DNA of 61,680 nt, filler included. It is 4 parts of 4 records of this genome, joined end to end, with 100 filler letters (N's around TTAATTAATTAA, not from the genome) between each part and the next. Parts side by side here need not be neighbours in the genome. Positions count along the whole stretch, not along the records: positions 55,017 to 61,680 come from SRR20825006_2552; 3 more parts are not named here. One strand, given 5' to 3'. A program made the translations under genes and the position numbers. Numbering within the stretch: position 1 is the stretch's first letter; each line of letters starts with the position of its first letter. The notes beneath the pieces are model-generated. The model searched no databases, had not been told where the DNA came from, and saw only the letters and a program-made list of their open reading frames with translations. Positions 1 to 61,680 of the stretch are shown piece by piece.

Positions 1-798
1 GTTATTATTTGGATTACCTGTTCCGCTTTGTGTAACTTTAAAGGTTGTTTTAGTATCATCTTCAGAAGTATGCGTATACGTTCCATCTCCGTTATCTTTT
101 AAAACAGTTATCGTTTCATTCGCTTTAACGATATCTCCTAAATTAATGGTTTGCTCAGCACCATTTTCATCTATATATGTAAAGTTATTACCATCATAAT
201 AAACATTACCACCTATATTATTAATTAGATTAGTAATCTCATTCCTTACATTTTCATTTTTGATGATTTCCCCAAATTGGTTGATTACATCCGCAGGTAC
301 CTGAATAGTAGTTACCGTTCCGTCTTCGGAGGTATGTGTATACGTTCCATCTCCGTTATCCTTTAAAACAGTTACGGTTTCATTAGCCTTTACAATATCT
401 TCAAAACTTATATTTTGAAGATTCCCTTCATTATCAATATAGTTAAATGTCTCCTCTAATGGATTGTATATAACAATGTTATCTGGGAGCCCCCCAGTAC
501 CATTAACATCGTTTGCATTAAGAATACGAAGCCATTTATCTACATACCAATAATAGTACCCCGGTATTAAATCGGTAGTAGTAGCTGTATTAAAAACTAA
601 CAAACTGTTAACATTACCGTTAACTATAGTACTTGAATCTGTTGTACTTTTGAGTGCAAGTCTCGGAATAAGCAACCCCTTGTCTTGGGCTTCAACATCT
701 AGTTGAGAGGAACTATTGGGATATGTATTTCCTATCCCAACTTGAGAATAGGAAAAATAGCCAATAGTTAATGCTAGAAAAAGTAATAATTTTTTCAT
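1..798 (-). CDS. Secreted Flavobacteriaceae repeat-containing surface protein, 3' end runs off the window (absent from the ORF track)
   Basis: Manual translation from ATG at 798: MKKLLLFLALTIGYFSYSQVGIGNTYPNSSSQLDVEAQDKGLLIPRLAL...PGYYYW. This is a signal peptide followed by the QVGIG..P...LDV...DKG.LIPR N-terminal motif common in flavobacterial secreted proteins, then ET(V/I)TVLKDNGDGTYTHTSED repeats 264 bp apart. Confidence 0.85.
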   Translation of the reverse strand, partial: MKKLLLFLALTIGYFSYSQVGIGNTYPNSSSQLDVEAQDKGLLIPRLALKSTTDSSTIVNGNVNSLLVFNTATTTDLIPGYYYWYVDKWLRILNANDVNGTGGLPDNIVIYNPLEETFNYIDNEGNLQNISFEDIVKANETVTVLKDNGDGTYTHTSEDGTVTTIQVPADVINQFGEIIKNENVRNEITNLINNIGGNVYYDGNNFTYIDENGAEQTINLGDIVKANETITVLKDNGDGTYTHTSEDDTKTTFKVTQSGTGNPNNN

Positions 799-1316
799 TC
801 GTTATATCGTAATTTATTTTATATAGTTTAGCCTTCACTTATTAAGAAACCCAATCATCATTTTCGTCACTCATAATTGACTCCTATTAGACTAAAAGCG
901 ATATAAAATCGATAAACTACTTACAAAACCTTCTTTTTCATCCTAAAAATCATAAAGAATTCTCTTTCAAATCATTATTAATAGTATTAAAAACTTTAAT
1001 TTTTGAACTATTCTTAAAGAATGAAGATATATTTTAAGTTAATAAAAATGTTCAAAAAAATAGACTAAATTCTAATAATACTCAAGTAAATTAGAGTGTA
1101 AAAACAACTACTACCTAGTTGAAAAAAATCTACATTACGCTATGATTTTAGCCCTCAGTATAGCTTAGTAAGCAGTTTAAATTTGTAACTTAAAAGCTGA
1201 ATATTAAAATTGAAGAGAAATTACATTGTGTAGTCTTTAATAATAAACTAGCACGCTTACGTATATAAAGTAAAACTTAGAATTATAAAAAGTAGGAAAC
1301 TAGTTTGAAAATAATT

Positions 1317-1344
1317 TAGCCTTCTCTATTTTAAGAGAAGGCTA
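1317..1344 (-). terminator. Probable intrinsic terminator of the susC-led operon
   Basis: Perfect 11-bp inverted repeat TAGCCTTCTCT-N6-AGAGAAGGCTA about 35 bp downstream of the stop at 1378. Confidence 0.7.
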
Positions 1345-1377
1345 TTATACTATTGTAAAACCTTAACTAATTTATGT

Positions 1378-2454
1378 TTAAGGATTTGTTATTTTTAAAT
1401 CAGCACCTTTCATAGTTTTGGTATCGATTTTGGTATTTAAGATATTTAAAATAGTAGGTGCAATTTGATTACTGTATAATTGCTCATCATGTTTAACTTC
1501 TCCCAATGTATTTACATTAGCACCAAAAGCAATTAACCACACCTCATCTGCTCCCTTAATATCTCTTCCGTGACTTCTCCATGTTTTTAAAGGCGTTGTA
1601 CCACGACCATGATCTGTAGTAATTATAAAAGTTGTATTGTCTTTATAAAAAGGATCTGCTTGTACATATTCCCATAAATCTTTTATAAAAGAATCTGTAG
1701 TATGTGCCGATTTTAAATATGCTTCATAATGACCATCATGCGCAAAATCGTCTGTTTCTCCGTAGGAAATATAAACTACCTTAGGATGCTCTTTTTGTAT
1801 GTATTCTTTTGCATAGTGATGCGTAAAAGCATCCAAACGAACACTTCCCCATGGGCTAGGAATTTCAGTCTGCAATTGATTTAAAAACTCTTCTTTTTCG
1901 GTTAAGTCACCTTCTGCATTTCTAAATCCTGCATTTACAGGGATTCCACTTCTTTCATCATTAATTATAAAAGGAAACACATCCCAACTCCCAAAGGCTG
2001 CCACCTTATTTTTAAAATCTGCTGTGTTATTTAGCAATTCTAAAATAGTAATATTAGGATTATAAATCTTATCATTACTCTTTATGTTTACATCATCTGC
2101 AGCCCCTGTTAAAATTTCATTATAACCAGGGTAAGAAAACCACATCGTGTTTGTTAAATTCACCTTACTTCCTACATTTCTATTTCCATGAATCTGTCCG
2201 CTTTCAGCTACAAAATTCCATACAAATGGAAAAAGTGCAGTTCTACGTTCTTCTGGAGTTTCCTTCCAAAACATTCTCTTTAACCCTTCTGGATTAGCTA
2301 CATATTCTTTGTTAGCTACTAACTTCTCATCTGCTCCAGTAAATAGCTCCTGCCAACGAAGGCCATCTAACGTAATTAAAATTACTTTCTGATCTTTATC
2401 TTGTGCCGAAATAAAGCTCGTTATTAATAAAAGTAGTAAACTTATCTTTTTCAT
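1378..2454 (-). CDS. Secreted alkaline-phosphatase-superfamily hydrolase
   Basis: Signal peptide; AP-superfamily metal motifs ITLDGLR, FSYPGY (putative Ser nucleophile), ETDDFAH, TTDHG. Confidence 0.85.
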   Translation of the reverse strand: MKKISLLLLLITSFISAQDKDQKVILITLDGLRWQELFTGADEKLVANKEYVANPEGLKRMFWKETPEERRTALFPFVWNFVAESGQIHGNRNVGSKVNLTNTMWFSYPGYNEILTGAADDVNIKSNDKIYNPNITILELLNNTADFKNKVAAFGSWDVFPFIINDERSGIPVNAGFRNAEGDLTEKEEFLNQLQTEIPSPWGSVRLDAFTHHYAKEYIQKEHPKVVYISYGETDDFAHDGHYEAYLKSAHTTDSFIKDLWEYVQADPFYKDNTTFIITTDHGRGTTPLKTWRSHGRDIKGADEVWLIAFGANVNTLGEVKHDEQLYSNQIAPTILNILNTKIDTKTMKGADLKITNP

Positions 2455-2555
2455 TTGTTAATATTTATTGATTTAAAAAGTCAGATGTGATACCCTCAAT
2501 TATCATATCGATTGATTTGATAAAACTGCTAATGGGTATTTCATATTTTTATTTT

Positions 2556-4154
2556 TTATTTTGTTGTAAAAGTTGCGGTTTTAGACCAATCACTCCAATT
2601 TAAATTTTGATCTCTATAACGTACGCGCCAGAAATATTTAGTGTTAGATTTTAATAAAGGCATTTTCTCATCTGTAAGATCATCATCCTTTTGTCGGTTT
2701 TCATTATAATACCAATTTTGGTATTGCTTCCATCTATCTACTATAATATTAGAAAATTCAGCATCGGTAGCTAATTGCCAATTTGAAGCTGCATGAAAAC
2801 TATCTTTATAATCGCTTTCATAACCTCCCGCCTTCAACATTACATCTTTAATTGCTATATGCTCTCCCATTGGACTTTCTATTATTGGAGCGTAAGGCAA
2901 GCGTTTTTTCTTATAAATTACCATACTATCTGTAACCTCATTGTTTCTAGATTGTACAGTATTTCCCCTACTAACTCTTTTTACAACAAACTTAGGATTT
3001 TCTGGGTTTGGATCTACCTCTACCATTACAAATCCATACTCATCTTGAGTTACAGTAAATTCATCATAATCTCGTCCTTCAAATTCTCCCCAATTATCTA
3101 TAGCTCCTCCAGCAGAAGCTACATTAATCCACAAATGTTTATGTTCTTTAGATTGCCCTCTTGAATACCCATGTGTATGTCCGAAAAAATGTATGCTCGG
3201 TTTTCCAGTTTTGGTAGTAAAATTCTCTAATAATTCAACAACTTTTCCTGTGAAATCTGTCTCCCCAGGAATCCATAATTCCGATTTATGTGGATGATGT
3301 AATTGTGCAAAAACAAAATCTATTTCATTATTATTGGCTGTACGCTCTAAAAGTTCTTTTAACCAAATATACTGCTCTTTAGAGTCTCTATATCCGTCAT
3401 TTGAATTTAGCCCTATTATTCTTGTATTTCCATAATCTTTATACCACCAATGCTCGGCATAAGCTGGAGTTCCATTTTTAGGAAGACTAAAATACTTAAA
3501 ATAGAATGTAGAATTCTTTTCATGGTTCCCCAATACAGGATATACAGGTACATTTGAAAATAACTTCTTTGAAGGCTCAAAAAACTCATTTTGCCATTGT
3601 TCATATTTAGTTCCATTTTCAACTAAATCTCCAGGAATAAGCACTAAAGCCAGGTTGTCTGAAATATCTTCTCCATATTCTTTCTTCAGGTAGGTTAAAA
3701 TTCCTTCATTTACAATTTCAGCAAACTTTTCTGGTTCATTATGGTCTCTTTGCATATCGCTCATGGCTAAAACATTGAACGCTTTTTTATCTTCAGCAAA
3801 AGGAGGAGTTTTAAACTGATAAACATCTGAATACGTTTCTCCAGTTCTTACTCTATAATAATAAGTTGTAAAACGCTCTAATCCTTTAAGTGTTACCTCG
3901 TGAATTCTATGGTCGGAAAAATTAACATCGTAAGAAATTCCTGTCTCTTTTTTCTTTAAATCGGTTGTTTTGCCATACAATACTGTACTTTCTTCTCCTA
4001 CAGCTGTTTCCCACATAATAGTTATTTCTTGTGGAGAAGCGTTTTGTAAGTAAGGCGCTACTAATAAATTTTGTTTAACTGTTTGTGCATGAGTCAACAT
4101 TAAACTCAACATAAAAAAACAGATAAGCAGGCTTTTGGTATAAACTAATCTCAT
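2556..4154 (-). CDS. Secreted purple-acid-phosphatase-like (calcineurin-like) metallophosphoesterase with FN3-type domains
   Basis: Signal peptide; N-terminal HEVTLKGLERFTTYYYRV FN3 module; motifs SDMQ, GDLV, GNHE, HHP, GHTH; C-terminal YFWRVRYRD...WSDWS FN3 tail. Confidence 0.9.
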   Translation of the reverse strand: MRLVYTKSLLICFFMLSLMLTHAQTVKQNLLVAPYLQNASPQEITIMWETAVGEESTVLYGKTTDLKKKETGISYDVNFSDHRIHEVTLKGLERFTTYYYRVRTGETYSDVYQFKTPPFAEDKKAFNVLAMSDMQRDHNEPEKFAEIVNEGILTYLKKEYGEDISDNLALVLIPGDLVENGTKYEQWQNEFFEPSKKLFSNVPVYPVLGNHEKNSTFYFKYFSLPKNGTPAYAEHWWYKDYGNTRIIGLNSNDGYRDSKEQYIWLKELLERTANNNEIDFVFAQLHHPHKSELWIPGETDFTGKVVELLENFTTKTGKPSIHFFGHTHGYSRGQSKEHKHLWINVASAGGAIDNWGEFEGRDYDEFTVTQDEYGFVMVEVDPNPENPKFVVKRVSRGNTVQSRNNEVTDSMVIYKKKRLPYAPIIESPMGEHIAIKDVMLKAGGYESDYKDSFHAASNWQLATDAEFSNIIVDRWKQYQNWYYNENRQKDDDLTDEKMPLLKSNTKYFWRVRYRDQNLNWSDWSKTATFTTK

Positions 4155-4156
4155 CT

Positions 4157-5494
4157 CTATAAATTTGAAATACTGTTTTCTAAAATATGAATTGCTTTTA
4201 ACAATTCCTCTCGTGTAATTGTTAAAGGAGGCGATAATTGTAAAACATTCCCCGAAGAAACTTTAAAACTTAATCCTTCTCTTAAACAATTGTACATAAC
4301 TTTCTCGGCAGCTTCTAGGGCCTTTTCTTTAGTTAATCTATTTAAAACTAATTCAACTCCCCAAAGCATTCCAATCCCTCTTACATCTCCTATTATATCA
4401 AACTTTGTTTTTAATCTATTGAGTTCTGTTTTTAGAAAAGCTTCATCTGCTTTAACTTTCTCCAATAAACCTTCCACAATTCTAATCGTTTCCATTCCAG
4501 CTACTGCTCCAAGTGGACTTTTCTCGTGGGTGTAATGCCCCAAAGACAGTTCTCCAAATGTATTATATTTATCTCTTGTTATAACCGCTGCTTGCGGAAA
4601 TATTCCTCCCCCAAGTCCTTTTCCTAAACAAATAATATCTGGTTCTATAGAATAATGCTCAAAAGCAAACAATTTACCTGTCCTTCCTAAAGCTATTGGA
4701 ATTTCATCTAAAATAAGAAGAACCCCATATTTATCGCATAATTTGCGAGCCTCCTTCCAAAACTCTTTAGAAGGAATTTGTACGTCTGTATTTCTAATAG
4801 TTTCTGCTAAAAAAGTACCAATATCTCCTTCTTTAGCAAAAACATATTCCAAATATTCTAAACACTTGGCCTCATTATTTTCAAAAATCCCTCTATAGGT
4901 AACGGGAGGTGGAATTCTTTCTACTCCTGGCATTAGAGGCCCCATAGCTTCTCTAAAAACCGCTTCTCCTCCAACACTGATAGCATCTAAAGACGCTCCA
5001 TGAAAAGAATCCCAAAAAGAAACCACTTTAAACTTTCCTGTAATAGCTCTAGCCAATTTTAACGCTATTCCAATTGCAGAGCTTCCATTGGGCGTTAATA
5101 AAACTCTATTTAAATCTGATGGAGCTATAGACGCTAATTTCTCAGCAAATAAAACGGCTGGTTCATTGGTATACCTTCTTGTAGAAAAAGAAAGTGTTTT
5201 TAATTGCGCTATTAATTTTTGAATTAATTCCTCATTTCCAAAACCTATTTGATGCACATTATTACCATGAAAATCCAAATATTTATTTCCAGACAAATTC
5301 TCTATATAACTATTTTTAGATGATTTTAAAACATCCAAACAAGGAGTAGACATAGATTGATGCATAAAATAACGTTCGTCCTTTTCTAAAATTAACTGTG
5401 TATGCTTATCCTTTTCTCGAAGGTTCCATTTTTCCCTTTCTGAAGTAGTATTAATATCTCCTTCTGTTCTTTTATTAATTTCACCTTGCTTCAT
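4157..5494 (-). CDS. pbfA: Class-III PLP enzyme, (R)-1-hydroxy-2-aminoethylphosphonate ammonia-lyase (PbfA) type
   Basis: Subfamily motifs EGDIN, HQSMSTPCLD, DFHGNNVHQ, WDSFHGASLDAISVGGE, MGPLMPGVERIPP, GHYTHEKSP; PLP lysine in LGKGLGGG; phosphonate gene context. Start taken at ATG 5494 rather than TTG 5503. Confidence 0.8.
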   Translation of the reverse strand: MKQGEINKRTEGDINTTSEREKWNLREKDKHTQLILEKDERYFMHQSMSTPCLDVLKSSKNSYIENLSGNKYLDFHGNNVHQIGFGNEELIQKLIAQLKTLSFSTRRYTNEPAVLFAEKLASIAPSDLNRVLLTPNGSSAIGIALKLARAITGKFKVVSFWDSFHGASLDAISVGGEAVFREAMGPLMPGVERIPPPVTYRGIFENNEAKCLEYLEYVFAKEGDIGTFLAETIRNTDVQIPSKEFWKEARKLCDKYGVLLILDEIPIALGRTGKLFAFEHYSIEPDIICLGKGLGGGIFPQAAVITRDKYNTFGELSLGHYTHEKSPLGAVAGMETIRIVEGLLEKVKADEAFLKTELNRLKTKFDIIGDVRGIGMLWGVELVLNRLTKEKALEAAEKVMYNCLREGLSFKVSSGNVLQLSPPLTITREELLKAIHILENSISNL

Positions 5495-6743
5495 AAGGAC
5501 CAAATTTATTTACCACATTACGCTTTTCATCTTTATCATTCAAAATGTAAACATTGTATTTTTTTCCATCATTATAAACCCTTACTACAATATGTCCTTC
5601 CTGACTTTTATACGCATCTAAGCGATTGCCTATTACTTTTTTATTTGCAGCTAGCATTACTGTTGAAAACACATCTCGCTCCCCAGGATATATTTCTTTA
5701 CTAAGTATTCTTCTGAGCACTTCTTCTCCAGGATGATCTGACGACCAATTTTGTTGTACCCATACTCGAGGACGAAGTGTTCTTACATAAAATGCATTTT
5801 GAGAATCTCTATTTCCATGATGATTTAAGGTAGCAACATCAACAGGGCCTACAACAGGAGCAATATTGGATTCTAGGGAATTAAAATCGGTTGCCCCTAT
5901 TGCATTTACCCCGCTAATATCTCCTCCGGTATAATAATCAAACAAACCAAATGAAATTTTTATAACGGTACTTAAATTATTTTCAGAAGGAGAATCTCCT
6001 TCTGAAAATAATGCGTAGTAATTTTCCTTTTCTCCTGTCCAGACATTACCATTTACAGCAATATTTCTGACAGAAAAACTCTTATAATTTTCAGGATTAT
6101 ATAACAGTCTTATTTGATTTAGCATTCCTGCTTTTAGAACAGAATGTTTCAATCCATTTTTAGAGTGTACATCACTATACTTCCAATAATTTTTCAAAGT
6201 TGGAATTATATGATATTTATCTGCAGATAGCTCCTTTTGAACCTGTTCATCTTTTAAATCTATAGGAAACTGAGAACCTCTATCTATTAAGTTTTTAATA
6301 GGAATAGCATCTCCAACAGCAACAATTCCGGTTAATTGATACTTCCCTTTTTTAGAATATAACCGTGTACTATCTACTTCTCCAAAATGATCATCATGAT
6401 AATGCGTAATCAAGGCATAATCTAAAGTCTGCCCTTTTGGTTTTGGATGAAATTGATTTATATAATCTACAATCCATTCAGGAGCAGTTTTACTTCTATT
6501 AGGAAGCAATTTTGCATTTCTATCAGACAAAGTTCTTGGATGTGTTTCTGAGGTATCACCTGCATCTATAAGCAAAGTAGTTCCATCTGGAAAAACACAA
6601 AAAGTAGCGTCTCCTCTACCAGTGTTTATATGATGAATTTCTAAAATACCAGGTTCCCAATTTGGGTACGTCTCTTGAGAGATTCCTTTATAAAAGCACA
6701 GAATGAATAAAAAATATAAAGCTAGTTTTATAGTTGTTTGCAC
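5481..6743 (-). CDS. Secreted ComEC/Pce-like metallo-beta-lactamase-fold hydrolase
   Basis: GTG start, signal peptide; LEIHHINTGRGDA, LLIDAGD, THYHDDH (HxHxDH), YTGGD and LNHHG motifs. Confidence 0.85.
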   Translation of the reverse strand: MQTTIKLALYFLFILCFYKGISQETYPNWEPGILEIHHINTGRGDATFCVFPDGTTLLIDAGDTSETHPRTLSDRNAKLLPNRSKTAPEWIVDYINQFHPKPKGQTLDYALITHYHDDHFGEVDSTRLYSKKGKYQLTGIVAVGDAIPIKNLIDRGSQFPIDLKDEQVQKELSADKYHIIPTLKNYWKYSDVHSKNGLKHSVLKAGMLNQIRLLYNPENYKSFSVRNIAVNGNVWTGEKENYYALFSEGDSPSENNLSTVIKISFGLFDYYTGGDISGVNAIGATDFNSLESNIAPVVGPVDVATLNHHGNRDSQNAFYVRTLRPRVWVQQNWSSDHPGEEVLRRILSKEIYPGERDVFSTVMLAANKKVIGNRLDAYKSQEGHIVVRVYNDGKKYNVYILNDKDEKRNVVNKFGPYEAR

Positions 6744-6750
6744 GCTGTTT

Positions 6751-8388
6751 TTAATTTAAAAGTTCTGTAGAAACTAGTTGCTTTGGATTTTTACCATCTT
6801 TATAATAAACATCTAACCAACCATCTCCTCCCCCATTAAACCAAGCTACTCTTATAGCATGTTCTCCAGCATTAAGCTTAACAGTTCCAGATTTTTCTAG
6901 TACCCCATGGTCGCCATCATTAGCTACTACCAACTCATTATCAATCCATAGTTTACTCCCATCATCAGATCTAGTGTAGAAAGTATAATTAGCTGCTTTT
7001 TTAATATCTATAATTGCTGTATAAATTACTGCTGTGTTCTCTTTTATCTTCTCTTTTATTTCTTCTGAAGTGATTTCATAGGTGTTACCACTATCATCTG
7101 GAGTTTTATTGGACAGTTCAGGAAGAGAAGTAAGATTCACTAAATAATAAATTTTATAAGATACTCTCTTTCTATCATCATGACGAATTCTAAAAAAGGC
7201 TTCGCTTAAGGGACTCGATATTTTCCCCTTTAAAAATATTGCTGCTTTTACTACTTTATTGTCGGTTATATCAATAATACCCTCATATACTGTTGAATTT
7301 TTTGTAGGCATCGACCCATCCAAAGTATATCTAATAACACCTTCTTTATTTGGATTTATTATTTCCAATTTCGTTTCATTAAAAAAAAGACCTCCTGCTC
7401 TTTTATTCAAACTAGCTTCTGGCTTTATTATGGGAGCTACCAAACGATCTTCAATAAGATAGTCATCACCCTTTATTTCATTCCCTTCAAACAATGACAG
7501 AACAGGCTTTCCTATCCATGCTGTAGGCGTTTTAACACCTAATGCATAGGCAACGGTAGCAGCATTGTCATATTGATATACGGGCGTTTTAATTTCATAT
7601 CCCTTTTTAACTGATTTCCCCCAGGCAATAAATGGGATTTCAATTTCTGCTAAAGACTCCCCTCCATGTCCTTTTCCTACTCCACCATGATCCGAAGAAA
7701 TAATAACTAATGTATTTTCTAGTATTCCAGCTTTTTTAATTGCCGATAAAACCTCTCCTAATAATTTATCTCCTTTTGTAACCGATTCATAGTATTCTGG
7801 TGTTCCATGTCCGTATTCATGACCAGCATGATCAATATGGTCAAAATGAATAAAAGTAAAAGTCGGTTTTTTGTTCTTAATATAACTACTTGCTACGGCG
7901 GCAGTCTGTTCTTCTGTGTCTGCATGAATATCAAAATTAACAGCACTTTTCTCAAACAATCTACCAAAATCGCCCCAATGATAGATAGCACCTATCTCTG
8001 TATTTTCTTTTTGCTTATTTATTAAATTAAAGACTGTAGGAAACAAAAAATCTTCCCCTTGAACTACTGTAGGTAACTCAAAATTGTCTTTATTCCACGC
8101 ATTAGATGTAATTCCATGTTGAGAAGGGCTAGCTCCCATTATCATAGATGCCCAATTAGAACTAGAACTTGTAGGAAGTACGGCTCTTGCTCGCATGGTA
8201 GAAGCCCCTTCAGCAATAACCTTATCAAAATTAGGTGTGGAAGCATTTCTAATCCCATCTGGACTAAGTCCATCAAACCCAATTACAACAACATGTTTAA
8301 TTTCTCTGTTCTCAGTAGAATTATTATGGCAAGACCACAAGCCTAAAAGACTTGTGGTTACCATAAAAATGATTTTTTTAAATTTCAT
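6751..8388 (-). CDS. Lipoprotein: nucleotide pyrophosphatase/phosphodiesterase-type AP domain + Fn3-associated domain + PA14 domain
   Basis: Lipobox LWSC; GFDGL, PTSSSSNW, DHIDHAGH, SSDHGG; IRYTLDGSMPT (Fn3-associated); YTFYTRSDDGSKLWIDNELVVANDGDHG (PA14). Confidence 0.88.
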   Translation of the reverse strand: MKFKKIIFMVTTSLLGLWSCHNNSTENREIKHVVVIGFDGLSPDGIRNASTPNFDKVIAEGASTMRARAVLPTSSSSNWASMIMGASPSQHGITSNAWNKDNFELPTVVQGEDFLFPTVFNLINKQKENTEIGAIYHWGDFGRLFEKSAVNFDIHADTEEQTAAVASSYIKNKKPTFTFIHFDHIDHAGHEYGHGTPEYYESVTKGDKLLGEVLSAIKKAGILENTLVIISSDHGGVGKGHGGESLAEIEIPFIAWGKSVKKGYEIKTPVYQYDNAATVAYALGVKTPTAWIGKPVLSLFEGNEIKGDDYLIEDRLVAPIIKPEASLNKRAGGLFFNETKLEIINPNKEGVIRYTLDGSMPTKNSTVYEGIIDITDNKVVKAAIFLKGKISSPLSEAFFRIRHDDRKRVSYKIYYLVNLTSLPELSNKTPDDSGNTYEITSEEIKEKIKENTAVIYTAIIDIKKAANYTFYTRSDDGSKLWIDNELVVANDGDHGVLEKSGTVKLNAGEHAIRVAWFNGGGDGWLDVYYKDGKNPKQLVSTELLN

Positions 8389-8393
8389 AGATA

Positions 8394-9974
8394 TTAATTA
8401 TTCACAGACACATCCCACCAAAGCAATGTATTTAGATTATCTCCTCCCATTCTGCTCACAGCCTCTTGGTAGTTTGCATTGTTTGTAGATTTTACTGAAT
8501 TTGGATATTGAAAACGAACTGGCACTTTCCCTCCGTTAGCAGCATCTGGACCAGGCACTATTGCTGGCATATTGGTACGTCTCCAATCCGACCAAGCTTC
8601 AAAACCTGTGTAGAAAAGTGAAATCCATTTTTGCATAGCCACTTTCCCTAGTTTTTCTTCGGAAGTTCCTGTATAAGCTACTTTTTCTTGATTTATATAT
8701 GCATCTACATCAAAACTTGCCAAGCTTGTAGCTATTTCATTCCAACCTCCAGCATTAATTCTTTCTAGATAATACTCAAATGAAGCATAAATTCCATTTT
8801 CATAATACTGCTCTGATGTCCCTGCAGTAATAAAATTTTTCTCGCGAGCTTCCGCTAAAATAAACTGAAGTTCAGAATAACTCATTATAATAGTTTGAGA
8901 AGCTGTTGGAGAAGCATTTTCAGGATCACATGCTCTACATGTAAGTAAAACCCCCAAACGAGAAATAAAATTAGAACCCGATTTTTGTGGATCCCCAGAA
9001 GGACTATATGCCAATGCATCTTCATCATTTAAACCATTTGGCATCCCTACATAATCGTCCATATTATCCGAATAAATCCCTTTTCCTGATGCCGAAGTAG
9101 GCTGGGCAAAAACAATTAATCTTTGGTCGTTTAAATCCTTTAGCCTAGTTTCTAAAGTAGTACTTAACCTTACCTCATCATAACTTCCAGATCGAGTAGT
9201 AAATTTAGGCTGTGGATTATCAGAATTCCATTGTATCACTGCAGCATCTCCATTGCTTTCAAAAATTGGAAATTCTGAAGGAGCATTTGTTATTTCCTTC
9301 ATTTCCGAAATTGCTCTCGCTTTATCTACATCACTAATTCTCATTAATAATCTTAATCGCAAAGAGTTTGAGAACTTTCTCCATTTAGTAACATCTCCAT
9401 TGTAAAGAATATCCCCAGAGATAGTAGCAGCTCCTTTTAATAAATTATTTGCAACAGTAAGATCTGTAATTAGTCCATCATAAATTTCACTTTGTGGTGT
9501 AAATTCTGGTGTAATATTATCTTCTCTTATTCCTTTTGTTGCTTGTGTGTATGGCACATCTCCATAAGCATCTGTTAAGTAAGAATAAATCCAAGATTTT
9601 ACTATTAAAGCAACAGCTAAGTAATTTTCTTGTCCTTTTACACCTTCCGTAGATTCTATAATATTCTCAACATCTCTAAGCGCATCATAGGCATCGTTAT
9701 ATGGGTTTCCTGTTGGCGACCAATTATAGCGATCTCCACTTGTAAACTGTAGTCTTGCTCCATATTGTGCAACTGTAAAGCCTTGTTCCCAGCCCATATT
9801 ACCCCAATTGTAAGACATTTGTCTTAAAATCCCTGGCAATAATAATTCTGATGCTGCCTTTTCAGGATAATTAGGATTTGCATTTATTTCTTCAAAATCT
9901 TTAGTACAGGCATTTAATGAAAGTATCATTGTAGCCCCTAAAAATAGCTTCTTTATAAATTGATTTTTCTTCAT
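8394..9974 (-). CDS. susD: SusD/RagB family nutrient-binding outer-membrane lipoprotein
   Basis: Lipobox LNAC, CTKDFEEINANPN, LTDAYGDVPY, FEAWSDWRRT, C-terminal LWWD; immediately downstream of susC. Confidence 0.95.
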   Translation of the reverse strand: MKKNQFIKKLFLGATMILSLNACTKDFEEINANPNYPEKAASELLLPGILRQMSYNWGNMGWEQGFTVAQYGARLQFTSGDRYNWSPTGNPYNDAYDALRDVENIIESTEGVKGQENYLAVALIVKSWIYSYLTDAYGDVPYTQATKGIREDNITPEFTPQSEIYDGLITDLTVANNLLKGAATISGDILYNGDVTKWRKFSNSLRLRLLMRISDVDKARAISEMKEITNAPSEFPIFESNGDAAVIQWNSDNPQPKFTTRSGSYDEVRLSTTLETRLKDLNDQRLIVFAQPTSASGKGIYSDNMDDYVGMPNGLNDEDALAYSPSGDPQKSGSNFISRLGVLLTCRACDPENASPTASQTIIMSYSELQFILAEAREKNFITAGTSEQYYENGIYASFEYYLERINAGGWNEIATSLASFDVDAYINQEKVAYTGTSEEKLGKVAMQKWISLFYTGFEAWSDWRRTNMPAIVPGPDAANGGKVPVRFQYPNSVKSTNNANYQEAVSRMGGDNLNTLLWWDVSVNN

Positions 9975-9984
9975 TTCTATTGAA

Positions 9985-12900
9985 TTAAAAGTCTACTCGT
10001 AAATTAAAAGTGAATGATCTTGTACTTGGATACGACATGTTTTCGATTCCAGGTTGCAATGTCCCTCCCGAAACAGCTACTGTTTCTGGGTCAAAATGTG
10101 GGTTTTCTGTCCACAGAAGTAAGTTTCTTCCGCTAAGAGAAAATCTAGCATTTGTAATTGGCAACTGCTTTATAAAGCGCTTAGGAATAGTGTACCCCAA
10201 TGTTACCTCTCTTAGTTTTGTGTAAGAAGCATCATATTTTGCAGCCTCCACATTATCTCTTTCGTAATATCTGTTATTATAAGTTCTAGCATCTACATTA
10301 GTAGTATTAGGTTCATAAACCCCATCCGATACTTGTACAACTCCATCTGCAACAATTCCTGTTTCTCTTCCTACTAAAGTTTCCTTTAATTGTCCAGAAG
10401 TACTTCCAATTGTTTTTGTTCTAGACACTACAATTCCTCCTTGGCGGGTATCTAATAGAAATCCAAAATCAAAAGCCTTATATCTAAAGCTATTCTGAAA
10501 CCCAAGCGTATAATCTGGAGCATAATCTCCTTGGTACACCAAATCATCTGTACGTAACGGAATTCCATTTTCATCAATAATCATTTCCCCAAAGTACGGG
10601 CTATTCTCATCTTCTACTCTTTGAAATCCTCTTCCGTAAATTGCACTAATAGAACCTCCTTCTCTTGCTTGAATAAAAGCTGAATTTCTTTCGGTTAAGG
10701 TATAATCTACCCCTCCCAAATCTGTAACCTCACTTTGGTTTTTAGCAAAATTGAAGGTTGCTTTCCATGAAAAATTATCATTTCTAACTGGAGTTATTCC
10801 TAAAATAGCTTCAAAACCATAATTTTTAACCTCCCCAGCATTGATAAGTTTACTAGCGTAACCACTAGCAATATCTGCATCAATAGAAATAATCTGGTTC
10901 TTTGTTAAGGAGCTATAATAAGTAGCATCTATATTTAAGCGACTCTGAAAAAAGCGTAAGTCAACCCCAAATTCATAAGAAGAAGTAATCTCTGGTTTTA
11001 AATTTGCATTTGGTATTAAAGAAGATTCTGTTAACACCGGATACTCTCCAAACGGATTCTCATTGGTATAAAAACTAGATAATTTATAAGGATCTGTATC
11101 ATTACCAACTTCTGCATAAGCTGCTCTCAATTTGGCAAAACTTACAAACTCTGGCAACACAAACATATCGCTAAACACTGTACTCAATGTTACAGAAGGG
11201 TAGAAATATGAATTATTATTAGAAGGAAGCGTACTAGACCAATCGTTTCTTCCTGTTATATCTAAAAACAGATAATTATTATAGGCTAAACGAGCAAAAC
11301 CGTACACACTATTAATACGTTTATTTTGATCTATGGAAGTAACTTCTAATGGTTTTCTATTATTATTAAAAGAATACACCCCTGGATTTATCAGTTCTGG
11401 CGCTACCGTTTGGTCGTACTCTTGATTTTGTCTAAGTTGATTAGCTCCTACAGAAAAGTTTACATTCCATTTTTCATTAAAAGTTTTATCGTATGACAAT
11501 AGGAAGTCTGTATTAATCTCTTCAAAAAACACATTATCTTCTCTATAATATCCTAACGGAAAACGTTGCGTACTAAAAGCTCTCTTTTTAGCTCTTAAAT
11601 CTCGGTAAAAATCGCGTCCTGTACGAAGTAACAGTTTCCAATTATCGGAAATATCATAGGTTAAATTTACATTTCCATATACCCGATCTTTGTCTTGAGA
11701 ATTTGTATTTTCATACACATTAAAGAAAGGATTATCATGGTAATTGTAATTGTAATTAAACTGCTGCACGCCTTCTTGCCCTGGCATCCAATAATCTCTT
11801 AAACTATTGGTATTTAATTGTCTTCCGTACCAAATAAAAAGATACATAATACTTTCTGTTCCATAACTCAACGACGGTCTGTTGCCACTATCACTTTTTA
11901 CATAATTTACATTTGCATTAACCTTAACTTTATCAGTTAAATTAAGACCCGCACTTAAATTAAATGTATTTCTCTCTAAATCTGTATTAGGAACAACTCC
12001 TTCTTGATCAAAATTCTGATAGCTGAAACGGATATTCCCTAAATCTCCAGCTTTAGAAATAGAAATACTATTGGTTTTGGTAAATCCAGTATTAAAAAAA
12101 TCTTTTGTGTTATCTGGATTAGAAACCCAAGGAGTTGCTATAATTGGAGAATTACTTATTAAATCTCCCCCACGAGTTCCGTCTTGTCTAGGCGAATCGA
12201 ACTGCGGAATTAAAAGTCCTGTATCTAATCTTGGTCCCCAACTTTCGTCAACACCATCTGCAATTCCTCCTCCTTTTCCATCTACAAAAGAGAATTGTTG
12301 ATTATTACCTTGACCGTATTCATTTTGCCAATCTGGTAACATTAAAATATTATCTACTGTTACTCCAGTATTTATGGTAACCCCTATTTTTCCATCTTTA
12401 GAAGTTCCTTTTTTTGTTGTGATGATGATAGCCCCGTTTGCCGCTCTAGAACCATATAAAGCTGCCGCCGCTGGCCCTTTTAAAACGTTCATCGACTCAA
12501 TATTCTCTGGGTTTATCTCAGCAGCTCCATTTCCGTAATCCACATCTTGAGTCCCAGCTCCAGAAGATCCAACTATTTCATTACTAATAGGAGTACCATC
12601 TATAATAAACAAAGGAGAGTTTCCATTAATATTTAACGACGCATCTCCACGAATAGAAACTCTAGCAGACCCTCCAATTCCTGAAGGACTATTAGTTACT
12701 TGAAGTCCCGCTACTTTACCAGAAATACTATTTAATAGATTAGGCTCTCTTGCCGAACTAATTTGGTCGCTATCAAGTTCTTGAGAAGCATATCCTAGCG
12801 ACTTCTTTTCTCTTTCAATACCTAGAGCAGTTACCACCACTGCATCTAATTGTTGAGAATCTGGTTGTAAAACAACTTTTACTCCATTCTCTAATGCTGA

Positions 12901-13146
12901 ATTAATTTCTTGAGAAAGATACCCAACGTAAGAAATTATCAATATTTCGTTGCCTTGGGGGAGCTCTATCTCAAAATTTCCGTCAAAATCTGTAGCAACT
13001 CCATTATTTTGACCTTTTATCATAATGGATGCACCTGGTAAAGGTGTGCTATTTTCATCTAATACACTCCCTTTAAATAAGGTTTGAGAGTAACTTGTAA
13101 TAAATGCGAAGAACGCAAATACACATAATAATTTCCGCTTATTCAT
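9985..13146 (-). CDS. susC: SusC/RagA family TonB-dependent outer-membrane transporter
   Basis: N-terminal carboxypeptidase-regulatory-like domain (TDFDGNF), plug motifs PLFIIDG and LKGPAAAALYGSRAANG, RNDWSSTL, terminal Phe. Confidence 0.97.
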   Translation of the reverse strand: MNKRKLLCVFAFFAFITSYSQTLFKGSVLDENSTPLPGASIMIKGQNNGVATDFDGNFEIELPQGNEILIISYVGYLSQEINSALENGVKVVLQPDSQQLDAVVVTALGIEREKKSLGYASQELDSDQISSAREPNLLNSISGKVAGLQVTNSPSGIGGSARVSIRGDASLNINGNSPLFIIDGTPISNEIVGSSGAGTQDVDYGNGAAEINPENIESMNVLKGPAAAALYGSRAANGAIIITTKKGTSKDGKIGVTINTGVTVDNILMLPDWQNEYGQGNNQQFSFVDGKGGGIADGVDESWGPRLDTGLLIPQFDSPRQDGTRGGDLISNSPIIATPWVSNPDNTKDFFNTGFTKTNSISISKAGDLGNIRFSYQNFDQEGVVPNTDLERNTFNLSAGLNLTDKVKVNANVNYVKSDSGNRPSLSYGTESIMYLFIWYGRQLNTNSLRDYWMPGQEGVQQFNYNYNYHDNPFFNVYENTNSQDKDRVYGNVNLTYDISDNWKLLLRTGRDFYRDLRAKKRAFSTQRFPLGYYREDNVFFEEINTDFLLSYDKTFNEKWNVNFSVGANQLRQNQEYDQTVAPELINPGVYSFNNNRKPLEVTSIDQNKRINSVYGFARLAYNNYLFLDITGRNDWSSTLPSNNNSYFYPSVTLSTVFSDMFVLPEFVSFAKLRAAYAEVGNDTDPYKLSSFYTNENPFGEYPVLTESSLIPNANLKPEITSSYEFGVDLRFFQSRLNIDATYYSSLTKNQIISIDADIASGYASKLINAGEVKNYGFEAILGITPVRNDNFSWKATFNFAKNQSEVTDLGGVDYTLTERNSAFIQAREGGSISAIYGRGFQRVEDENSPYFGEMIIDENGIPLRTDDLVYQGDYAPDYTLGFQNSFRYKAFDFGFLLDTRQGGIVVSRTKTIGSTSGQLKETLVGRETGIVADGVVQVSDGVYEPNTTNVDARTYNNRYYERDNVEAAKYDASYTKLREVTLGYTIPKRFIKQLPITNARFSLSGRNLLLWTENPHFDPETVAVSGGTLQPGIENMSYPSTRSFTFNLRVDF

Positions 13147-13148
13147 TT

Positions 13149-13164
13149 TTTCGTATTTGTAAAC
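13149..13164 (-). promoter_or_regulatory. Candidate operator copy 1 (GTTTACAAATACGAAA) next to the susC start
   Basis: 14/16 identical to the copy at 17105-17120. Confidence 0.55.
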
Positions 13165-13281
13165 TTTATTAAGTTATTTAGTTATGCAAATATCGAAGAG
13201 GTAAGTTAAGTTAAACTACATGCACTATTAAATCATTGCAATCATACTGTAAATTCAGTTAACAAAAAGTTAACAACCTTA

Positions 13282-13297
13282 GTTTACTAATAGTTAC
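13282..13297 (+). promoter_or_regulatory. Candidate operator copy 2 (GTTTACTAATAGTTAC) between susC and the XRE gene
   Basis: 13/16 identical to the copy at 17105-17120. Confidence 0.5.
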
Positions 13298-13375
13298 TTT
13301 TCTGTTTTTCATTAATTTGAATAAATAACAGAATCAAAAGCATAAAATAGGGTAAATAATTTACAGTATTTCTTT

Positions 13376-13383
13376 TAATTTTG
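13376..13383 (+). promoter_or_regulatory. Bacteroidota -7 promoter element for the XRE gene
   Basis: TAATTTTG matches the TAnnTTTG consensus, 21 bp upstream of ATG 13405. Confidence 0.5.
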
Positions 13384-13404
13384 AGGTGTAAAAAACTCTA
13401 CTAA

Positions 13405-13971
13405 ATGGAAGATTATCTTATAGGTATTGGTAAGCGAATAAAAGAAATTAGAAAAAATGATGGTAAAACCATTAATGATGTTGCTGTAAAAGCAGAAGTA
13501 ACTAGCGGACTTATTTCTCGTATTGAAAATGGAAGAACAATTCCTTCCCTCCCAGTATTTATAAAAATAGTAAATGCGCTTGAAGTTGAAGTAACCGATT
13601 TTTTTAAAGGAATACCAAATGGTAGTGGCGCTAATTTTATTGTTTCAAGAAAAGAAGAAAATACCCCTATTGATAAAGAGGAAGAGGCAGAAGGCTTTAC
13701 CTACAACTTTATATTTAGCAAACAACTTTCTTCCCTTGGTTTTGAAACAGTTCTCTTAGAAGTAAAACCAAATTCTAAAAGAGAAAAAGTAACTACCGAT
13801 GCATTTGAATTTAAATACATTCTTTCAGGAGAATGTTACTATATTATTGGAGAAGAAGAAGTTTTACTAAAAGAAGGAGATTCCATATTTTTTGATGGTA
13901 GAATTCCACACGTACCAGAAAACAGAAGTAAACAACCTTCTAAAATGCTAGTTGTTTACTTCTTTATATAA
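13405..13971 (+). CDS. XRE-family HTH + cupin transcriptional regulator
   Basis: IGKRIKEIRK...SGLISRIENGRTIPSL HTH; C-terminal cupin EFKYILSGE...LKEGDSIFFDGRIPH. Confidence 0.93.
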   Translation: MEDYLIGIGKRIKEIRKNDGKTINDVAVKAEVTSGLISRIENGRTIPSLPVFIKIVNALEVEVTDFFKGIPNGSGANFIVSRKEENTPIDKEEEAEGFTYNFIFSKQLSSLGFETVLLEVKPNSKREKVTTDAFEFKYILSGECYYIIGEEEVLLKEGDSIFFDGRIPHVPENRSKQPSKMLVVYFFI

Positions 13972-13976
13972 TACCT

Positions 13977-14654
13977 TTATTTAAGCAATATATCTTTTAA
14001 TTCTAATAAAGATGCTACTACATAAGTAGGATGAGCACTCAGTAATTGCTCTTTTGTATGAGCTCCCGTAGTAACTCCTACCGTAATTGCACAGTTTGCA
14101 TTTTTTCCTTCTTCAATATCTATAATAGAATCTCCAGCCTTTAACACCTTATTTGCCTCAAGAACATTGGTTAATTCCATTGCCTTAGAAATCATGTCTG
14201 GACATGGCCTTCCATTTACTACATCATCGGCAGTAATTAAAACATCATATTGTTCTCCCTTTGTCCAGTTTAATTTATTCAACAACAAGGTTGCAATTTC
14301 TTTATTGTACCCTGTATTTAATGCAACTTTAATATTGTTACTTTTTAGTAATTTAAATAACTCTTCAACACCGTTACAAGCTTTGACCGCTAATTTTTTG
14401 TATGCTTTATCCAGTAATACTTTGAAGTCTTCAAAAATAACATCCGACTTACTTTTATCTTCATTTAATTCTTCTAAAACATCTTTAATAGCTTGATGCT
14501 TTTCTTTCCCAGCGCCATGTGTAAGCACAAAGTCTAATTCTACTTTATACCCTGCATTATTTATTGCTTTCTGTAAGGTTTTATAAACAACATTACCTTC
14601 GTTCACTGTAGTTCCAGCCATATCAAAAACGGCAAGTTTTATTTTATTTTGCAT
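13977..14654 (-). CDS. Phosphonatase-like HAD hydrolase (PhnX-like, TIGR03351 type)
   Basis: HAD motif I FDMAGTTV as in PhnX, cap GAGKEKHQAI with candidate Schiff-base Lys, LNTGY, GRPCPDMI, GDSIIDIEEG. Confidence 0.88.
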   Translation of the reverse strand: MQNKIKLAVFDMAGTTVNEGNVVYKTLQKAINNAGYKVELDFVLTHGAGKEKHQAIKDVLEELNEDKSKSDVIFEDFKVLLDKAYKKLAVKACNGVEELFKLLKSNNIKVALNTGYNKEIATLLLNKLNWTKGEQYDVLITADDVVNGRPCPDMISKAMELTNVLEANKVLKAGDSIIDIEEGKNANCAITVGVTTGAHTKEQLLSAHPTYVVASLLELKDILLK

Positions 14655-14655
14655 T

Positions 14656-15819
14656 TTAAAAATTAAAAATTGAATTAATATTTTCTTTAGAAAAACCTGC
14701 GCTTCCTGTCATTCCTTTTCCTCCAATTCCAGTTACGATATGAATATTTTTATCTATTGTTTTCAAATAAATATCGCTTTCCTTGCACTGCGAATACATT
14801 CCATACCACCTATGCTGAATGGCATAATTTGGTAAATAGAATATTTTTTTAGCCTCCTCAATAATAAATTGATCTATATCCATATTTAAATCAAAACCTA
14901 AACTTTCCTTTTCTTTAACTGATGCATACTCATGAGAATCGCCTATAATTACAGAACCATCTACTGCTTGCTTAAACAAAATATGCACTCCCCATTTTTT
15001 TTCTAAACTCTCAGAAGATTCTTTTTCTTTTATCTTTTTAAATGAAGGGCATTCGAAAAAAGCTTCATATCTTCTTATAGAAAGTCCCGTAAGAATTGCC
15101 CCCTTCATTTTATAATTTAATGGTTGAGGCTTGGTTGCCATCATCTGTAATTTGGAGATTATTAATTCACTTTCAGAAAATAATTCAGGATATAAATTCT
15201 CAAAATCACTTCCATTACAAATAATCACTTTTTCGGCTGTAACAACCATTCCGTCTGCTGTAAATACTTTTACACATTCTCCTACAGATTCATTTCTTAC
15301 CACTGTCTTTCCAGAAAAAAGTGCTAATCCCTTTGTTTGTAAATAAGCATGAAGCTTACTTATCATAACTCGAGGTTCTACTAAAACCTCATCAGGAAAG
15401 AATAAAGACTCTTTTACATAAGCCTCATTTATGCCTGCATAATTATTAATTGTTTTTTCTTTAGTCCACAATTCGGACGTATAATTATTTGCTTGGTTAA
15501 TTTTTTTTAACTCGTGTAATAATTTAACTTCCTCCTCATTAGAAGCTATATAAACCGATCCTTCTTGGCGTACAGAAATATCAAATTTTGATTGAATCTC
15601 CTTATATATTTTCAGACTCTCCCTACCAAAAGTCTGCCATTTCGTGTTCATTCCAGAAGGAACTACTTGTCCGAAATTTCTAACAGTAGCCCCTTGAAGT
15701 ATTTTATTTTTCTCTATTAATGCTACTTTTAACCCTTTATTAATGGCATGATAAGCATGAAAACTCCCCAATACTCCTCCTCCAATAACAACAAGATCAT
15801 ACTTCTCAATATTATTCAT
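14656..15819 (-). CDS. FAD-dependent oxidoreductase, phosphonate-associated TIGR03364 type
   Basis: GGGVLG Rossmann motif, GATVRNFGQV, IIGDSHEY, TGIGGKGMT; flanked by a PhnX-like gene and DUF5690. Confidence 0.88.
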   Translation of the reverse strand: MNNIEKYDLVVIGGGVLGSFHAYHAINKGLKVALIEKNKILQGATVRNFGQVVPSGMNTKWQTFGRESLKIYKEIQSKFDISVRQEGSVYIASNEEEVKLLHELKKINQANNYTSELWTKEKTINNYAGINEAYVKESLFFPDEVLVEPRVMISKLHAYLQTKGLALFSGKTVVRNESVGECVKVFTADGMVVTAEKVIICNGSDFENLYPELFSESELIISKLQMMATKPQPLNYKMKGAILTGLSIRRYEAFFECPSFKKIKEKESSESLEKKWGVHILFKQAVDGSVIIGDSHEYASVKEKESLGFDLNMDIDQFIIEEAKKIFYLPNYAIQHRWYGMYSQCKESDIYLKTIDKNIHIVTGIGGKGMTGSAGFSKENINSIFNF

Positions 15820-17101
15820 AAGCTATGTTTAAAAGATGTGATATTTTTTTTTCTGAAGACTTATATTTCTTTTTAAAATAATTTAGAGAAGCCACTGCAA
15901 CAATACAACCCAGCGCTGCAATAAGGTAACATCCATAAATGAAAAAGTTTAACCACGATACTCCTCCCTGACCAAAATTCTTATAAAGCAACACGGCAAT
16001 ACTTCCTAAATAGCCAAAAGCATCTGCTATATAAATAAGAAATCCAGCATTTCCTTTAATTCTAAAAGCTGCTATCATTCTGTCAAAAAATATACAATTA
16101 AAAGGCACATAACATATATATAATCCGAAGCCTACGCTTATCATCCAGAAAATTTCGCTAATCAATTCTAATTGATAGAATACCGTAAGCAACCCTATTA
16201 CGAACGCTCCCCCAAAAAGCAAATAATGGTAATAAATAAAAACTCTAAAATTGCTTTTTATAAAAGCAAATAGTCCTAAAATAACAAGCACTAAAATAGC
16301 TATTGGAATCTCAGAAAATGTGTAAATAGCTATACTATCCCTAAGCCCTAATGCATCCCATATCTCTCGAGAGAAATTATCTCTATAATCTCTTAATGCC
16401 GTAAGAGCCGCATAAAAAAACACTAATATTACAATTGGAAAAAAATAGGTTTTAATCAAATTAGCCCTATCTACTTTACTCATTGGTTTTCTTTCTGCTC
16501 GTAAGGAAATATCTTCTGGTGTTGGTGAGGGGATTCGTTCTAAAAGATAAGAGAATATTAAAAAAGGAACTATAAATATTGCTCCAGTCACCGCAGGCAT
16601 CCAAAACTCATTAACACCAATCCATCTCATTGAAATAAGTCCCACAGACTTTACGGCTCCACTAGAAACTATAAAACTAGAGCACAATACTACTCCCAAT
16701 ATCTCTGTAGTTTTTCTCCCTTCTAAATATGAAAAAACAATCCCCCAAATCACTCCCAACGGAAGTCCATTTAAAAACATAAAAACAAGATTATAGGGAG
16801 CTGGTACAACGGCAAATAACACCAAGCTAATTTCTGCCACTGCAATCATTGTTATTAATAGCAATAAACGCTGATTATTTCTGAGTTCTGAAATAAGTTT
16901 AATCCCAATAAACTTTGAAAGCATATATCCAAGAACCTGCGCTATTATAAGAATAATTTTATAATCTACCTCCCAAAAACTCAGCCCCTCATATGTAGCA
17001 ACAGTAAATGGCTTCCTAAAGGCATACATACAAAAGTAAGTACCAAAGGCAGCAAAAGAACCATATAATAATGTTTTAATATCTGTTTTTGTATATTTCA
17101 A
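15812..17101 (-). CDS. DUF5690 family MFS-like membrane transporter
   Basis: About 12 hydrophobic segments; YFCMYAFRKPF, QVLGYMLSKFIGIKLISE, FSYLEGR, GFLIYIADAFGYLGS; TTG start. Confidence 0.85.
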   Translation of the reverse strand: MKYTKTDIKTLLYGSFAAFGTYFCMYAFRKPFTVATYEGLSFWEVDYKIILIIAQVLGYMLSKFIGIKLISELRNNQRLLLLITMIAVAEISLVLFAVVPAPYNLVFMFLNGLPLGVIWGIVFSYLEGRKTTEILGVVLCSSFIVSSGAVKSVGLISMRWIGVNEFWMPAVTGAIFIVPFLIFSYLLERIPSPTPEDISLRAERKPMSKVDRANLIKTYFFPIVILVFFYAALTALRDYRDNFSREIWDALGLRDSIAIYTFSEIPIAILVLVILGLFAFIKSNFRVFIYYHYLLFGGAFVIGLLTVFYQLELISEIFWMISVGFGLYICYVPFNCIFFDRMIAAFRIKGNAGFLIYIADAFGYLGSIAVLLYKNFGQGGVSWLNFFIYGCYLIAALGCIVAVASLNYFKKKYKSSEKKISHLLNIAYE

Positions 17102-17104
17102 AAT

Positions 17105-17161
17105 GTTTACAAATAGTAAATTTATGGATGTAAAATTCGATAAATAATTACTATTTGTAAT
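17105..17161. promoter_or_regulatory. Candidate operator copies 3 and 4, inverted, upstream of the DUF5690 operon
   Basis: TTACAAATAGTAA at 17107-17119 and its exact reverse complement TTACTATTTGTAA at 17148-17160. Confidence 0.6.
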
Positions 17162-17274
17162 GTTTTTAAAATTACCTTTAAGTTACCAAATGTTTAAAAA
17201 AGATGTTTTTCTGGAATAATTAAGCTTGTATTAAAAAGTAGATTTGCCACGAATTCACGGATATATTTTGTTGC

Positions 17275-17374
17275 NNNNNNNNNNNNNNNNNNNNNNNNNN
17301 NNNNNNNNNNNNNNNNNNTTAATTAATTAANNNNNNNNNNNNNNNNNNNNNNNNNNNNNNNNNNNNNNNNNNNN
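17275..17374. other. Artificial contig-joining spacer
   Basis: N44-TTAATTAATTAA-N44 (stops in all six frames); base composition jumps from AT-rich to GC-rich. Confidence 0.99.
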
Positions 17375-17432
17375 CTCGAGGAAATCACCGCCCCTTTCTC
17401 TTTTTAGCCATCGCTACAACCGCAGCGTTCGG

Positions 17433-18098
17433 TCAGGTGGCCACTTGCGGCATCGGCTCGATCGATCGCGTCTCGATCCTCAGGGTCTGTTCGTTGTCCG
17501 AGGTGATAATGATGCGGAGCCTGGAGCTGCTCTGGAAACCTGCGGCGCTGGGGTAAAACTCCGAGAGGTTACCCGGCCCCTGGAAGTCGACGCGAAGGAT
17601 GAGCTTTTCGGTCGGCTCGACGCGTCCATCGAACGCCTCGAGCGTGTCTGTATCGACTGTTTGAATAAGAGGGAAAGAAGTCAATACGCGGCCATTTTCA
17701 TCGAGCAGTTCGATGCGTTCTATGCTGACACCACGCGCGGTGATCTCTCCCTTGTTCGAGAGCTCGATGGTGAATTGCGCGTCCTCGCAGTTGAGCGGAT
17801 AGGAACCACAGGAACCATCGCCATCATCGGTCGGTTGGCAGGCGCCAAAGCCAACGTCAGCGTCATTCGCGGGTGCGCTCGCGCGATCCTGCCCATCTGC
17901 CTCGGTGTAGCCCTGGTCGCGACAGTCGGCGTAATTGCCCAGGTGCCCGGAGACAAAGACGCCATCGAGGTCCGGGTGACGCGCCAGATCACGGATATTC
18001 CAGCGCTGCTGGCCGTCGACTTCGGGGTCACCCATGAGGCAACCCGAGAGAGCGGTCATGGCGATAATGGCGAGTATGGCGAGGGTGGCGTGCTTCAT
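17433..18098 (-). CDS. Hypothetical lipoprotein
   Basis: Signal peptide with lipobox LSGC; acidic composition; probably co-transcribed with the upstream cytochrome c gene. Confidence 0.8.
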   Translation of the reverse strand: MKHATLAILAIIAMTALSGCLMGDPEVDGQQRWNIRDLARHPDLDGVFVSGHLGNYADCRDQGYTEADGQDRASAPANDADVGFGACQPTDDGDGSCGSYPLNCEDAQFTIELSNKGEITARGVSIERIELLDENGRVLTSFPLIQTVDTDTLEAFDGRVEPTEKLILRVDFQGPGNLSEFYPSAAGFQSSSRLRIIITSDNEQTLRIETRSIEPMPQVAT

Positions 18099-18144
18099 GG
18101 CAAGGGCTCCGTATGTTTATAAAAATCGCAATGGAACAAAAGAC

Positions 18145-19395
18145 TTAAAGCGTCTCGAGGAAGAGGATCAGGTCAGCCCGCGATGCCTCATCGAGCTGTT
18201 CACCTGTCGGGTGTCCGCCGAGCAGCAGGTCGTCTAACGTGGCCGCGCTCAGGTCATGGAGGTAAGGCCCTCCTCTGGAGAGGCCGAGCAAACTTGGCGC
18301 TCTGTAAAACCCTGTCCCGCGCGTGATCGATCGCGAGATCGAAGGATCACTGGTCAATGCGCTCGCTGGGATGAGTTCACCGCTATAACCGCGCTCCGGG
18401 ATATGGCACCCCGAGCACTTTTGCATAAAGAGCGCCTCGCCAGCCTGGAGCGCCTCGCTCTGTGCGGGAGGTTCGGTATCCGGCGGTTGCAGGGACATGA
18501 CGAACATCGCCAGCGCCCATGGGAGCGCGCGATCCGGCCTGGCCTCGAACGAGTGATTGATAATGTACTGGGTCTCGAACCTGACCGCTGCGCTGGCCGG
18601 GGTGACCACTTTGATCGAGCCGCTCGCGTTGAAGTAGGCTTGCTCGGAAGCGCCCCAGAGGTTCGGGATCGCGACCGGGTCGTCGACGTTGTCGTTGGTG
18701 ACGTCGAGCTTGCCAGGACCCCAGTAGATAAAGGGCTCGGCGCTCAGACCGCGTGATTCCATGTAGAGGGCGCGTGCGCGTCCCATGTCGATCTGCGAGT
18801 CAGCGAAGCCGGGTTCATTGTTGGCGCCATGGCAAAGTCCGCACGTGATCCCGACGCGCTCGCGTCCTCTGGGGTCGATGTAGCGTGTGAAGCCGCGAAG
18901 CGATCCGTCTGCGTTTTGTTTCAAGCCGACCTCTTCCCAGTACTCCGGGTGCTGCGCGATCCATTCGATGTAGGGATCGCGGCGCATCGGCATCTCCCAA
19001 AACGCGCGCTCACCGAGCGCGAGCCACTCATCGCGTGTTTCGGGGCGCTTCTCCATGAGCGATGTCGGCGTAAAGGGGCGGTCTGTATCGGGTCCGTAGA
19101 CGGGCGCGACCTGGAAGTCGAGGATCGGGAGCAGATCCCAGCCACCCCGTTCGAGGCCGTAGTTTTCGAGCAACTTCTTGGCGTAAGGGAGGTCTGGACG
19201 CCACATCGTCTCTTCGAGGCGCGCGCGTCTCCAGGCGCGATCTTCGAGGTAATCCTGGGAATGAAGCTCCATCCAGGCGACCGGATCTTCTGGCTCCGGG
19301 GGGAGAACCTCGGGCGAATCACCACAGGCTGTCATCAGGAGGGTGACAAGGAGAATCAGGGTGGCGAGCGCCATGTGATGTGTGCTCTGCATCAT
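18145..19395 (-). CDS. Di-heme c-type cytochrome lipoprotein
   Basis: Two CxxCH motifs (CGLCH, CSGCH), GEALF before the second, YRAPSLLG...PYLHD tail typical of the CCP/MauG/RoxA-like fold; lipobox MTAC suggests a start near 19395, not 19530. Confidence 0.8.
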   Translation of the reverse strand: MMQSTHHMALATLILLVTLLMTACGDSPEVLPPEPEDPVAWMELHSQDYLEDRAWRRARLEETMWRPDLPYAKKLLENYGLERGGWDLLPILDFQVAPVYGPDTDRPFTPTSLMEKRPETRDEWLALGERAFWEMPMRRDPYIEWIAQHPEYWEEVGLKQNADGSLRGFTRYIDPRGRERVGITCGLCHGANNEPGFADSQIDMGRARALYMESRGLSAEPFIYWGPGKLDVTNDNVDDPVAIPNLWGASEQAYFNASGSIKVVTPASAAVRFETQYIINHSFEARPDRALPWALAMFVMSLQPPDTEPPAQSEALQAGEALFMQKCSGCHIPERGYSGELIPASALTSDPSISRSITRGTGFYRAPSLLGLSRGGPYLHDLSAATLDDLLLGGHPTGEQLDEASRADLILFLETL

Positions 19396-19523
19396 GGCTT
19401 TCGATAGGAGCAAGAAGCGCTCCAGTCGATCCAAAGAGATCTCGGTGCAACGCTGAAGTGCGCATGAAATAAAGGAGCGTGCATTGTTTGGATTTGGAAC
19501 ACCGAGGTGATTCTCGAAGGATC

Positions 19524-19576
19524 GGATCACAGGAATCCGAGGATCGCGCGAAGCGATCCTCGGATTCCTGTGATCC
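19524..19576. repeat. Perfect 24-bp inverted repeat with 5-nt GCGAA loop
   Basis: GGATCACAGGAATCCGAGGATCGC-GCGAA-GCGATCCTCGGATTCCTGTGATCC. Confidence 0.95.
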
Positions 19577-19601
19577 TCGAGCGGTGTGATGACGCCGTGG
19601 G

Positions 19602-20090
19602 TTATTCTTCGTCTTCTGCGCCGTCTTCTTCCGCTTCCTCTTCCTCTTCCTCTTCCGTTTCTTCACCGCTGACATCTTCGACGACGACATCCTCTGTTTT
19701 GTAGCAGCGGTAGACGCACTTGTTCTCCTCGCAGAAGCGCTCGCCAGGGCATTTCAGGGTATCCATCCCCTCGCAGTCCGAGACGGCCTGACAGGTCGAG
19801 TCCTCATCCACGCTCGAGGCGCCAAAGCTCTTTTGGGCGGGCGCGGAGCTTTCGATGACGACTTCACCGTCGGACTCTTCGGAACCCATCTCGAGGTCGA
19901 TCTCGCCCTCTGGCGCGGGTTCAGAGCCAGGAGCATCGGAGGGTGTTTGTGCGCGAGAAGGGGTGGCCTGTTCGCTCGTGCCTGTTGGAACGGAGTCATC
20001 GATGCCAGATGTCTTTGGCGTCGAGCATCCGTATAGAAGGATCGAGATCGCGACCACGAAAAAGCCACCACAGCAGAACCTTTGCTTCAT
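19602..20090 (-). CDS. Hypothetical lipoprotein with small Cys-rich module and acidic tail
   Basis: Lipobox LYGC; six Cys in CQAVSDC...CPGERFCEENKCVYRC; poly-Glu tail. Confidence 0.7.
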   Translation of the reverse strand: MKQRFCCGGFFVVAISILLYGCSTPKTSGIDDSVPTGTSEQATPSRAQTPSDAPGSEPAPEGEIDLEMGSEESDGEVVIESSAPAQKSFGASSVDEDSTCQAVSDCEGMDTLKCPGERFCEENKCVYRCYKTEDVVVEDVSGEETEEEEEEEAEEDGAEDEE

Positions 20091-20433
20091 ATTACCCCCG
20101 ATCAAAACAGATCACAGTCATTCTCGAACTCGTGAGTTTATCTTACCAAATAACAGATACGCGCGTCATGTTTGGCAGTGTTGCGTTGTCTTCGGGCACA
20201 GCGCGTCCAGCCATGACAGACACCCTACAGAGGTCGACGCGTGGGTGTCTTCTGTATTCACACGAGGAGAGCATCCGAGGAGCGGTTTTTGTGGAGTCTG
20301 TGTTTTGTTCTCCTCTAGCAGACGTGGCGTGCTCTATTCAGGGTTTGCGCTAGATAGAGCGCTGGCGATGATAGAGTGGTAGACTCGGGGTATTCGTTGT
20401 CGATGGAATCGCAGTCATGCAGAGGAGGAGACC

Positions 20434-20691
20434 ATGTCCGAGGGGCTCACGCAAATGAAGGTGGCATTGGCGATGCTCGAGGAGATCGTCGCGTGACTCG
20501 GGGAGGATCGTGTCGTCTCGCACGCTATCGATCACGACCGCCAGCGCAACGAAGACAAGGCCATCGCCGCGCTGCTGGTCCCTCGTGAGGCGGTCGAAAG
20601 CGTCAAGGCGATGTGCGCCGAGCGCACATCGCCCATCGAGTGCTACGGACCTTTTGCGCCCTATTCATTCGTCGAGTTTCGCCTCGGTTGA
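20434..20691 (+). pseudogene. GvpL/GvpF-like C-terminal fragment with in-frame TGA at 20494-20496
   Basis: GAGGAG before ATG 20434; reading through the TGA gives ...AALLVPREAVESVKAMCAERTSPIECYGPFAPYSFVEFRLG*, resembling the GP(W/F)xPY(S/N)FV terminus of GvpL/F proteins. Confidence 0.5.
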
Positions 20692-20713
20692 TTCGCGCAT
20701 CGCCATCGACACC

Positions 20714-20833
20714 CCGGAAAGAGCCCGGCGCGCTTTTTTGCAATCGCCACTCCCTTGCCAGAAGACAAACGCCAAGAGATGGCACCTTCCCAGGACTCAC
20801 TCCAGGCAAAAAAGCGCGCCGGGCTCTTTCCGG
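20714..20833. repeat. REPIN/MITE-like element: perfect 28-bp inverted repeats around a 64-bp core
   Basis: CCGGAAAGAGCCCGGCGCGCTTTTTTGC (20714-20741) and its exact reverse complement (20806-20833). Confidence 0.85.
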
Positions 20834-20977
20834 CCACCAACATCAGGCGCCTCGTTTTCAAGAGGTAATGATCGTATCGCGAGGATCGGAGACGTGCAGG
20901 ATAGATGTCGTTATGAGAGCATACGCGGCGTAAGAGGCAGGAGTCCGCGATAAATCGAGAACAAGGAGCACAGAGCC

Positions 20978-21253
20978 ATGAAGATCCCACCATCGATGCT
21001 GAGCGAGCAGGCCTTGCGCGGCATCGCGCTCGAGTTCGTGAGCCGAGAGGGGACCGATTATGGTCACAAGGACTGGGACATGGAGACCAAGGTCGAGCAG
21101 GTGCTCGGCCAGATCGCGCGCGGCGATGTCATGATCCTGGCCGATCCCGATACGGGCTCTTGTAACCTCGTCCCGAGGAAGGATGGCGAGCACGTGCTGC
21201 GCGTGCAGGAGGAGCTCGATCGTCTCGAACAGGTGGACAGGGAAGGGGCGTGA
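20978..21253 (+). CDS. yheU: YheU family protein (UPF0270)
   Basis: MKIPPSMLSEQAL...EFVSREGTDYG...KVEQVLGQIARGD...SCNLV matches the YheU pattern; AGGAG RBS. Confidence 0.88.
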   Translation: MKIPPSMLSEQALRGIALEFVSREGTDYGHKDWDMETKVEQVLGQIARGDVMILADPDTGSCNLVPRKDGEHVLRVQEELDRLEQVDREGA

Positions 21254-22062
21254 TGTCCGAGGATGGATCGCTAAAGCTGCCATCCGAGCAACCCACCGAT
21301 GATCAGCTCGTCAGCATGTCCGAGGATCGCGAAGACGGCATACTCATGCCTCACGAGTATACGTTTCGTAGGGCTGCCCTGGACACGATCAAGCAAAACC
21401 CCATCTTCACGATAATCCTGCTCGTGATCGGAATCGCTCAGGTGGCCCTGTCGGCATTCTCAGATCCTGGCGACATCATCGGCGCGAGCGATTTGATGAT
21501 GATGGGCGCCTTTTGGGCCACCGTTTATGGAGTCATACTCGGATACGCTGGGCTGCGCACGATGAGTGAGGAGCGCGAACGCCGAGAAGTCGCGCTGATG
21601 GAGCGCGCGGTCGCGCTCGACGATGGCCCCGACAAGGAGAACACGCTCCCCTTCGAGTTCTTGCCATTCACGACCCGCGTACGCCTGAGCGTCACTCCGG
21701 TGTTGCGAAAGAACAGGGTGCCGATCGGCGCGGGGGTGGCAATCATTCTCGCGACCAGTGCGTTCATGGCGGTCGCTGGCAGTCCACAGGATGGCTTCGG
21801 GTGCGTGTTAGCCGGGCTCTTGATATACGCGCTCGCGGCGGGGCCCTTGCTCTTGAAAGAGATCGTCAGACCGAGCAAAGACATCCAGCGCAGTATCAAC
21901 GCCAAGCAGAACATACGTCGCCTCGCGACAAGACCCGAGCGAGCCAATATGAAGGGTTCTCTCAGCCTCGACACCAGCGATGAAGAAGATCGCGCGGGCG
22001 GCCTGACCATGAGCCAGGAGAAGGGTGCCATATCAGCAGCAGAGCCCGATAAGCTCGAATGA
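21250..22062 (+). CDS. Hypothetical membrane protein (about 4 TM segments)
   Basis: Four hydrophobic stretches; GTGA overlap with the yheU stop. Confidence 0.75.
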   Translation: MMSEDGSLKLPSEQPTDDQLVSMSEDREDGILMPHEYTFRRAALDTIKQNPIFTIILLVIGIAQVALSAFSDPGDIIGASDLMMMGAFWATVYGVILGYAGLRTMSEERERREVALMERAVALDDGPDKENTLPFEFLPFTTRVRLSVTPVLRKNRVPIGAGVAIILATSAFMAVAGSPQDGFGCVLAGLLIYALAAGPLLLKEIVRPSKDIQRSINAKQNIRRLATRPERANMKGSLSLDTSDEEDRAGGLTMSQEKGAISAAEPDKLE

Positions 22063-22094
22063 GCTCGAATGAGCTCGAATAAGTTCGAATAAGC
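22049..22094. repeat. 10-bp tandem repeat (RAGCTCGAAT) x about 4.5
   Basis: AAGCTCGAAT GAGCTCGAAT GAGCTCGAAT AAGTTCGAAT AAGC spanning a stop codon between convergent genes. Confidence 0.9.
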
Positions 22095-22102
22095 AGCCTG
22101 TG

Positions 22103-22879
22103 TCAGTTCGAGATCAATCCCATCTCGAGCGCCCAACGTCGTATGGCGAGGACCTCTTCACCGGTGAGTTCGAGCGCCTGGAGTGATTTTTTGCTCGAGA
22201 GCACCGCCTCGATCCTGGCGCGAGAACGCACGGCGTTCTGGTGGTAGGTGTTGCGCGCTTTCGCGAGCGAATCGGCCGAGTGATTCTCGATCGTGATGCC
22301 CGAGAAGTTCGCGCACGCCTCGGTCAACGTCAGCCTCCCGCATGTCAGGGCCACGCGATCCTCGATAAACTGACGGGTGGTCTCCCTGGTTCGCTTACTG
22401 CAAAGCGGCGCGATGCGCTCGACGAAGAAGAGCTGGAGTTGTTCGTCGACATCGCGCGAGAGGAGCATCTCTCCCAATATCGGCATCGCTTCGAGCACAT
22501 CGATCGAGCCCGGGTGTTCGAGCATGGCAGGGGAGGTGACCTGAACAGCAGCGTTCTCCTCATCGTCGAGCGAGACGGTGTGGCGCTGATACTTCGAGCG
22601 CTCGCGCTTGACGGCGCCGAAGGCATTCCTGAGCGATCGCAGCACCACACCCTCGGCTGATTTCTTCACATCGATCGCGCGTCCTCGTCGCAGCCATGCC
22701 TCGAGCAACGTGGAGACGACCTCGTCGTGATCGACGCCGCCGCGTGACCAGCTCGCGAAGCGAGCGCGAATCTTGCCGCTGGACATGTAGTCGAGCAGCG
22801 TCTTGCAGGCGTCAGGGCGAAGCGGATCGTTCGCGCCGAGGTGTGCGAGGGCTTGATCCAGGGTTTGAATCGTGGTCAT
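22103..22879 (-). CDS. Hypothetical protein, possibly a divergent ECF-sigma-like DNA-binding protein
   Basis: AAGGAG RBS; DHDEVVSTLLEAW...VVLRSLRNAF loosely resembles sigma region 2, and the C-terminal helical segment resembles region 4. The function call is weak. Confidence 0.6.
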   Translation of the reverse strand: MTTIQTLDQALAHLGANDPLRPDACKTLLDYMSSGKIRARFASWSRGGVDHDEVVSTLLEAWLRRGRAIDVKKSAEGVVLRSLRNAFGAVKRERSKYQRHTVSLDDEENAAVQVTSPAMLEHPGSIDVLEAMPILGEMLLSRDVDEQLQLFFVERIAPLCSKRTRETTRQFIEDRVALTCGRLTLTEACANFSGITIENHSADSLAKARNTYHQNAVRSRARIEAVLSSKKSLQALELTGEEVLAIRRWALEMGLISN

Positions 22880-23140
22880 GGCGAAGCTCCTTCAATCATC
22901 GTCTTTCGCCAGCGCCGCGAGCTGTCTCGAGAGCGCGGTGGCGAATGAGGTGTCCAAAAACGCCGAGCCGATATCGGCTGACACCTGACAATGTGAGGGA
23001 GCAGGCGGCACGATATGTGCCGCCAAATCGATTTGGCCAAAAACGTGCCGAGAAAATTACGTTACATAATACTTTTGACCGCCATATATACAGCTTTCAA
23101 ATCAGCGGGTGTAGGAGAGTGTTGAAGATATTCAAGAGAA

Positions 23141-23692
23141 TCAAAACCACCCCACCCACGCCCCATAAAAACTCCACGGCAGCTCCTGATCGATGCCACA
23201 CGCTTCGAGCATCGCGGCGATATAGGTGTTGGAGTTTGGTCCGGGCCAGATCAGATAACGATGTCGATGGCGATAGGCCGGTGATTCTTGTGTGATGCAC
23301 GCTGCAAACGTTCGCGCTATCTCCCCTCGCCAGAGAGCGATGATACGTCGACCTCCATCGCCCACGTCCTGGTGCGCGGGCAAGAGGTCCTGCCTCACGT
23401 GCCGGTGTGGTCCACCAGCGTGTTGCCACACCTCCCATCGCTGCCACTCCCCCTGCTCGCGGATAGCGAACCACCCATGGTCCGCGATGTGCGTCCCTGG
23501 CACCCTCGCCGCGTAAAGAACCACGAGTGATTCATCCGGCGCGACGTTCGAGATATCGGGTTCTCTGTCTGGAAAGCTTCGTTCATACAGGCCCGGAACG
23601 ACCAGCGCGGTGAGCCATACGATCGCGCATGAAAACACCAGGAGCAGCAGCCGTACACCTCGGGACTTCTTTTCGGGAGGATCATGATTCAT
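23141..23692 (-). CDS. DUF3750 family protein
   Basis: N-terminal TM; YAAR, HGWFA, WQRWEV and YLIWPGPNSNTY motifs. Confidence 0.8.
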   Translation of the reverse strand: MNHDPPEKKSRGVRLLLLVFSCAIVWLTALVVPGLYERSFPDREPDISNVAPDESLVVLYAARVPGTHIADHGWFAIREQGEWQRWEVWQHAGGPHRHVRQDLLPAHQDVGDGGRRIIALWRGEIARTFAACITQESPAYRHRHRYLIWPGPNSNTYIAAMLEACGIDQELPWSFYGAWVGWF

Positions 23693-23802
23693 CAGACATA
23701 TGCACTGGTTTCGAGCAGTTTGCAGGATAGATTATGATTAGATATGATGACTATGAAATCATGTCGCGTGATAAAGCGCGTATCTTTTTTAAGGGTAGGT
23801 TC

Positions 23803-24873
23803 ATGACGAACACCACGATCCGAGCACATGTCACGAAAACGATCGCATTTTCGATCCTCTTGCTCTGTGTCGCATGTGGAAACGACACAGACGCCACCGA
23901 TGATTCCATGACGACTCCGGCGATGACCACGCCCGAGACCGAAGACATGTCACCCGAGGGAACGGGGGACATGAACACGGAAGAGATCGATATGGATCAG
24001 GGCGAGGACGTCGCGGATGCGGATATGGGGTCGCCTGAAGAGGATATGAGCGAGCCGCTCGTGCAACATTGCGACGCCAGGGTCGAGACAGACCGGGATG
24101 GCGATGGGCAGGTCGACTCGGCGGATTTCTACAGATACGACGAGCGCGGGCTCATCGTGAAGCTCGAGAAGGACCTCGACTTCGACCAGCAGATCGATAC
24201 CGAGGAGATCTACACCTACAATGATGACGACCTCGTGATCAAAGCCGAGGTCGACGAGGATCTCGACGGCACCATCGATAGCGAAACCACGATAAACTAC
24301 GACACCTCGGGCAACGAGGTCCTGCGACGCACGGATCGAGATCTCGACGGGAGCTACGAGCAGGTGATCGAGCAAACCTGGGAAGAAGGTTTGCTCGTCG
24401 AGAGGGTCGATACGCAATTTGGTGAGGCGCCATCGAGGACGCTCTGGACCTACACCGAGTTCGGAGAGATCGAAACGATCGACTTCCTGTCAGGCACCGC
24501 ACGCCAGACCTTTACGACCTCTTTCTACGACGAAAACAATCGCCTGACGCATATCGAGATCGACTATTACTTCGGTCAACCGACGGTCGGCATGAAGACC
24601 ACCCGAAGGTTCACCTACGACGCCGAGGGACGCCTGGCAAAGACCGAGGAGTACGATGGCGCAGACATGCTCGGCGCGACGTACACCTACACCTACGATG
24701 AGAACGATAACCCACTCACCGAGACGGTCGATCAGGGCGACGCCGCTCCCACCACGATCAAGCGTTGGGAGTACGATGATCAGGATAGAGTCATTCGTTA
24801 CACCATGAGTCGTCTCATGCCAGAGACGCTCCTCTTCGAGATCACCACGACCCTCCTGTGCGAAGAGATGTGA
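23803..24873 (+). CDS. Acidic lipoprotein with YD-like beta-hairpin repeats and DxDxDG loops
   Basis: Lipobox CVAC; repeats YRYDERG, YTYNDDD, FTYDAEGRL, YTYDEND; DRDGDG, DEDLDG, DRDLDG. Start placed at ATG 23803 because of the signal peptide. Confidence 0.8.
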   Translation: MTNTTIRAHVTKTIAFSILLLCVACGNDTDATDDSMTTPAMTTPETEDMSPEGTGDMNTEEIDMDQGEDVADADMGSPEEDMSEPLVQHCDARVETDRDGDGQVDSADFYRYDERGLIVKLEKDLDFDQQIDTEEIYTYNDDDLVIKAEVDEDLDGTIDSETTINYDTSGNEVLRRTDRDLDGSYEQVIEQTWEEGLLVERVDTQFGEAPSRTLWTYTEFGEIETIDFLSGTARQTFTTSFYDENNRLTHIEIDYYFGQPTVGMKTTRRFTYDAEGRLAKTEEYDGADMLGATYTYTYDENDNPLTETVDQGDAAPTTIKRWEYDDQDRVIRYTMSRLMPETLLFEITTTLLCEEM

Positions 24874-24897
24874 ACTCGCGCTGGGAAAACAATGCAC

Positions 24898-24935
24898 ACA
24901 AACAAGGCGGCTTTGGCCGCCTTGTTTGTTGTTTG
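24898..24935 (+). terminator. Intrinsic terminator
   Basis: ACAAACAAGGCGGC-TTTG-GCCGCCTTGTTTGT perfect 14-bp stem plus T-rich tail, 25 bp after the stop. Confidence 0.8.
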
Positions 24936-25193
24936 TATGGTCTCGAGCGGGCTCGATCGCAGCCGTGACGACCTCTCCTCCCTGGATGCGAGCGTCGAGC
25001 GCCTCTTGCTCGAGCAACCCGCGCGCCAACCCTTCGGGCGCCGAAGGATCCTCGCTCACCGCCACCATTTCGATTTCTATGACAGCGCCGCCGTGAAGTG
25101 GTCGCGCGTTCGATGCGAGAACGCTCGAACCACTTAAACTCTGGTCGGTTTCCACGCATAGCCTTCCAAAACGGCGAGGTTTGACCGAACAGG

Positions 25194-25243
25194 AATGACA
25201 ATTAATAAACAACATTGACAATCAATGAACAATAATGAGAAAT
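25194..25243 (+). promoter_or_regulatory. Five phased 10-bp AT-rich direct repeats containing TTGACA
   Basis: AATGACAATT/AATAAACAAC/ATTGACAATC/AATGAACAAT/AATGAGAAAT upstream of the HTH-ATPase gene. Confidence 0.65.
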
Positions 25244-25286
25244 AGAAGCATGTTCTGAACCTGTTCTTTTAAAGTGAGGCTCGAGA

Positions 25287-26465
25287 ATGAGCGACGAGTA
25301 CATGACGTTCGAGCAAGCCGCCGAGTTCCTGAACACCTCTTCGAGCACGCTGTATCGCTGGCTCAGAGAGGAGAAGGTCCCGGCGCACAAGCTCGGGAGG
25401 CAGTGGCGATTTCTGCGAGAGGAGCTCGAGCGCTGGCGCGCTGGCGAGCGCGATGACTCGCCAGATCTGGTGCTGGCCCAGCTCGAACAATTGCTGACAA
25501 CAAGAATCCAAGAGAGGAAGGAGAAGGGTATGGAGACGATCCAGATGACGGAGACCGAGGCGCTCGGCGCGCGTATTTTGTGGGATGCGTTCGATAGTGG
25601 GGCGAGCGTGGTGCATGTGCAGCCGTTCAAGGACCACCATCAGCTCAGTTACAGGACGGACGCTGGGCTCGAGCACCTGATCGAGCTTCCCGCAGACGCC
25701 TTCGAGGCGCTCGATCGCCAATGGAGCACCTCGAGCCAACCGACGCGAACCTCTCAGGCGCGTCGGATGTACATCGAGCGCGAGCGCGGCGCCGAAAAAG
25801 AAGGAGAAGAGGACGCGCGAGACGCGCTCCAGATCCGCTACCAGAAGCTCGAGACGCTCGCTGGCGATCGGCTCACCCTCCAGCTCTTGCGCACCGACCC
25901 GAGCTACATCTCGCTCTCGCGCGTGGCTCATGGCGATGACCGAGAGCACCTGCACACCTGGCTCACGGCGGGCCATGGATTGATTCTGATTTCGGGGAAG
26001 AGCGGCTCGGGGAAAACGACCACCGCATACGCGTGCCTCAACGAGCTGGCATCGCGCGGCGACCTGGTGATTTTCACCATCGAGGAGTCCGCGGGCACGC
26101 TGTTGCCCGGCGTCAATCAGGTCGAGATCGATCTCGATGACGCGGCGGCTTACCGCGCGACGTTCTCGGCGGTGTTTAACTCGGATCTGGACGTGCTGTT
26201 TATCGCGTCGACCTTCGCGCAGCCCCACCAATCCTTGCTATGGAGCACGGCGGTCAATGCCGCAGAGAGCGGCCACCTGGTCCTTGTCCAGATCGAGGCG
26301 GAGTCGGCTCACGACGCCATCGCGCGCTTTGGCGAGGGCACCGATCGCTCATTCGAGGATGTCTTGATAGGCTCCTGCTGGCAGGAGCTTGTCCCCGAGG
26401 CATCGGGCCAGGGGCGCTACGCGCGCTACGATATGGTCGACGGCGCGCTCGCCCCTGGCAAATGA
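25287..26465 (+). CDS. Excisionase-type HTH (HTH_17) fused to a degenerate GspE/PilB-type P-loop domain
   Basis: YMTFEQAAEFLNTSSSTLYRWLREEKVPAHKLGRQWRF; ASVVHVQP; Walker A GKSGSGKTTT; TIEE; VNQVEI; AAESGHLV. Confidence 0.85.
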   Translation: MSDEYMTFEQAAEFLNTSSSTLYRWLREEKVPAHKLGRQWRFLREELERWRAGERDDSPDLVLAQLEQLLTTRIQERKEKGMETIQMTETEALGARILWDAFDSGASVVHVQPFKDHHQLSYRTDAGLEHLIELPADAFEALDRQWSTSSQPTRTSQARRMYIERERGAEKEGEEDARDALQIRYQKLETLAGDRLTLQLLRTDPSYISLSRVAHGDDREHLHTWLTAGHGLILISGKSGSGKTTTAYACLNELASRGDLVIFTIEESAGTLLPGVNQVEIDLDDAAAYRATFSAVFNSDLDVLFIASTFAQPHQSLLWSTAVNAAESGHLVLVQIEAESAHDAIARFGEGTDRSFEDVLIGSCWQELVPEASGQGRYARYDMVDGALAPGK

Positions 26466-26475
26466 TACGCGCCTA

Positions 26476-28767
26476 TCAATGAAGGTGGGGTCGCTGCTGG
26501 CGCAGGAGCGTGTCCCTCAGGGAGTCGAGGACCATCTTCTCGGCCTTGTTTGGGGGGTTGTCACCGAGCACCACCGCGATCGCCAGCGCCAGGGCCTCTT
26601 CGCGCTCGGCGTGGTCAGGCAGCAGCTCCCCGATCGCCTCGCGGGATTCGTTCGGCATCAACCCCGAGATGATGTATTGCTCGTGGAAGCGCTCGAGCAG
26701 CTGCTCTGCGTCGAGCGCGGCAAACCTCGGGTGCTTTCTCGCGACCTCACGCAGCTTCTCGAGCAACAGCGGCTCGATGTCACGATCTGCGCGAGAGAGG
26801 AGGATCGCGATCCTCGCGAACCCCTCCACGAAGCCGCCTGTCGAGATCAGGTTCCTGACCCTCGCGTGGAGCTTCTCGCGCCTCTCGAGCTCCTCTGCGG
26901 TCATGGTTTCGCTGGCCTGAGTGAGATCGCCCGAGAAGATCGCGCCGAGTCCCATCGGCCCATATATCAACTCGAAGAGGAGCTTCGCGCCGTCATCGCG
27001 CGCGTCTCTGTACGCGTTCAAACCATCGGTGATGGATGCGGTGATGACGCGCTCGAGCTTCGAGAAGCTGTTGTCCTTGCCGATATCGACGCGGCGTTTC
27101 TCGACGCTGTTTGCCAGCCTGGGGAGCGCGAGCATGAGCGGATTACGCGATGAGAAGAACTCGTGTTGAGCGCGCGCAGGCAAGCTTCGACGCAGCACCT
27201 CTGCGCTTACCTCGTTCGAGAGCAGCCGCACCCACGGTCGCATCCACGTGCGGTAGGCGGCCGCGTTCAACTCCGAGACAGCCGCCAGCGTGGCAAACGC
27301 GCGCTCGTCCTCGCGGCTGTCATCCATGGAGAGGATGTCCTGAATGCTTCGCTCCACGAAGCGGATGTCGTATGGGGTATCGGCGTCAAACGATTGCTCG
27401 CTGCCATCCTCGATGACCATCTCGTACAACCCAGGCGGAAGGTCCTCGATCGCTTCGATGGCGCCGATGATCGCGGTGTGCTCTCTCCTCGCCACGCGGC
27501 CAGAGACAAAGATCCCGAGGTGTCCGATGTCTTCGTGGAGCGTGTAGACGATGACCTGCTCGTCCTCGAGGATCGACTCGTCGCTCGGGTAGACGTCCGC
27601 GATCCAGTTGAGCGCCTGTTGCGGCGGGGTGATGTCATCGCCGCCAGAGGCAAACACCACGATCGGCGCCTGAACATCGCGCAAACTCACCGTCTGACCA
27701 TCAGACAGCGCGATCTTTCCCGCGCCGAGCTTGTTGCCGATGAACAGGTTGTCGACGATGAAGTCCATCTCCTCGTCGTTCATCAAGAAGAAGCCGTTCC
27801 ACCAACGCTCGAAGCCGAGGTAGCGCGGCCCCTCAGTGTCGACGCGTGACCATACGTTGTACTGTTTTCCAAAGAGCGTGTTGGCCGGGTTGAGGTTCTC
27901 GAAGTTCTGCACCAGGTAGGCGCCATCGAAGAGCCCATTGCCAAGATCCGCGCACATCGACGCGATCCAGGTCCCGCCCATCAGCCCACCCAGATAACGC
28001 ATCGGGTTATTGTCCGCGCCTGCCCAGTAGGACATCGGCGCGCCATTGAGAATGATCGGGCCGGTGACCTCCGGGTTGACCGCCGCGAGGATCGCCACGG
28101 CCCAACCCGCCTGGCAGTTGCCGATGATTGCAGGGTGGGGCGCCTCAGGATGGATCGCGTCGACGTGCTCGATAAAGCGCGCCTCGGCGCGCTTGACGTC
28201 TTCCAGACATTGCCCTGGCTCCGGTCGCTCGCGAAACGCCACGAAGTACACCGCGTGACCCGCGCGCAATGCCACGCCGACTTGGGAGTCTCGCTTGAAG
28301 CCACCGATCCCCGGCCCATGGCCAGCCCTCGGGTCAATGATGACAAAGGGCCTCCTCGCCGGATCGATGACGTGATCTCCAGGCAACACGCGCACCAGGA
28401 AGTAGTTGACGGGCTCATCGAGGTCGGCGCCATCCATGATCATCTCCCAGTCGTACTCGAGCACGGGGGGTTGCCCCGACTTCAGGTGCTCGAAGTACTG
28501 ATCGCCGCGCTGTCGCATGATCTCCGTGTAGAGCACGGAGCGTTGCGCGAAGTCGACGCTGTAAGAGATGAGGTCCTTTGGCGCACGCGCCACCGCTGCC
28601 GGAGAGGGCTTTGGTAATGATTTCAGAGTCTTGGCTCGAGCTTTAAGGTTCTCACGCCAGCTGCGTTTCTTCTTCTTTCTCGAAGATGCGCCGAGGCGCG
28701 AGACTTGATGGCGCATGCCATCGAGGAGGGGGGAGTGCGTCAAGAGATCGAGGGGCCGCGTCGCCAT
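26476..28767 (-). CDS. DUF3141 domain protein (PHA-synthase-like alpha/beta hydrolase fold)
   Basis: IDPRAGHGPGIGGFK, GNCQAG (Cys nucleophile), QNFENLNPAN, GGDDITPPQQAL, IGHLGIFVS; start taken at ATG 28767. Confidence 0.88.
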   Translation of the reverse strand: MATRPLDLLTHSPLLDGMRHQVSRLGASSRKKKKRSWRENLKARAKTLKSLPKPSPAAVARAPKDLISYSVDFAQRSVLYTEIMRQRGDQYFEHLKSGQPPVLEYDWEMIMDGADLDEPVNYFLVRVLPGDHVIDPARRPFVIIDPRAGHGPGIGGFKRDSQVGVALRAGHAVYFVAFRERPEPGQCLEDVKRAEARFIEHVDAIHPEAPHPAIIGNCQAGWAVAILAAVNPEVTGPIILNGAPMSYWAGADNNPMRYLGGLMGGTWIASMCADLGNGLFDGAYLVQNFENLNPANTLFGKQYNVWSRVDTEGPRYLGFERWWNGFFLMNDEEMDFIVDNLFIGNKLGAGKIALSDGQTVSLRDVQAPIVVFASGGDDITPPQQALNWIADVYPSDESILEDEQVIVYTLHEDIGHLGIFVSGRVARREHTAIIGAIEAIEDLPPGLYEMVIEDGSEQSFDADTPYDIRFVERSIQDILSMDDSREDERAFATLAAVSELNAAAYRTWMRPWVRLLSNEVSAEVLRRSLPARAQHEFFSSRNPLMLALPRLANSVEKRRVDIGKDNSFSKLERVITASITDGLNAYRDARDDGAKLLFELIYGPMGLGAIFSGDLTQASETMTAEELERREKLHARVRNLISTGGFVEGFARIAILLSRADRDIEPLLLEKLREVARKHPRFAALDAEQLLERFHEQYIISGLMPNESREAIGELLPDHAEREEALALAIAVVLGDNPPNKAEKMVLDSLRDTLLRQQRPHLH

Positions 28768-28885
28768 GCAAAAACCTCGCAGGGTGATCATTCGAGTGAC
28801 TGGGCCTGCCAAATCCAGCTGCTCGTGTTCGTGATGACGACGACTTGAGAGAGTTTTGTCACAACCGCCCCCGCGAGTTCAAGGC

Positions 28886-30046
28886 TTATCTATCTGAAGG
28901 GAGGACCTCTCCAGTACGAAGCCAATGACACAGAACCTGCGCGGCGAGCCCGATGTTGCCCATTTGACAGTGGCTCTCGGCGCTCTCTGCGCGCGTGAAG
29001 ACGCGCTGCTGGACCCGCGATGCATGGCGCAACGCTTCACGTTGCGCCGTGGCCAGTGATAGAGGCTGGAAGGTGTCTGCTTCGCCAGCCATGATCAAGA
29101 CATCCTGGGTGATTCGCTCGGACGAGATGTGTTCGCGGTTCATCCCCAAAAACCAACCCACGCAGTCTACAGGTTCACTCCCACCGCTGATGTAGACCGC
29201 GTGGCGCACCGAGTGCTCCAGGATCGGGAACATCTTCATCCTCAGGCGGATGCTCCAGTTCATGAACCCGCGTCGTTTGGCCATGCCGTGCACCACGGGC
29301 TCCAGAAACGAGGGGATTTTTTCGAGCCAATCGTAAACGGGAGGCCAGGACACCACGCGCGTGATGCGCTCCTCGTAGGCTGCTGCGCGCAACGCCCAGT
29401 AGCCACCCATCGACATCCCGACCAGGGTGATATCGCTCAAGCCGTAGTGATCCAGGATGTGCCCCACGGGCTTCTCCCAGTCGTGGTCGAAGACAAGCTG
29501 CCCGAGCGTCCTCGCGCTCCCCTGACCTGGTCCTTCGAAGGCGTAGACGTCAAAACCCGCTGCGGCGATGCGCTCCCATATGGGGAAGAACTCTTCGACG
29601 AGCGAGTCGAACCCACCACAAAAGAGCACGACGCCATGTTTCTCGTTGGTCGACGAGCGCAGGATCGAGACGGGCATCCACCCGTCCTCGTATGGCAACT
29701 GATGTCGCTCGATGTCATACGAGGCAAACCCACGCGTGAAGTAATCGAGCGTCGCCTCGAGGCGACGCTTCTTCAGCTCGATATCTGCTGGAGAGGTGAA
29801 GAACTCGGCGCCCTTTGCCATATAGAACGCTGCCCTGTAGTCCTCTTGCTCGGCGGCCTGGAGCGCGTGCTGCTCGAGGACTTCAGGGCAATCATCGAGC
29901 GCTTTGATGTCTGCCGCGGCGCGCTCCAAAATGTGCGACGAGATGCACCCGAAGGCGTGCGCGCGGTTGAGCTGATAGTTGATAAAGTCCTGGCGATGAA
30001 ACCGCTCGAAGCCGACGGGCAACGTGATGAGTTCGTGTTCCTGCAT
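28886..30046 (-). CDS. Alpha/beta hydrolase (FrsA/DUF1100-like esterase)
   Basis: GGFDS, FEGPGQG, GMSMGG nucleophile elbow, HCQMGN; GGAG RBS before ATG 30046. Confidence 0.88.
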   Translation of the reverse strand: MQEHELITLPVGFERFHRQDFINYQLNRAHAFGCISSHILERAAADIKALDDCPEVLEQHALQAAEQEDYRAAFYMAKGAEFFTSPADIELKKRRLEATLDYFTRGFASYDIERHQLPYEDGWMPVSILRSSTNEKHGVVLFCGGFDSLVEEFFPIWERIAAAGFDVYAFEGPGQGSARTLGQLVFDHDWEKPVGHILDHYGLSDITLVGMSMGGYWALRAAAYEERITRVVSWPPVYDWLEKIPSFLEPVVHGMAKRRGFMNWSIRLRMKMFPILEHSVRHAVYISGGSEPVDCVGWFLGMNREHISSERITQDVLIMAGEADTFQPLSLATAQREALRHASRVQQRVFTRAESAESHCQMGNIGLAAQVLCHWLRTGEVLPSDR

Positions 30047-30083
30047 GGTCACTCCAACCTCTGTGTCGAGCGTGTGATTCTCT

Positions 30084-31097
30084 TTAACCTTCGAGGCTCT
30101 CGAGGAGCCTCGCTTCGACATCCTCGGGGATGCCCAGCGGCGCATCTTCGGGCAGCGTGGAAGGGTTCTCCTTCGCCCACGCCATCGTCGCGAGGATCGT
30201 CTCCTCGATCGAGGGCGGCGCGAACCCTGCGGCATAGATTTTTGACGGGTCCAGATCGAGCAACCCCGCAGGTTCATCCGCGAGCCAGAGAGGGACCTGC
30301 ATCCAGGGGGCGAGCTCCTCCTCCAAGAAGAGCTCGCCAGGCGCGCGAACAAGCTCGTGGTTCTCTGGCGCGCACAGGTTACAGATGGTCTCGATGAGCG
30401 CGTCGAAGTCGAGCGCGCGTTGTGGTGAGACAGCGTGAAAGGCGCCGTCGAGCTCTTCCTCGAGCGCGGTGATCATCCATGTCGCCAGCGCGCGAGCGTC
30501 GACACACTGCACGGGTTGTTCAGGTGCGCTCGGGGCGAGGATCTTGCCACCGCGGAGCGCGCGGCGAATCCACCACGTGAACCGCTCGGTGGGATCGTGT
30601 GGTCCGACGATGAGCCCGGGTCGCACGATCAGTGTCCGATCCTCGCCAAAGATGGCGGTCACGCGACGTTCACACTCGGCCTTGAAGGCCGAGTAGTGAG
30701 CCATCGGCGCTTCTTCATCCTCCTCGCCGGTGAACGCGGCGAGCGCTGTCTCTTCGGTCAACCGATGCGTCGAAGCGATCGGCTCCTCTTGAGAATATGC
30801 GCTGATCGAGGAGATGAAGAGGTAGCGTGTGACGGTCGGTTCGAGCAACCTCGCGAGCGCCTCGACCTGGGATGGGAGCTGGCCGCACATGTCGACGACG
30901 GCGTCGAAGTTCTCTCCAGCGAGCTGCTCGATATCCTCGCTGTTTCGATCGCCTACGATGACGCGAGCCCGATCTGCGAAGAGCTCGGGGTTCGAGGTTC
31001 CTCTGTTGAACAGGGTGAGGGACCACCCGCGCTCGAGGCAATACTGCGAAAAGAAACGTCCTGAGAAACGCGTCCCACCGATGACAAGAACCTTCAT
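30084..31097 (-). CDS. NAD-dependent epimerase/dehydratase-family (extended SDR) protein
   Basis: MKVLVIGGTRFSG, LFNRG, ISSISAY, YSAFK (YxxxK), RPGLIVGPHD. Confidence 0.9.
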   Translation of the reverse strand: MKVLVIGGTRFSGRFFSQYCLERGWSLTLFNRGTSNPELFADRARVIVGDRNSEDIEQLAGENFDAVVDMCGQLPSQVEALARLLEPTVTRYLFISSISAYSQEEPIASTHRLTEETALAAFTGEEDEEAPMAHYSAFKAECERRVTAIFGEDRTLIVRPGLIVGPHDPTERFTWWIRRALRGGKILAPSAPEQPVQCVDARALATWMITALEEELDGAFHAVSPQRALDFDALIETICNLCAPENHELVRAPGELFLEEELAPWMQVPLWLADEPAGLLDLDPSKIYAAGFAPPSIEETILATMAWAKENPSTLPEDAPLGIPEDVEARLLESLEG

Positions 31098-31277
31098 GAC
31101 ACGACCTTTTATCCAGGCATTCACGCTGTGATTTAAGACATCCTCCATTGGTATATGGCTGTGACCATGACGGGAAACAAAAAATAGAGCGGCGCGGCGA
31201 GGTCCTCACCCTCCAGCTCGACGATGATCTCATCCAGGCAGAGCAGGAGAGCGGTGAAGATCTCGGCGAGCGCGTAA

Positions 31278-31366
31278 AGATTTTTAGATCTAAAAATCTG
31301 AATGTCTTTTGCTTATATAATCCCTAAGAAGGTTCACTCGGGAGAAGATATCGCTTTGATATCTTC
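31278..31366. promoter_or_regulatory. Two AT-rich palindromes in a divergent intergenic region
   Basis: Perfect 22-bp palindrome AGATTTTTAGATCTAAAAATCT (31278-31299) and GAAGATATC-N5-GATATCTTC (31344-31366). Confidence 0.55.
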
Positions 31367-31463
31367 AGGGTTTTCGAGCGTGGAAGTCATGGGAAGGTTT
31401 GCCTTCGAGGATCATCGTGGCAGAGTGATCCTGATCGAAGAAAACCAACGCGGGCGGTCGAAA

Positions 31464-33539
31464 ATGCACGAGTCACGCTCAGAGCACCTCGACGGCGTCT
31501 TCTCCGAGGCGCGCTCGCTTTGTTCGGGGAAACCTTCTATCGCTGCCTTTGGCAGGCTCCTTCGCCTCGCGCTCTTTGCCTGGGCGCACGCACCCACAGA
31601 GACCGAAGAGAAGCTGCTCCCTTACCTCGATGGCGTCCTCTCGAGATGGCCCGATGAGACGCGATGCCTGCGCACCTTTCGCGCGCTGGGGACGCCTTTT
31701 GCGAGGCTCGCGCGCAGCGCGGAGCTGCGCGATCTGATCCTCTCGGACGAGGACCTCGCCCCGCTCTGGGATGATCGAAATCTCCAGGCATTGCGACACC
31801 TCGACCTCTCTCACAACATGCTCTCGCTCTCGGACCTCGGGAGGTTGCTCGAGAACCTCGGCGCGGACCTCGAAACGTTCGATCTTCGCCACAACGAGCG
31901 CTCCTGGCGCCGCGGCTTTCAACCTGGCGAGACGCGCTATCACTGGTATCCAACCTTCCACGGCGTGCGACCGGAGGTGATCGATATCATCGCCAAATCG
32001 CCGCGCCTTCAGCGCGTCCGACGTCTTGGACTAAGGCTCCCCTGCAAGCTCCCCCTGAATCACAACGATACCCGAATGGGCGAGCTCTGCGAGGAGTCCT
32101 TTCAGACGCTCGCCGCAGACCCCTGGCCAGACCTCGAAGAGCTTTACTTGCAGTCGGAGGGGATGTTTCCCAGAGAATCACTCGAGCCCGCCACGGCGTT
32201 GCTCTCGCGTCTTCGCGTCCTCGAGGTCGATTGCTCGATCCCGTTCGGATACAGATATATGCGAGCGCCCTCGATGCCCCGTTGTGATATGCCAGCGCTC
32301 GAGGAGCTCACGCTCCGAGGCTTGGAGCCAGGGATGGCGCTCGCTGACGCGAGCCCAGAGACGTTCCAGGGTTTGCGCTCGCTCACGCTGGAACACAAGA
32401 CCATCACGCTGCCGCTCTACAGCGACAGCCAACGCTCACAACCTGTCGCCTGGCCCGAGCCAGAGTGCTTTCGAGCGCTCGAAGCTCTCTCGCTCGAGGG
32501 GATCGATCTGACTGACAGAGCCGCCTTCCAGAATATGCTCGCTGCCCTCGAGCACGCGCCGCTGCGCTCGCTCACGCTGGAGTGTTGCGGGTTGGACGAT
32601 GCCAAATGGCGCGAATTGATCGATGTGCTCCCGCTCGAGCAGTTGCGTCGCCTGCGGCTCGGCGAGCTTCGCTTCGAGATCGAGCTGGGCACGCTCGAAG
32701 TGCTCCTCGCCAGATGTACCGGGCTCGAGGAGTTGGCGCTGCGCGGTTTATGGGGAAGCAACAACCTCGCGCGCTCGCTCGGGCGCGTGATGCCGGAAGG
32801 GTTGCGCGCGCTCGATCTGTCAGGTTGGTACGGGCTGCGCTTTGGAGACCTCGAGCAAGTCCTCTGTTTGCCCGCGTTGCAGAGCGTGGAGCACCTCACC
32901 ATCGGACGACAGCGCCCTTGGGACCCGGATCAGACGATGTTCTTGTGGTTCTACCATCCATTCGAGCGTGTTTGGAGCGAGAGGGTCATGCCCGAGCTGC
33001 GCACGTTGCACGTCGGCGATGCGTTCGACCCAAAACTTCTGGCGACAGCGGAGCAGTGGTCGAAGCTCGAAACGTTGAGCTTCTTCGACGTCAAGACGGC
33101 GCCAGAGACCGTGGTGCACATCCTGGAAAACGAGGCCCTCGAGCACCTGTGTGATTTTTCCTATTTGCATGGAGAGTTCGGGATGGAGGCGCTCGAGCCG
33201 TGGCGCGAGCACCCCGCGTTGGCAAACCTCGATCGGTTTCGCGTCGAGAGAAAACCTGGGCTCCCGCGCTGCGTCACCTCTCTCGATGGCTACGGTTCGC
33301 ATCGCTGGAGCGGCGTGTCGACGCAGCTCCTGCTCGATCCCACCCGAGGAGATTACACAGAATGGTACGAGGGTTTCGGGAGCTTCGATGAGCTGCCCTT
33401 GAAGCGATGCGAGGCACTGCTGCGTGCTCGCGTCGGCACGTCCTCGCTGGCGGAGCCCTTGTGTGATCGCAGCGTGCGCGCTTCCCTCGAGGTCGCGCTC
33501 GATAGCGCGATCCGAGGTCAGACCGCGCACTGGACATGA
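31464..33539 (+). CDS. Leucine-rich-repeat protein
   Basis: Many LxxLxL units (LRHLDLSHN, LEELTLRGL, LRSLTLE, LRALDLSG). The ORF is open from 31302, but ATG 31464 is preferred because the upstream part is AT-rich and palindromic. Confidence 0.82.
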   Translation: MHESRSEHLDGVFSEARSLCSGKPSIAAFGRLLRLALFAWAHAPTETEEKLLPYLDGVLSRWPDETRCLRTFRALGTPFARLARSAELRDLILSDEDLAPLWDDRNLQALRHLDLSHNMLSLSDLGRLLENLGADLETFDLRHNERSWRRGFQPGETRYHWYPTFHGVRPEVIDIIAKSPRLQRVRRLGLRLPCKLPLNHNDTRMGELCEESFQTLAADPWPDLEELYLQSEGMFPRESLEPATALLSRLRVLEVDCSIPFGYRYMRAPSMPRCDMPALEELTLRGLEPGMALADASPETFQGLRSLTLEHKTITLPLYSDSQRSQPVAWPEPECFRALEALSLEGIDLTDRAAFQNMLAALEHAPLRSLTLECCGLDDAKWRELIDVLPLEQLRRLRLGELRFEIELGTLEVLLARCTGLEELALRGLWGSNNLARSLGRVMPEGLRALDLSGWYGLRFGDLEQVLCLPALQSVEHLTIGRQRPWDPDQTMFLWFYHPFERVWSERVMPELRTLHVGDAFDPKLLATAEQWSKLETLSFFDVKTAPETVVHILENEALEHLCDFSYLHGEFGMEALEPWREHPALANLDRFRVERKPGLPRCVTSLDGYGSHRWSGVSTQLLLDPTRGDYTEWYEGFGSFDELPLKRCEALLRARVGTSSLAEPLCDRSVRASLEVALDSAIRGQTAHWT

Positions 33540-33543
33540 GCCT

Positions 33544-34161
33544 TCAAGAGTGTCCGCGAATCCATGCCTCGACGTGCGCGGGGATCATTTCCTGGAGGTC
33601 GAGCGGTCTGCACGCCGAGCCGTCGAGCGAGTCCTGATGCATGAGCGCGAGGAAGACCGGCGAGACGAGTGATAGCGCGCCGAAGCGCACGTTCTGCTCG
33701 GGGAGGTCACCGCGTTCGATGAATACCCCGAGCATCTTCTCACAGGCGACGAGCAACGGCTCGAGGACATGCTGCACGTAAGCCTGACCGCTCTGGTTGG
33801 AGGTCATTCCTTGCGCCATCCCCAGTTCGTTGAGGCGACGCAATGCGCCCTCGCGCCAACCGAATGAAAAGAACGTCAGCACGTACTCGAGCGCCTCGCG
33901 CACGCTCTTATCGCCGGGGTTCGCGGCGAGCTGGAGGTAGAACTCGCCATCGGCGCGTGCTTGCTCCATGACGGCCTCGAAGAGGCCGTCGCGGTCATCG
34001 AAGTAGTTGTAAAGCGTCGGGATGGACGTATCGCAAGCTCTCGCGAGGGCGCGCATCGACATCCCCGCGCCTTCCTCGGTCCACGCCTCGAGCGCGGCGC
34101 GAGCGAGCGCCGCGCGCTTCTCTTCGTGATCTGCGTTCACGCTCCCAGGTTTACGACCCAT
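33544..34161 (-). CDS. TetR/AcrR family transcriptional regulator
   Basis: SMRALARACDTSIPTLYNYFDDRDGL HTH signature. Confidence 0.92.
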   Translation of the reverse strand: MGRKPGSVNADHEEKRAALARAALEAWTEEGAGMSMRALARACDTSIPTLYNYFDDRDGLFEAVMEQARADGEFYLQLAANPGDKSVREALEYVLTFFSFGWREGALRRLNELGMAQGMTSNQSGQAYVQHVLEPLLVACEKMLGVFIERGDLPEQNVRFGALSLVSPVFLALMHQDSLDGSACRPLDLQEMIPAHVEAWIRGHS

Positions 34162-34206
34162 CGAATGATCCTACGTCTCGGTACATGGCCACGCTCTGTG
34201 CATCGC

Positions 34207-35613
34207 TCAGGGGTCGTAGGTAAAGATGCAGCGAGTGACTGGCAAGAGCACATCTGCCGCGGCGTAGATGTAGTAATTCTTCCCAGGGACGAGCTCGGCG
34301 GGCGCGCCATCTTCAGGGAAGACCTGTGTCGCGCCCTCGGGAACCTCGCCGTAGACAAGCTCGCCAGTGCGAATCGGCTCACCCATCACCGGGACATCCA
34401 CGCGCCAGAGGGTGCCCTCGGGCAGGTCGAGGTTTGGCGGCCCCATCGGGTTCTCGGAGCCTTCCTCCAAGATATAGAAGCGGCGGATACGGCCCCCTTC
34501 CCACTCGATGGTGCCATCGGTCTTCACGCCTTCATCACCTTTACACTCGCCGACCTCGAACTGACGCTGGAGCTCGAGCACGGGGACCGCGATCTTGCCC
34601 TCGAACTGCGATGGGTCGACGCCGCGGTACTCCAGCTCGTTCAGGAAGAACTCGCGCATGCGCTCCTGATCCGTCGAGGGAATCCCCGAGATCGAGCGAG
34701 AGAAGCCGTTGTTATCCTCGGGTTGGAAGTTGCCCAGGACGGTGGTGTCCTTGACGTTGGCGCTAAAGGCCAGCCCCGAGTCGAAGAAGCCTGCCACGAA
34801 GTTCCCTGGTGCATCGACATACCAGTTGGAGGGACCTTCGGGCGTCAGGCGTGAGTCATGGCAGCAGACGCAGCCGCATGCCTCGATCTCGGATTTGACC
34901 CAGTCGAGCTCGGCGACGTATTCGGGATCTTCGAGGCGAGGATCTTCCTTGGCCATCTCTTCCTCGTTGGCGGGCGCTGGCGAGTAGCCGCGTTGCGAGA
35001 ACGCCACATCGCACGAGGCGTAATCGGCGAAGCGACGGCCCGGTTCGACGCAACCGTTCATGCTGGCCCAGACGCACACTTCGCCTCCCTCGGAGTTCCC
35101 TGCCGGTTCGCCGGGGAGAGGCTCCGAGCAGATCAGACGATCCGGCAAGAAGGCATCCTCTGCCCGCACGAAGGACTCGTCCGGGTCGATCCCCTCGCCA
35201 CCACAGACGCCTTCAGTGACCCAGGCGCCGCCCGCGAAGAGCTCGCAGCCGGTCTTATTCGAGGAGCACGCCGAGGAATCCTCCGAGCGAGGTTGCACCA
35301 CGGAGACGCGCTGCGTGCCGCCATCGACGACGCACTTGCCGAGGTAGGCGACATCCTTGGCGCATTCCTGGCCAGGTCTGAACATGCTGTCATCGAGGTC
35401 GAGGCAGGATGTCTCGGCGTCAGCCTCGGTCCAATCGGTGCCATAGTACTCGGTGCACTCGGGGAGCTTCGAGTTGGGGTTGTACGATTCACAGCTCCCC
35501 ACGAGCTCTGTGGGAATGTCCGTGCTGCGGTTTCTCGCGCAGCCGGTGAAACCTGCGACGATCAAGACCAGCGCCATCGCTGGGTACACTATTGTATTTT
35601 TGGATTGCTTCAT
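34207..35613 (-). CDS. Cys-rich hypothetical lipoprotein with one CxxCH motif
   Basis: Lipobox FTGC; numerous Cys; ACGCVCCHD; GGAGAGG RBS. Confidence 0.8.
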   Translation of the reverse strand: MKQSKNTIVYPAMALVLIVAGFTGCARNRSTDIPTELVGSCESYNPNSKLPECTEYYGTDWTEADAETSCLDLDDSMFRPGQECAKDVAYLGKCVVDGGTQRVSVVQPRSEDSSACSSNKTGCELFAGGAWVTEGVCGGEGIDPDESFVRAEDAFLPDRLICSEPLPGEPAGNSEGGEVCVWASMNGCVEPGRRFADYASCDVAFSQRGYSPAPANEEEMAKEDPRLEDPEYVAELDWVKSEIEACGCVCCHDSRLTPEGPSNWYVDAPGNFVAGFFDSGLAFSANVKDTTVLGNFQPEDNNGFSRSISGIPSTDQERMREFFLNELEYRGVDPSQFEGKIAVPVLELQRQFEVGECKGDEGVKTDGTIEWEGGRIRRFYILEEGSENPMGPPNLDLPEGTLWRVDVPVMGEPIRTGELVYGEVPEGATQVFPEDGAPAELVPGKNYYIYAAADVLLPVTRCIFTYDP

Positions 35614-35871
35614 TGCCGCTTATCCTCTCCTTGTGACAACTCTCGAAGTATTCAGCGCAGAGAGTTGGATGCGGCGAGATCAAAAAAGTATCACAAGTGT
35701 TATAAAATATTTTCAAACGGTTTGCATCGGTCCTCCGTATCGCTCGCATCTCGCGGTCAGCGAGCGAAGAAGCGAGCCTCTGAAGGCAGCGCGCTCGACG
35801 CTACCGTGGTCCTCTTCTATACTCCCGAGATAGTTAGATGTTTGGCGATGAAAGCCTTCCGTGAGGGATAT

Positions 35872-37658
35872 ATGAAGAGAGCTCCGTTGTTTCGCGCCTG
35901 GCTTTTGTTTGCTTCTGCGTGCGTCCTTGTTAGCGGATGCGAACAATCGAACACCGCGAACACGAAGACCGCCGAATCTTCGCCGCGCGTCTCGCTCAAG
36001 CCAAAACCTGTGCCCAAACCACCCGAACCGGACGCGATGCTCATCCCCGATGGCGAGCGCTTGACCGTGCTCAGGTTCGACCGCGAGGAGATGGGGGATA
36101 TCCAGGATGGTGATCGCGTCGATATCCTGGGCGTCTTCGAGATCCCGCAGGACGAGCTCTCACCCATCGATCCGACAAAAGAGCAGATCCTCTCTCTTGA
36201 CCGCGGGGAGCTTCAGCTTCACGTCGCCATGCCGCTGCTCCAAAACGTGCGGGCCCACAAGAGACGTTGCGAAGAGGACGCTTGCTTCGTGAGCTTCTTT
36301 GTCACCAGAGATGAAGACTCGCTGATTTCGCTCTCGGACAGCAGAGGGGCACTCTCACTGGCTCGCCGCAGCGAATCAGATACCACGATGCAGGCCATCT
36401 CGAAGCGCACCTTGAAGGAGGCGCTCGTGGACATCGATGTGCTTCAGGAGCGCCGTCGCGAAAACCTCGGGAAGGGGATGCTTCACGGCAAGCGAAAGCA
36501 GATCATCGATGACGAGCGCAACAGAACCTGCGAGTTCAACAACAGGATCGGCAAGATCTCGGTCGGAGAGGGAGAGCGCGCGGCGACGTTTGCCTTCGCC
36601 GATCATCGCCAGGAGCTCGTGGAGCTCCAACCTGGCGACTGGCTCGACATTTCAGGCGTCTTTCGCACTCGCATCGAACCCTCGGATGGCAACAGGAGCA
36701 ACGAGATCATCGACATCGAGTTGTTGCAACGGGTGCGCGTGATTCATGCCGAGGCCAACCGCGTGACGCTGTTGCTGACAGGTGAAGAGATCAGGCTCCT
36801 CAGGTTGGCGCAGCGAGGAGGTCGCATTCGATACACCTTGCGCCGTCTAGACGACGAGAAGAACGCTCCCCTCGCCAAACACACGTTGAAGAGCATGTTG
36901 GCAGACCTCGAGCTCCTCCATAGCCAACGCGTCAAACGCTGCAAGACCAAGAACTGTCACCAGGGTCAGCTCGCCATAAACAACAAGGGGACCGGTCAGA
37001 ACAAAACCGCGTCGAAGGCCAGGGCGCCAAGGCGCGCATACAACGTGGACAGCTCGGATGGCTCCTCCACGTTTAGCCTGGATGTGGACGCGGGCGCCTA
37101 CACGCGCATGCGCGAGATCGTCAACAAGAACAACCTCCCGAAGAGGAACGAGGTCCGCGTCGAGGAGTACCTGAATTACTTCGACTGGAACCTCCCGCGA
37201 CCTCCCTCGGAGCAGAAGCTCGGGATCACGCTCGAAGCCACCCCCGATCCGATGGTTCCCGCTGAACTTCATGACGTGAGACGCGTCGTGCGCGTCGGGA
37301 TCAAGGCAAGAGAGCTCGCCGCCGGAGAGCGAAAGCCCGCGCACCTGACCTTCCTCGTCGATACATCGGGGTCGATGCTCGAGGATGGTCGTCTCTCCAA
37401 GGTCAAGGACGCGCTCAAGGTCCTGGTGAGCAACCTCGGGGAGAAGGATACGGTCTCGCTGGTGACCTACGCGGGGAGCGCGAGGATCGCGCTGGAGCAC
37501 ACCGGGTTAAACCAGCGCAAGGCGTTGATAGACGCGATCAACAAGCTCCAGGCCGATGGCGCGACGGCGATGCAATCGGGTCTCACCTACGCCTATCAAT
37601 CGGCGGCCAGAGGATTTGTTGAAGGGGACATCAACCGCGTCATCGTCCTGAGCGATGG
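35872..37658 (+). CDS. Lipoprotein with two CpaB/RcpC-like domains fused to a YfbK-type vWA domain, truncated at contig end
   Basis: Lipobox VSGC; IPDGER...IQDGDRVDILGVF...LLQNVR and VGEGERAA...LQPGDWLDISGVF...LLQRVRV; STFSLDVD...VRVEEYLNYF; MIDAS DTSGS; INRVIVLSDG. Confidence 0.8.
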
Positions 37659-37758
37659 NNNNNNNNNNNNNNNNNNNNNNNNNNNNNNNNNNNNNNNNNN
37701 NNTTAATTAATTAANNNNNNNNNNNNNNNNNNNNNNNNNNNNNNNNNNNNNNNNNNNN
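37659..37758. other. Artificial contig-joining spacer
   Basis: N44-TTAATTAATTAA-N44. Confidence 0.99.
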
Positions 37759-38520
37759 GTTGGGACTGCCATAGGCAATATGGGTGCGCACCTTGATCAA
37801 AGAAGGGCGTTCGGTTTCTTTTTTGGCTTGTTTTATCGCTTCGGAAAGGGCCTCCACATTGTTGCCATCATCCAATTCCTGCACATGCCATCCATAGGAT
37901 TCAAAACGTTGCGCGGTATTGTCGCTAAAGGTGATATCGGTGTCCCCTTCAATGGAGATATGATTGTCGTCATACACATAAATGATATTGCCCAACTTCA
38001 GATGCCCGGCCAAGGAAGCCGCCTCGGCACTGACCCCTTCCATGAGGTCGCCATCACTACAAATGGCATATATTTTATAATCGAACAGCTCAAAATCGGG
38101 CTTGTTGAAACGAGCCGCCATAAATTTTTGGGCAATCGCCATTCCCACCCCGTTGGCAAAGCCTTGGCCCAACGGGCCTGTGGTCACTTCCACGCCCTTT
38201 ACCAAGTGTTTTTCCGGGTGCCCCGCCGTTTTACTGTACAGTTGTCTAAAATCCTTGAGGTCATCCATGGACAAATCATATCCCGTCAAATACAGAAAAT
38301 TATATTGGAGGATGCATGCATGGCCCGCGGAAAGGATAAATCGGTCGCGGTTGACCCAATCGGGATTTTTGGGGTTGTAGTCCATGGCCTCGGTCCAAAG
38401 TACATGTCCCATTGGTGCGAGGGCCATGGCCGTTCCCGGGTGACCCGATTCGGCTTTTTGTACGGAATCCGCTGATAAGATTCGTACGGTATCTATCGCT
38501 TTTTCTTCTATACTATTCAT
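37759..38520 (-). CDS. tkt: Transketolase, N-terminal part, truncated at contig edge
   Basis: SGHPG, NRDRFILSAGH, GHPE, TTGPLGQG, TPP motif SDGDLMEG...DDN. Confidence 0.95.
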
Positions 38521-38826
38521 TTTTATGTAAAATTCAATATCCATAGATTATATTAATTTTATGAAAATTGGATCGATGGAAACGATATAAAAATTGATTC
38601 AATCAGTGCAATGAATAACAATATTGGAAATAATTAGATGTACAGAATTTAGGGCAGGGTGATAAGGAATAGTTCATGGCGGGTTGCAACCATCCAATAT
38701 GGAAAATCCAAATTCATTTACCATATAATAGAAATGGAATAATCCGATATGTTTAAGGCCAAAATTTAATGTGACAAAAATCTTAACGGGTCTAAACCTA
38801 TTGGATTTGCCATAAATTTTTTTTTA

Positions 38827-39672
38827 TCAACCACCGATGATTTCTCCGCCATTGATGTGCAATACCTGTCCGGTCATGTAACTGCCATCCTCACTGGCCA
38901 GAAAGACATAGGCGGGCCCAACTTCTGATGGCTGACCCATGCGTCCCATGGGAACATCTTTACCGAAGCCATCCAGTTCTTCCCTCTCAAAGCTCGCAGG
39001 GATCAAAGGGGTCCAAATCGGTCCTGGTGCCACTGCGTTAACTCGAATCCCCTTTTTCGATAGATTTGTGGAAAGGCTTCTTGTAAATGAAACCACTGCA
39101 CCCTTGGTACTGGCATAATCAATCAAAATGGCCTTGCCCCGATATGCCGTTATTGAAGTTGTGTTGATGATCGAATCTCCTTTCCCCAAGTGTTTTAGGG
39201 CAGATTGAGTAAAATAGAAAAAAGATAAAATGTTCGTTTCAAAAGTCGTTCTCAGATTTTTAAGGCTTATATCTTCAATTTTCTCTTCAGGAAACTGCAT
39301 GGCAGCATTGTTGACAAGAATATTCAGATTCCCAAAATGGCTGACAGTTTTTTGCACAGCCTCATTGCAAAAGTTTTCATCCTTGATGTCCCCTTTAATC
39401 AATAAACATTCACGTCTTTCGTTCTCCACCAGTCCTTTGGTGGATTCAGCATCTGCATCCTCATCCAAATACACAATCGCCACATGGGCTCCTTCCCTTG
39501 CAAAATGGATGGCAGCACTTCTTCCTATACCGCTATCACCACCGGTGATCAAAGCAACCCTACCTTGTAGTTTCCCACTTCCCTTGTAATTATCCCTTAT
39601 GGAGATTGGCTGTTTTGCCATTTTGTGCTGATCTCCCGGCTGATCGGCTTGTACTTTTTCCTTTGTGCTCAT
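38827..39672 (-). CDS. SDR oxidoreductase, general-stress YdaD/YhxC-like
   Basis: YKGSGKL, TGGDSGIG, NNAA, YASTK, PGPIWTPLI, QVLHINGG. Confidence 0.92.
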   Translation of the reverse strand: MSTKEKVQADQPGDQHKMAKQPISIRDNYKGSGKLQGRVALITGGDSGIGRSAAIHFAREGAHVAIVYLDEDADAESTKGLVENERRECLLIKGDIKDENFCNEAVQKTVSHFGNLNILVNNAAMQFPEEKIEDISLKNLRTTFETNILSFFYFTQSALKHLGKGDSIINTTSITAYRGKAILIDYASTKGAVVSFTRSLSTNLSKKGIRVNAVAPGPIWTPLIPASFEREELDGFGKDVPMGRMGQPSEVGPAYVFLASEDGSYMTGQVLHINGGEIIGG

Positions 39673-39908
39673 TTTAAAATGTTTTTTAATGTTCAAGATT
39701 ATCCTCCAGATTGTATGGTCTGTTCCATATATGGAAAGATAGGCAAGGTCTGGATGCGCCTATGTCTTGATGAGGATAAAAATTGCCTCATTTCCAAACA
39801 TGAACTTCAGTTCATTGCCCTTGATATGTATATGGGATAATTTTTTCTGCTATCGTGTCAATTTTACGGGAAAGGCTATTGTATTTTATGGTCAAAATAC
39901 TAATAGGT

Positions 39909-41078
39909 ATGAAAAAAATATTTCGCTATATGGTTTTTTTGGTTGTTGGTGCCCTATCGGCCCAGCAAATGGACAGTACCATAACTAGAGTGACCCAAGT
40001 ACATGTTTTTAAACCAAAAACAGTGAAGGCCACCCCCGCGCGAATTCAAAAGTTGAACGTGCCTTATGGATTTAAGGTAAACGTATTTGCTTCCAACTTG
40101 GGTGAGCCTCGAATGATGACAGTGACCCCTAACGGAGAAGTCTACGTGTCAAGAAGAAAGGGAGATGTGGTACTTCTCACGGATGAAGATGGGGATGGCG
40201 CAGCCGACAACCAAAAAACGGTGGTGACAATGAAGGATGTCCATGGACTGGCACTACATAAGGACTGGCTGTACTTGATCACGGTCAACGATGTTTTTCG
40301 AGCAGAGCTCAATAGTGATGGTCGTATGGGAAAACCGCAGAAAATCATTGAAAATCTTCCCGATGGTGGGCAGCATCCCAATAGGACACTGGCCTTTGGT
40401 CCAGATGGCAATATGTATGTTTCGGTAGGAAGTGATTGCAACGCCTGTGATGAGACCCGGGAAGAAAGTGCCACTTTGCTCCAGTTCGATGAAAATGGCA
40501 AGAACAAAAAGATTTTTGCCAAGGGGCTTCGCAACACCATTGGCTTTGATTGGGAACCAATGTCACATCAACTGTATGGATTGGACCATGGTATTGATTG
40601 GCTCGGTGACGAAGAACAGTTGGAGGAACTCAACCTCCTTACAGAGGGCGGTAATTATGGGTGGCCGTACATTTATGGGCAGGGAAATTATAATGTGACG
40701 GACCAGCCACCAAACGGGGATTGGAAAACGTATGCATCAAAATGTACCGACCCCGTTATGGGCTTTGCCGCTCACAGCGCACCGATGGACTTGAAATTTT
40801 ATACGGGAAAAATGTTTCCGGAGACCTATCGGAGTGTGGCCTTTGCCTCCTTCCATGGTTCTTGGAATCGAAAAGAACCAAAGGGATATAAAGTAATGAG
40901 CATTACTTTTGAGAATGGAAGGCCTGTCTCACAATCAGATTTCCTTACTGGGTTTTTGACCAATGGTGGCCAAAGTTATTTTGGTCGTCCTGTAGGCCTT
41001 GCCCAATTACCGGATGGGTCCCTTTTGATGTCTGACGACAGCGACGGAAAAATTTACCGTATTTCTTATGAAAGGTAA
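39909..41078 (+). CDS. Secreted PQQ-dependent sugar/sorbosone dehydrogenase family protein
   Basis: Signal peptide from ATG 39909; GGQHPNRTLAFGPDG, GLRNTIG, NYGWPY, HSAP, HGSWNR, GRPVG. Confidence 0.9.
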   Translation: MKKIFRYMVFLVVGALSAQQMDSTITRVTQVHVFKPKTVKATPARIQKLNVPYGFKVNVFASNLGEPRMMTVTPNGEVYVSRRKGDVVLLTDEDGDGAADNQKTVVTMKDVHGLALHKDWLYLITVNDVFRAELNSDGRMGKPQKIIENLPDGGQHPNRTLAFGPDGNMYVSVGSDCNACDETREESATLLQFDENGKNKKIFAKGLRNTIGFDWEPMSHQLYGLDHGIDWLGDEEQLEELNLLTEGGNYGWPYIYGQGNYNVTDQPPNGDWKTYASKCTDPVMGFAAHSAPMDLKFYTGKMFPETYRSVAFASFHGSWNRKEPKGYKVMSITFENGRPVSQSDFLTGFLTNGGQSYFGRPVGLAQLPDGSLLMSDDSDGKIYRISYER

Positions 41079-41345
41079 GCTCTCATTTCTTGATTTTCAT
41101 TTTTACGTAGAGCAGGGCCTCGTCAACCAATTGGCCGTCTACAATTTTATGGTTAGAGCCAATTTTTCCTTTTATTGGAGTACGAATTTTCCACCGTATT
41201 TCTCATTTTTGATTGCCAACATTTCACCATTCAGTATACGGTACCGAAACCCAATAGGGCACAATAAAGAAAGTGAGGGAATATTTTAAACAATCACATT
41301 TAAGGGATTACCACAAAAAAATTATAAAATAAGATAGATTCTTGT

Positions 41346-41777
41346 ATGGATGGCCTAGGTATTTTTTTAGTTGATGATGATAAAGATGATCAAGAATTTT
41401 TCAGTGATGCACTTTCTAAAATTAATGAAGCAGTGGAACTTTCAATTTTTAATAGTGGCGACGAGCTCCTTAGGGCCTTTTGTACCAAGGACAACAAACC
41501 GGATATGATTTACTTGGACCTGCATATGCCCATCATGGATGGGGAAGAGTGCCTTGAGATCCTACGTAAAAATAGTAGTTTAAAATCCATTCCAATTGTT
41601 ATCTATTCCACCGAACTTGATATGGAACGCATCGCGCAATTGTTTCTTAAGGGAGCCAATAGATATCTGCGGAAACCTGATTCATTTGATTCCTTGGTCG
41701 CATCTATCAGTGCAACGATCAACTCATTGAAACGAAATGCATTGGGTGGAAATGCAATCATTAATATAGTGGTGTAA
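41346..41777 (+). CDS. Single-domain response regulator receiver
   Basis: LVDDD, YLDLHMP (phosphoacceptor Asp), YST, RKP. Confidence 0.92.
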   Translation: MDGLGIFLVDDDKDDQEFFSDALSKINEAVELSIFNSGDELLRAFCTKDNKPDMIYLDLHMPIMDGEECLEILRKNSSLKSIPIVIYSTELDMERIAQLFLKGANRYLRKPDSFDSLVASISATINSLKRNALGGNAIINIVV

Positions 41778-41985
41778 GCTATGCTTCAACATCCATGGAC
41801 AAGGGGGATTCATGCACATCAATTGAATGAAGAGTTGTTTTAATGTCCTTATAAAACCCCGATGATGGATTTGAAGAAGCCACAGGAGACAACCCATCAA
41901 CAACGAAGGAATGAAACCGTAAAATTGACCTCAGTCAGTAGGTTACGCAAGATTTAATAAATAATGTTCTAAAATAAAAATTGAC

Positions 41986-42285
41986 ATGCAAATAATATTT
42001 GAATCCCATGATATTGCCCAAAGCGATCGTTTGGAACAATTGGCTAGGGAAAAGTTGGAAAAACTTGCAAGCAAATTCGATATGGTCATCCGTGCAGATG
42101 TATTTTTCAAGGAAGAGAACACCACTTCCGATGAAACGGGAAGAATCTGCAACATAAGGTTGAGCCTTCCAGGTCCCCGACTGTTTGCCGAATCCAGCAA
42201 CGGGAACTTTGCACAATCGATAGCTGAATCCATCAATGATTTGGAACGACAATTGAGAAAGCGCAAGGAAAGCATGAAATCCTAG
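41986..42285 (+). CDS. hpf: Short HPF/RaiA ribosome-associated protein
   Basis: KLEKL...IRADVFFK...LPGPRLFAES...LERQLRKRK. Confidence 0.85.
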   Translation: MQIIFESHDIAQSDRLEQLAREKLEKLASKFDMVIRADVFFKEENTTSDETGRICNIRLSLPGPRLFAESSNGNFAQSIAESINDLERQLRKRKESMKS

Positions 42286-42881
42286 GAAAAAGGCGGTCTT
42301 TCCCTTGGTTTCTGCAAATGGAATGCAGTTTTGTTTTGATGGGCCGTTGATTCATATAGATTTTCTTTGGTCGTATATATCTTAAGGTGACCAATTTCTG
42401 CTGCTGTTTGCTATACCGACGATGCCATTCTTTTTACTCTGGGATTGTTGATGAGTCCTTTTGGCACCAACCCTGGCTTCAACACACCATCAATTTCAAG
42501 ACAAAAATCGTAATGCAAAATTGTTGCATCGTGTTTTTGAATCACAGATATCGGATTGGCCCGTTTTTGCTTTTTAAGTGACATTTTGGGCTCACTTGTC
42601 TTACTAAAATCCCTTTTACTCTCGTAATCATTTTTTATATTCCCTCAAATACTGGTGTTCATTTAAAACTACACATGATAATTGTTTGATATTGACCTAT
42701 TTGAAAAACTTTTTGACTGATAAAGAGTAGATTTCGGATTCGATGTGATGTAAAGTATAGGCCCAAGAACACATACCATCTTATTAGTTCAATGTTTTGT
42801 TCGATGCGGTCAAAAAAGCGGGATATTGCTATGTACTTTCGAGGGAGTTTAAAAAGAAGATAATCCTTAAAAGACACTATT

Positions 42882-43379
42882 ATGAAAACATTGAAAGATT
42901 TGTTCGAACATCAACTGAAAGATTTGCACAGTGCTGAAACCCAATTGGTGGACGCTTTGCCAAAAATGGCCAGGAATGCCAAGGATAGTAAGCTAAAAGA
43001 GGCTTTTGAAAAACATTTGGAAGAAACCAAGGAGCACAAAGACAGAATTGAGACCATTTGTAAGGAATTGGGCATAACCCCAAGCGGTGAAACCTGCAAG
43101 GCCATGGAGGGGTTGATCAGAGAGGCCAAGGATTTTATCGAGGAAGCCGGAAAGGAAGATGATGTGATGGATGCAGGATTGATTGCCGAGGCACAACGTG
43201 TGGAGCATTATGAGATATCCGGGTATGGAACCGCCGTACGCTATGCCAAGGAATTGGGTCTTTCCGATATTGCCGAGAGACTACAGACCACTTTGGATGA
43301 GGAGTACCATGCCGACACTAAGTTGAACAATATGGCGGAGAGCCGGTTGAACAGAAAGGCCATGGAGGACAAGGCGTAA
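42882..43379 (+). CDS. yciF: YciE/YciF ferritin-like protein (DUF892)
   Basis: LKDLHSAETQL, HLEET, CKAMEGLI, AQRVEHYEISGYG, TLDEE. Confidence 0.93.
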   Translation: MKTLKDLFEHQLKDLHSAETQLVDALPKMARNAKDSKLKEAFEKHLEETKEHKDRIETICKELGITPSGETCKAMEGLIREAKDFIEEAGKEDDVMDAGLIAEAQRVEHYEISGYGTAVRYAKELGLSDIAERLQTTLDEEYHADTKLNNMAESRLNRKAMEDKA

Positions 43380-43602
43380 GTCCCTGTTATTTTTGAATGA
43401 TTTACTTACGAGGCTCATCCCTTAGGTATATTTTATGCCAAAAGGATGGGTTTTGGTTTTTTAAAGGCCCAGTTGATCTTTTAAAGGCTCGTTACTTCTT
43501 CTTTTATAACCTACATGATCATTAATAAACTGAGGGCTTGATCATGGGGTTGCGACACAACTGCCAAAAGGTATCATTTTCGTCCTCACAAAATCCTTAA
43601 AA

Positions 43603-45078
43603 ATGGAGAAAAAGCATAGTATGGGAAATCGAGGGGTTACCAGGCCCATGAGTGGAACTTCTGAAAATGAAGGTGGGGGAATGGATAGAATGAAGATGCT
43701 TAAAGATCACCATAAGAATACGTTATGGGTTTATTGGACGCTCATTATTTTGGGCGTTTGGCTTTTGGTATCTCCGGCCACCTTTGACTATGGAAAGGAC
43801 ATTGTAGATCCCTCGGGGGGTAGAGAACTATGGCTCTCCGATACCCTGAGGGTAAATGCTTCCCTTTGGACTGATTTGATCTCAGGTCTGTTGCTCATCA
43901 TATTAGGATGGAGGTCTCTCCGGGCCAATAGGCCCATAAGCCTATGGTTGGCCTGTGGGGTAGGTGTGTGGCTCAACATGGCCCCGGTAATCTTTTGGGC
44001 ACCTTCGGCATTTATCTATATGAACGAGATCTTGGTGGGTACTTTGGTGATTGCCCTTACCATTTTAATTCCAGGCATGCCCAACATGATCACTTATATG
44101 AAGATGGGTTCGGAAGTTCCTCCCGGATGGTCCTATAACCCATCAAGCTGGCCCCAACGCTGGATCATGATCGTATTGGGTTTTATGGGATGGCTGGTGT
44201 CCCGTTACCTTGCCACTTACCAACTGGGTTACTCCGATTCGGTTTGGGACCCCTTTTTTGGGGAAAGTTCCCTCTTGGTCCTTGATTCCGATATGTCGCA
44301 TTCGTTGCCCATTTCGGATGGCGCCTTGGGAGCATTGGCTTACACCTTTGAATTTTTAATGGGATGGATGGGCAGCCCTTCCCGTTGGCGCACCATGCCA
44401 TGGATGGTCACCTTTTTTGGCATATTGGTGATCCCTTTGGGGTTGGTACATATCTTTTTGGTCATTTCCCAACCTATTGTGGTAGGGCACTGGTGTTTTT
44501 TCTGTTTGATGGCAGCGGCCATTATGCTGCCCATGATTCCCTTGGAATTTGATGAGGTCATTGCCATGGGCCAGCATTTGGTTCAGTCCAAAAGGCGGGG
44601 CAATAATCTATGGAAGGTTTTCTGGAAAGGTGCTGAGCCCTTTGAGAAAAACAAGGATACCCGAAACGTCCCCCTTGTGGAGTTTCCAAAAAAACCATGG
44701 TCCGTTTTTAAGGCCTCGGTTTGGGGAATGACAGTGCCTTGGAACCTGGCCTTGGCCACGTTGATCGGGATAGGGGCCCTATTTGTACCCGCTCTTTTTG
44801 GAGTTGGCATTAAAACCGACATGGCACACATTTTTCATTTGGCTGGGGCGTTGATTGTGGTGATTTCGGTCATCAGCATGGGTGAAATCGTAAGGACAGC
44901 GCGGTTTTTTAATCTTATTCCAGTCCTCTTTTTGGTGGTGGCGCCGTGGTGGGTATCACCGTTTGGAATGCAAATCGCCATAACTGGAGCTGGAATGGGC
45001 CTGGTTACAATGGTGCTTTCTTTACCGAGGGGCATGGTTCGGGAGCAATATGGATTATGGGATCGTTTTATAAAGTGA
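43603..45078 (+). CDS. Vitamin K epoxide reductase family membrane protein with SPW repeats
   Basis: GVWLLVSP/VVAPW repeats, PPGWSYNPSSWPQR, RWRTMPW, redox motif WCFFC. Confidence 0.85.
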   Translation: MEKKHSMGNRGVTRPMSGTSENEGGGMDRMKMLKDHHKNTLWVYWTLIILGVWLLVSPATFDYGKDIVDPSGGRELWLSDTLRVNASLWTDLISGLLLIILGWRSLRANRPISLWLACGVGVWLNMAPVIFWAPSAFIYMNEILVGTLVIALTILIPGMPNMITYMKMGSEVPPGWSYNPSSWPQRWIMIVLGFMGWLVSRYLATYQLGYSDSVWDPFFGESSLLVLDSDMSHSLPISDGALGALAYTFEFLMGWMGSPSRWRTMPWMVTFFGILVIPLGLVHIFLVISQPIVVGHWCFFCLMAAAIMLPMIPLEFDEVIAMGQHLVQSKRRGNNLWKVFWKGAEPFEKNKDTRNVPLVEFPKKPWSVFKASVWGMTVPWNLALATLIGIGALFVPALFGVGIKTDMAHIFHLAGALIVVISVISMGEIVRTARFFNLIPVLFLVVAPWWVSPFGMQIAITGAGMGLVTMVLSLPRGMVREQYGLWDRFIK

Positions 45079-45832
45079 AGCGGCCAAATAGTGGAATCCA
45101 AATGATTGTGGACTCTATTGATCAAATCCTTGACGCAATCGGTAAAGGTGCTTTACCAGGTGAAACAATTTTCATACTTTAGAACTATCATAAACGGGGT
45201 GCCCAATTCTAGGCTGAGAATATACCCGATGACTGGACAGGTAATACTGGCCAAGGATTTTATGAAAAAGCAAAGGGAGCTTACATATGTTTTCATATTG
45301 AGTTCCCTTTGTACTTTTAATGCCTTTACAAATCCAGCGTACTACCTACTTTAATGGTTTCTCTTCGTGAAGGAAAAGCCTTCCCAATCCCACTATTTAA
45401 CTGTTTTCCTCAAGTATTTTTTATCGGTTAAATTGAAATTGGTTTGGGCTCGTTTTTCGTCTAAGGAACCAAAAGTTCATTCACTCTTATAATGGAAATC
45501 CAGAAAGGCTTGCCCCACTTTGTACTGGAAAACTTGTTGAAGGGCAAAGTAATTTCTAAGCTTTCTTTAAAGTATGTGTTTTACCCTTCGGGCTAAAAAT
45601 TAAATCGAAAGCGATAAAAAAATCAAACTTTAAAAGGTAGGTTTGGGGACAGTAATAATGGGCTTTGGGATAAGTTGGCCAAAATTGACTTCCCTATGCC
45701 TCAATACCAATTGATTTTGCTGGAATGGCTTCCCTTGGAGCCAATGGTAATTATGAAAAAGAACACAAACTATTGATAAAAGAAGATTTGATCTTAAGAT
45801 AAATGAAGGTCCATCTTCACAAGAAATGAACA

Positions 45833-46297
45833 ATGAAACGATCTCGTCTTCACCTAATATATGGCATAGGTATTGGAGCTGCTGCAATTGTCTACTTTCT
45901 TTTGTTGTCCTTATTGGGTCTTCACGAGAATCCTTTTTTCAGCGCTGTAAACATACTTTTCTATGGGATAGGATTTTTTCTATTGATTACAAAATTCAAG
46001 GAAAGAACAGAAGGAATATTCAAATACCAAGAAGGGTTTTGGGCCATGTTCAGGGCAGGTATCATTGCCACATTAATCATTACAGGTTTTTTTCTCCTCT
46101 ATATTACCGAACTCAATGATGGTTTTTTGCAGGAAATGCTCACCATGTGGAAAGAAGACCATAATGTAAAGCCTGGAACGGTCATCCTTGGTTTGGCATT
46201 GATGGGATTTTCCACCAGCTTGGTGCTTTCCCTGGCTTATATGCAGCTGTTCAAGAGGTCTTGGAACACTAGGGAAGGTAAAAAGCATACATTATAG
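45833..46297 (+). CDS. DUF4199 family membrane protein
   Basis: Four TM segments; FKYQEGF and QLFKRSWN motifs typical of flavobacterial members. Confidence 0.75.
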   Translation: MKRSRLHLIYGIGIGAAAIVYFLLLSLLGLHENPFFSAVNILFYGIGFFLLITKFKERTEGIFKYQEGFWAMFRAGIIATLIITGFFLLYITELNDGFLQEMLTMWKEDHNVKPGTVILGLALMGFSTSLVLSLAYMQLFKRSWNTREGKKHTL

Positions 46298-47179
46298 TTT
46301 ACCGCTGGAATTTTTAAGGTGATACACCGTATCAGCCCCCGTTTTCGATAGGATTCCGTAGAATACGTTGACAAACAAATCACTACCAACCCTGGACCTA
46401 GCACCATTTTCCCCCCGATAGATTAAGAATTATTCCAGGTTTGGGCAAAAATCCTTTATGATTTTGAGCATGGCGGCTTCGGAAGGGGAAAACAAGCATT
46501 CCCTACCGGAATGCTCCTCAACATATTGAAAAGAGGTCTGTAGGGACCCCATCCTTTTTTAATACAATCTCTCCCGTGCCATGTTCTTATTGGAAATACG
46601 CAATACGAGCAGCGGTAAATGAAGGATACTAACCGCTGGGAAAAGGAATATTTTGCTTTTTAACTGTTATCCACCTAAGGTGCATCGAACCCAAATCGAC
46701 TGTAACAGCGTGGCCCAGCTATTTTTTTAAAATAAGGCGCCATAAATATTTGATTATCAATTATTATGCTTACCTTTAAAATATAAGATGTGGAAGTAGC
46801 AACCCTTTTTATCCCATTAAAAGCTTGTTTGGTTTTATGGAGCGTTTGTCAACAATCCGGTAACGATAAGCATGGATTTGACCGCCCCATAAATATTCAA
46901 TAACAGGATTTGGGAAATGTAAAACGGATTATCTATTTCAACACAACCTAACTAACTGTCAAGCTTTTGTTTTGTTTGGAGTATATGCTGAAAAATGGTA
47001 TATGAATTCCATCAAAATAGAAAATTGTGCAGGCATTGAATATCCAAACAATCTTCACGGATTTTGGCCACTGATCATAACAGGGTCCAACAACATTTCT
47101 ATTACGACTATTTGGAACATGGAACCATAGTTTTTTTATGGGTCCAAGATTAAATTTTTAAAACATTAAGACAGACCCT

Positions 47180-47647
47180 ATGAAAACAAATCCTATAAAT
47201 GAAGTCAACAAATTCTTGAACGTTATTCTTGCCGATGATGATGATGATGACCGCCAATTTTTTCAAGAGGCCATGGAGGATATCTGTGTACACACCAAAC
47301 TGTCTTTGTTTGAGAATGGAGAGGAATTGATGAATTATCTCAGCCACCCCAAAATCATCTTGCCCGATTTAATTTTTTTGGATTTAAACATGCCTATAAA
47401 AAATGGGATGCAGTGCCTAAAGGAAATTCGGAGCAACACAACCATGGACCATGTTTATATTGCCATTTTCTCTACCTCGTGCTCAAAAAAAGACATTGAG
47501 GATAGCTTTGTAAATGGTTCAAATATTTTCTTGAACAAGCCCAATAGCTTTGGTAAATTACGGGAATCAATAAATAAGATCTTAAAGATTAGCGGGCAAC
47601 ACCATGCCTCCACCCCCAATCGGGACAACTTCTTGTTACGATTGTAA
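47180..47647 (+). CDS. Single-domain response regulator receiver
   Basis: LADDDDDDR, PDLIFLDLNMP, FSTS, NKPNSF. Confidence 0.92.
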   Translation: MKTNPINEVNKFLNVILADDDDDDRQFFQEAMEDICVHTKLSLFENGEELMNYLSHPKIILPDLIFLDLNMPIKNGMQCLKEIRSNTTMDHVYIAIFSTSCSKKDIEDSFVNGSNIFLNKPNSFGKLRESINKILKISGQHHASTPNRDNFLLRL

Positions 47648-47963
47648 TAACAATCCACCAGTGTGATGTTTGGAGTCCAGCATCAGGTTTAAATATAAAA
47701 TCAATCCTCAAGCATAAAAAAAATCCCCCGGAAGAGCCATACCTTGTATGTGGTATCAAAATGCGTAATGCTGATGTTTTGGAAAGCATCTACCAAAAAT
47801 ATATGCCAAAAAATAATTAAATGATAATCCTCCCAACGACCGGATTGTAGTTTCATAAGAACTGTATGAAAACAGTTCCACAGATGGTAGTTAACAAGTA
47901 AGCGAAAAAAGAATTTAACCATTCTTTTTTCGCTCGATTTCGATTAATGAATTTTCAGGACCC

Positions 47964-48173
47964 TTATTTCCCATTATCCACTTCAAAAGAAATTTTCGCT
48001 ATTATCCCAAAGGAGATAATCTGATTGTTTTCCACCTTTGCGTTCATCTCCTTGATGTACAGCGATTGTATGTTCTGGATACTTTTGGATGCTTCGTTTA
48101 TCGCATTCTTGGCAGCATCATCAAAACTTGTCTCTGAACTTGCAATTATTTCTATAACTTTGATAATTTTCAT
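47964..48173 (-). CDS. Dodecin family protein
   Basis: KVIEIIASSETSFDDA...ASKS...KISFEV, 69 aa. Confidence 0.88.
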   Translation of the reverse strand: MKIIKVIEIIASSETSFDDAAKNAINEASKSIQNIQSLYIKEMNAKVENNQIISFGIIAKISFEVDNGK

Positions 48174-48495
48174 AACATTTCATTTTAAAAGGGTTATACA
48201 ATTATTATTTTCATCCATATGAGTTTTTTCTCCAATACCGTCCAAGCTTTGTTTCTTCTAAAAGATTTAATTAAGTCTTTGGGATCAAGATGGGAGTAAT
48301 ACCCCTGTGGATTCTTCTGTGAAGCTAGAGCATGTAATGCGTTTAAACGATCTTTTTCAAAGAAAAAATTAACGCAATGGAAAATTTTGCTTCCAACCAT
48401 TGATATGAAGAATGGTGTCGCCCCTTTTTAAACATTTTGAAATTTTGATTTGACTCATTAAAAGAGAGAACATAATCGATTCTCCCACGGAACGA

Positions 48496-48610
48496 TTGAG
48501 TATTTTTTTGTGGATTACGATAAAGATAACCAAGGTTTTTATAGCGATGTACTCTCAGAAATCAATGGATCAGCGGAACTTTCATTTTTTATAACAGTGA
48601 TGAAAAGGCT
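48496..48610 (+). pseudogene. Decayed copy of a receiver-domain gene
   Basis: IFFVDYDKDNQGFYSDVLSEINGSAELSFF aligns with IFLVDDDKDDQEFFSDALSKINEAVELSIF of the 41346 gene, then similarity breaks. Confidence 0.7.
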
Positions 48611-48739
48611 TCAGTTACATTATACATTACAAGTCTCAAGGGAAACAAGACAAGAAAACAATAAGGGAGTGGAAAACCTATTGATCCATTCAATAAAAAT
48701 CGATTTCCCTGACACTATCCCTATAATTGATTTCCAGTA

Positions 48740-49201
48740 CTATCTATCTTTTTTTCCACCCTCTATCTTATCATCTATGTAACCAAAAACGATGTTTATG
48801 ATTACTACTAAAAATGTAAGTATGCCCAGTTCCACAAACATTGATGTGGCCGCCAAACTGCCAGCTCCAGCACTGCACCAAAGTGTAGCGGCAGTTGTAA
48901 GGCCCTTAACCCTGTCCTCTTTTTCCTTTTGGAGAATAACCCCTGCGCCCAAGAATCCTATTCCCGTTACAACTTGGCTCAGCACCCTGGTAACGTCGGC
49001 ATAATCCTCACCATAATATCTCAAGGAAATCAGAACAAAGACAGCCGCTCCAATGGCTACGAGGGTATTGGTCTTTAATCCTGCATGTTTTCCTTTGTAC
49101 TCCCGTTCCAAACCAATCAAGAGTCCCGCCATCGTGGCCAAGCCCACCCTAAGGCTGAAATTTATGATTTGCGTCGAGTCATAGGTAAATATTTCTATCA
49201 T
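48740..49201 (-). CDS. MgtC/SapB family membrane protein
   Basis: IGLERE, AGLKT, QVVTGIGFLGAG, GLTTAATLW. Confidence 0.93.
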   Translation of the reverse strand: MIEIFTYDSTQIINFSLRVGLATMAGLLIGLEREYKGKHAGLKTNTLVAIGAAVFVLISLRYYGEDYADVTRVLSQVVTGIGFLGAGVILQKEKEDRVKGLTTAATLWCSAGAGSLAATSMFVELGILTFLVVIINIVFGYIDDKIEGGKKDR

Positions 49202-49630
49202 AACAAAATCTATTAAAAAAACCTCTACTAGCTTTCAATCTCCATTTTCAGTTCCTCCTTATATTACTTTCCGGTATTTTAGTGCCCCTTCCCTACATTT
49301 CATAAAAACTATCTTCGGATAATTTATGGTAACTATAGGAGGTAACCCCGTACTTTTTTCAACCAATCATTGACCTGCTTTCTTTTACCTCTCTATTGAT
49401 TGCGGTCCTAATTTTGAAATTTTTAGATTTATAATGGATTAAGCTACACTTTTTACTTCCGCTGACTTATCGTAGAAAACCAAAATATTGACGCTAAAGC
49501 CCCCTGTGGCCTCAGTTGAAGATGTTGACAATTTTCTATTTTTCAAAGGTAAACGAGATAAGCTTACCCAGTACATTTATACCATTTAGTAAAACGTAAA
49601 GAGGTTTTAGCACTAAATCATTTTTTTATC

Positions 49631-49856
49631 ATGCTAAATCCCAGTATAAAGAACGAAGGACAATATGAGGTTTTGTACGATAGAAGTTACAGTAGGGAAA
49701 AACGGCTAGGATTGCCAATACAAAAAAGTTGGAAAAGCAAGCCCCCTATAAGGAATGGACAAAAGACGAACTTTATGAAAAGCTAATAAATTAAGTATTA
49801 GAGGCCGTTCAATAATGTCAAAATAGGCACTTCTAACGGCTTTGCAAAACCTTTGA
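49631..49856 (+). pseudogene. Frameshifted small protein with a Rho-N-terminal-like domain
   Basis: Across two frameshifts and one stop: MLNPSIKNEGQYEVLYDRSYSREK/ARIANT...PYKEWTKDELYEK/ANKLSIRGRSIMSK*ALLTALQNL, matching the YEAL...SKEKAARIAN...WTKDELYEKA...GRS.M.K pattern. Confidence 0.75.
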
Positions 49857-50081
49857 GCACATCTTGCTCAGTACCAAATAAATAGAAGATGTATCATCTG
49901 CTTAAATCGAGCGGTTACAGGGGCAGTGGTTTCGATTCTTTCTAGTTGTTGGAAAGAAACCTCTGGTGGTATAAAACCGATAGGGCTAAAATAATAACAT
50001 GTTGATTTGCACACCTATTTGATTGGATTGCGTCACAGAAACAATACCAATAGAGGTATTTTTAATCTCAATTCCATAAAA

Positions 50082-50900
50082 ATGCAAAAGCCCAATAAAA
50101 GACTCAAAAATCAGACTTGTATTGTAACCGGTTCAAGTTCCGGGATTGGAAAAGCCATTGCCAAATCCATGGGAATGGAAGGTGCCAATATCGTTGTTAA
50201 TTATCATAGGGAAAAAAAAGAAGCAGAAGATGTTGCCAATTGGATCAATAAAGAATCCAGGTGTGGTGAAGCTATAGTCATCCAATGTGATGTCAGCAAC
50301 GAGAAAGAGGTGACAGTAATGTTCAAAAAAACGATTTCCCATTTTGGCACTTTAGACGTCTGCGTGGCCAATGCGGGCATCCAAATTGACCATCCTTTGC
50401 ATGAAATGCCGTTGGATGCTTGGCAAAAAGTAATCGATGTCAATCTAACAGGACAATTTTTATGTGCCCGGGAAGCCATCAAGGAATTCTTAAGACGGGG
50501 CATGCGCAAGGAAGTTTCAAAATCTTTGGGAAAAATAATCCATATGAGCTCGGTACATGAGGAAATACCTTGGGCTGGCCATGCAAATTATGCCGCATCA
50601 AAAGGCGCTTTGCCTATGTTGATGGAAAGCATCTGTCAGGAATATGCATCCAAAAAAATCAGATGTAACAGCATTGCACCCGGAGCTATCAAAACGAACA
50701 TCAACAAAAAAGTTTGGGAAGATGAAAAAAAGAAGAAAGAATTGCTTAAGCTCATACCCTATCAGAGAATCGGGATTCCAGAAGATATTGGGAGCGTGGC
50801 AAGCTGGTTGGCATCAGATGAATCCGAGTACATCAATGGCACCACGATTTTTGTGGATGGTGGAATGACCTGCTATCCGGGCTTTGCAACAAATGGCTAA
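50082..50900 (+). CDS. Glucose 1-dehydrogenase-like SDR
   Basis: TGSSSGIG, ANAG, MSSVHEEIPW, YAASK, APGAIKTNIN; start at ATG 50082. Confidence 0.9.
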   Translation: MQKPNKRLKNQTCIVTGSSSGIGKAIAKSMGMEGANIVVNYHREKKEAEDVANWINKESRCGEAIVIQCDVSNEKEVTVMFKKTISHFGTLDVCVANAGIQIDHPLHEMPLDAWQKVIDVNLTGQFLCAREAIKEFLRRGMRKEVSKSLGKIIHMSSVHEEIPWAGHANYAASKGALPMLMESICQEYASKKIRCNSIAPGAIKTNINKKVWEDEKKKKELLKLIPYQRIGIPEDIGSVASWLASDESEYINGTTIFVDGGMTCYPGFATNG

Positions 50901-51062
50901 AAAGAATATTTTGAACGGGCATACAGGGAAAAACAGCAGTAGCTACAGGTCTCGATAGAGCAAGTGAAAGATTGAGCAAGCCTTATCAATGAGAGCACTT
51001 GTAAAATTGATGCGGGTTCCATTATATCGGCCTTTGGCTAGTTGAATTGAAAATCTTAAAAA

Positions 51063-51542
51063 ATGAGAATCATGAAATTGAACAAAAACAACGATTGGCT
51101 ACCCAATATTGAAACCCTACTGGCAGAATTAAAGGCTGCAGAAGAGACATATGGTACTCTTGTAACGGCAGATGTATATCCTCATAAACGGCCATATTTT
51201 AAAAGGCGCCATTTTAAAATGGCATACAATGCCTTAGTATTGGAAGATGAACTTGATACCATTACAGGAGGTCGATATACGAGACCCGATATAGCCAAGG
51301 ACAGCATTTTTGAGTCTATGGGAACCACGATTTTGGAGAAATCCATGTCCAATGATGAAGTAGATGTCCTTATCTTTCACAAAGAGCGGGAACTTGTCCA
51401 ATCCTATCAAAAAGTCTTGATTTATCAAAATCTTCCCGGGGTAACTATTTCCATTCTCCAGTCACAAACGGAAGAATTGAACGACCTGCTGTTGGGATTG
51501 ATAATTGATTTACAGGTTAAAATCTACAAAAGGAATACGTGA
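51063..51542 (+). CDS. Hypothetical protein, possibly a divergent DUF2383/PA2169 ferritin-like protein
   Basis: Helical pattern AEETY...YFKRR...ERELVQSYQKVL...LP...ILQSQ resembles the 53069 gene product. Confidence 0.6.
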   Translation: MRIMKLNKNNDWLPNIETLLAELKAAEETYGTLVTADVYPHKRPYFKRRHFKMAYNALVLEDELDTITGGRYTRPDIAKDSIFESMGTTILEKSMSNDEVDVLIFHKERELVQSYQKVLIYQNLPGVTISILQSQTEELNDLLLGLIIDLQVKIYKRNT

Positions 51543-51996
51543 CAGAACAATTTTTGACTGATTGATATAAAAACCCTAGACCATTTTATTTTTTTATGGT
51601 CTTTTTGTCACTATCGAGCTTGCTGGTTTTGATAGCGATGTTCTTTTTCTGTTTGTGGGATTGTGCTAATTTACTTTTCTTTTGTTTTCTGTAATGGTCA
51701 TAATTTTTTAACTCAAATTCACTATCCGTCACACTTTGCTACCTATTGGGTAACGAGCTCATTTTTAATTCACATCAAATTAGAAAACTTCCAAGCCAGT
51801 CCAGAATCTTAGATACCAAGGAAAATTAGCGGCTATTCGATATCATCCAACATTTTTTCGATTGAGCAAATGAAACCTTCATGGTAAGATTACATTTAAA
51901 TTAATCTTACGACCCTCCATTGCATTTTGGTAATCTGAACAACAAACATTGGGTCTCTGGGGTGCAGTGTTTATCCATATTAATAAAAAATGAGTT

Positions 51997-52320
51997 ATGA
52001 TTTCCAATCATGAAAGTTGTATAAGAGCCTGCCAACAATGTTTTATCGATTGTCAAATCTGTTTAACACAAATGGCTGGAAAACAAAGTGACAACGATTG
52101 TCCCTACTGTTGCATACAGTGCATGGATGCATGTCTTCTATGCATTAAGTTCTTGGTGGGTGGCATTAAGTTCACAAAAGAATACTGTCTATTGTGTGCC
52201 AAAGTATGTAAGTGGTGTGCCGAACAATGTCAACAACACGAACATGACCATTGTAAAGTATGTGCAGCCTCCTGTTTGACCTGTGCCCATGAATGCAGAA
52301 CGTATGCAGCCATTAAGTAA
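51997..52320 (+). CDS. Four-helix-bundle copper storage protein (Csp3/DUF326-like)
   Basis: Dense CxxxC/CxxC repeats and the HEHDHC motif, no signal peptide. Confidence 0.9.
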   Translation: MISNHESCIRACQQCFIDCQICLTQMAGKQSDNDCPYCCIQCMDACLLCIKFLVGGIKFTKEYCLLCAKVCKWCAEQCQQHEHDHCKVCAASCLTCAHECRTYAAIK

Positions 52321-53068
52321 GGGTACAACAGCCTTATCATATAAAATGATGAACAGAAAAAAGAGTTTCATAGATAATGAAGAAGTTAAAAAAAAGTAAA
52401 AGCTCAACAACGAGCTTATGATTATGATGATCGTAACCAAGTGAATCCCAACTAAAATACTTAAGAAGCGAGACATTTTGATTGTTCCTGGCTACCATAA
52501 GGAGTTGAAAATGTACAACAATTGTATTTTGTTTTCGATTTTTTGATTTTAAAAAAGAAGAACCACAATCTGTGTCTTTAATAATTTTATATTCCCATAC
52601 AACATGGGTTTTGTCATAGGTTAAAAAGGTATGATTTGACTTTCTTGATTTATTTAAACGGATTACTTTGAAAAGCACGGTTTCAATGGATTATCCCTTA
52701 CTACCCCGAAACCACCCACTTCCAAGACTGTGGTTTAGACGATAACCCAATAGGTTGAATTCTTTTTCAAGATGATATGCATTGAATCCCAAAGGCCCAC
52801 ATGGCTTCCTAGCTTATCTATTGTTTAGCCAACGAAAGTGTTTCCTACAGATCATGAAATATTTCAAATCTGAAGACGATTGAACCATTCCATTAACGCG
52901 TTCTGCAAAGACATCACCCTCAGATATTTATTCTGTATGACCCTCTGGCAAAGTAACTAAATGAGTTCATAATGAAATTTATTGCATTAAACAAATAGCC
53001 CCCACAATAGTAATTTTAGGGAAAATGCCATTCGGTAGGCATATGGGTTACCGATAACCTTATATATT

Positions 53069-53516
53069 ATGAACAATAGAATCAAAGAAATCGAGAACAA
53101 TTTGAATGACATTATCCAAAAAAATGAAGATGCCATCAAAGGGTATGAAAAAGCAGCCGAAAATGCCAATGAAATGGGCCTACAAACCTATTTTAGGAAC
53201 AAAGTCAGAGAGCGCAGCAATTTTCTGGCTGAATTAAGGGGGGCAGCCCCATCATTAACGCCCAAGAGCGACATGGATGGCAGCACAACCGGAGCCATGC
53301 ACCGAGCTTGGATGGACGTAAAAGCTTTCTTTTCAACGGACAATGATGAATCGATGTTGGAAGGCCATACGAGGGGATAGAGCTGCTTACAAGGAATATA
53401 ACGAAGTACTGGCCGATGGGGATTTGCCCATTGAAGCAGCCAACATCATTAGTAAACAGAGAGATCGAATCAAAAAGGATCTCAGCGAGATTAAATCAAT
53501 GGAGGATGTAAGGTAA
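53069..53516 (+). pseudogene. PA2169/DUF2383 ferritin-like gene with a frameshift near 53363
   Basis: KNEDAIKGYEKAAE...HRAWMDVK...DNDESMLE; the family sequence resumes in the +1 frame as AIRGDRAAYKEYNEVL...MEDVR* (stop 53514-53516). Confidence 0.88.
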
Positions 53517-53535
53517 GTCATCGGTCCAATAAATA

Positions 53536-53570
53536 AAAAGTCGGCCAAGAGCCGACTTTTGCGCTTTTTT
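53536..53570 (+). terminator. Intrinsic terminator
   Basis: AAAAGTCGGC-CAAGA-GCCGACTTTT followed by a T-rich tail, 20 bp after the restored stop. Confidence 0.8.
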
Positions 53571-53703
53571 GGGCTGCGAACTCGCCCAAGTTGAAAAAGG
53601 ATTGGGAACCCTTGCTTACGGATTACTTCCTGGACGCCATCCGATCACTATTATATGGTGGTATCCAAAGATTCAATATAGTATTGACACCAACCCTCCA
53701 CAC

Positions 53704-54234
53704 ATGATTATGGAAAAATGGTTTGACGCATCGTTGACTTCTTTATTTGCCATTACAATTTCTGCTTTGGGAATTTATGTGGCTGTCATTGTCTATACAC
53801 GCATCTTTGGAAAACGAAGTTTTTCCAAAATGTCCAGTTTCGACTTTGCAATGACAGTTGCAGTAGGTTCCATAATTGCCACAACTGTACTGAGTTCCTC
53901 GGTGAGTTTATTACAAGGTGTAATCGGACTTCTCTCGGTGTATGTGCTTCAATTGACCGCAGCGGTGTTTCGGCGCAACAAACGCTTTCAAAAAGCAATA
54001 GACAACACACCGCTATTGCTCATGGATGGGAAGAAAATCCTGCACGACAACTTAAGAAAGGCCCGAGTTACCGAATCGGACCTTCGATCAAAATTACGGG
54101 AGTCGAATGTAATTGAATTGAAACAGATTCGAGCCGTTGTCTTTGAAACTACTGGAGATATTTCTGTACTTCATTCAACTGATGACAATAACAAGCTAGA
54201 AGGCTGGCTTGTACAGGACGTAAAGGAAGAATAA
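53704..54234 (+). CDS. DUF421 (YetF) family membrane protein
   Basis: GKRSFSKMSSFDF, PLLLMDG, LRSKLRE, VFETTGDISV; the TTG extension from 53569 is unlikely. Confidence 0.9.
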   Translation: MIMEKWFDASLTSLFAITISALGIYVAVIVYTRIFGKRSFSKMSSFDFAMTVAVGSIIATTVLSSSVSLLQGVIGLLSVYVLQLTAAVFRRNKRFQKAIDNTPLLLMDGKKILHDNLRKARVTESDLRSKLRESNVIELKQIRAVVFETTGDISVLHSTDDNNKLEGWLVQDVKEE

Positions 54235-54237
54235 TTT

Positions 54238-54501
54238 ATGGACTGGACCGAAATACTGGGGCTTGTTGCGGGAATCTGTACTACTTCAGCAGTCATCCCA
54301 CAGATAAAAAAGGCATGGAAGACCAAGAAAGTGGAAGATGTTTCACCTGTGATGTTCGGTATACTTATTCTTGGGGTGGGTATGTGGGTGGGGTATGGCA
54401 TTATTAAAAATGACTTTCCCATTATTGCGACAAATGGACTCTCCTTGGGACTCAACATGATTATGCTATATTTAATGGTGCGCTTTAAAAAGCAAGACTA
54501 A
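54238..54501 (+). CDS. SemiSWEET (PQ-loop) sugar transporter
   Basis: 87 aa, 3 TM; TTSAVIPQIKKAWKTK...DVS...W..YG...PIIATN. Confidence 0.9.
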   Translation: MDWTEILGLVAGICTTSAVIPQIKKAWKTKKVEDVSPVMFGILILGVGMWVGYGIIKNDFPIIATNGLSLGLNMIMLYLMVRFKKQD

Positions 54502-54740
54502 GTGAAAACGCCAAAAATAGTAACCTCCTTCGTCGGATAAAATTGAGCAACCCCAACACAACACAAAGATTTGAATTTCCATTCAATACCTCAGAAAATT
54601 GGATGAAGCAAATTTTCCGTTTATGATGGCCTCAACCATCCGGTTCATCCATGTTTGAGCATTTATTGGAGAAACCACCACCATTTGATACATGACGCAA
54701 AAAAGGTCAATGGCCGGATTCACTGGAACCATGAAGAAGT

Positions 54741-54916
54741 GTGACCATTAACTATAACAAATGGACCACCCTTATGGGTTGGGGAGTGTACCTGCTCTGT
54801 CTATTGGTATATACATTAATGGTTGAACCTACAGTAAACTTATGGGATTCTGGTGAGAATATTTTCTCATCGCCAAATTGCAGATAGCCCATCCTCCGGG
54901 AGCACCTTTGTTCCAG
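54741..54916 (+). pseudogene. Frameshifted 5' fragment of a DUF2723 membrane glycosyltransferase-like gene at the contig end
   Basis: KWTTLMGWGVY...VEPTVNLWDSGE, then after a frameshift AKLQIAHPPGAPLFQ (WD.GE...HPPGAP signature). Confidence 0.75.
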
Positions 54917-55016
54917 NNNNNNNNNNNNNNNNNNNNNNNNNNNNNNNNNNNNNNNNNNNNTTAATTAATTAANNNNNNNNNNNNNNNNNNNNNNNNNNNN
55001 NNNNNNNNNNNNNNNN
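54917..55016. other. Artificial contig-joining spacer
   Basis: N44-TTAATTAATTAA-N44. Confidence 0.99.
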
Positions 55017-55023
55017 TGTATTA

Positions 55024-55060
55024 TCAGCACTTTTTAATTAGTACTAAACACAAATATAGT
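55024..55060 (-). promoter_or_regulatory. 37-bp promoter/operator element, copy A
   Basis: 34/37 identical to 57360-57396; minus strand reads TATATTTG (-7 element) then TTAGTACT-N8-AGTGCTGA. Confidence 0.65.
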
Positions 55061-55244
55061 TATTTAAATAAATTGTATAATGGATGTTAAGTTGCTAGTT
55101 ACTAATCTTGTACTACTTGTCTACTGTTTATTTAAGGATATGATTTTATGGTATAAACGAAAATAAAAGGGTATTTTATTAGGGTTTTATTAGGATGGAT
55201 GTGGCACCTATTGTGTTTGATGGTAAAATACTTTGATGAGGATT

Positions 55245-56519
55245 TTATTTGGTTGATTTCTCCATTTGGGAGCTTATGAAAGGGATTCTTGGAGCAAGGA
55301 AATACCCAGTTAGGCTTGCAAATAATATTGGGACAAAATGCCCAAAGCCTGTTAAGGTTGCCAATAGTATTGTTGTGCTCATTGGGGTTCTGGTTACACA
55401 TGCGTTTATTGCAGCCATACAGCTTACTATAGCAAGTGTTGGATTTATTGATGGAATTAATTGGTGAATTATTAATCCTAAGGTTGCTCCTACAAAAAAC
55501 AGTGGGATTATAAACCCTCCACGCCAGCCTGATGTTACAGTTATGGAAATAGCTATAATTTTAAAGATTAAAATTGCAAATAATAGCTTTAGTGAGAATG
55601 TTCCCATTAGCAGTTCATTTATTTCATGATGACCAAAATATCTGGTTATGGGGAGGTAAAATGCAATAACACCTAGTAGGATACCTCCTATTAGTGTTTT
55701 TATATAAATTGGGATTGGTTTTTTTTCGAATATGGTTTTAAAAAACTTAGTACAAAAGATAAATACCCAGCCTAATGCGGCGCCTACGATAGCAAATAGT
55801 ACTGCATACCCAAAGTCGAAAATCCCCGAATACTCATAGGCAGACAAATCCCAAATTGGGCCTAAGCCTAAGTGAATGATGAGTGCAAACACCAAATAAC
55901 TAAAGGAGCTTGCTACAAAGGCAGGGATAATTGCTTTGTAATATTCAACGGCATGTTTATGGTGAAGTATTTCTAGTGAGAAGAGGGTGCCACCAAGCGG
56001 GGCACCAAATAGTGCTGTAAAACCTGACGCCATCCCTGCAATGCTGAGTGACCTTAACTCCTCCCCTTTAAGTCGGAATAGCTTACCTATCCAGGTACCA
56101 GTAGAGCCTGTAATTTGTACTAGGGGTGCTTCTGGCCCGAGGCTTCCTCCTGAGGCAACGCATAGCAGGGAGGAGAGAATCATTGAGGGGTTATTTTTAG
56201 CGTCTAGCTTGCCTTTGTTAAAACGGATGTTGTTTACTATTAGGTGTATTTCGCCTGGGTCTCCTATAAAATGAATTATTAAACCTGCTAGCAAGCCACA
56301 GAGAGCCATTACCGGAATTACTTGCCAGCCATTAAAGAAGGCAATTTGATGGGTTAGAAATTCAAGTGCTATCCAATAGGCGCCTGCAATTACACCACCT
56401 ATTAAGCCTAGCAATGCCCATAATAGAAAGGTTCGGCTGAAAACAAATGGGTTAAAACGGACAGGTTGATCTAAGATATTTAGATAGGTAACTAACTTTC
56501 TTCTTCGTTTTAACTTCAC
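55245..56519 (-). CDS. CLC (voltage-gated chloride channel) family protein
   Basis: GGSLGPEAP, GFTALFGAPLGG.LFSLE, GWRGGFIIPLFFVGA, TRTP; many TM segments; GTG start. Confidence 0.9.
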   Translation of the reverse strand: MKLKRRRKLVTYLNILDQPVRFNPFVFSRTFLLWALLGLIGGVIAGAYWIALEFLTHQIAFFNGWQVIPVMALCGLLAGLIIHFIGDPGEIHLIVNNIRFNKGKLDAKNNPSMILSSLLCVASGGSLGPEAPLVQITGSTGTWIGKLFRLKGEELRSLSIAGMASGFTALFGAPLGGTLFSLEILHHKHAVEYYKAIIPAFVASSFSYLVFALIIHLGLGPIWDLSAYEYSGIFDFGYAVLFAIVGAALGWVFIFCTKFFKTIFEKKPIPIYIKTLIGGILLGVIAFYLPITRYFGHHEINELLMGTFSLKLLFAILIFKIIAISITVTSGWRGGFIIPLFFVGATLGLIIHQLIPSINPTLAIVSCMAAINACVTRTPMSTTILLATLTGFGHFVPILFASLTGYFLAPRIPFISSQMEKSTK

Positions 56520-56942
56520 TTTTTTAGTTCTATTTTATTTAGTTTCTGCAATATGGGGGATATGCAGTTGTTTTGTAGCTTGTTGCTTTAGCTATTGTAT
56601 GTTTATGTTTGAATGTGGTGTAGGTTCCCTCCTATTTAGAATGTAAATTTTTGATGCCTTATGTAGAAACACTTTTCTATTTTTTAGCAATTTGAATTAT
56701 GTCAAAAATACTAAACTCTTTTGGGAAAGTTTCTTTATTATAAGAGAAGATTTTTTGGTTGGAGCTACTATTGTTTTTATATGTGGGGTGGTGGTTCTTG
56801 GAATCCAAAAAATAAATAGGGTGTGATTTTAGTGTGTCAATATGTACGCCTAACTATTAAACTTAGAAAATTAATGGCGTACGTGAAATGTGTTTTGGGA
56901 GGCTTGATGGTAAAAAAAAATTATTCTAATAGTTCTTGAATA

Positions 56943-57314
56943 TTATCCTTTATAGTAGGGACATTGTTTTTTTCTTTCATGGTTAGTGTTATAACAATCG
57001 TATTTTTCAAGTTGTTCGTGTATTTTTGTTGCCAACCCTTGCACTCTAATTTGTCTTTCTGTTTCTGTCCACCAAAAAGTAAGTGCTACTTTTTCATTGC
57101 TCTCTATTTCAATTCCTTTTCTTGAGTTTAGAGAACCAGTAATAATAAAACAATTGTCAACTAATTCTTTAAATGAAACAAATGGTGCATTTGGATATTT
57201 ATCTATACCAACTGTAGATAAACAAACAGCTGTCGGAATTCGAGTTTTTGATAGTTTTTTTTCTTCCTCAAACCATTTCGAAAAAAGTGATATTGGTTGA
57301 TTAATGTTCATCAT
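56943..57314 (-). pseudogene. pdxH: 3'-truncated pyridoxine/pyridoxamine 5'-phosphate oxidase
   Basis: P..LF.KWFEE, PTAVCLSTV, SRKG, VALTFWW...RQIRVQG; the ORF ends at 123 aa without the PdxH C-terminal half. Confidence 0.75.
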
Positions 57315-57359
57315 TTTAAATTATAGGGCGTTTTTTAAGCATATAGATAATTTATAATC

Positions 57360-57396
57360 TCAGCATTTTTTAATTAGTGCTATACACAAATATAGT
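57360..57396 (-). promoter_or_regulatory. 37-bp promoter/operator element, copy B, upstream of pdxH
   Basis: 34/37 identical to 55024-55060; contains TATATTTG on the minus strand. Confidence 0.65.
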
Positions 57397-57419
57397 GTTT
57401 TGGGATAAGGAGGGGAAAA

Positions 57420-57531
57420 TGGAAAGTGAAAAATGAAAAGTGAAGAATGAAAAATGAAAAGTGAAAAATGAAAAGTGGAAAGTGGAAAGTGGAAAATGGA
57501 AAATGAAAAGTGAGAAATGAAAAGTGAAAAG
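57420..57531. repeat. Heptamer tandem repeat (TGRRRAR) x16
   Basis: TGGAAAG TGAAAAA TGAAAAG TGAAGAA ... in exact 7-bp register. Confidence 0.95.
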
Positions 57532-57554
57532 TGAGGTGTTAGAATTGAGGATTT

Positions 57555-57578
57555 GGGTTTTGGGTTTTGGGTTTTGGG
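57555..57578 (+). repeat. (GGGTTTT)3GGG heptamer repeat, canonical G-quadruplex motif
   Basis: Four G3 tracts separated by T4 loops. Confidence 0.85.
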
Positions 57579-57581
57579 CAG

Positions 57582-57624
57582 AAAAAAATTCCAACTACGG
57601 GCTTCGGTTTCTGCAGTTGGAATT
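57582..57624 (-). terminator. Intrinsic terminator of the 57653-58393 gene
   Basis: Minus strand AATTCCAACTGC...GTAGTTGGAATT followed by a T-tract. Confidence 0.8.
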
Positions 57625-57652
57625 AGGTGTATTAAGTAGTATTGGAATTGAT

Positions 57653-58393
57653 TTAAAAGCTATAGCTAAATGGTCTATTAAATGCGATTCCTTTAATTTG
57701 TCCGAATTCTGGACTTCTAGCGCCGAAGATTGATTTGATGTATTTTTTTACAGCGGCGGCGGTTGATATTAGCCCAGCGTTTTCTAGATATAGGGTTCTG
57801 TTTCGCAGAAGCCTTGCGTTGCTAATAGCTGTATGTGCTATAGACACATTTGCATTGCTTAGTACTAATTGGTCTGCCCTAGCCTTTAATGCTGGAATTG
57901 CTAAATCAGCTTCGTTGGGTGCATAGCTTGGTTCAGATTCTAAGACTGTTATTAGTGCTTTGAAATGCTGAATTAGCTGATCATAGGATTGTTGACTGGA
58001 ACTAATAGTATAAGGTGCAGGTTCTGCAGGGTCTATTGGGATTATAATTTTGGAAGCCCTTTTGCCTTGTATTTTCCGATTATAACCTTTTGCATCATTA
58101 ATTTTTTCTGTGTTCGCTGCTGTGGTTTGAAATGCGTTTAATATCCTTGTGGATAATTTACGCAACCCCTCAAAAGCTTCTACCCGATCGTTTACTTTGT
58201 TATTGTACTCGGTGTTAAACTCTATTACGTTTTGCAAGCTGTTTGTTGCGGTTGTGTAATAAAGTGAGAGCTGTGGATAAGCTAAGCTGGCATTGTTTGG
58301 ATTGTACGTAATGCCATAGCCATTTACAAATGCTAATAGGTCTTGAAAATTCGCTACGTTTCTTGCATGACCGACTTCTGATCTTGATCTCAT
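57653..58393 (-). CDS. Conserved Bacteroidota hypothetical protein (SE.GHA.NVANF family), predicted helical
   Basis: MRSRSEVGHARNVANFQDL...YNP...SSSQQSYD...YAPNE...VKKYIKSIFG; start at ATG 58393. Confidence 0.8.
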   Translation of the reverse strand: MRSRSEVGHARNVANFQDLLAFVNGYGITYNPNNASLAYPQLSLYYTTATNSLQNVIEFNTEYNNKVNDRVEAFEGLRKLSTRILNAFQTTAANTEKINDAKGYNRKIQGKRASKIIIPIDPAEPAPYTISSSQQSYDQLIQHFKALITVLESEPSYAPNEADLAIPALKARADQLVLSNANVSIAHTAISNARLLRNRTLYLENAGLISTAAAVKKYIKSIFGARSPEFGQIKGIAFNRPFSYSF

Positions 58394-58677
58394 ACTAAAA
58401 ATATTTAAGTTATTACAGCAGGACTGCGCCAGCAATCCCTACCTAAATGTAGCTGATACTAAGGTAATTAGCTTGCGGTAAACCCCCCATTTTGTAGGGG
58501 GATTTCCCCCAATTTTATAAAAGGCTGAATTTATTGGGGTTTTGGAGGGTGTTGGGAGGTGTTTTTGGGGGTTATACTCTTAATAGTATAGGATAAAGAT
58601 GTAAAAATGGCTGATATTTTTAATTAAGGGGGTGGAAATAATCAATTAATTATTGTGGTTTTATAGCTTCAAATATT

Positions 58678-59337
58678 TCATTCTAAATGCTTTTTAATAA
58701 TTAAAGAAGGGTCGGTTTTTTTATTTGTCCAATCAGAAATACTTGGATGGGCTGCTATAATTACTTTCTTATTATTATCATTTTTAAAAACTTGAGTTTT
58801 CCACTTTCTGTTGTTGTTTTCAATAAATTGGTCAATTAAAATATTTGCTTTCAATTTCTTTTTTACAAAAATCCCAGGTGTTTTTCCGAAACATAAAATA
58901 GTTTTAATATTTAAATCATTAATTACCTTTTCGTGAAAACTCCAACATTTTTCAGCGTATTCATTGTATAATTCTTTTATATCATTTTCTCTTGATGATC
59001 TTACAAAAACAACATTACTTGCAGGCACTTCATATGGGGATAATTCCAAATTTTTCAATAAATGTAATATTCTCGGTTGTAAACCTTGCGCTCCTGGAAC
59101 GTTTCCATTCCAACTTTCATCTTTATAGGAAGACCAATTTGGTGTTTTATAAGATAGAACTTTTTCTGTATGCCATTTTAAAGTTTCGCTTTTTTGTTTT
59201 ACAATATTTCCTCCAGGGTTTATGCCCAATAAATATAAATTCTTATTCCCCGAAAAGGCATTTCGTCCAGAATAAAATACAGAACCCGAAACTTCTAATA
59301 AATCATTTGGAATTATTTTAGCAAATATTTCAATCAT
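58678..59337 (-). CDS. Uracil-DNA-glycosylase-superfamily protein
   Basis: LLGINPGG (motif A-like), SNVVFVRS, ILCFGK, AAHPS (motif B-like). Confidence 0.7.
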   Translation of the reverse strand: MIEIFAKIIPNDLLEVSGSVFYSGRNAFSGNKNLYLLGINPGGNIVKQKSETLKWHTEKVLSYKTPNWSSYKDESWNGNVPGAQGLQPRILHLLKNLELSPYEVPASNVVFVRSSRENDIKELYNEYAEKCWSFHEKVINDLNIKTILCFGKTPGIFVKKKLKANILIDQFIENNNRKWKTQVFKNDNNKKVIIAAHPSISDWTNKKTDPSLIIKKHLE

Positions 59338-59406
59338 TTTTATTGGGTTAGTGTAATGTGTGGGGTGATGATTTTGATAGGAAAATTGTTACCCTTAAAG
59401 TTAATT

Positions 59407-61680
59407 TTAAATCTCATTCAAAATTTCCACAAACTCTCCAACAACTTTCATTTCTGTAGCATTTTCTTCCGTAATGATGATGTTTTGATACATACTATCA
59501 AAAGAGTTTGGTCTTAATACAATGGAAATATGTCCCCATGTTTCTTCCAAAACAGACTTTTCACTTGAATAGGTTTTGATAGTAAAAGCTGAGTTGAAAT
59601 CAGGATCTTGAACCTCCCTATATTCTACTAAAACGATTTTACCATTTCTGCTACCTCCAGTATATGGCTTAAACAAACAAATTGAACCATTCGGAATGAC
59701 TCTATTCATAGATTCACCAATAATTCTACAAGCGAAATAATTGTTTTTTGAACTGTTTTCAGGGCCTTCAATAAGTTTGAAATCCTTCTCGGATTGCAAT
59801 TCGCTGAATGTGCCTGCGGCAGCGTAAAAGTCAAATAATGGAATTGGATTTTTCAACTTATCTTCGAACCTGAAAGATTGTTGAATAGGAATTACTTTGT
59901 TAGTTTTTATTGGTTTAACACTCTTTATTACTGGCTTCTCCTGTAAGTAGTTGTACATTGTTGATGTAACAGGATCAGCTAAATTGAATCTTATTTTCAC
60001 CACAGGAAGTTGCTTCCCTTTATCGTTAGGCATCGTGGTTTGTTTCACTGTATTCAGTTTAGGAGATATTTCACCCATGTAATAGAAGTCCATTCCTTCA
60101 TCATTATTTTTCTTAATAAATAAAGGAAGGCGAATTGGTCCATTTTGACCTAATATTGATTTAACGTCTTTACTGTTAATTTTTCGGTTGGACTTAGACA
60201 TCCAATCAAACTCTTTATTATTTACAAACTCATCTTCATACTTGGTGGATTCCGCAATATGATCTTCTTTGTGATAATTTACAAAAATTGGACAATGCTC
60301 ATTATTTGGACTAACTAAATATCCACCCACATTTTGGGCTATGGGATTTTCGGAAACATTCAATATTCTAAAAACATCTTTTCGAGAATACTTTCTGTAT
60401 AGTACAAATCCATTTTGCCATTTGACTGCATCAAATAATCTATCAAATTCATATATAGAGTAAACTACAGAATCTAGTAGAAATCGCTTAAACACAGTTT
60501 GGTTCAAGTGTTTTTTAAAAGCGTTTGAAAAGATAAATTCTCCATTAACGATACTAAGTGTTTCTATTTCATATATCTCTTTAGCAGACAGCATTTTGCC
60601 ACCTTTCTTTTCGCGAACAAACTCAAAATTTAAATTAGACACACAAGATTTAATAGTCTCATCGGTTATTGAATAATGATACTTCTTAAGAACCATTTCT
60701 TTCAAATTTTTCACCGAAAGTTCACCTGAATTAATAAGTAATTTGAGGATCAGACTTTCCTCAAGCCGTTTCGAGTTATTTATTTCTTTAGAAAACAGCT
60801 CCAATAGTTTCACTTGTAGCTTAGATAATTCTGAGTTTTCGATTGTATCAACCTTTGAGACAAAATTGTAATAGGAATTCGAGTAATCAACAAATAAAAA
60901 AGGATCGCGAGAACCATGCTCTATAAAATCCATCATCATCGGAGGTCGACCTAACTTAAACTTTAATAGATTGTAATCCTTTTTTAAATCTGCTAGCAAT
61001 TTCATATTCGCAGAATCAATGGATTTAAAGATTTTATCTTTTGTTATTTCATCAAAATTAATGGTCGAAGCTCCAGAAATCATTCTACTTCCTTCCGTTA
61101 ATAATTTCCTCAAAGAGTCTTTGTTGTATGATGTATCGCCATACAAAGCAATTGGAATAAGGTAATTGTTTTCATAGTTACCAATGAAATCGATAACCGT
61201 CAGATAGCCTTTTCCATCCACTTTTCTTAATCCCCTTCCCAATTGTTGAATGAAAATTATAGCAGAATCTGTGGGCCGGAGCATAATAATTTGATTGATT
61301 TTGGGTATATCAATTCCTTCATTAAAAATATCTACAGTGAATATATAATCGAGTCTTTCACTCAGATTATCGGTCTCTAGTTTTTCAATTGACCTAGCTC
61401 TTTTTTCCTCAGAACTATCTCCAGTTAAAGCAACAGTATTAAACCCCTTTGAATTAAATAATTCAGATAATTCTATGGCTTCTTTTTTTTTGGAGCAGAA
61501 GATTAAACCTCTTGTTATTCCATTATCGCTTCCATAAAATTTTGCTTGTTCAATGATTCTTTCTACCCGTTCACTTGAAATTAAATATCTGAAATCTGAT
61601 TTGTTATCGACTTCAGTGTTATCAATAGATAAATCAGTAACGCCATAGTAATGAAACGAACTAAGCATTTCCTCTTCCAT
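59407..61680 (-). CDS. SF2 helicase + DUF3427 + C-terminal S24 peptidase-like domain (SauUSI-like type IV restriction protein), 5' part outside the window
   Basis: Helicase-C motifs GLIFCS, FTVDIFNEGIDIP, LRPT.S..IFIQQLGRGLRK, VIDFIGNY; DUF3427 YSRKDV...IFVNYHK...YEDEF...WMSK...FYYMG; S24 AAAG, GESM, TIK. The first Met is internal because the gene is cut by the window edge. Confidence 0.9.
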   Translation of the reverse strand: MEEEMLSSFHYYGVTDLSIDNTEVDNKSDFRYLISSERVERIIEQAKFYGSDNGITRGLIFCSKKKEAIELSELFNSKGFNTVALTGDSSEEKRARSIEKLETDNLSERLDYIFTVDIFNEGIDIPKINQIIMLRPTDSAIIFIQQLGRGLRKVDGKGYLTVIDFIGNYENNYLIPIALYGDTSYNKDSLRKLLTEGSRMISGASTINFDEITKDKIFKSIDSANMKLLADLKKDYNLLKFKLGRPPMMMDFIEHGSRDPFLFVDYSNSYYNFVSKVDTIENSELSKLQVKLLELFSKEINNSKRLEESLILKLLINSGELSVKNLKEMVLKKYHYSITDETIKSCVSNLNFEFVREKKGGKMLSAKEIYEIETLSIVNGEFIFSNAFKKHLNQTVFKRFLLDSVVYSIYEFDRLFDAVKWQNGFVLYRKYSRKDVFRILNVSENPIAQNVGGYLVSPNNEHCPIFVNYHKEDHIAESTKYEDEFVNNKEFDWMSKSNRKINSKDVKSILGQNGPIRLPLFIKKNNDEGMDFYYMGEISPKLNTVKQTTMPNDKGKQLPVVKIRFNLADPVTSTMYNYLQEKPVIKSVKPIKTNKVIPIQQSFRFEDKLKNPIPLFDFYAAAGTFSELQSEKDFKLIEGPENSSKNNYFACRIIGESMNRVIPNGSICLFKPYTGGSRNGKIVLVEYREVQDPDFNSAFTIKTYSSEKSVLEETWGHISIVLRPNSFDSMYQNIIITEENATEMKVVGEFVEILNEI

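Follow-up and report, generated by a model that had tools for sequence, protein, structure and literature searches.

Why should a SusC/SusD outer-membrane pair lie among phosphoesterases and phosphonate-degrading enzymes, and what would it import? This question is raised by an 11-gene locus in a 61.7-kb window (the whole stretch of DNA analysed, 61,680 nucleotides), positions 1-17274 of which are a single contig with 99% identity to Galbibacter orientalis DSM 19592; the host of the locus is a marine flavobacterium. An earlier note on this DNA had described susC, susD, four exported hydrolases and PbfA in one operon, DUF5690, a TIGR03364 oxidoreductase and a PhnX-like hydrolase in a second, an XRE-cupin regulator between the two, and no glycoside hydrolase. 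Each of these points was confirmed: ORF calls, Pfam and NCBIfam recovered all 11 genes where the note had placed them, and the Pfam search found no glycoside hydrolase family among the 11 proteins. We read the locus, with moderate confidence, as a "Pus"-type system for acquiring and mineralising aminophosphonates, in which a SusCD-like importer is joined to phosphoesterases, not glycosidases.

The minus strand carries, in order, susC, susD and the genes for an NPP-CHB_HEX_C-PA14 protein, a Pce-like metallo-beta-lactamase-fold (MBL) protein, PbfA, a purple acid phosphatase (PAP)-like enzyme and a small NPP-like hydrolase, with intergenic gaps of -23 to +10 nt except for 101 nt ahead of the last gene. 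A terminator-like hairpin (1317..1344, minus strand; 11-pair stem, T-rich tail) closes this operon 34 nt past the last stop codon. Upstream of susC lie the regulator and the DUF5690/PbfD/PhnX-like operon; the contig joint cuts the locus 173 bases upstream of DUF5690 (N linker at 17275), and no related genes were found beyond the joint position on the near-identical G. orientalis scaffold. The first gene of the long operon (9985..13146, minus strand) encodes a 1053-aa SusC-like TonB-dependent transporter (TIGR04056, 674 bits, cut-off 368); Plug, CarboxypepD_reg and barrel domains are present, whereas the STN domain seen in an Arenibacter relative is not. Its partner (8394..9974, minus strand) is a 526-aa SusD-like surface lipoprotein of a lineage we call type A (SusD-like_2, 321 bits; lipobox LNAC).

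Signal peptides are observed at the N-terminus of all four hydrolases. The NPP-type phosphodiesterase (6751..8388, minus strand; 545 aa; PF01663, PF13290, PF07691) combines its catalytic domain with CHB_HEX_C and PA14 modules, and in alignment with human ENPP4 it retains the DG, Asn, DxxGH and SDHG positions, with the Thr nucleophile changed to Ser. It is a lipoprotein with lipobox LWSC, and in 10 of 12 sequences compared a Cys stands in lipobox-like surroundings, which are mostly LWSC. The MBL protein (5481..6743, minus strand; 420 aa), a predicted Pce-like esterase, matched no Pfam family; its HYHDDH motif (HxHxDH) is unchanged across eight orthologues, its top PDB sequence match is the teichoic-acid phosphorylcholine esterase Pce/CbpE (1wra, E 1.4e-6), and Foldseek with a low-confidence model returned the ComEC MBL domain and Pce. 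The PAP-like metallophosphoesterase (2556..4154, minus strand; 532 aa; Pur_ac_phosph_N, Metallophos, Ig_Rha78A_N) has a C-terminal Ig-like domain and a weak PDB match to purple acid phosphatase 6git. For the small alkaline-phosphatase (AP)-superfamily, NPP-like hydrolase (1378..2454, minus strand; 358 aa), Metalloenzyme, Phosphodiest and Sulfatase Pfam matches are confined to the C-terminal half and profile searches gave weak matches to LtaS and iPGM; a second low-confidence model (the pLDDT values of the two are 54 and 63) recovered a sulfatase/LtaS/iPGM/YejM fold in Foldseek, and D30, S107, D235/H239 and D281/H282 are invariant across 10 orthologues. The superfamilies of all four enzymes are promiscuous, and any of the four may be a general phosphodiesterase or phosphomonoesterase.

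The cytoplasmic enzymes are easier to name, and all three exceed curated NCBIfam cut-offs. PbfA (4157..5503, minus strand; NF049939, 707 bits, cut-off 525) has no signal peptide, although its gene sits within the susC operon among those for exported hydrolases and overlaps the preceding MBL gene by 23 nt. In the second operon, a PbfD-type FAD oxidoreductase (14656..15819, minus strand; TIGR03364, 396 bits, cut-off 285) adjoins a HAD hydrolase (13977..14654, minus strand; TIGR03351, 239 bits, cut-off 219). As described in the available portions of the sources, PbfA converts R-1-hydroxy-AEP (R-HAEP) to phosphonoacetaldehyde (PMC8154272), and PbfD1 of A. baumannii, a TIGR03364 member, does so with N-methyl-AEP and AEP (PMC10590968), in keeping with the earlier note's statement that the cytoplasmic enzymes are of known families. 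The HAD enzyme, a presumed phosphonoacetaldehyde hydrolase, earns the label PhnX-like through TIGR03351 but falls under the PhnX equivalog cut-off (TIGR01422, 108 bits against 220); its top PDB match is the B. cereus phosphonoacetaldehyde hydrolase 2iof (E 6e-17), and its Schiff-base lysine region does not align to solved PhnX. DUF5690 (15812..17101, minus strand; PF18943, 561 bits) is a polytopic membrane protein and presumed inner-membrane aminophosphonate permease, which in a comparison of language-model features comes closest, among named clusters, to MFS transporters (score 0.90; to be taken as a lead); in the literature searched, the family has no experimental study, and the single paper that mentions DUF5690 is unrelated.

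The two operons apparently share their control. Divergent from susC is the gene for a PuuR-like regulator with an XRE-type HTH and a cupin domain (13405..13971, plus strand; HTH_3/HTH_19 and Cupin_2), which the PuuR model NF007408 matches over residues 1-181 under the model cut-off (E 1.5e-11) and which, at 68-82% identity, is among the best-conserved proteins of the locus. A 10-mer, TATTTGTAAA, lies just upstream of the susC start (13154..13163) as a candidate operator and again, as a second exact copy, just upstream of the DUF5690 start (17106..17115); these are the only two exact copies in the window, each at an operon start. The 10-mer stands 15-20 nt upstream of susC in nine loci, forms an invariant block in alignment A3, and in 422 kb of related loci has 20 of its 21 matches in those two upstream regions. 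One related locus (L007) has two copies upstream of DUF5690.

Conservation of the neighbourhood was examined in 201 Flavobacteriaceae genomes, PbfA being counted when over the NF049939 cut-off. It was found in 13 of the 201, at 15 sites, 14 of which (the reference scaffold being left out) were used for site counts. The collinear susC-susD-NPP-MBL-PbfA core is present at 8 of the 14 sites, and both SusC and SusD lie within 10 kb of PbfA at 10; outside the family, SusCD accompanies PbfA at only 1 of 15 Bacteroidota sites, the SusCD link being mostly confined to Flavobacteriaceae. NPP-PA14 and DUF5690 accompany PbfA even at sites lacking SusCD, NPP-PA14 occurring with PbfA at 8 of the 15 outside sites and DUF5690 adjoining it at 9. 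MBL orthologues of at least 60% identity all occur in PbfA-positive genomes (11/11), as do 10 of 12 full-length NPP-PA14 proteins (counted by genome). All 11 genes recur in unchanged order in a Sediminicola MAG. The arrangement is far beyond chance; the order is repeated in at least nine genera at 57-80% protein identity, and the two operons and the regulator are supported as one conserved unit.

The route through this unit we infer as follows. At the surface and in the periplasm, the four exported hydrolases would break the P-O ester linkage between a carrier and 2-aminoethylphosphonate (AEP), N-methyl-AEP or 1-hydroxy-AEP; the carrier would most probably be a glycan, either a phosphonoglycan or a glycoprotein, and lipid head groups may serve too. 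SusCD would bring either the aminophosphonate, once freed, or a fragment still bearing the phosphonate through the outer membrane, and DUF5690 would pass free aminophosphonate into the cytoplasm. There PbfD, acting on AEP and N-methyl-AEP, and PbfA, acting on R-1-hydroxy-AEP, would yield phosphonoacetaldehyde with ammonia or methylamine, and the PhnX-like hydrolase would split phosphonoacetaldehyde at its C-P bond, leaving acetaldehyde and phosphate. The regulator may control both operons through the common near-palindromic 10-mer, its signal probably being an amine intermediate. A glycan-bound aminophosphonate ester is the substrate favoured by sequence comparison, since CHB_HEX_C/PA14 modules are joined to the NPP and, in other families, to the PAP-like enzyme; since the nearest solved relative of the MBL protein takes phosphocholine off teichoic acid; since a 47%-identical NPP-PA14 from a PbfA-negative genome shares its SusCD locus with two GH92 mannosidases; and since an MBL paralogue adjoins fucosidases and sulfatases. 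The locus itself, having no glycoside hydrolase, would be unable to trim a large glycan.

It is possible, though we think it unlikely, that the locus is instead a Pus cluster for general phosphate scavenging, in which broad exported phosphodiesterases and phosphomonoesterases free phosphate from ordinary organophosphates, nucleic acids and lipid head groups among them, organophosphate esters enter through SusCD, and phosphonate genes merely co-located in a P-stress regulon serve free AEP that enters independently. Promiscuous NPP, PAP and AP-superfamily enzymes would suit such a role, as would the PhoX, alkaline phosphatase or PI-PLC added in related loci, yet PbfA is encoded between exported hydrolases and shares an overlap with one of them. 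The PusCD precedents, in the available parts of their sources, are Pi-inducible and stand beside phosphodiesterases and phosphomonoesterases (PMC8115612; 10.64898/2026.09.03.749221), whereas the regulator here is neither PhoBR nor an ECF sigma pair. An NPP-PA14 homologue does exist without PbfA, but the close MBL orthologues were found only in PbfA-positive genomes, and the tie of NPP-PA14 and DUF5690 to PbfA crosses families.

The importer bears on a further alternative, which we judge improbable: that SusCD takes a zwitterionic 2-aminoethyl-phosph(on)ate head group rather than glycan fragments, its cargo being free AEP or HAEP, phosphoethanolamine or glycerol esters thereof, with the NPP-PA14 lipoprotein releasing the head group outside the cell and periplasmic enzymes finishing small esters. 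In the SusD tree, a type-A clade (99/100 support) unites the window SusD with five other PbfA-locus SusDs and four Arenibacter SusDs. The nearest SusCD relatives outside a PbfA-type locus are from Arenibacter (SusD 73-74%, SusC 77-78% identity) and have no adjoining phosphonate genes; the one annotated example (L008) has ethanolamine/inositol-catabolic surroundings (an ethanolamine-permease-like transporter, a glutamine-synthetase-like ligase, an aldehyde dehydrogenase, an Fe-alcohol dehydrogenase and an amidotransferase). No functional jump is indicated by the Arenibacter branch, which is short. This mixed clade, the ethanolamine genes, the missing glycosidase and a PusCD1 ligand as small as inositol-1-phosphate (available text of 10.64898/2026.09.03.749221) would suit a small cargo, but no phosphoesterase is encoded within 10 kb at L008, the carbohydrate-binding modules point to polymeric substrates, and at least three to four SusD lineages, the others at 26-37% identity, occupy one and the same enzyme context, so a ligand pocket common to all is not implied. 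The Arenibacter phosphonate locus itself has a SusCD unlike the window type. SusCD is thus, on sequence grounds, a swappable module, and the dedicated phosphonate SusCD clade implied earlier does not hold; close homologues without phosphonate genes do exist in part of the clade. Of the original interpretation, the conserved unit, the tracking of PbfA by the MBL and NPP-PA14 hydrolases, and the cytoplasmic families stand, but the SusCD pair is interchangeable and its association is mostly with one family.

That a glycan-type SusCD operon came to lie beside an unrelated phosphonate operon by chance is very improbable and contradicted by the conservation data, even though SusCD lineages can replace one another and the nearest Arenibacter relatives lack phosphonate neighbours. 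Against it stand the recurring gene order, PbfA inside the susC operon, the motif common to both operons, and the number of SusD matches: with 18 matches to the window SusD in the 4.5-Mb reference genome (several inside the same open frames), no more than ~8% of random genes would have one within 10 kb, against the 10 of 14 observed.

Our preferred reading, aminophosphonate acquisition and mineralisation, is partly in print. The earlier note held outer-membrane capture and ester release to be uncharacterised, but Pi-inducible PusCD complexes of Flavobacterium are reported as co-localised with phosphodiesterases and phosphonate-degrading enzymes (Lidbury et al., ISME J 2020, PMC8115612; bioRxiv 10.1101/719427, in the portions available), and PusCD1/2 have been characterised for phosphoinositol lipids and serve phosphatidylinositol and glycerophosphoinositol (available text of 10.64898/2026.09.03.749221). 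In the Figure 4 legend of the 2019 preprint (10.1101/719427), phnX, dao, dgdA, deoB and gpmI1 stand beside PusCD complexes; these are pipeline names to be expected for the HAD, PbfD, PbfA, NPP and small AP-superfamily genes, a match proposed from the names in the legend. As far as these sources extend, Pus clusters resemble the locus in having a SusCD-like pair in an operon with exported phosphodiesterases/phosphatases and no CAZymes, and a polyphyletic PusD, as is SusD in PbfA loci, but PusCD1/2 are tied to an ECF sigma/anti-sigma pair in place of a PuuR-like XRE-cupin regulator, and the characterised clusters differ from the locus, which is from a marine genus, in its PbfA, PbfD, PhnX-like enzyme and DUF5690. 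No dissection of a phosphonate-type Pus cluster was found in the published literature searched; the type has been glimpsed in soil Flavobacterium but, in that literature, not worked out.

The hydrolytic AEP pathways (Zangelmi et al. 2021, PMC8154272; 2023, PMC10590968), in the text available, likewise cluster PbfA, a TIGR03364 (PbfD-type) oxidase and a PhnX-type hydrolase without PhnW, and the locus matches the "PbfD2 + PhnX" pathway described for Mariniblastus fucicola. Those clusters were, however, studied as cytoplasmic pathways, the accessible portions having no passage matching "SusC", "TonB" or "outer membrane" (PMC10590968) or "TonB", "esterase" or "phosphodiesterase" (PMC8154272), and the hydrolase of the locus is of the TIGR03351 PhnX-like family, not the PhnX equivalog. 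The AEP transporters AepXVW, AepP and AepSTU (Murphy et al. 2021, PMC8316502) also place dedicated uptake beside AEP catabolic genes, whereas uptake here is proposed to run through a SusCD pair and DUF5690. Pce/CbpE of Streptococcus pneumoniae (PDB 1wra, 2bib), nearest to the MBL protein by sequence, among its top Foldseek matches and sharing HxHxDH, takes an amino-alcohol phosphate head group off a glycopolymer, by analogy the chemistry proposed for the MBL protein; the similarity is in two short stretches only, with ~14-15% identity in a structural alignment using a low-confidence model, and the MBL protein lacks the choline-binding module. Finally, classical PULs share with the locus an adjacent susC/susD first in an operon with exported hydrolases, and carbohydrate-binding-type modules such as CHB_HEX_C and PA14; unlike them, the locus has no CAZy-type glycoside hydrolase, lyase or esterase and no hybrid two-component, SusR or ECF regulator, and it carries cytoplasmic genes for cleavage of the C-P bond.

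The locus on the first contig is real and conserved, and it is very probably dedicated to aminophosphonate acquisition. Its extent as given in the earlier note is borne out by the near-identical genome of Galbibacter orientalis DSM 19592 (G001; 99.1-99.4% identity between window 1-17274 and a G. orientalis scaffold), from which we took the genomic context beyond the contig. In that genome an unrelated beta-lactamase-family protein, an amidohydrolase, a DAO oxidoreductase and TauE are encoded beyond DUF5690, and giant repeat proteins and IS elements lie beyond the last hydrolase; as these flanking genes are unrelated, the locus spans window 1317-17115. The ORF running off the window start (1-798, minus strand) encodes the N-terminal part of a repeat protein of 1287 aa; in G. 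orientalis (fetched locus L005, 9134-17636) a DUF4347 protein of 1531 aa and IS21-type transposase genes come next, and BLAST comparison revealed a 90-nt internal repeat in this region. Only the first contig is Galbibacter-like, and 32% of the window's words are common to the reference genome. Positions 17275-17374, 37659-37758 and 54917-55016 are artificial linkers, each consisting of 44 N, ttaattaattaa and a further 44 N. Because GC content differs sharply among the four contigs (~32%, ~60%, ~42% and ~35%, with a sharp jump from ~32% to ~60% at the first linker), the assembly probably mixes organisms. Sequencing runs of several studies, labelled seawater or marine metagenome, also contain the stretch.

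Every gene that the earlier note had listed was recovered where the note had placed it, all but the MBL gene by Pfam and NCBIfam. On the minus strand, susC (TIGR04056, 674 bits) and susD (SusD-like_2, 321 bits) lie 10 nt apart, forming the adjacent pair by which a PUL is recognized, and are followed by genes for an NPP-CHB_HEX_C-PA14 protein, a 420-aa MBL protein, PbfA, a PAP-like enzyme (Pur_ac_phosph_N plus Metallophos) and a small NPP-like protein of the AP superfamily. Upstream of susC are a plus-strand regulator gene (XRE-HTH plus cupin) and a minus-strand operon encoding a HAD hydrolase, a PbfD-type FAD oxidoreductase and the membrane protein DUF5690. The co-encoded CAZymes of a PUL are absent, with no GH, PL or CE detected by Pfam in the 11 proteins, in agreement with the claim that the locus lacks a glycoside hydrolase; the only carbohydrate-type modules that Pfam finds in these proteins are the accessory CHB_HEX_C, PA14 and Ig_Rha78A_N. 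Gene spacing in the susC operon ranges from -23 to +10 nt, except for 101 nt before the last gene, and a terminator-like hairpin lies 3' of that gene. A sigma-70 promoter scan returned fewer sites than shuffled sequences (53 vs 70) with a model that is not applicable to Bacteroidota promoters. Contigs from two marine libraries, X19 (oligo-dT RNA) and X18 (RNA by guess), cover parts of the locus and span the PAP/PbfA, PbfA/MBL, NPP/SusD and SusD/SusC junctions, and because DNA carry-over is possible we draw from them no conclusion on transcription or operon structure.

The cytoplasmic enzymes are of known families, as had been proposed, and all exceed curated cut-offs: PbfA is full-length (NF049939, 707 bits vs 525; profile positions 1-441 of 442) and has no signal peptide, the oxidoreductase matches TIGR03364 (396 bits vs 285) and, 1 nt away, the HAD gene matches the 'PhnX-like' family TIGR03351 (239 bits vs 219). 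Two papers report that PbfD-type oxidases convert AEP (2-aminoethylphosphonate) and N-methyl-AEP to phosphonoacetaldehyde (PMC10590968) and that PbfA produces the same compound from R-HAEP (1-hydroxy-AEP; PMC8154272). The HAD protein scores below the cut-off of the PhnX equivalog TIGR01422 (108 bits vs 220), and its HMMER alignment to solved PhnX covers residues 67-198, plus 4-20 to a second entry, with the cap region, which holds the Schiff-base lysine in the B. cereus enzyme, outside the alignment. The regulator is below the cut-off of the PuuR equivalog (44 bits vs 211) and resembles PuuR in architecture only (HTH plus cupin, residues 1-181 of 185 aligned). We rejected phosphonate biosynthesis as a function of the locus because Pfam detects no Ppm- or Ppd-like gene in the locus.

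Comparison across Flavobacteriaceae shows how widely this arrangement is kept. Among 201 genomes, one per genus with one exception, 13 encode PbfA over the curated cut-off, at 15 sites, and the sequence flanking 14 of these sites (the reference being excluded), at most 10 kb per side, was compared with the window proteins. The order susC-susD-NPP-PA14-MBL-PbfA is preserved at 8 of the 14 sites, where the PAP-like enzyme comes next in seven, the small NPP-like enzyme is found in all eight, and the divergent regulator and HAD gene lie upstream in seven; the complete eleven-gene order recurs in a Sediminicola MAG, and a shortened form in Sinomicrobium. SusC and SusD both fall within 10 kb of PbfA at 10 of the 14 sites, with the other four carrying a SusD only (at a contig end), a weak SusC-like match only, or neither (two sites, one of them on a 14-kb contig). 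Chance adjacency of SusCD and phosphonate genes is contradicted by this conserved arrangement and was rejected. Two of the hydrolases also track PbfA across genomes: MBL orthologues of at least 60% identity occur in 11 genomes, all PbfA-positive, and full-length NPP-PA14 in 12, ten of them PbfA-positive; eight weaker MBL matches (37-44%) come mostly from PbfA-negative genomes.

More broadly, PbfA passes the cut-off in 16 of 401 sampled Bacteroidota genomes, and 15 sites were fetched outside the two Flavobacteriaceae genomes of this sample. These non-Flavobacteriaceae sites include an NPP-CHB_HEX_C-PA14 protein (42-49% identity) in 8 of 15, DUF5690 in 9 of 15 and the HAD, DAO oxidoreductase and XRE-cupin regulator in several; a SusCD pair is present at one (L045) and a plain TonB-dependent receptor at one (L040). 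As NPP-PA14 and DUF5690 accompany PbfA where SusCD is mostly absent, the durable core is PbfA, DUF5690 and an exported phosphodiesterase with glycan modules, and SusCD is an outer-membrane solution mainly of Flavobacteriaceae. The receptor in L040 is an alternative outer-membrane solution for the same pathway. At that locus (690-19970, genome G337), HAD-DUF5690-PbfD-PbfA-small NPP-like genes lie downstream of the 678-aa receptor, and a PF04185 phosphoesterase fused to a beta-propeller is also encoded upstream. In one family, the PbfA loci instead carry a PI-PLC, a PAP-CHB_HEX_C-PA14 fusion and a PAP-like enzyme that bears a type IX secretion tail. Locus L037 (300-16720, genome G248; L036, L038 and L039 are similar) is a phosphonate locus lacking SusCD that encodes a PAP-like enzyme with a type IX secretion tail, a Ca-dependent PI-PLC, an NMT1-domain histidine kinase, NPP-PA14, DUF5690, PbfA, HAD, a PAP-CHB_HEX_C-PA14 fusion, a second class-III aminotransferase, a DAO oxidoreductase and an XRE-cupin regulator.

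The susC upstream regions of nine loci have invariant blocks in common, one of which is the 10-mer TTTACAAATA / TATTTGTAAA. It occurs exactly twice in the 61.7-kb window, just upstream of the susC and DUF5690 starts, and 21 times in 25 sequences (422 kb), with 20 of the 21 occurrences in susC or DUF5690 upstream regions; nine are 15-20 nt before susC, regardless of SusCD lineage. Within the same 25 sequences, it is absent from loci without an adjacent regulator and from the ethanolamine loci of Arenibacter. We infer a link between regulator and motif, and regard the 10-mer as a candidate operator of the XRE-cupin protein.

All four of the proteins previously described as exported hydrolases have signal peptides, and all belong to phosphodiesterase-capable superfamilies. 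The NPP domain (PF01663, 116 bits vs 23 in Pfam) is fused to CHB_HEX_C and PA14 and, when aligned to human ENPP4, keeps FDG, N, DxxGH and SDHG, with Ser where the nucleophile Thr sits, residues that we take to be the metal ligands and nucleophile; a lipobox-like Cys context (mostly LWSC) is seen in 10 of 12 NPP sequences. Although no Pfam family matched the MBL protein, its HYHDDH sequence (HxHxDH motif) is invariant in 8 of 8 orthologues, and its best solved relatives by sequence are three entries for the pneumococcal phosphorylcholine esterase Pce/CbpE (E 1.4e-6 to 9.6e-6). AlphaFold2 models were built from shallow alignments of 8 orthologues for the MBL protein (pLDDT 63) and 10 for the small AP-superfamily protein (pLDDT 54). 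Foldseek matched the former to MBL-fold proteins only, with a ComEC domain (8.8e-12) and Pce (4.4e-9) at the top, and the latter, which has conserved Asp/Ser/Asp-His/Asp-His positions, to sulfatase, LtaS, iPGM and YejM folds. Because both models are of low confidence, these matches support fold class only, not function, and at that level they support a Pce-like metallo-beta-lactamase fold for the 420-aa protein. A PDB sequence search gave no match for DUF5690, nor for a single-sequence query with the small AP-superfamily protein, and the matches for SusD offered no functional clue.

Relatives of these hydrolases are also found in other settings. A 37-41%-identical MBL paralogue in L051 (2085-15716, genome G182) adjoins an AraC regulator, fucosidases, sulfatases and a short NPP, which suggests that decorated marine glycans are the substrates of the wider MBL family. 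In the PbfA-negative genome G009, a 47%-identical NPP-CHB_HEX_C-PA14 protein is encoded in a SusCD locus (L049, 1700-19970) with two GH92 mannosidases, a metallophosphoesterase, a HAD hydrolase and an SSF transporter, and this locus may be a PUL for phosphodiester-decorated mannans.

Across the Flavobacteriaceae loci, enzyme identities are uniform (57-74%) whereas SusD identities fall in classes (68-72%, 34-37% and 26-30%), and in a maximum-likelihood tree of 25 SusD sequences those from PbfA loci fall into at least three to four lineages. SusCD here is an exchangeable module, not a phosphonate-specific clade. The expectation in the earlier note that close SusC/D homologs would co-occur with phosphonate genes holds only in part: at five Arenibacter loci, where SusD is 73-74% and SusC 77-78% identical to the window's proteins, tblastn found no phosphonate genes beside the pair (one of the five is at a contig end). 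Four Arenibacter SusDs nest inside the PbfA-locus clade of the window's own lineage, type A (support 99/100), forming, with a short branch, the sister group of two PbfA-locus sequences (99/99). PbfA is encoded elsewhere in all four Arenibacter genomes searched, and two fetched Arenibacter PbfA loci read DUF5690-susC-susD-NPP-MBL-PbfA-PAP with a different SusCD (SusD ~30% identical). This is a clear case in nature of SusCD cassettes being exchanged while the enzymes and regulator around them are conserved. In Arenibacter echinorum (L008, 1-20700), the type-A pair, its SusC bearing an STN domain, occurs with an ECF sigma-FecR pair, an ethanolamine-permease-like transporter (TIGR00908, 349 bits, below the cut-off of 382), a glutamine-synthetase-like ligase, an aldehyde dehydrogenase, an Fe-alcohol dehydrogenase and a class-I amidotransferase, with inositol-catabolic (iolA/iolE/iolG-like) genes upstream and a GH92 nearby. 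The enzymes are those of a gamma-glutamylation-type amine pathway, in what may be a SusCD-linked locus for ethanolamine or head-group utilization. In L009, L010 and L012, as in L008, the SusCD pair is 74-78% identical to the window's.

A large part of the dissolved organic phosphorus in the sea consists of phosphonates, and natural AEP is mostly esterified to glycans and lipids. Characterized AEP pathways begin with free AEP, and we know of no enzyme that frees AEP from its carriers. Ester release is plausible, with the four exported enzymes as specific candidates, and several features point to glycan-bound esters as their substrate: the CHB_HEX_C and PA14 modules, carried in another family by the PAP-like enzyme instead; the Pce-like character of the MBL enzyme; the 47%-identical NPP-PA14 beside two GH92 enzymes in the SusCD locus L049; and the MBL paralogue beside fucosidases and sulfatases in L051. 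Large glycans are disfavored as the cargo by the lack of a glycosidase and by the Arenibacter result, which suggests that type-A SusCD may recognize the aminoethyl-phosph(on)ate head group itself. A more inclusive model, which we put forward tentatively and consider rather unlikely as a whole, would combine SusCD pairs acting as swappable cassettes behind a fixed regulator-controlled promoter/operator, a type-A cassette recognizing not glycan but the zwitterionic 2-aminoethyl-phosph(on)ate head group (AEP/HAEP and the isosteric phosphoethanolamine, free or as small esters), and exported enzymes serving as a 'de-decoration' kit that strips aminophosphonate esters off glycans otherwise uneaten by the cell. 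If true, such a head-group cassette would account for the same SusCD (74-78%, with no accelerated change) at a C-P-cleaving Galbibacter locus and an ethanolamine-catabolic Arenibacter locus.

Candidates for four 'AEP esterases', an inner-membrane permease (DUF5690) and an outer-membrane importer are available in this locus, in a culturable type strain. In the literature searched, DUF5690 is mentioned in a single, unrelated paper and we found no dissection of such a locus, although the supplementary tables of PMC10590968 may list similar Flavobacteriaceae clusters. The general concept is already in print as the Pus clusters, SusCD-like organophosphorus systems of Flavobacterium, and the locus has their composition, with a SusCD-like pair and four signal-peptide phosphoesterase-type proteins in the susC operon and no CAZymes. 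According to a 2026 preprint, PusCD1/2 are required for growth on phosphatidylinositol, bind inositol phosphate and are termed the first characterized organophosphorus TBDT-SLP complexes (10.64898/2026.09.03.749221). The Fig. 4 legend of the Lidbury et al. 2019 preprint lists the neighbors phnX, dao, dgdA, deoB and gpmI1 (10.1101/719427), which we infer to be pipeline names for the HAD, PbfD, PbfA, NPP and small AP-superfamily genes; the last two indeed have weak matches to phosphopentomutase and iPGM in NCBIfam. On the wording of that legend, the phosphonate-type PusCD cluster would correspond to the present locus, and a homologous cluster in soil Flavobacterium has probably already been seen responding to phosphate depletion.

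Follow-up and report, generated by a model that had tools for sequence, protein, structure and literature searches.

SauUSI, the type IV restriction enzyme of S. aureus, was reported to cut single-stranded DNA (ssDNA) gaps, bubbles and loops in vitro independently of methylation, an activity that is inhibited by ATP, Mg2+ and SSB (bioRxiv 2022.12.11.519956). S24 proteins of the SOS type are described as cleaving themselves on RecA filaments, with an Ala/Cys-Gly bond as the site and a Ser-Lys dyad (PMC8565304), and LexA and IrvR were reported to hold a latent ClpXP C-degron at the cut site, which is exposed after cleavage (PMC5742171). DNA damage suppresses type I restriction through removal of the R subunit by ClpXP, according to PMC3874165 and PMC12707154; in restriction alleviation of EcoKI, the subunit taken out is HsdR (PMC3874165). 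Detailed knowledge of how a bacterium protects its own chromosome from restriction while it is being repaired is confined to a few type I enzymes.

We investigated a gene from a DNA stretch of 61,680 nucleotides, hereafter the window, in which a SauUSI-like enzyme ends in a LexA-type S24 autopeptidase. The combination is a real feature, SOS control of the enzyme is plausible, and the S24 module on this SauUSI variant may represent an undescribed link between SOS and restriction. No published description of S24 tails on restriction enzymes was found in the full-text literature, subscription journals and supplements lying outside the scope of this search. LexA does not occur in PMC3141236 and PMC12707154 and occurs in PMC3874165 only in the title of a reference; the YprA-helicase preprint PMC12458937 contains none of the terms LexA, S24, peptidase and protease. 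Protein names in databases already record the architecture (JGI names with LexA).

The enzyme body and its gene

The gene was identified as a minus-strand open reading frame of 757 aa, which runs from 61680 to 59407 and is open at the window end (Table 1). Its product matched SauUSI best among PDB entries (7CLG; aa 2-579 against 398-951, E 3e-113) and was called mREase_IV by PADLOC (E 4e-123). Together with the Pfam domains, the SauUSI match bears out the original prediction of a SauUSI-like helicase-DUF3427 protein. Since Met1 of the window protein corresponds to Met391 of a 1149-aa orthologue (L006, 86% identity), about 390 aa including the predicted nuclease are located beyond the window; this 5' part of the gene would comprise the PLD nuclease and ATPase lobe 1.

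Table 1. Positions in the window of the enzyme gene, its domains and the predicted cleavage residues.
Feature	Position	Strand	Evidence
SauUSI-like type IV restriction enzyme gene, 3' two-thirds (757 of ~1147 aa), with S24 tail	59407..61680	-	SauUSI match, PADLOC
Helicase_C, C-terminal lobe of SF2 helicase/translocase, aa 53-152	61225..61524	-	Pfam
DUF3427, aa 296-579, coupler and SRA-fold reader, E 1.5e-80	59944..60795	-	Pfam
SRA target-recognition domain, aa 428-579 (SauUSI 806-951)	59944..60399	-	SauUSI alignment
Variable Lys/Pro-rich linker, aa 583-611	59848..59934	-	31% mean identity, dN/dS 0.65
LexA-fold S24 autopeptidase tail, aa 612-757, dN/dS 0.155	59410..59847	-	Pfam, profile, model
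Predicted scissile Ala622-Gly623 (counterpart of LexA Ala84-Gly85)	59812..59817	-	alignment
F618-A622 (FYAAA), end exposed by predicted cleavage; candidate ssrA-like ClpX degron	59815..59829	-	
Predicted catalytic Ser657 (GESM; position of LexA Ser119)	59710..59712	-	alignment
Predicted catalytic Lys702 (TIK; position of LexA Lys156)	59575..59577	-	alignment

A protein search with the tail returned 1681 matches of 416-1325 aa, and DUF3427 was present in all of the 120 that were listed. The N-terminal PLD motif HxK...GSxN was found in each of the 106 full-length homologues among these 120, as well as in L006, and by comparison with them the missing N terminus of the window copy is predicted to be a PLD nuclease. 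The nuclease, which for the window copy lies outside the window as the original prediction had noted, has HxK...GSxN in these homologues; the acidic residue (+7) of SauUSI HxK(x)4E is absent from the tailed orthologues listed. As for the motor, a Helicase_C lobe with QQLGRGLR is present in the window, and a ResIII/DEAD lobe in another orthologue (L007). In the SRA reader, the pocket residues Y454, F466, V467, D483 and W493 correspond to SauUSI Y831, F841, I842, D858 and W868 and are invariant in 51/51 orthologues, while the position of SauUSI M829 is occupied by G452, with Gly in 50 of the 51. Judged by its sequence, the body of the gene is an ordinary SauUSI-like cassette, and the SauUSI-type enzyme is predicted to cut methylated foreign DNA.

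Two runs (X1 and X2, possibly the window's own source) contained the whole stretch in a single contig with zero differences, and their contigs extend ~11 kb past the window end. The complete S24-DUF3427 part was also present in a single contig of a run from a second study (X4). An assembly chimera was ruled out by this single-contig cover in the three runs and by 55 tailed loci. A search with this query did not find the gene in the nearest genome (G001), and a pattern scan of metagenomes yielded orthologues only and no identical DNA.

We compared the gene neighbourhood in 61 related genome loci, almost all of which carry a Bacteroidota label. A Nudix gene (Pfam NUDIX) is located directly upstream in 53 of them, mostly overlapping the enzyme gene by a few bases, and downstream in 2; no other conserved neighbour gene was observed among the 61 loci. 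For the gene studied here, the corresponding upstream position falls beyond the window end. Upstream of the Nudix-enzyme pair, the SOS box CTAA-N5-TTAG was found in 0/49 loci (shuffled mean 0.7) and in 0/3 recA control loci, and GGA-N5-TCC in 1/49 loci (shuffled 1.2) and 0/3 recA controls.

The S24 tail and its partner enzymes

The tail matched Peptidase_S24 at aa 620-708 (28.8 bits against a Pfam cut-off of 23.3). A single-sequence PDB search with the tail gave zero matches; in a profile search, its three motifs aligned to VAAG, GMSM and TVK of LexA (best E 0.003). An AlphaFold2 model of aa 604-757, built from a 74-sequence alignment, reached a pLDDT of 86, with low values in the cleavage loop at model residues 17-27. 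All top Foldseek matches of this model were LexA, CI or UmuD (E 8e-6), RecA-bound structures of all three being among the fold matches, and comparison with the LexA C-terminal domain gave a VIA Z of 12.5 at an rmsd of 3.7 (124 aligned). Identity to the solved S24 proteins among these matches was 15-23%, and the tail subfamily has insertions of its own. Ala622 (codon 59817-59815) and Gly623 (codon 59814-59812) lie 34 residues ahead of Ser657, which is the LexA spacing. The S24 domain had been predicted to be intact, and indeed all motifs are present, with Ala622-Gly623, Ser657 and Lys702 where they were expected. No HTH match was obtained with Pfam in the window protein. A LexA/CI transcriptional repressor was rejected, since there is no HTH and the tail comes after DUF3427; the tail would resemble the LexA C-terminal domain in action and is not a repressor.

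The catalytic set, on whose conservation the original prediction depended, is kept in homologues. Ala-Gly, Ser and Lys occurred together in 119/120 close proteins and in 54/55 tailed genome loci, a count that leaves out six tail-less or split loci of the 61. These sequences are too alike to be telling, and 50%-cluster representatives were therefore used instead: the best 150 of 1140 at E<=0.001, from which 22 were dropped as too short to span the site and 128 were aligned. In this distant set, Ser (127/128) and Lys (126/128) were the top columns, the median column standing at 48%. The scissile Ala was found in 117/128 distant tails and [A/C]-G, Ser and Lys jointly in 104/128; in 15/128, the scissile Gly is replaced by Thr or Ser. 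A chance motif match was ruled out by the top-conserved Ser and Lys columns and the LexA fold match.

Estimates of dN/dS from 9 disjoint close pairs among 52 sequences were 0.155 for the tail, 0.154 for the coupler, 0.094 for the SRA domain, 0.059 for the helicase and 0.65 for the linker. The tail is under purifying selection, and a degenerate passenger was rejected on its value of 0.155.

We then scanned for partner domains in 73 representatives, chosen by length out of the best 150. The S24 domain was joined to Schlafen-g3 (24), DUF3427 (7), type ISP (6), type I R (4), type III/ResIII (3) and HTH (3), and once each to XhoI, Mrr, UvrD, MrfA-Zn (DruE-like), PLD and GIY-YIG; 20 of the 73 had no recognised partner. 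One of the four type I R matches is weak and sited downstream of S24. The domain is usually terminal, with two ISP proteins running ~200 aa beyond it. In a tree of 54 labelled domains, 22 partner changes were counted against a minimum of 11, and well-supported branches require at least 5 changes involving Schlafen-g3 and at least 3 involving each of ISP, type I and type III. On these sequence comparisons, the S24 tail is a portable module carried by many unrelated restriction enzymes. The reading of the window gene as a restriction enzyme with an S24 domain stands as to architecture, but the arrangement is not peculiar to type IV.

In the phylum of G001 (inferred to be Bacteroidota), the module was found in 19/401 genomes (~5%), once in each and never alone: 12 copies are fused to Schlafen-g3, and the other 7 belong to SauUSI-like enzymes. 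A SauUSI-like gene was present in 9 genomes of this sample, tailed in 7 and tail-less in 2. In the phylum of G406, a genome whose locus is labelled Myxococcota, 35/251 genomes (14%) carried the module. Its partners in the 30 best loci were HsdR (13), MrfA-Zn (4), ISP (2), Schlafen-g3 (2) and HTH (2), 7 being unassigned, and all three motifs were present in 27 of these 30. When 5 of the 13 HsdR loci were extended to type I operons, the tail was on HsdR in 5/5, always downstream of hsdM; hsdS was recognised in 4, and a 424-aa ORF occupied its place in the fifth. Neighbouring proteins at the M and S positions gave no S24 match in these five operons. In two genomes of the G405 phylum, a canonical S24 of the LexA type has been fused separately to UvrD and HSDR_N_2, which suggests convergence. 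One tail-less enzyme (L055) is nested among tailed enzymes in the body tree, with no S24 remnant nearby, and is a clean tail loss. Plasmids gave 1 match to the S24 module, and phages 5 weak matches only, mostly annotated as repressors or regulators.

The existence of tail-less relatives would fit a functionless passenger, i.e. a repressor fragment joined by chance. To this reading we give a very slim chance, in view of the dN/dS of the tail, its catalytic residues being the top-conserved columns, the recurrent fusion to defence enzymes and the UvrD-HsdR_N nuclease that acquired a canonical S24 independently; selection and recurrence largely refute it.

Predicted cleavage of the tail and its possible consequences

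We propose, at somewhat less than even odds (a probability of about 0.45), that the LexA-type tail is a DNA-damage off-switch. We infer tail cleavage with RecA* as its trigger, a working degron and the sparing of repair intermediates: RecA-ssDNA filaments would induce autocleavage at Ala622-Gly623, the cut would leave an enzyme with the ssrA-like end ...FYAAA, and ClpXP would degrade it, so that the host's own repair intermediates are spared. The net effect would be restriction alleviation built into the enzyme itself. The original prediction had left the direction of the switch open and had overlooked both the spread of the module and the ssrA-like C terminus. Such an end, once exposed, would argue for removal of the enzyme and less for a switch of its oligomeric state.

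Ala-Ala ahead of the cut was found in 107/128 distant tails, which are related sequences and not independent. By regular expression, it was found in 10/30 LexA-type proteins of the G405 phylum and, among relatives of G001, in 2/20 UmuD-sized proteins and 7/10 HTH-S24-sized repressors. Since Ala-Ala is missing from most of these LexA-type and UmuD-sized proteins, autocleavage does not need it; as the HTH-S24-sized repressors illustrate, it may simply have been inherited. In the nearest genome (G001), the tmRNA tag ends in YALAA. ClpX was found in 5/5 genomes tested, four of them tail carriers, and RecA in 4/5 genomes tested, including all 3 tail carriers. For E. coli ClpX, PMC10862746 reports the degron consensus [LFYW]-[LAR]-L-A-A and weak activity for 39% of Ala-Ala-ended tags. 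FYAAA fits this consensus in part, having Ala-Ala and an aromatic first position and departing from it at positions 2-3; according to the same paper, position 2 is poor in most of the bulky residues, and Leu is favoured where FYAAA has Ala.

Type IV enzymes work without a cognate methylase, so the classic motive for alleviation is not directly applicable here. By analogy to SauUSI, cutting of ssDNA gaps by a SauUSI-like enzyme could provide a motive for an off-switch. Tail-less enzymes persist, namely SauUSI itself, those 2 of the 9 in the G001-phylum sample and L055, and control by the tail is thus dispensable. Moreover, phages could take advantage of an off-switch that responds to RecA*, which counts against it.

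The same conserved catalytic machinery would serve activation. In this reading, the nuclease-translocase is kept in check by the uncut tail until cleavage triggered by RecA*, for example upon ssDNA from phage replication, frees the enzyme in a UmuD-like manner for late or abortive defence. UmuD is described as being switched on by RecA-mediated cleavage (PMC8565304), an abortive-infection role was proposed for the ssDNA nuclease of SauUSI (bioRxiv 2022.12.11.519956), and the Schlafen-g3, DruE-like and UvrD-nuclease partners resemble infection-triggered effectors. We nevertheless consider activation unlikely. A variable linker and many unrelated folds would be hard to reconcile with a specific inhibitor, and a tail that moves between such folds on a loose linker would be more in keeping with a tag for degradation than with an inhibitor fitted to its enzyme. 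Furthermore, type I and ISP enzymes would have to act at DNA entry, an HsdR activated during repair would, going by the account in PMC3874165, endanger the chromosome, and the freed enzyme would bear an Ala-Ala end.

The tail could also act without degradation, by binding RecA filaments or by pairing like the LexA C-terminal domain; it would then place or assemble the enzyme, and cleavage would be a reset only. S24 domains are known to dimerise, and the modelled LexA C-terminal fold, with RecA-bound LexA, CI and UmuD among its matches, is consistent with such a docking or oligomer switch. Mrr, on which one tail was found, is described as being switched by its oligomeric state (PMC12707154). 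However, SauUSI was reported to dimerise through its PLD domains (PMC7913695), a dimer being described in bioRxiv 2025.10.16.682607 as well, and the tail is thus not needed for pairing. The tail loss in L055 left the enzyme gene otherwise intact, and the Ala-Ala bias would go unexplained. Docking or oligomerization without degradation is therefore distinctly unlikely.

That cleavage is set off by something other than RecA*, be it a phage protein, some partner or a slow spontaneous timer, or that the tail cuts other proteins in trans, appears quite improbable. The distance of the subfamily from LexA, as seen in the PDB and profile searches, the low identity and the insertions, would agree with this, and IrvR, which is LexA-like, was reported to depart from the RecA rule (PMC7101444). 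Against it, the characterised SOS-type S24 regulators covered in PMC8565304 share RecA-mediated cleavage, and Nudix is the sole conserved partner gene.

Beyond the window enzyme, we see an even chance that the mobile S24 subfamily acts at the protein level as a general SOS switch of bacterial immunity, in which RecA filaments destroy or unleash a nuclease. If so, one switch would have been attached many times over to enzymes of type I, ISP, II, III and IV and to Schlafen- and Druantia-like nucleases, with no transcriptional step. With a RecA sensor built into the nuclease, the SOS signal would be linked directly to immunity; this would be a new mechanism of restriction alleviation, and DNA damage would open or close such bacteria to phage and gene transfer.

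Comparison with known systems

The enzyme has the same order as SauUSI (S. aureus, type IV, 7CLG): PLD nuclease (as seen in orthologues), SF2 motor, coupler and SRA reader. Five of the six modelled 5mC-pocket positions are identical or conservative in the window protein, and the MutT/Nudix gene that is reported to be linked to SauUSI (PMC3141236) is adjacent in most loci related to the one studied here. In contrast to SauUSI, there are ~175 more C-terminal residues, consisting of the linker and the S24 autopeptidase, and the acidic residue described for SauUSI HxK(x)4E (PMC7913695) is missing in tailed orthologues. Gly also replaces the intercalating Met829 of SauUSI, and the target sequence may therefore differ.

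With LexA, lambda CI and UmuD, the tail shares the predicted fold, the Ala-Gly site, the Ser-Lys dyad and, in the model, a flexible cleavage-site loop. Unlike them, it is not accompanied by an HTH, and its passenger is a 1000-aa restriction enzyme. The tail belongs to a distinct S24 subfamily that is found mostly on restriction or defence enzymes, HTH partners occurring in 3/73 representatives and 2/30 loci.

The proposed outcome resembles the ClpXP-mediated restriction alleviation described for type IA/IB systems (HsdR of EcoKI), where DNA damage leads to the loss of the nuclease subunit and of no other. EcoKI alleviation acts on HsdR, and the tail likewise is on HsdR in the type I operons. 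EcoKI, however, is reported to be recognised during its translocation on host sites that are unmodified, and the reviews PMC12707154 and PMC3874165 describe no S24 domain for it. Here, the sensor would sit in the enzyme, would read RecA* and would extend to type IV, ISP, II and III-like enzymes.

Loss of the S24 tail in a relative

One of the related loci, L055, encodes a SauUSI-like enzyme of 80% identity from which both the linker and the LexA-type S24 tail are cleanly gone, and its Nudix partner was retained despite the loss of the tail. This enzyme is a natural deletion control. In two further loci the tailed gene is split into two ORFs, of 737 and 393 aa in L022 and of 257 and 906 aa in L048, perhaps through a frameshift or an assembly error.

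Neighboring genes

The 219-aa ORF next to the main gene carries the motifs GINPG ... HPS, which we take to resemble those of uracil-DNA-glycosylase. A search of NCBIfam returned a weak match to UDG family 4 (E 0.006, far under the cut-off); there were no matches in Pfam or PADLOC, and no homologue was found across the related loci. This ORF is possibly a second modified-DNA defence gene. The 260-aa ORF further downstream had no matches in Pfam, NCBIfam or PADLOC, and a single homologue was found among the related loci, at the edge of L010.

In L014 and L061 the Nudix gene is preceded by a Schlafen-g3/DUF2075-like gene (judged by sequence) and a small ORF; HIT-like small genes lie close to the cassette in other loci.

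Features and their coordinates
Feature	Location	Strand	Position or genome
219-aa ORF	window 58678-59337	-	70 bp 3' of SauUSI-like gene, same strand
260-aa ORF	window 57653-58435	-	
Tailless SauUSI-like enzyme	L055:6831-9755		
SIR2-like and DUF4268 genes	L207:5469-6575, L208:5218-6216		between hsdS and tailed hsdR (type I operons)
UvrD helicase + HSDR_N_2 nuclease + canonical LexA-type S24, single protein	L203:740-3181, L204:371-2875		G1064, G1076

Other S24 arrangements

P0175 (287 aa), a cluster representative of the tail module, holds a tandem pair of S24 stretches. In the UvrD-containing proteins of L203 and L204 (813-834 aa), S24 was apparently joined independently to a defence-like nuclease-helicase.
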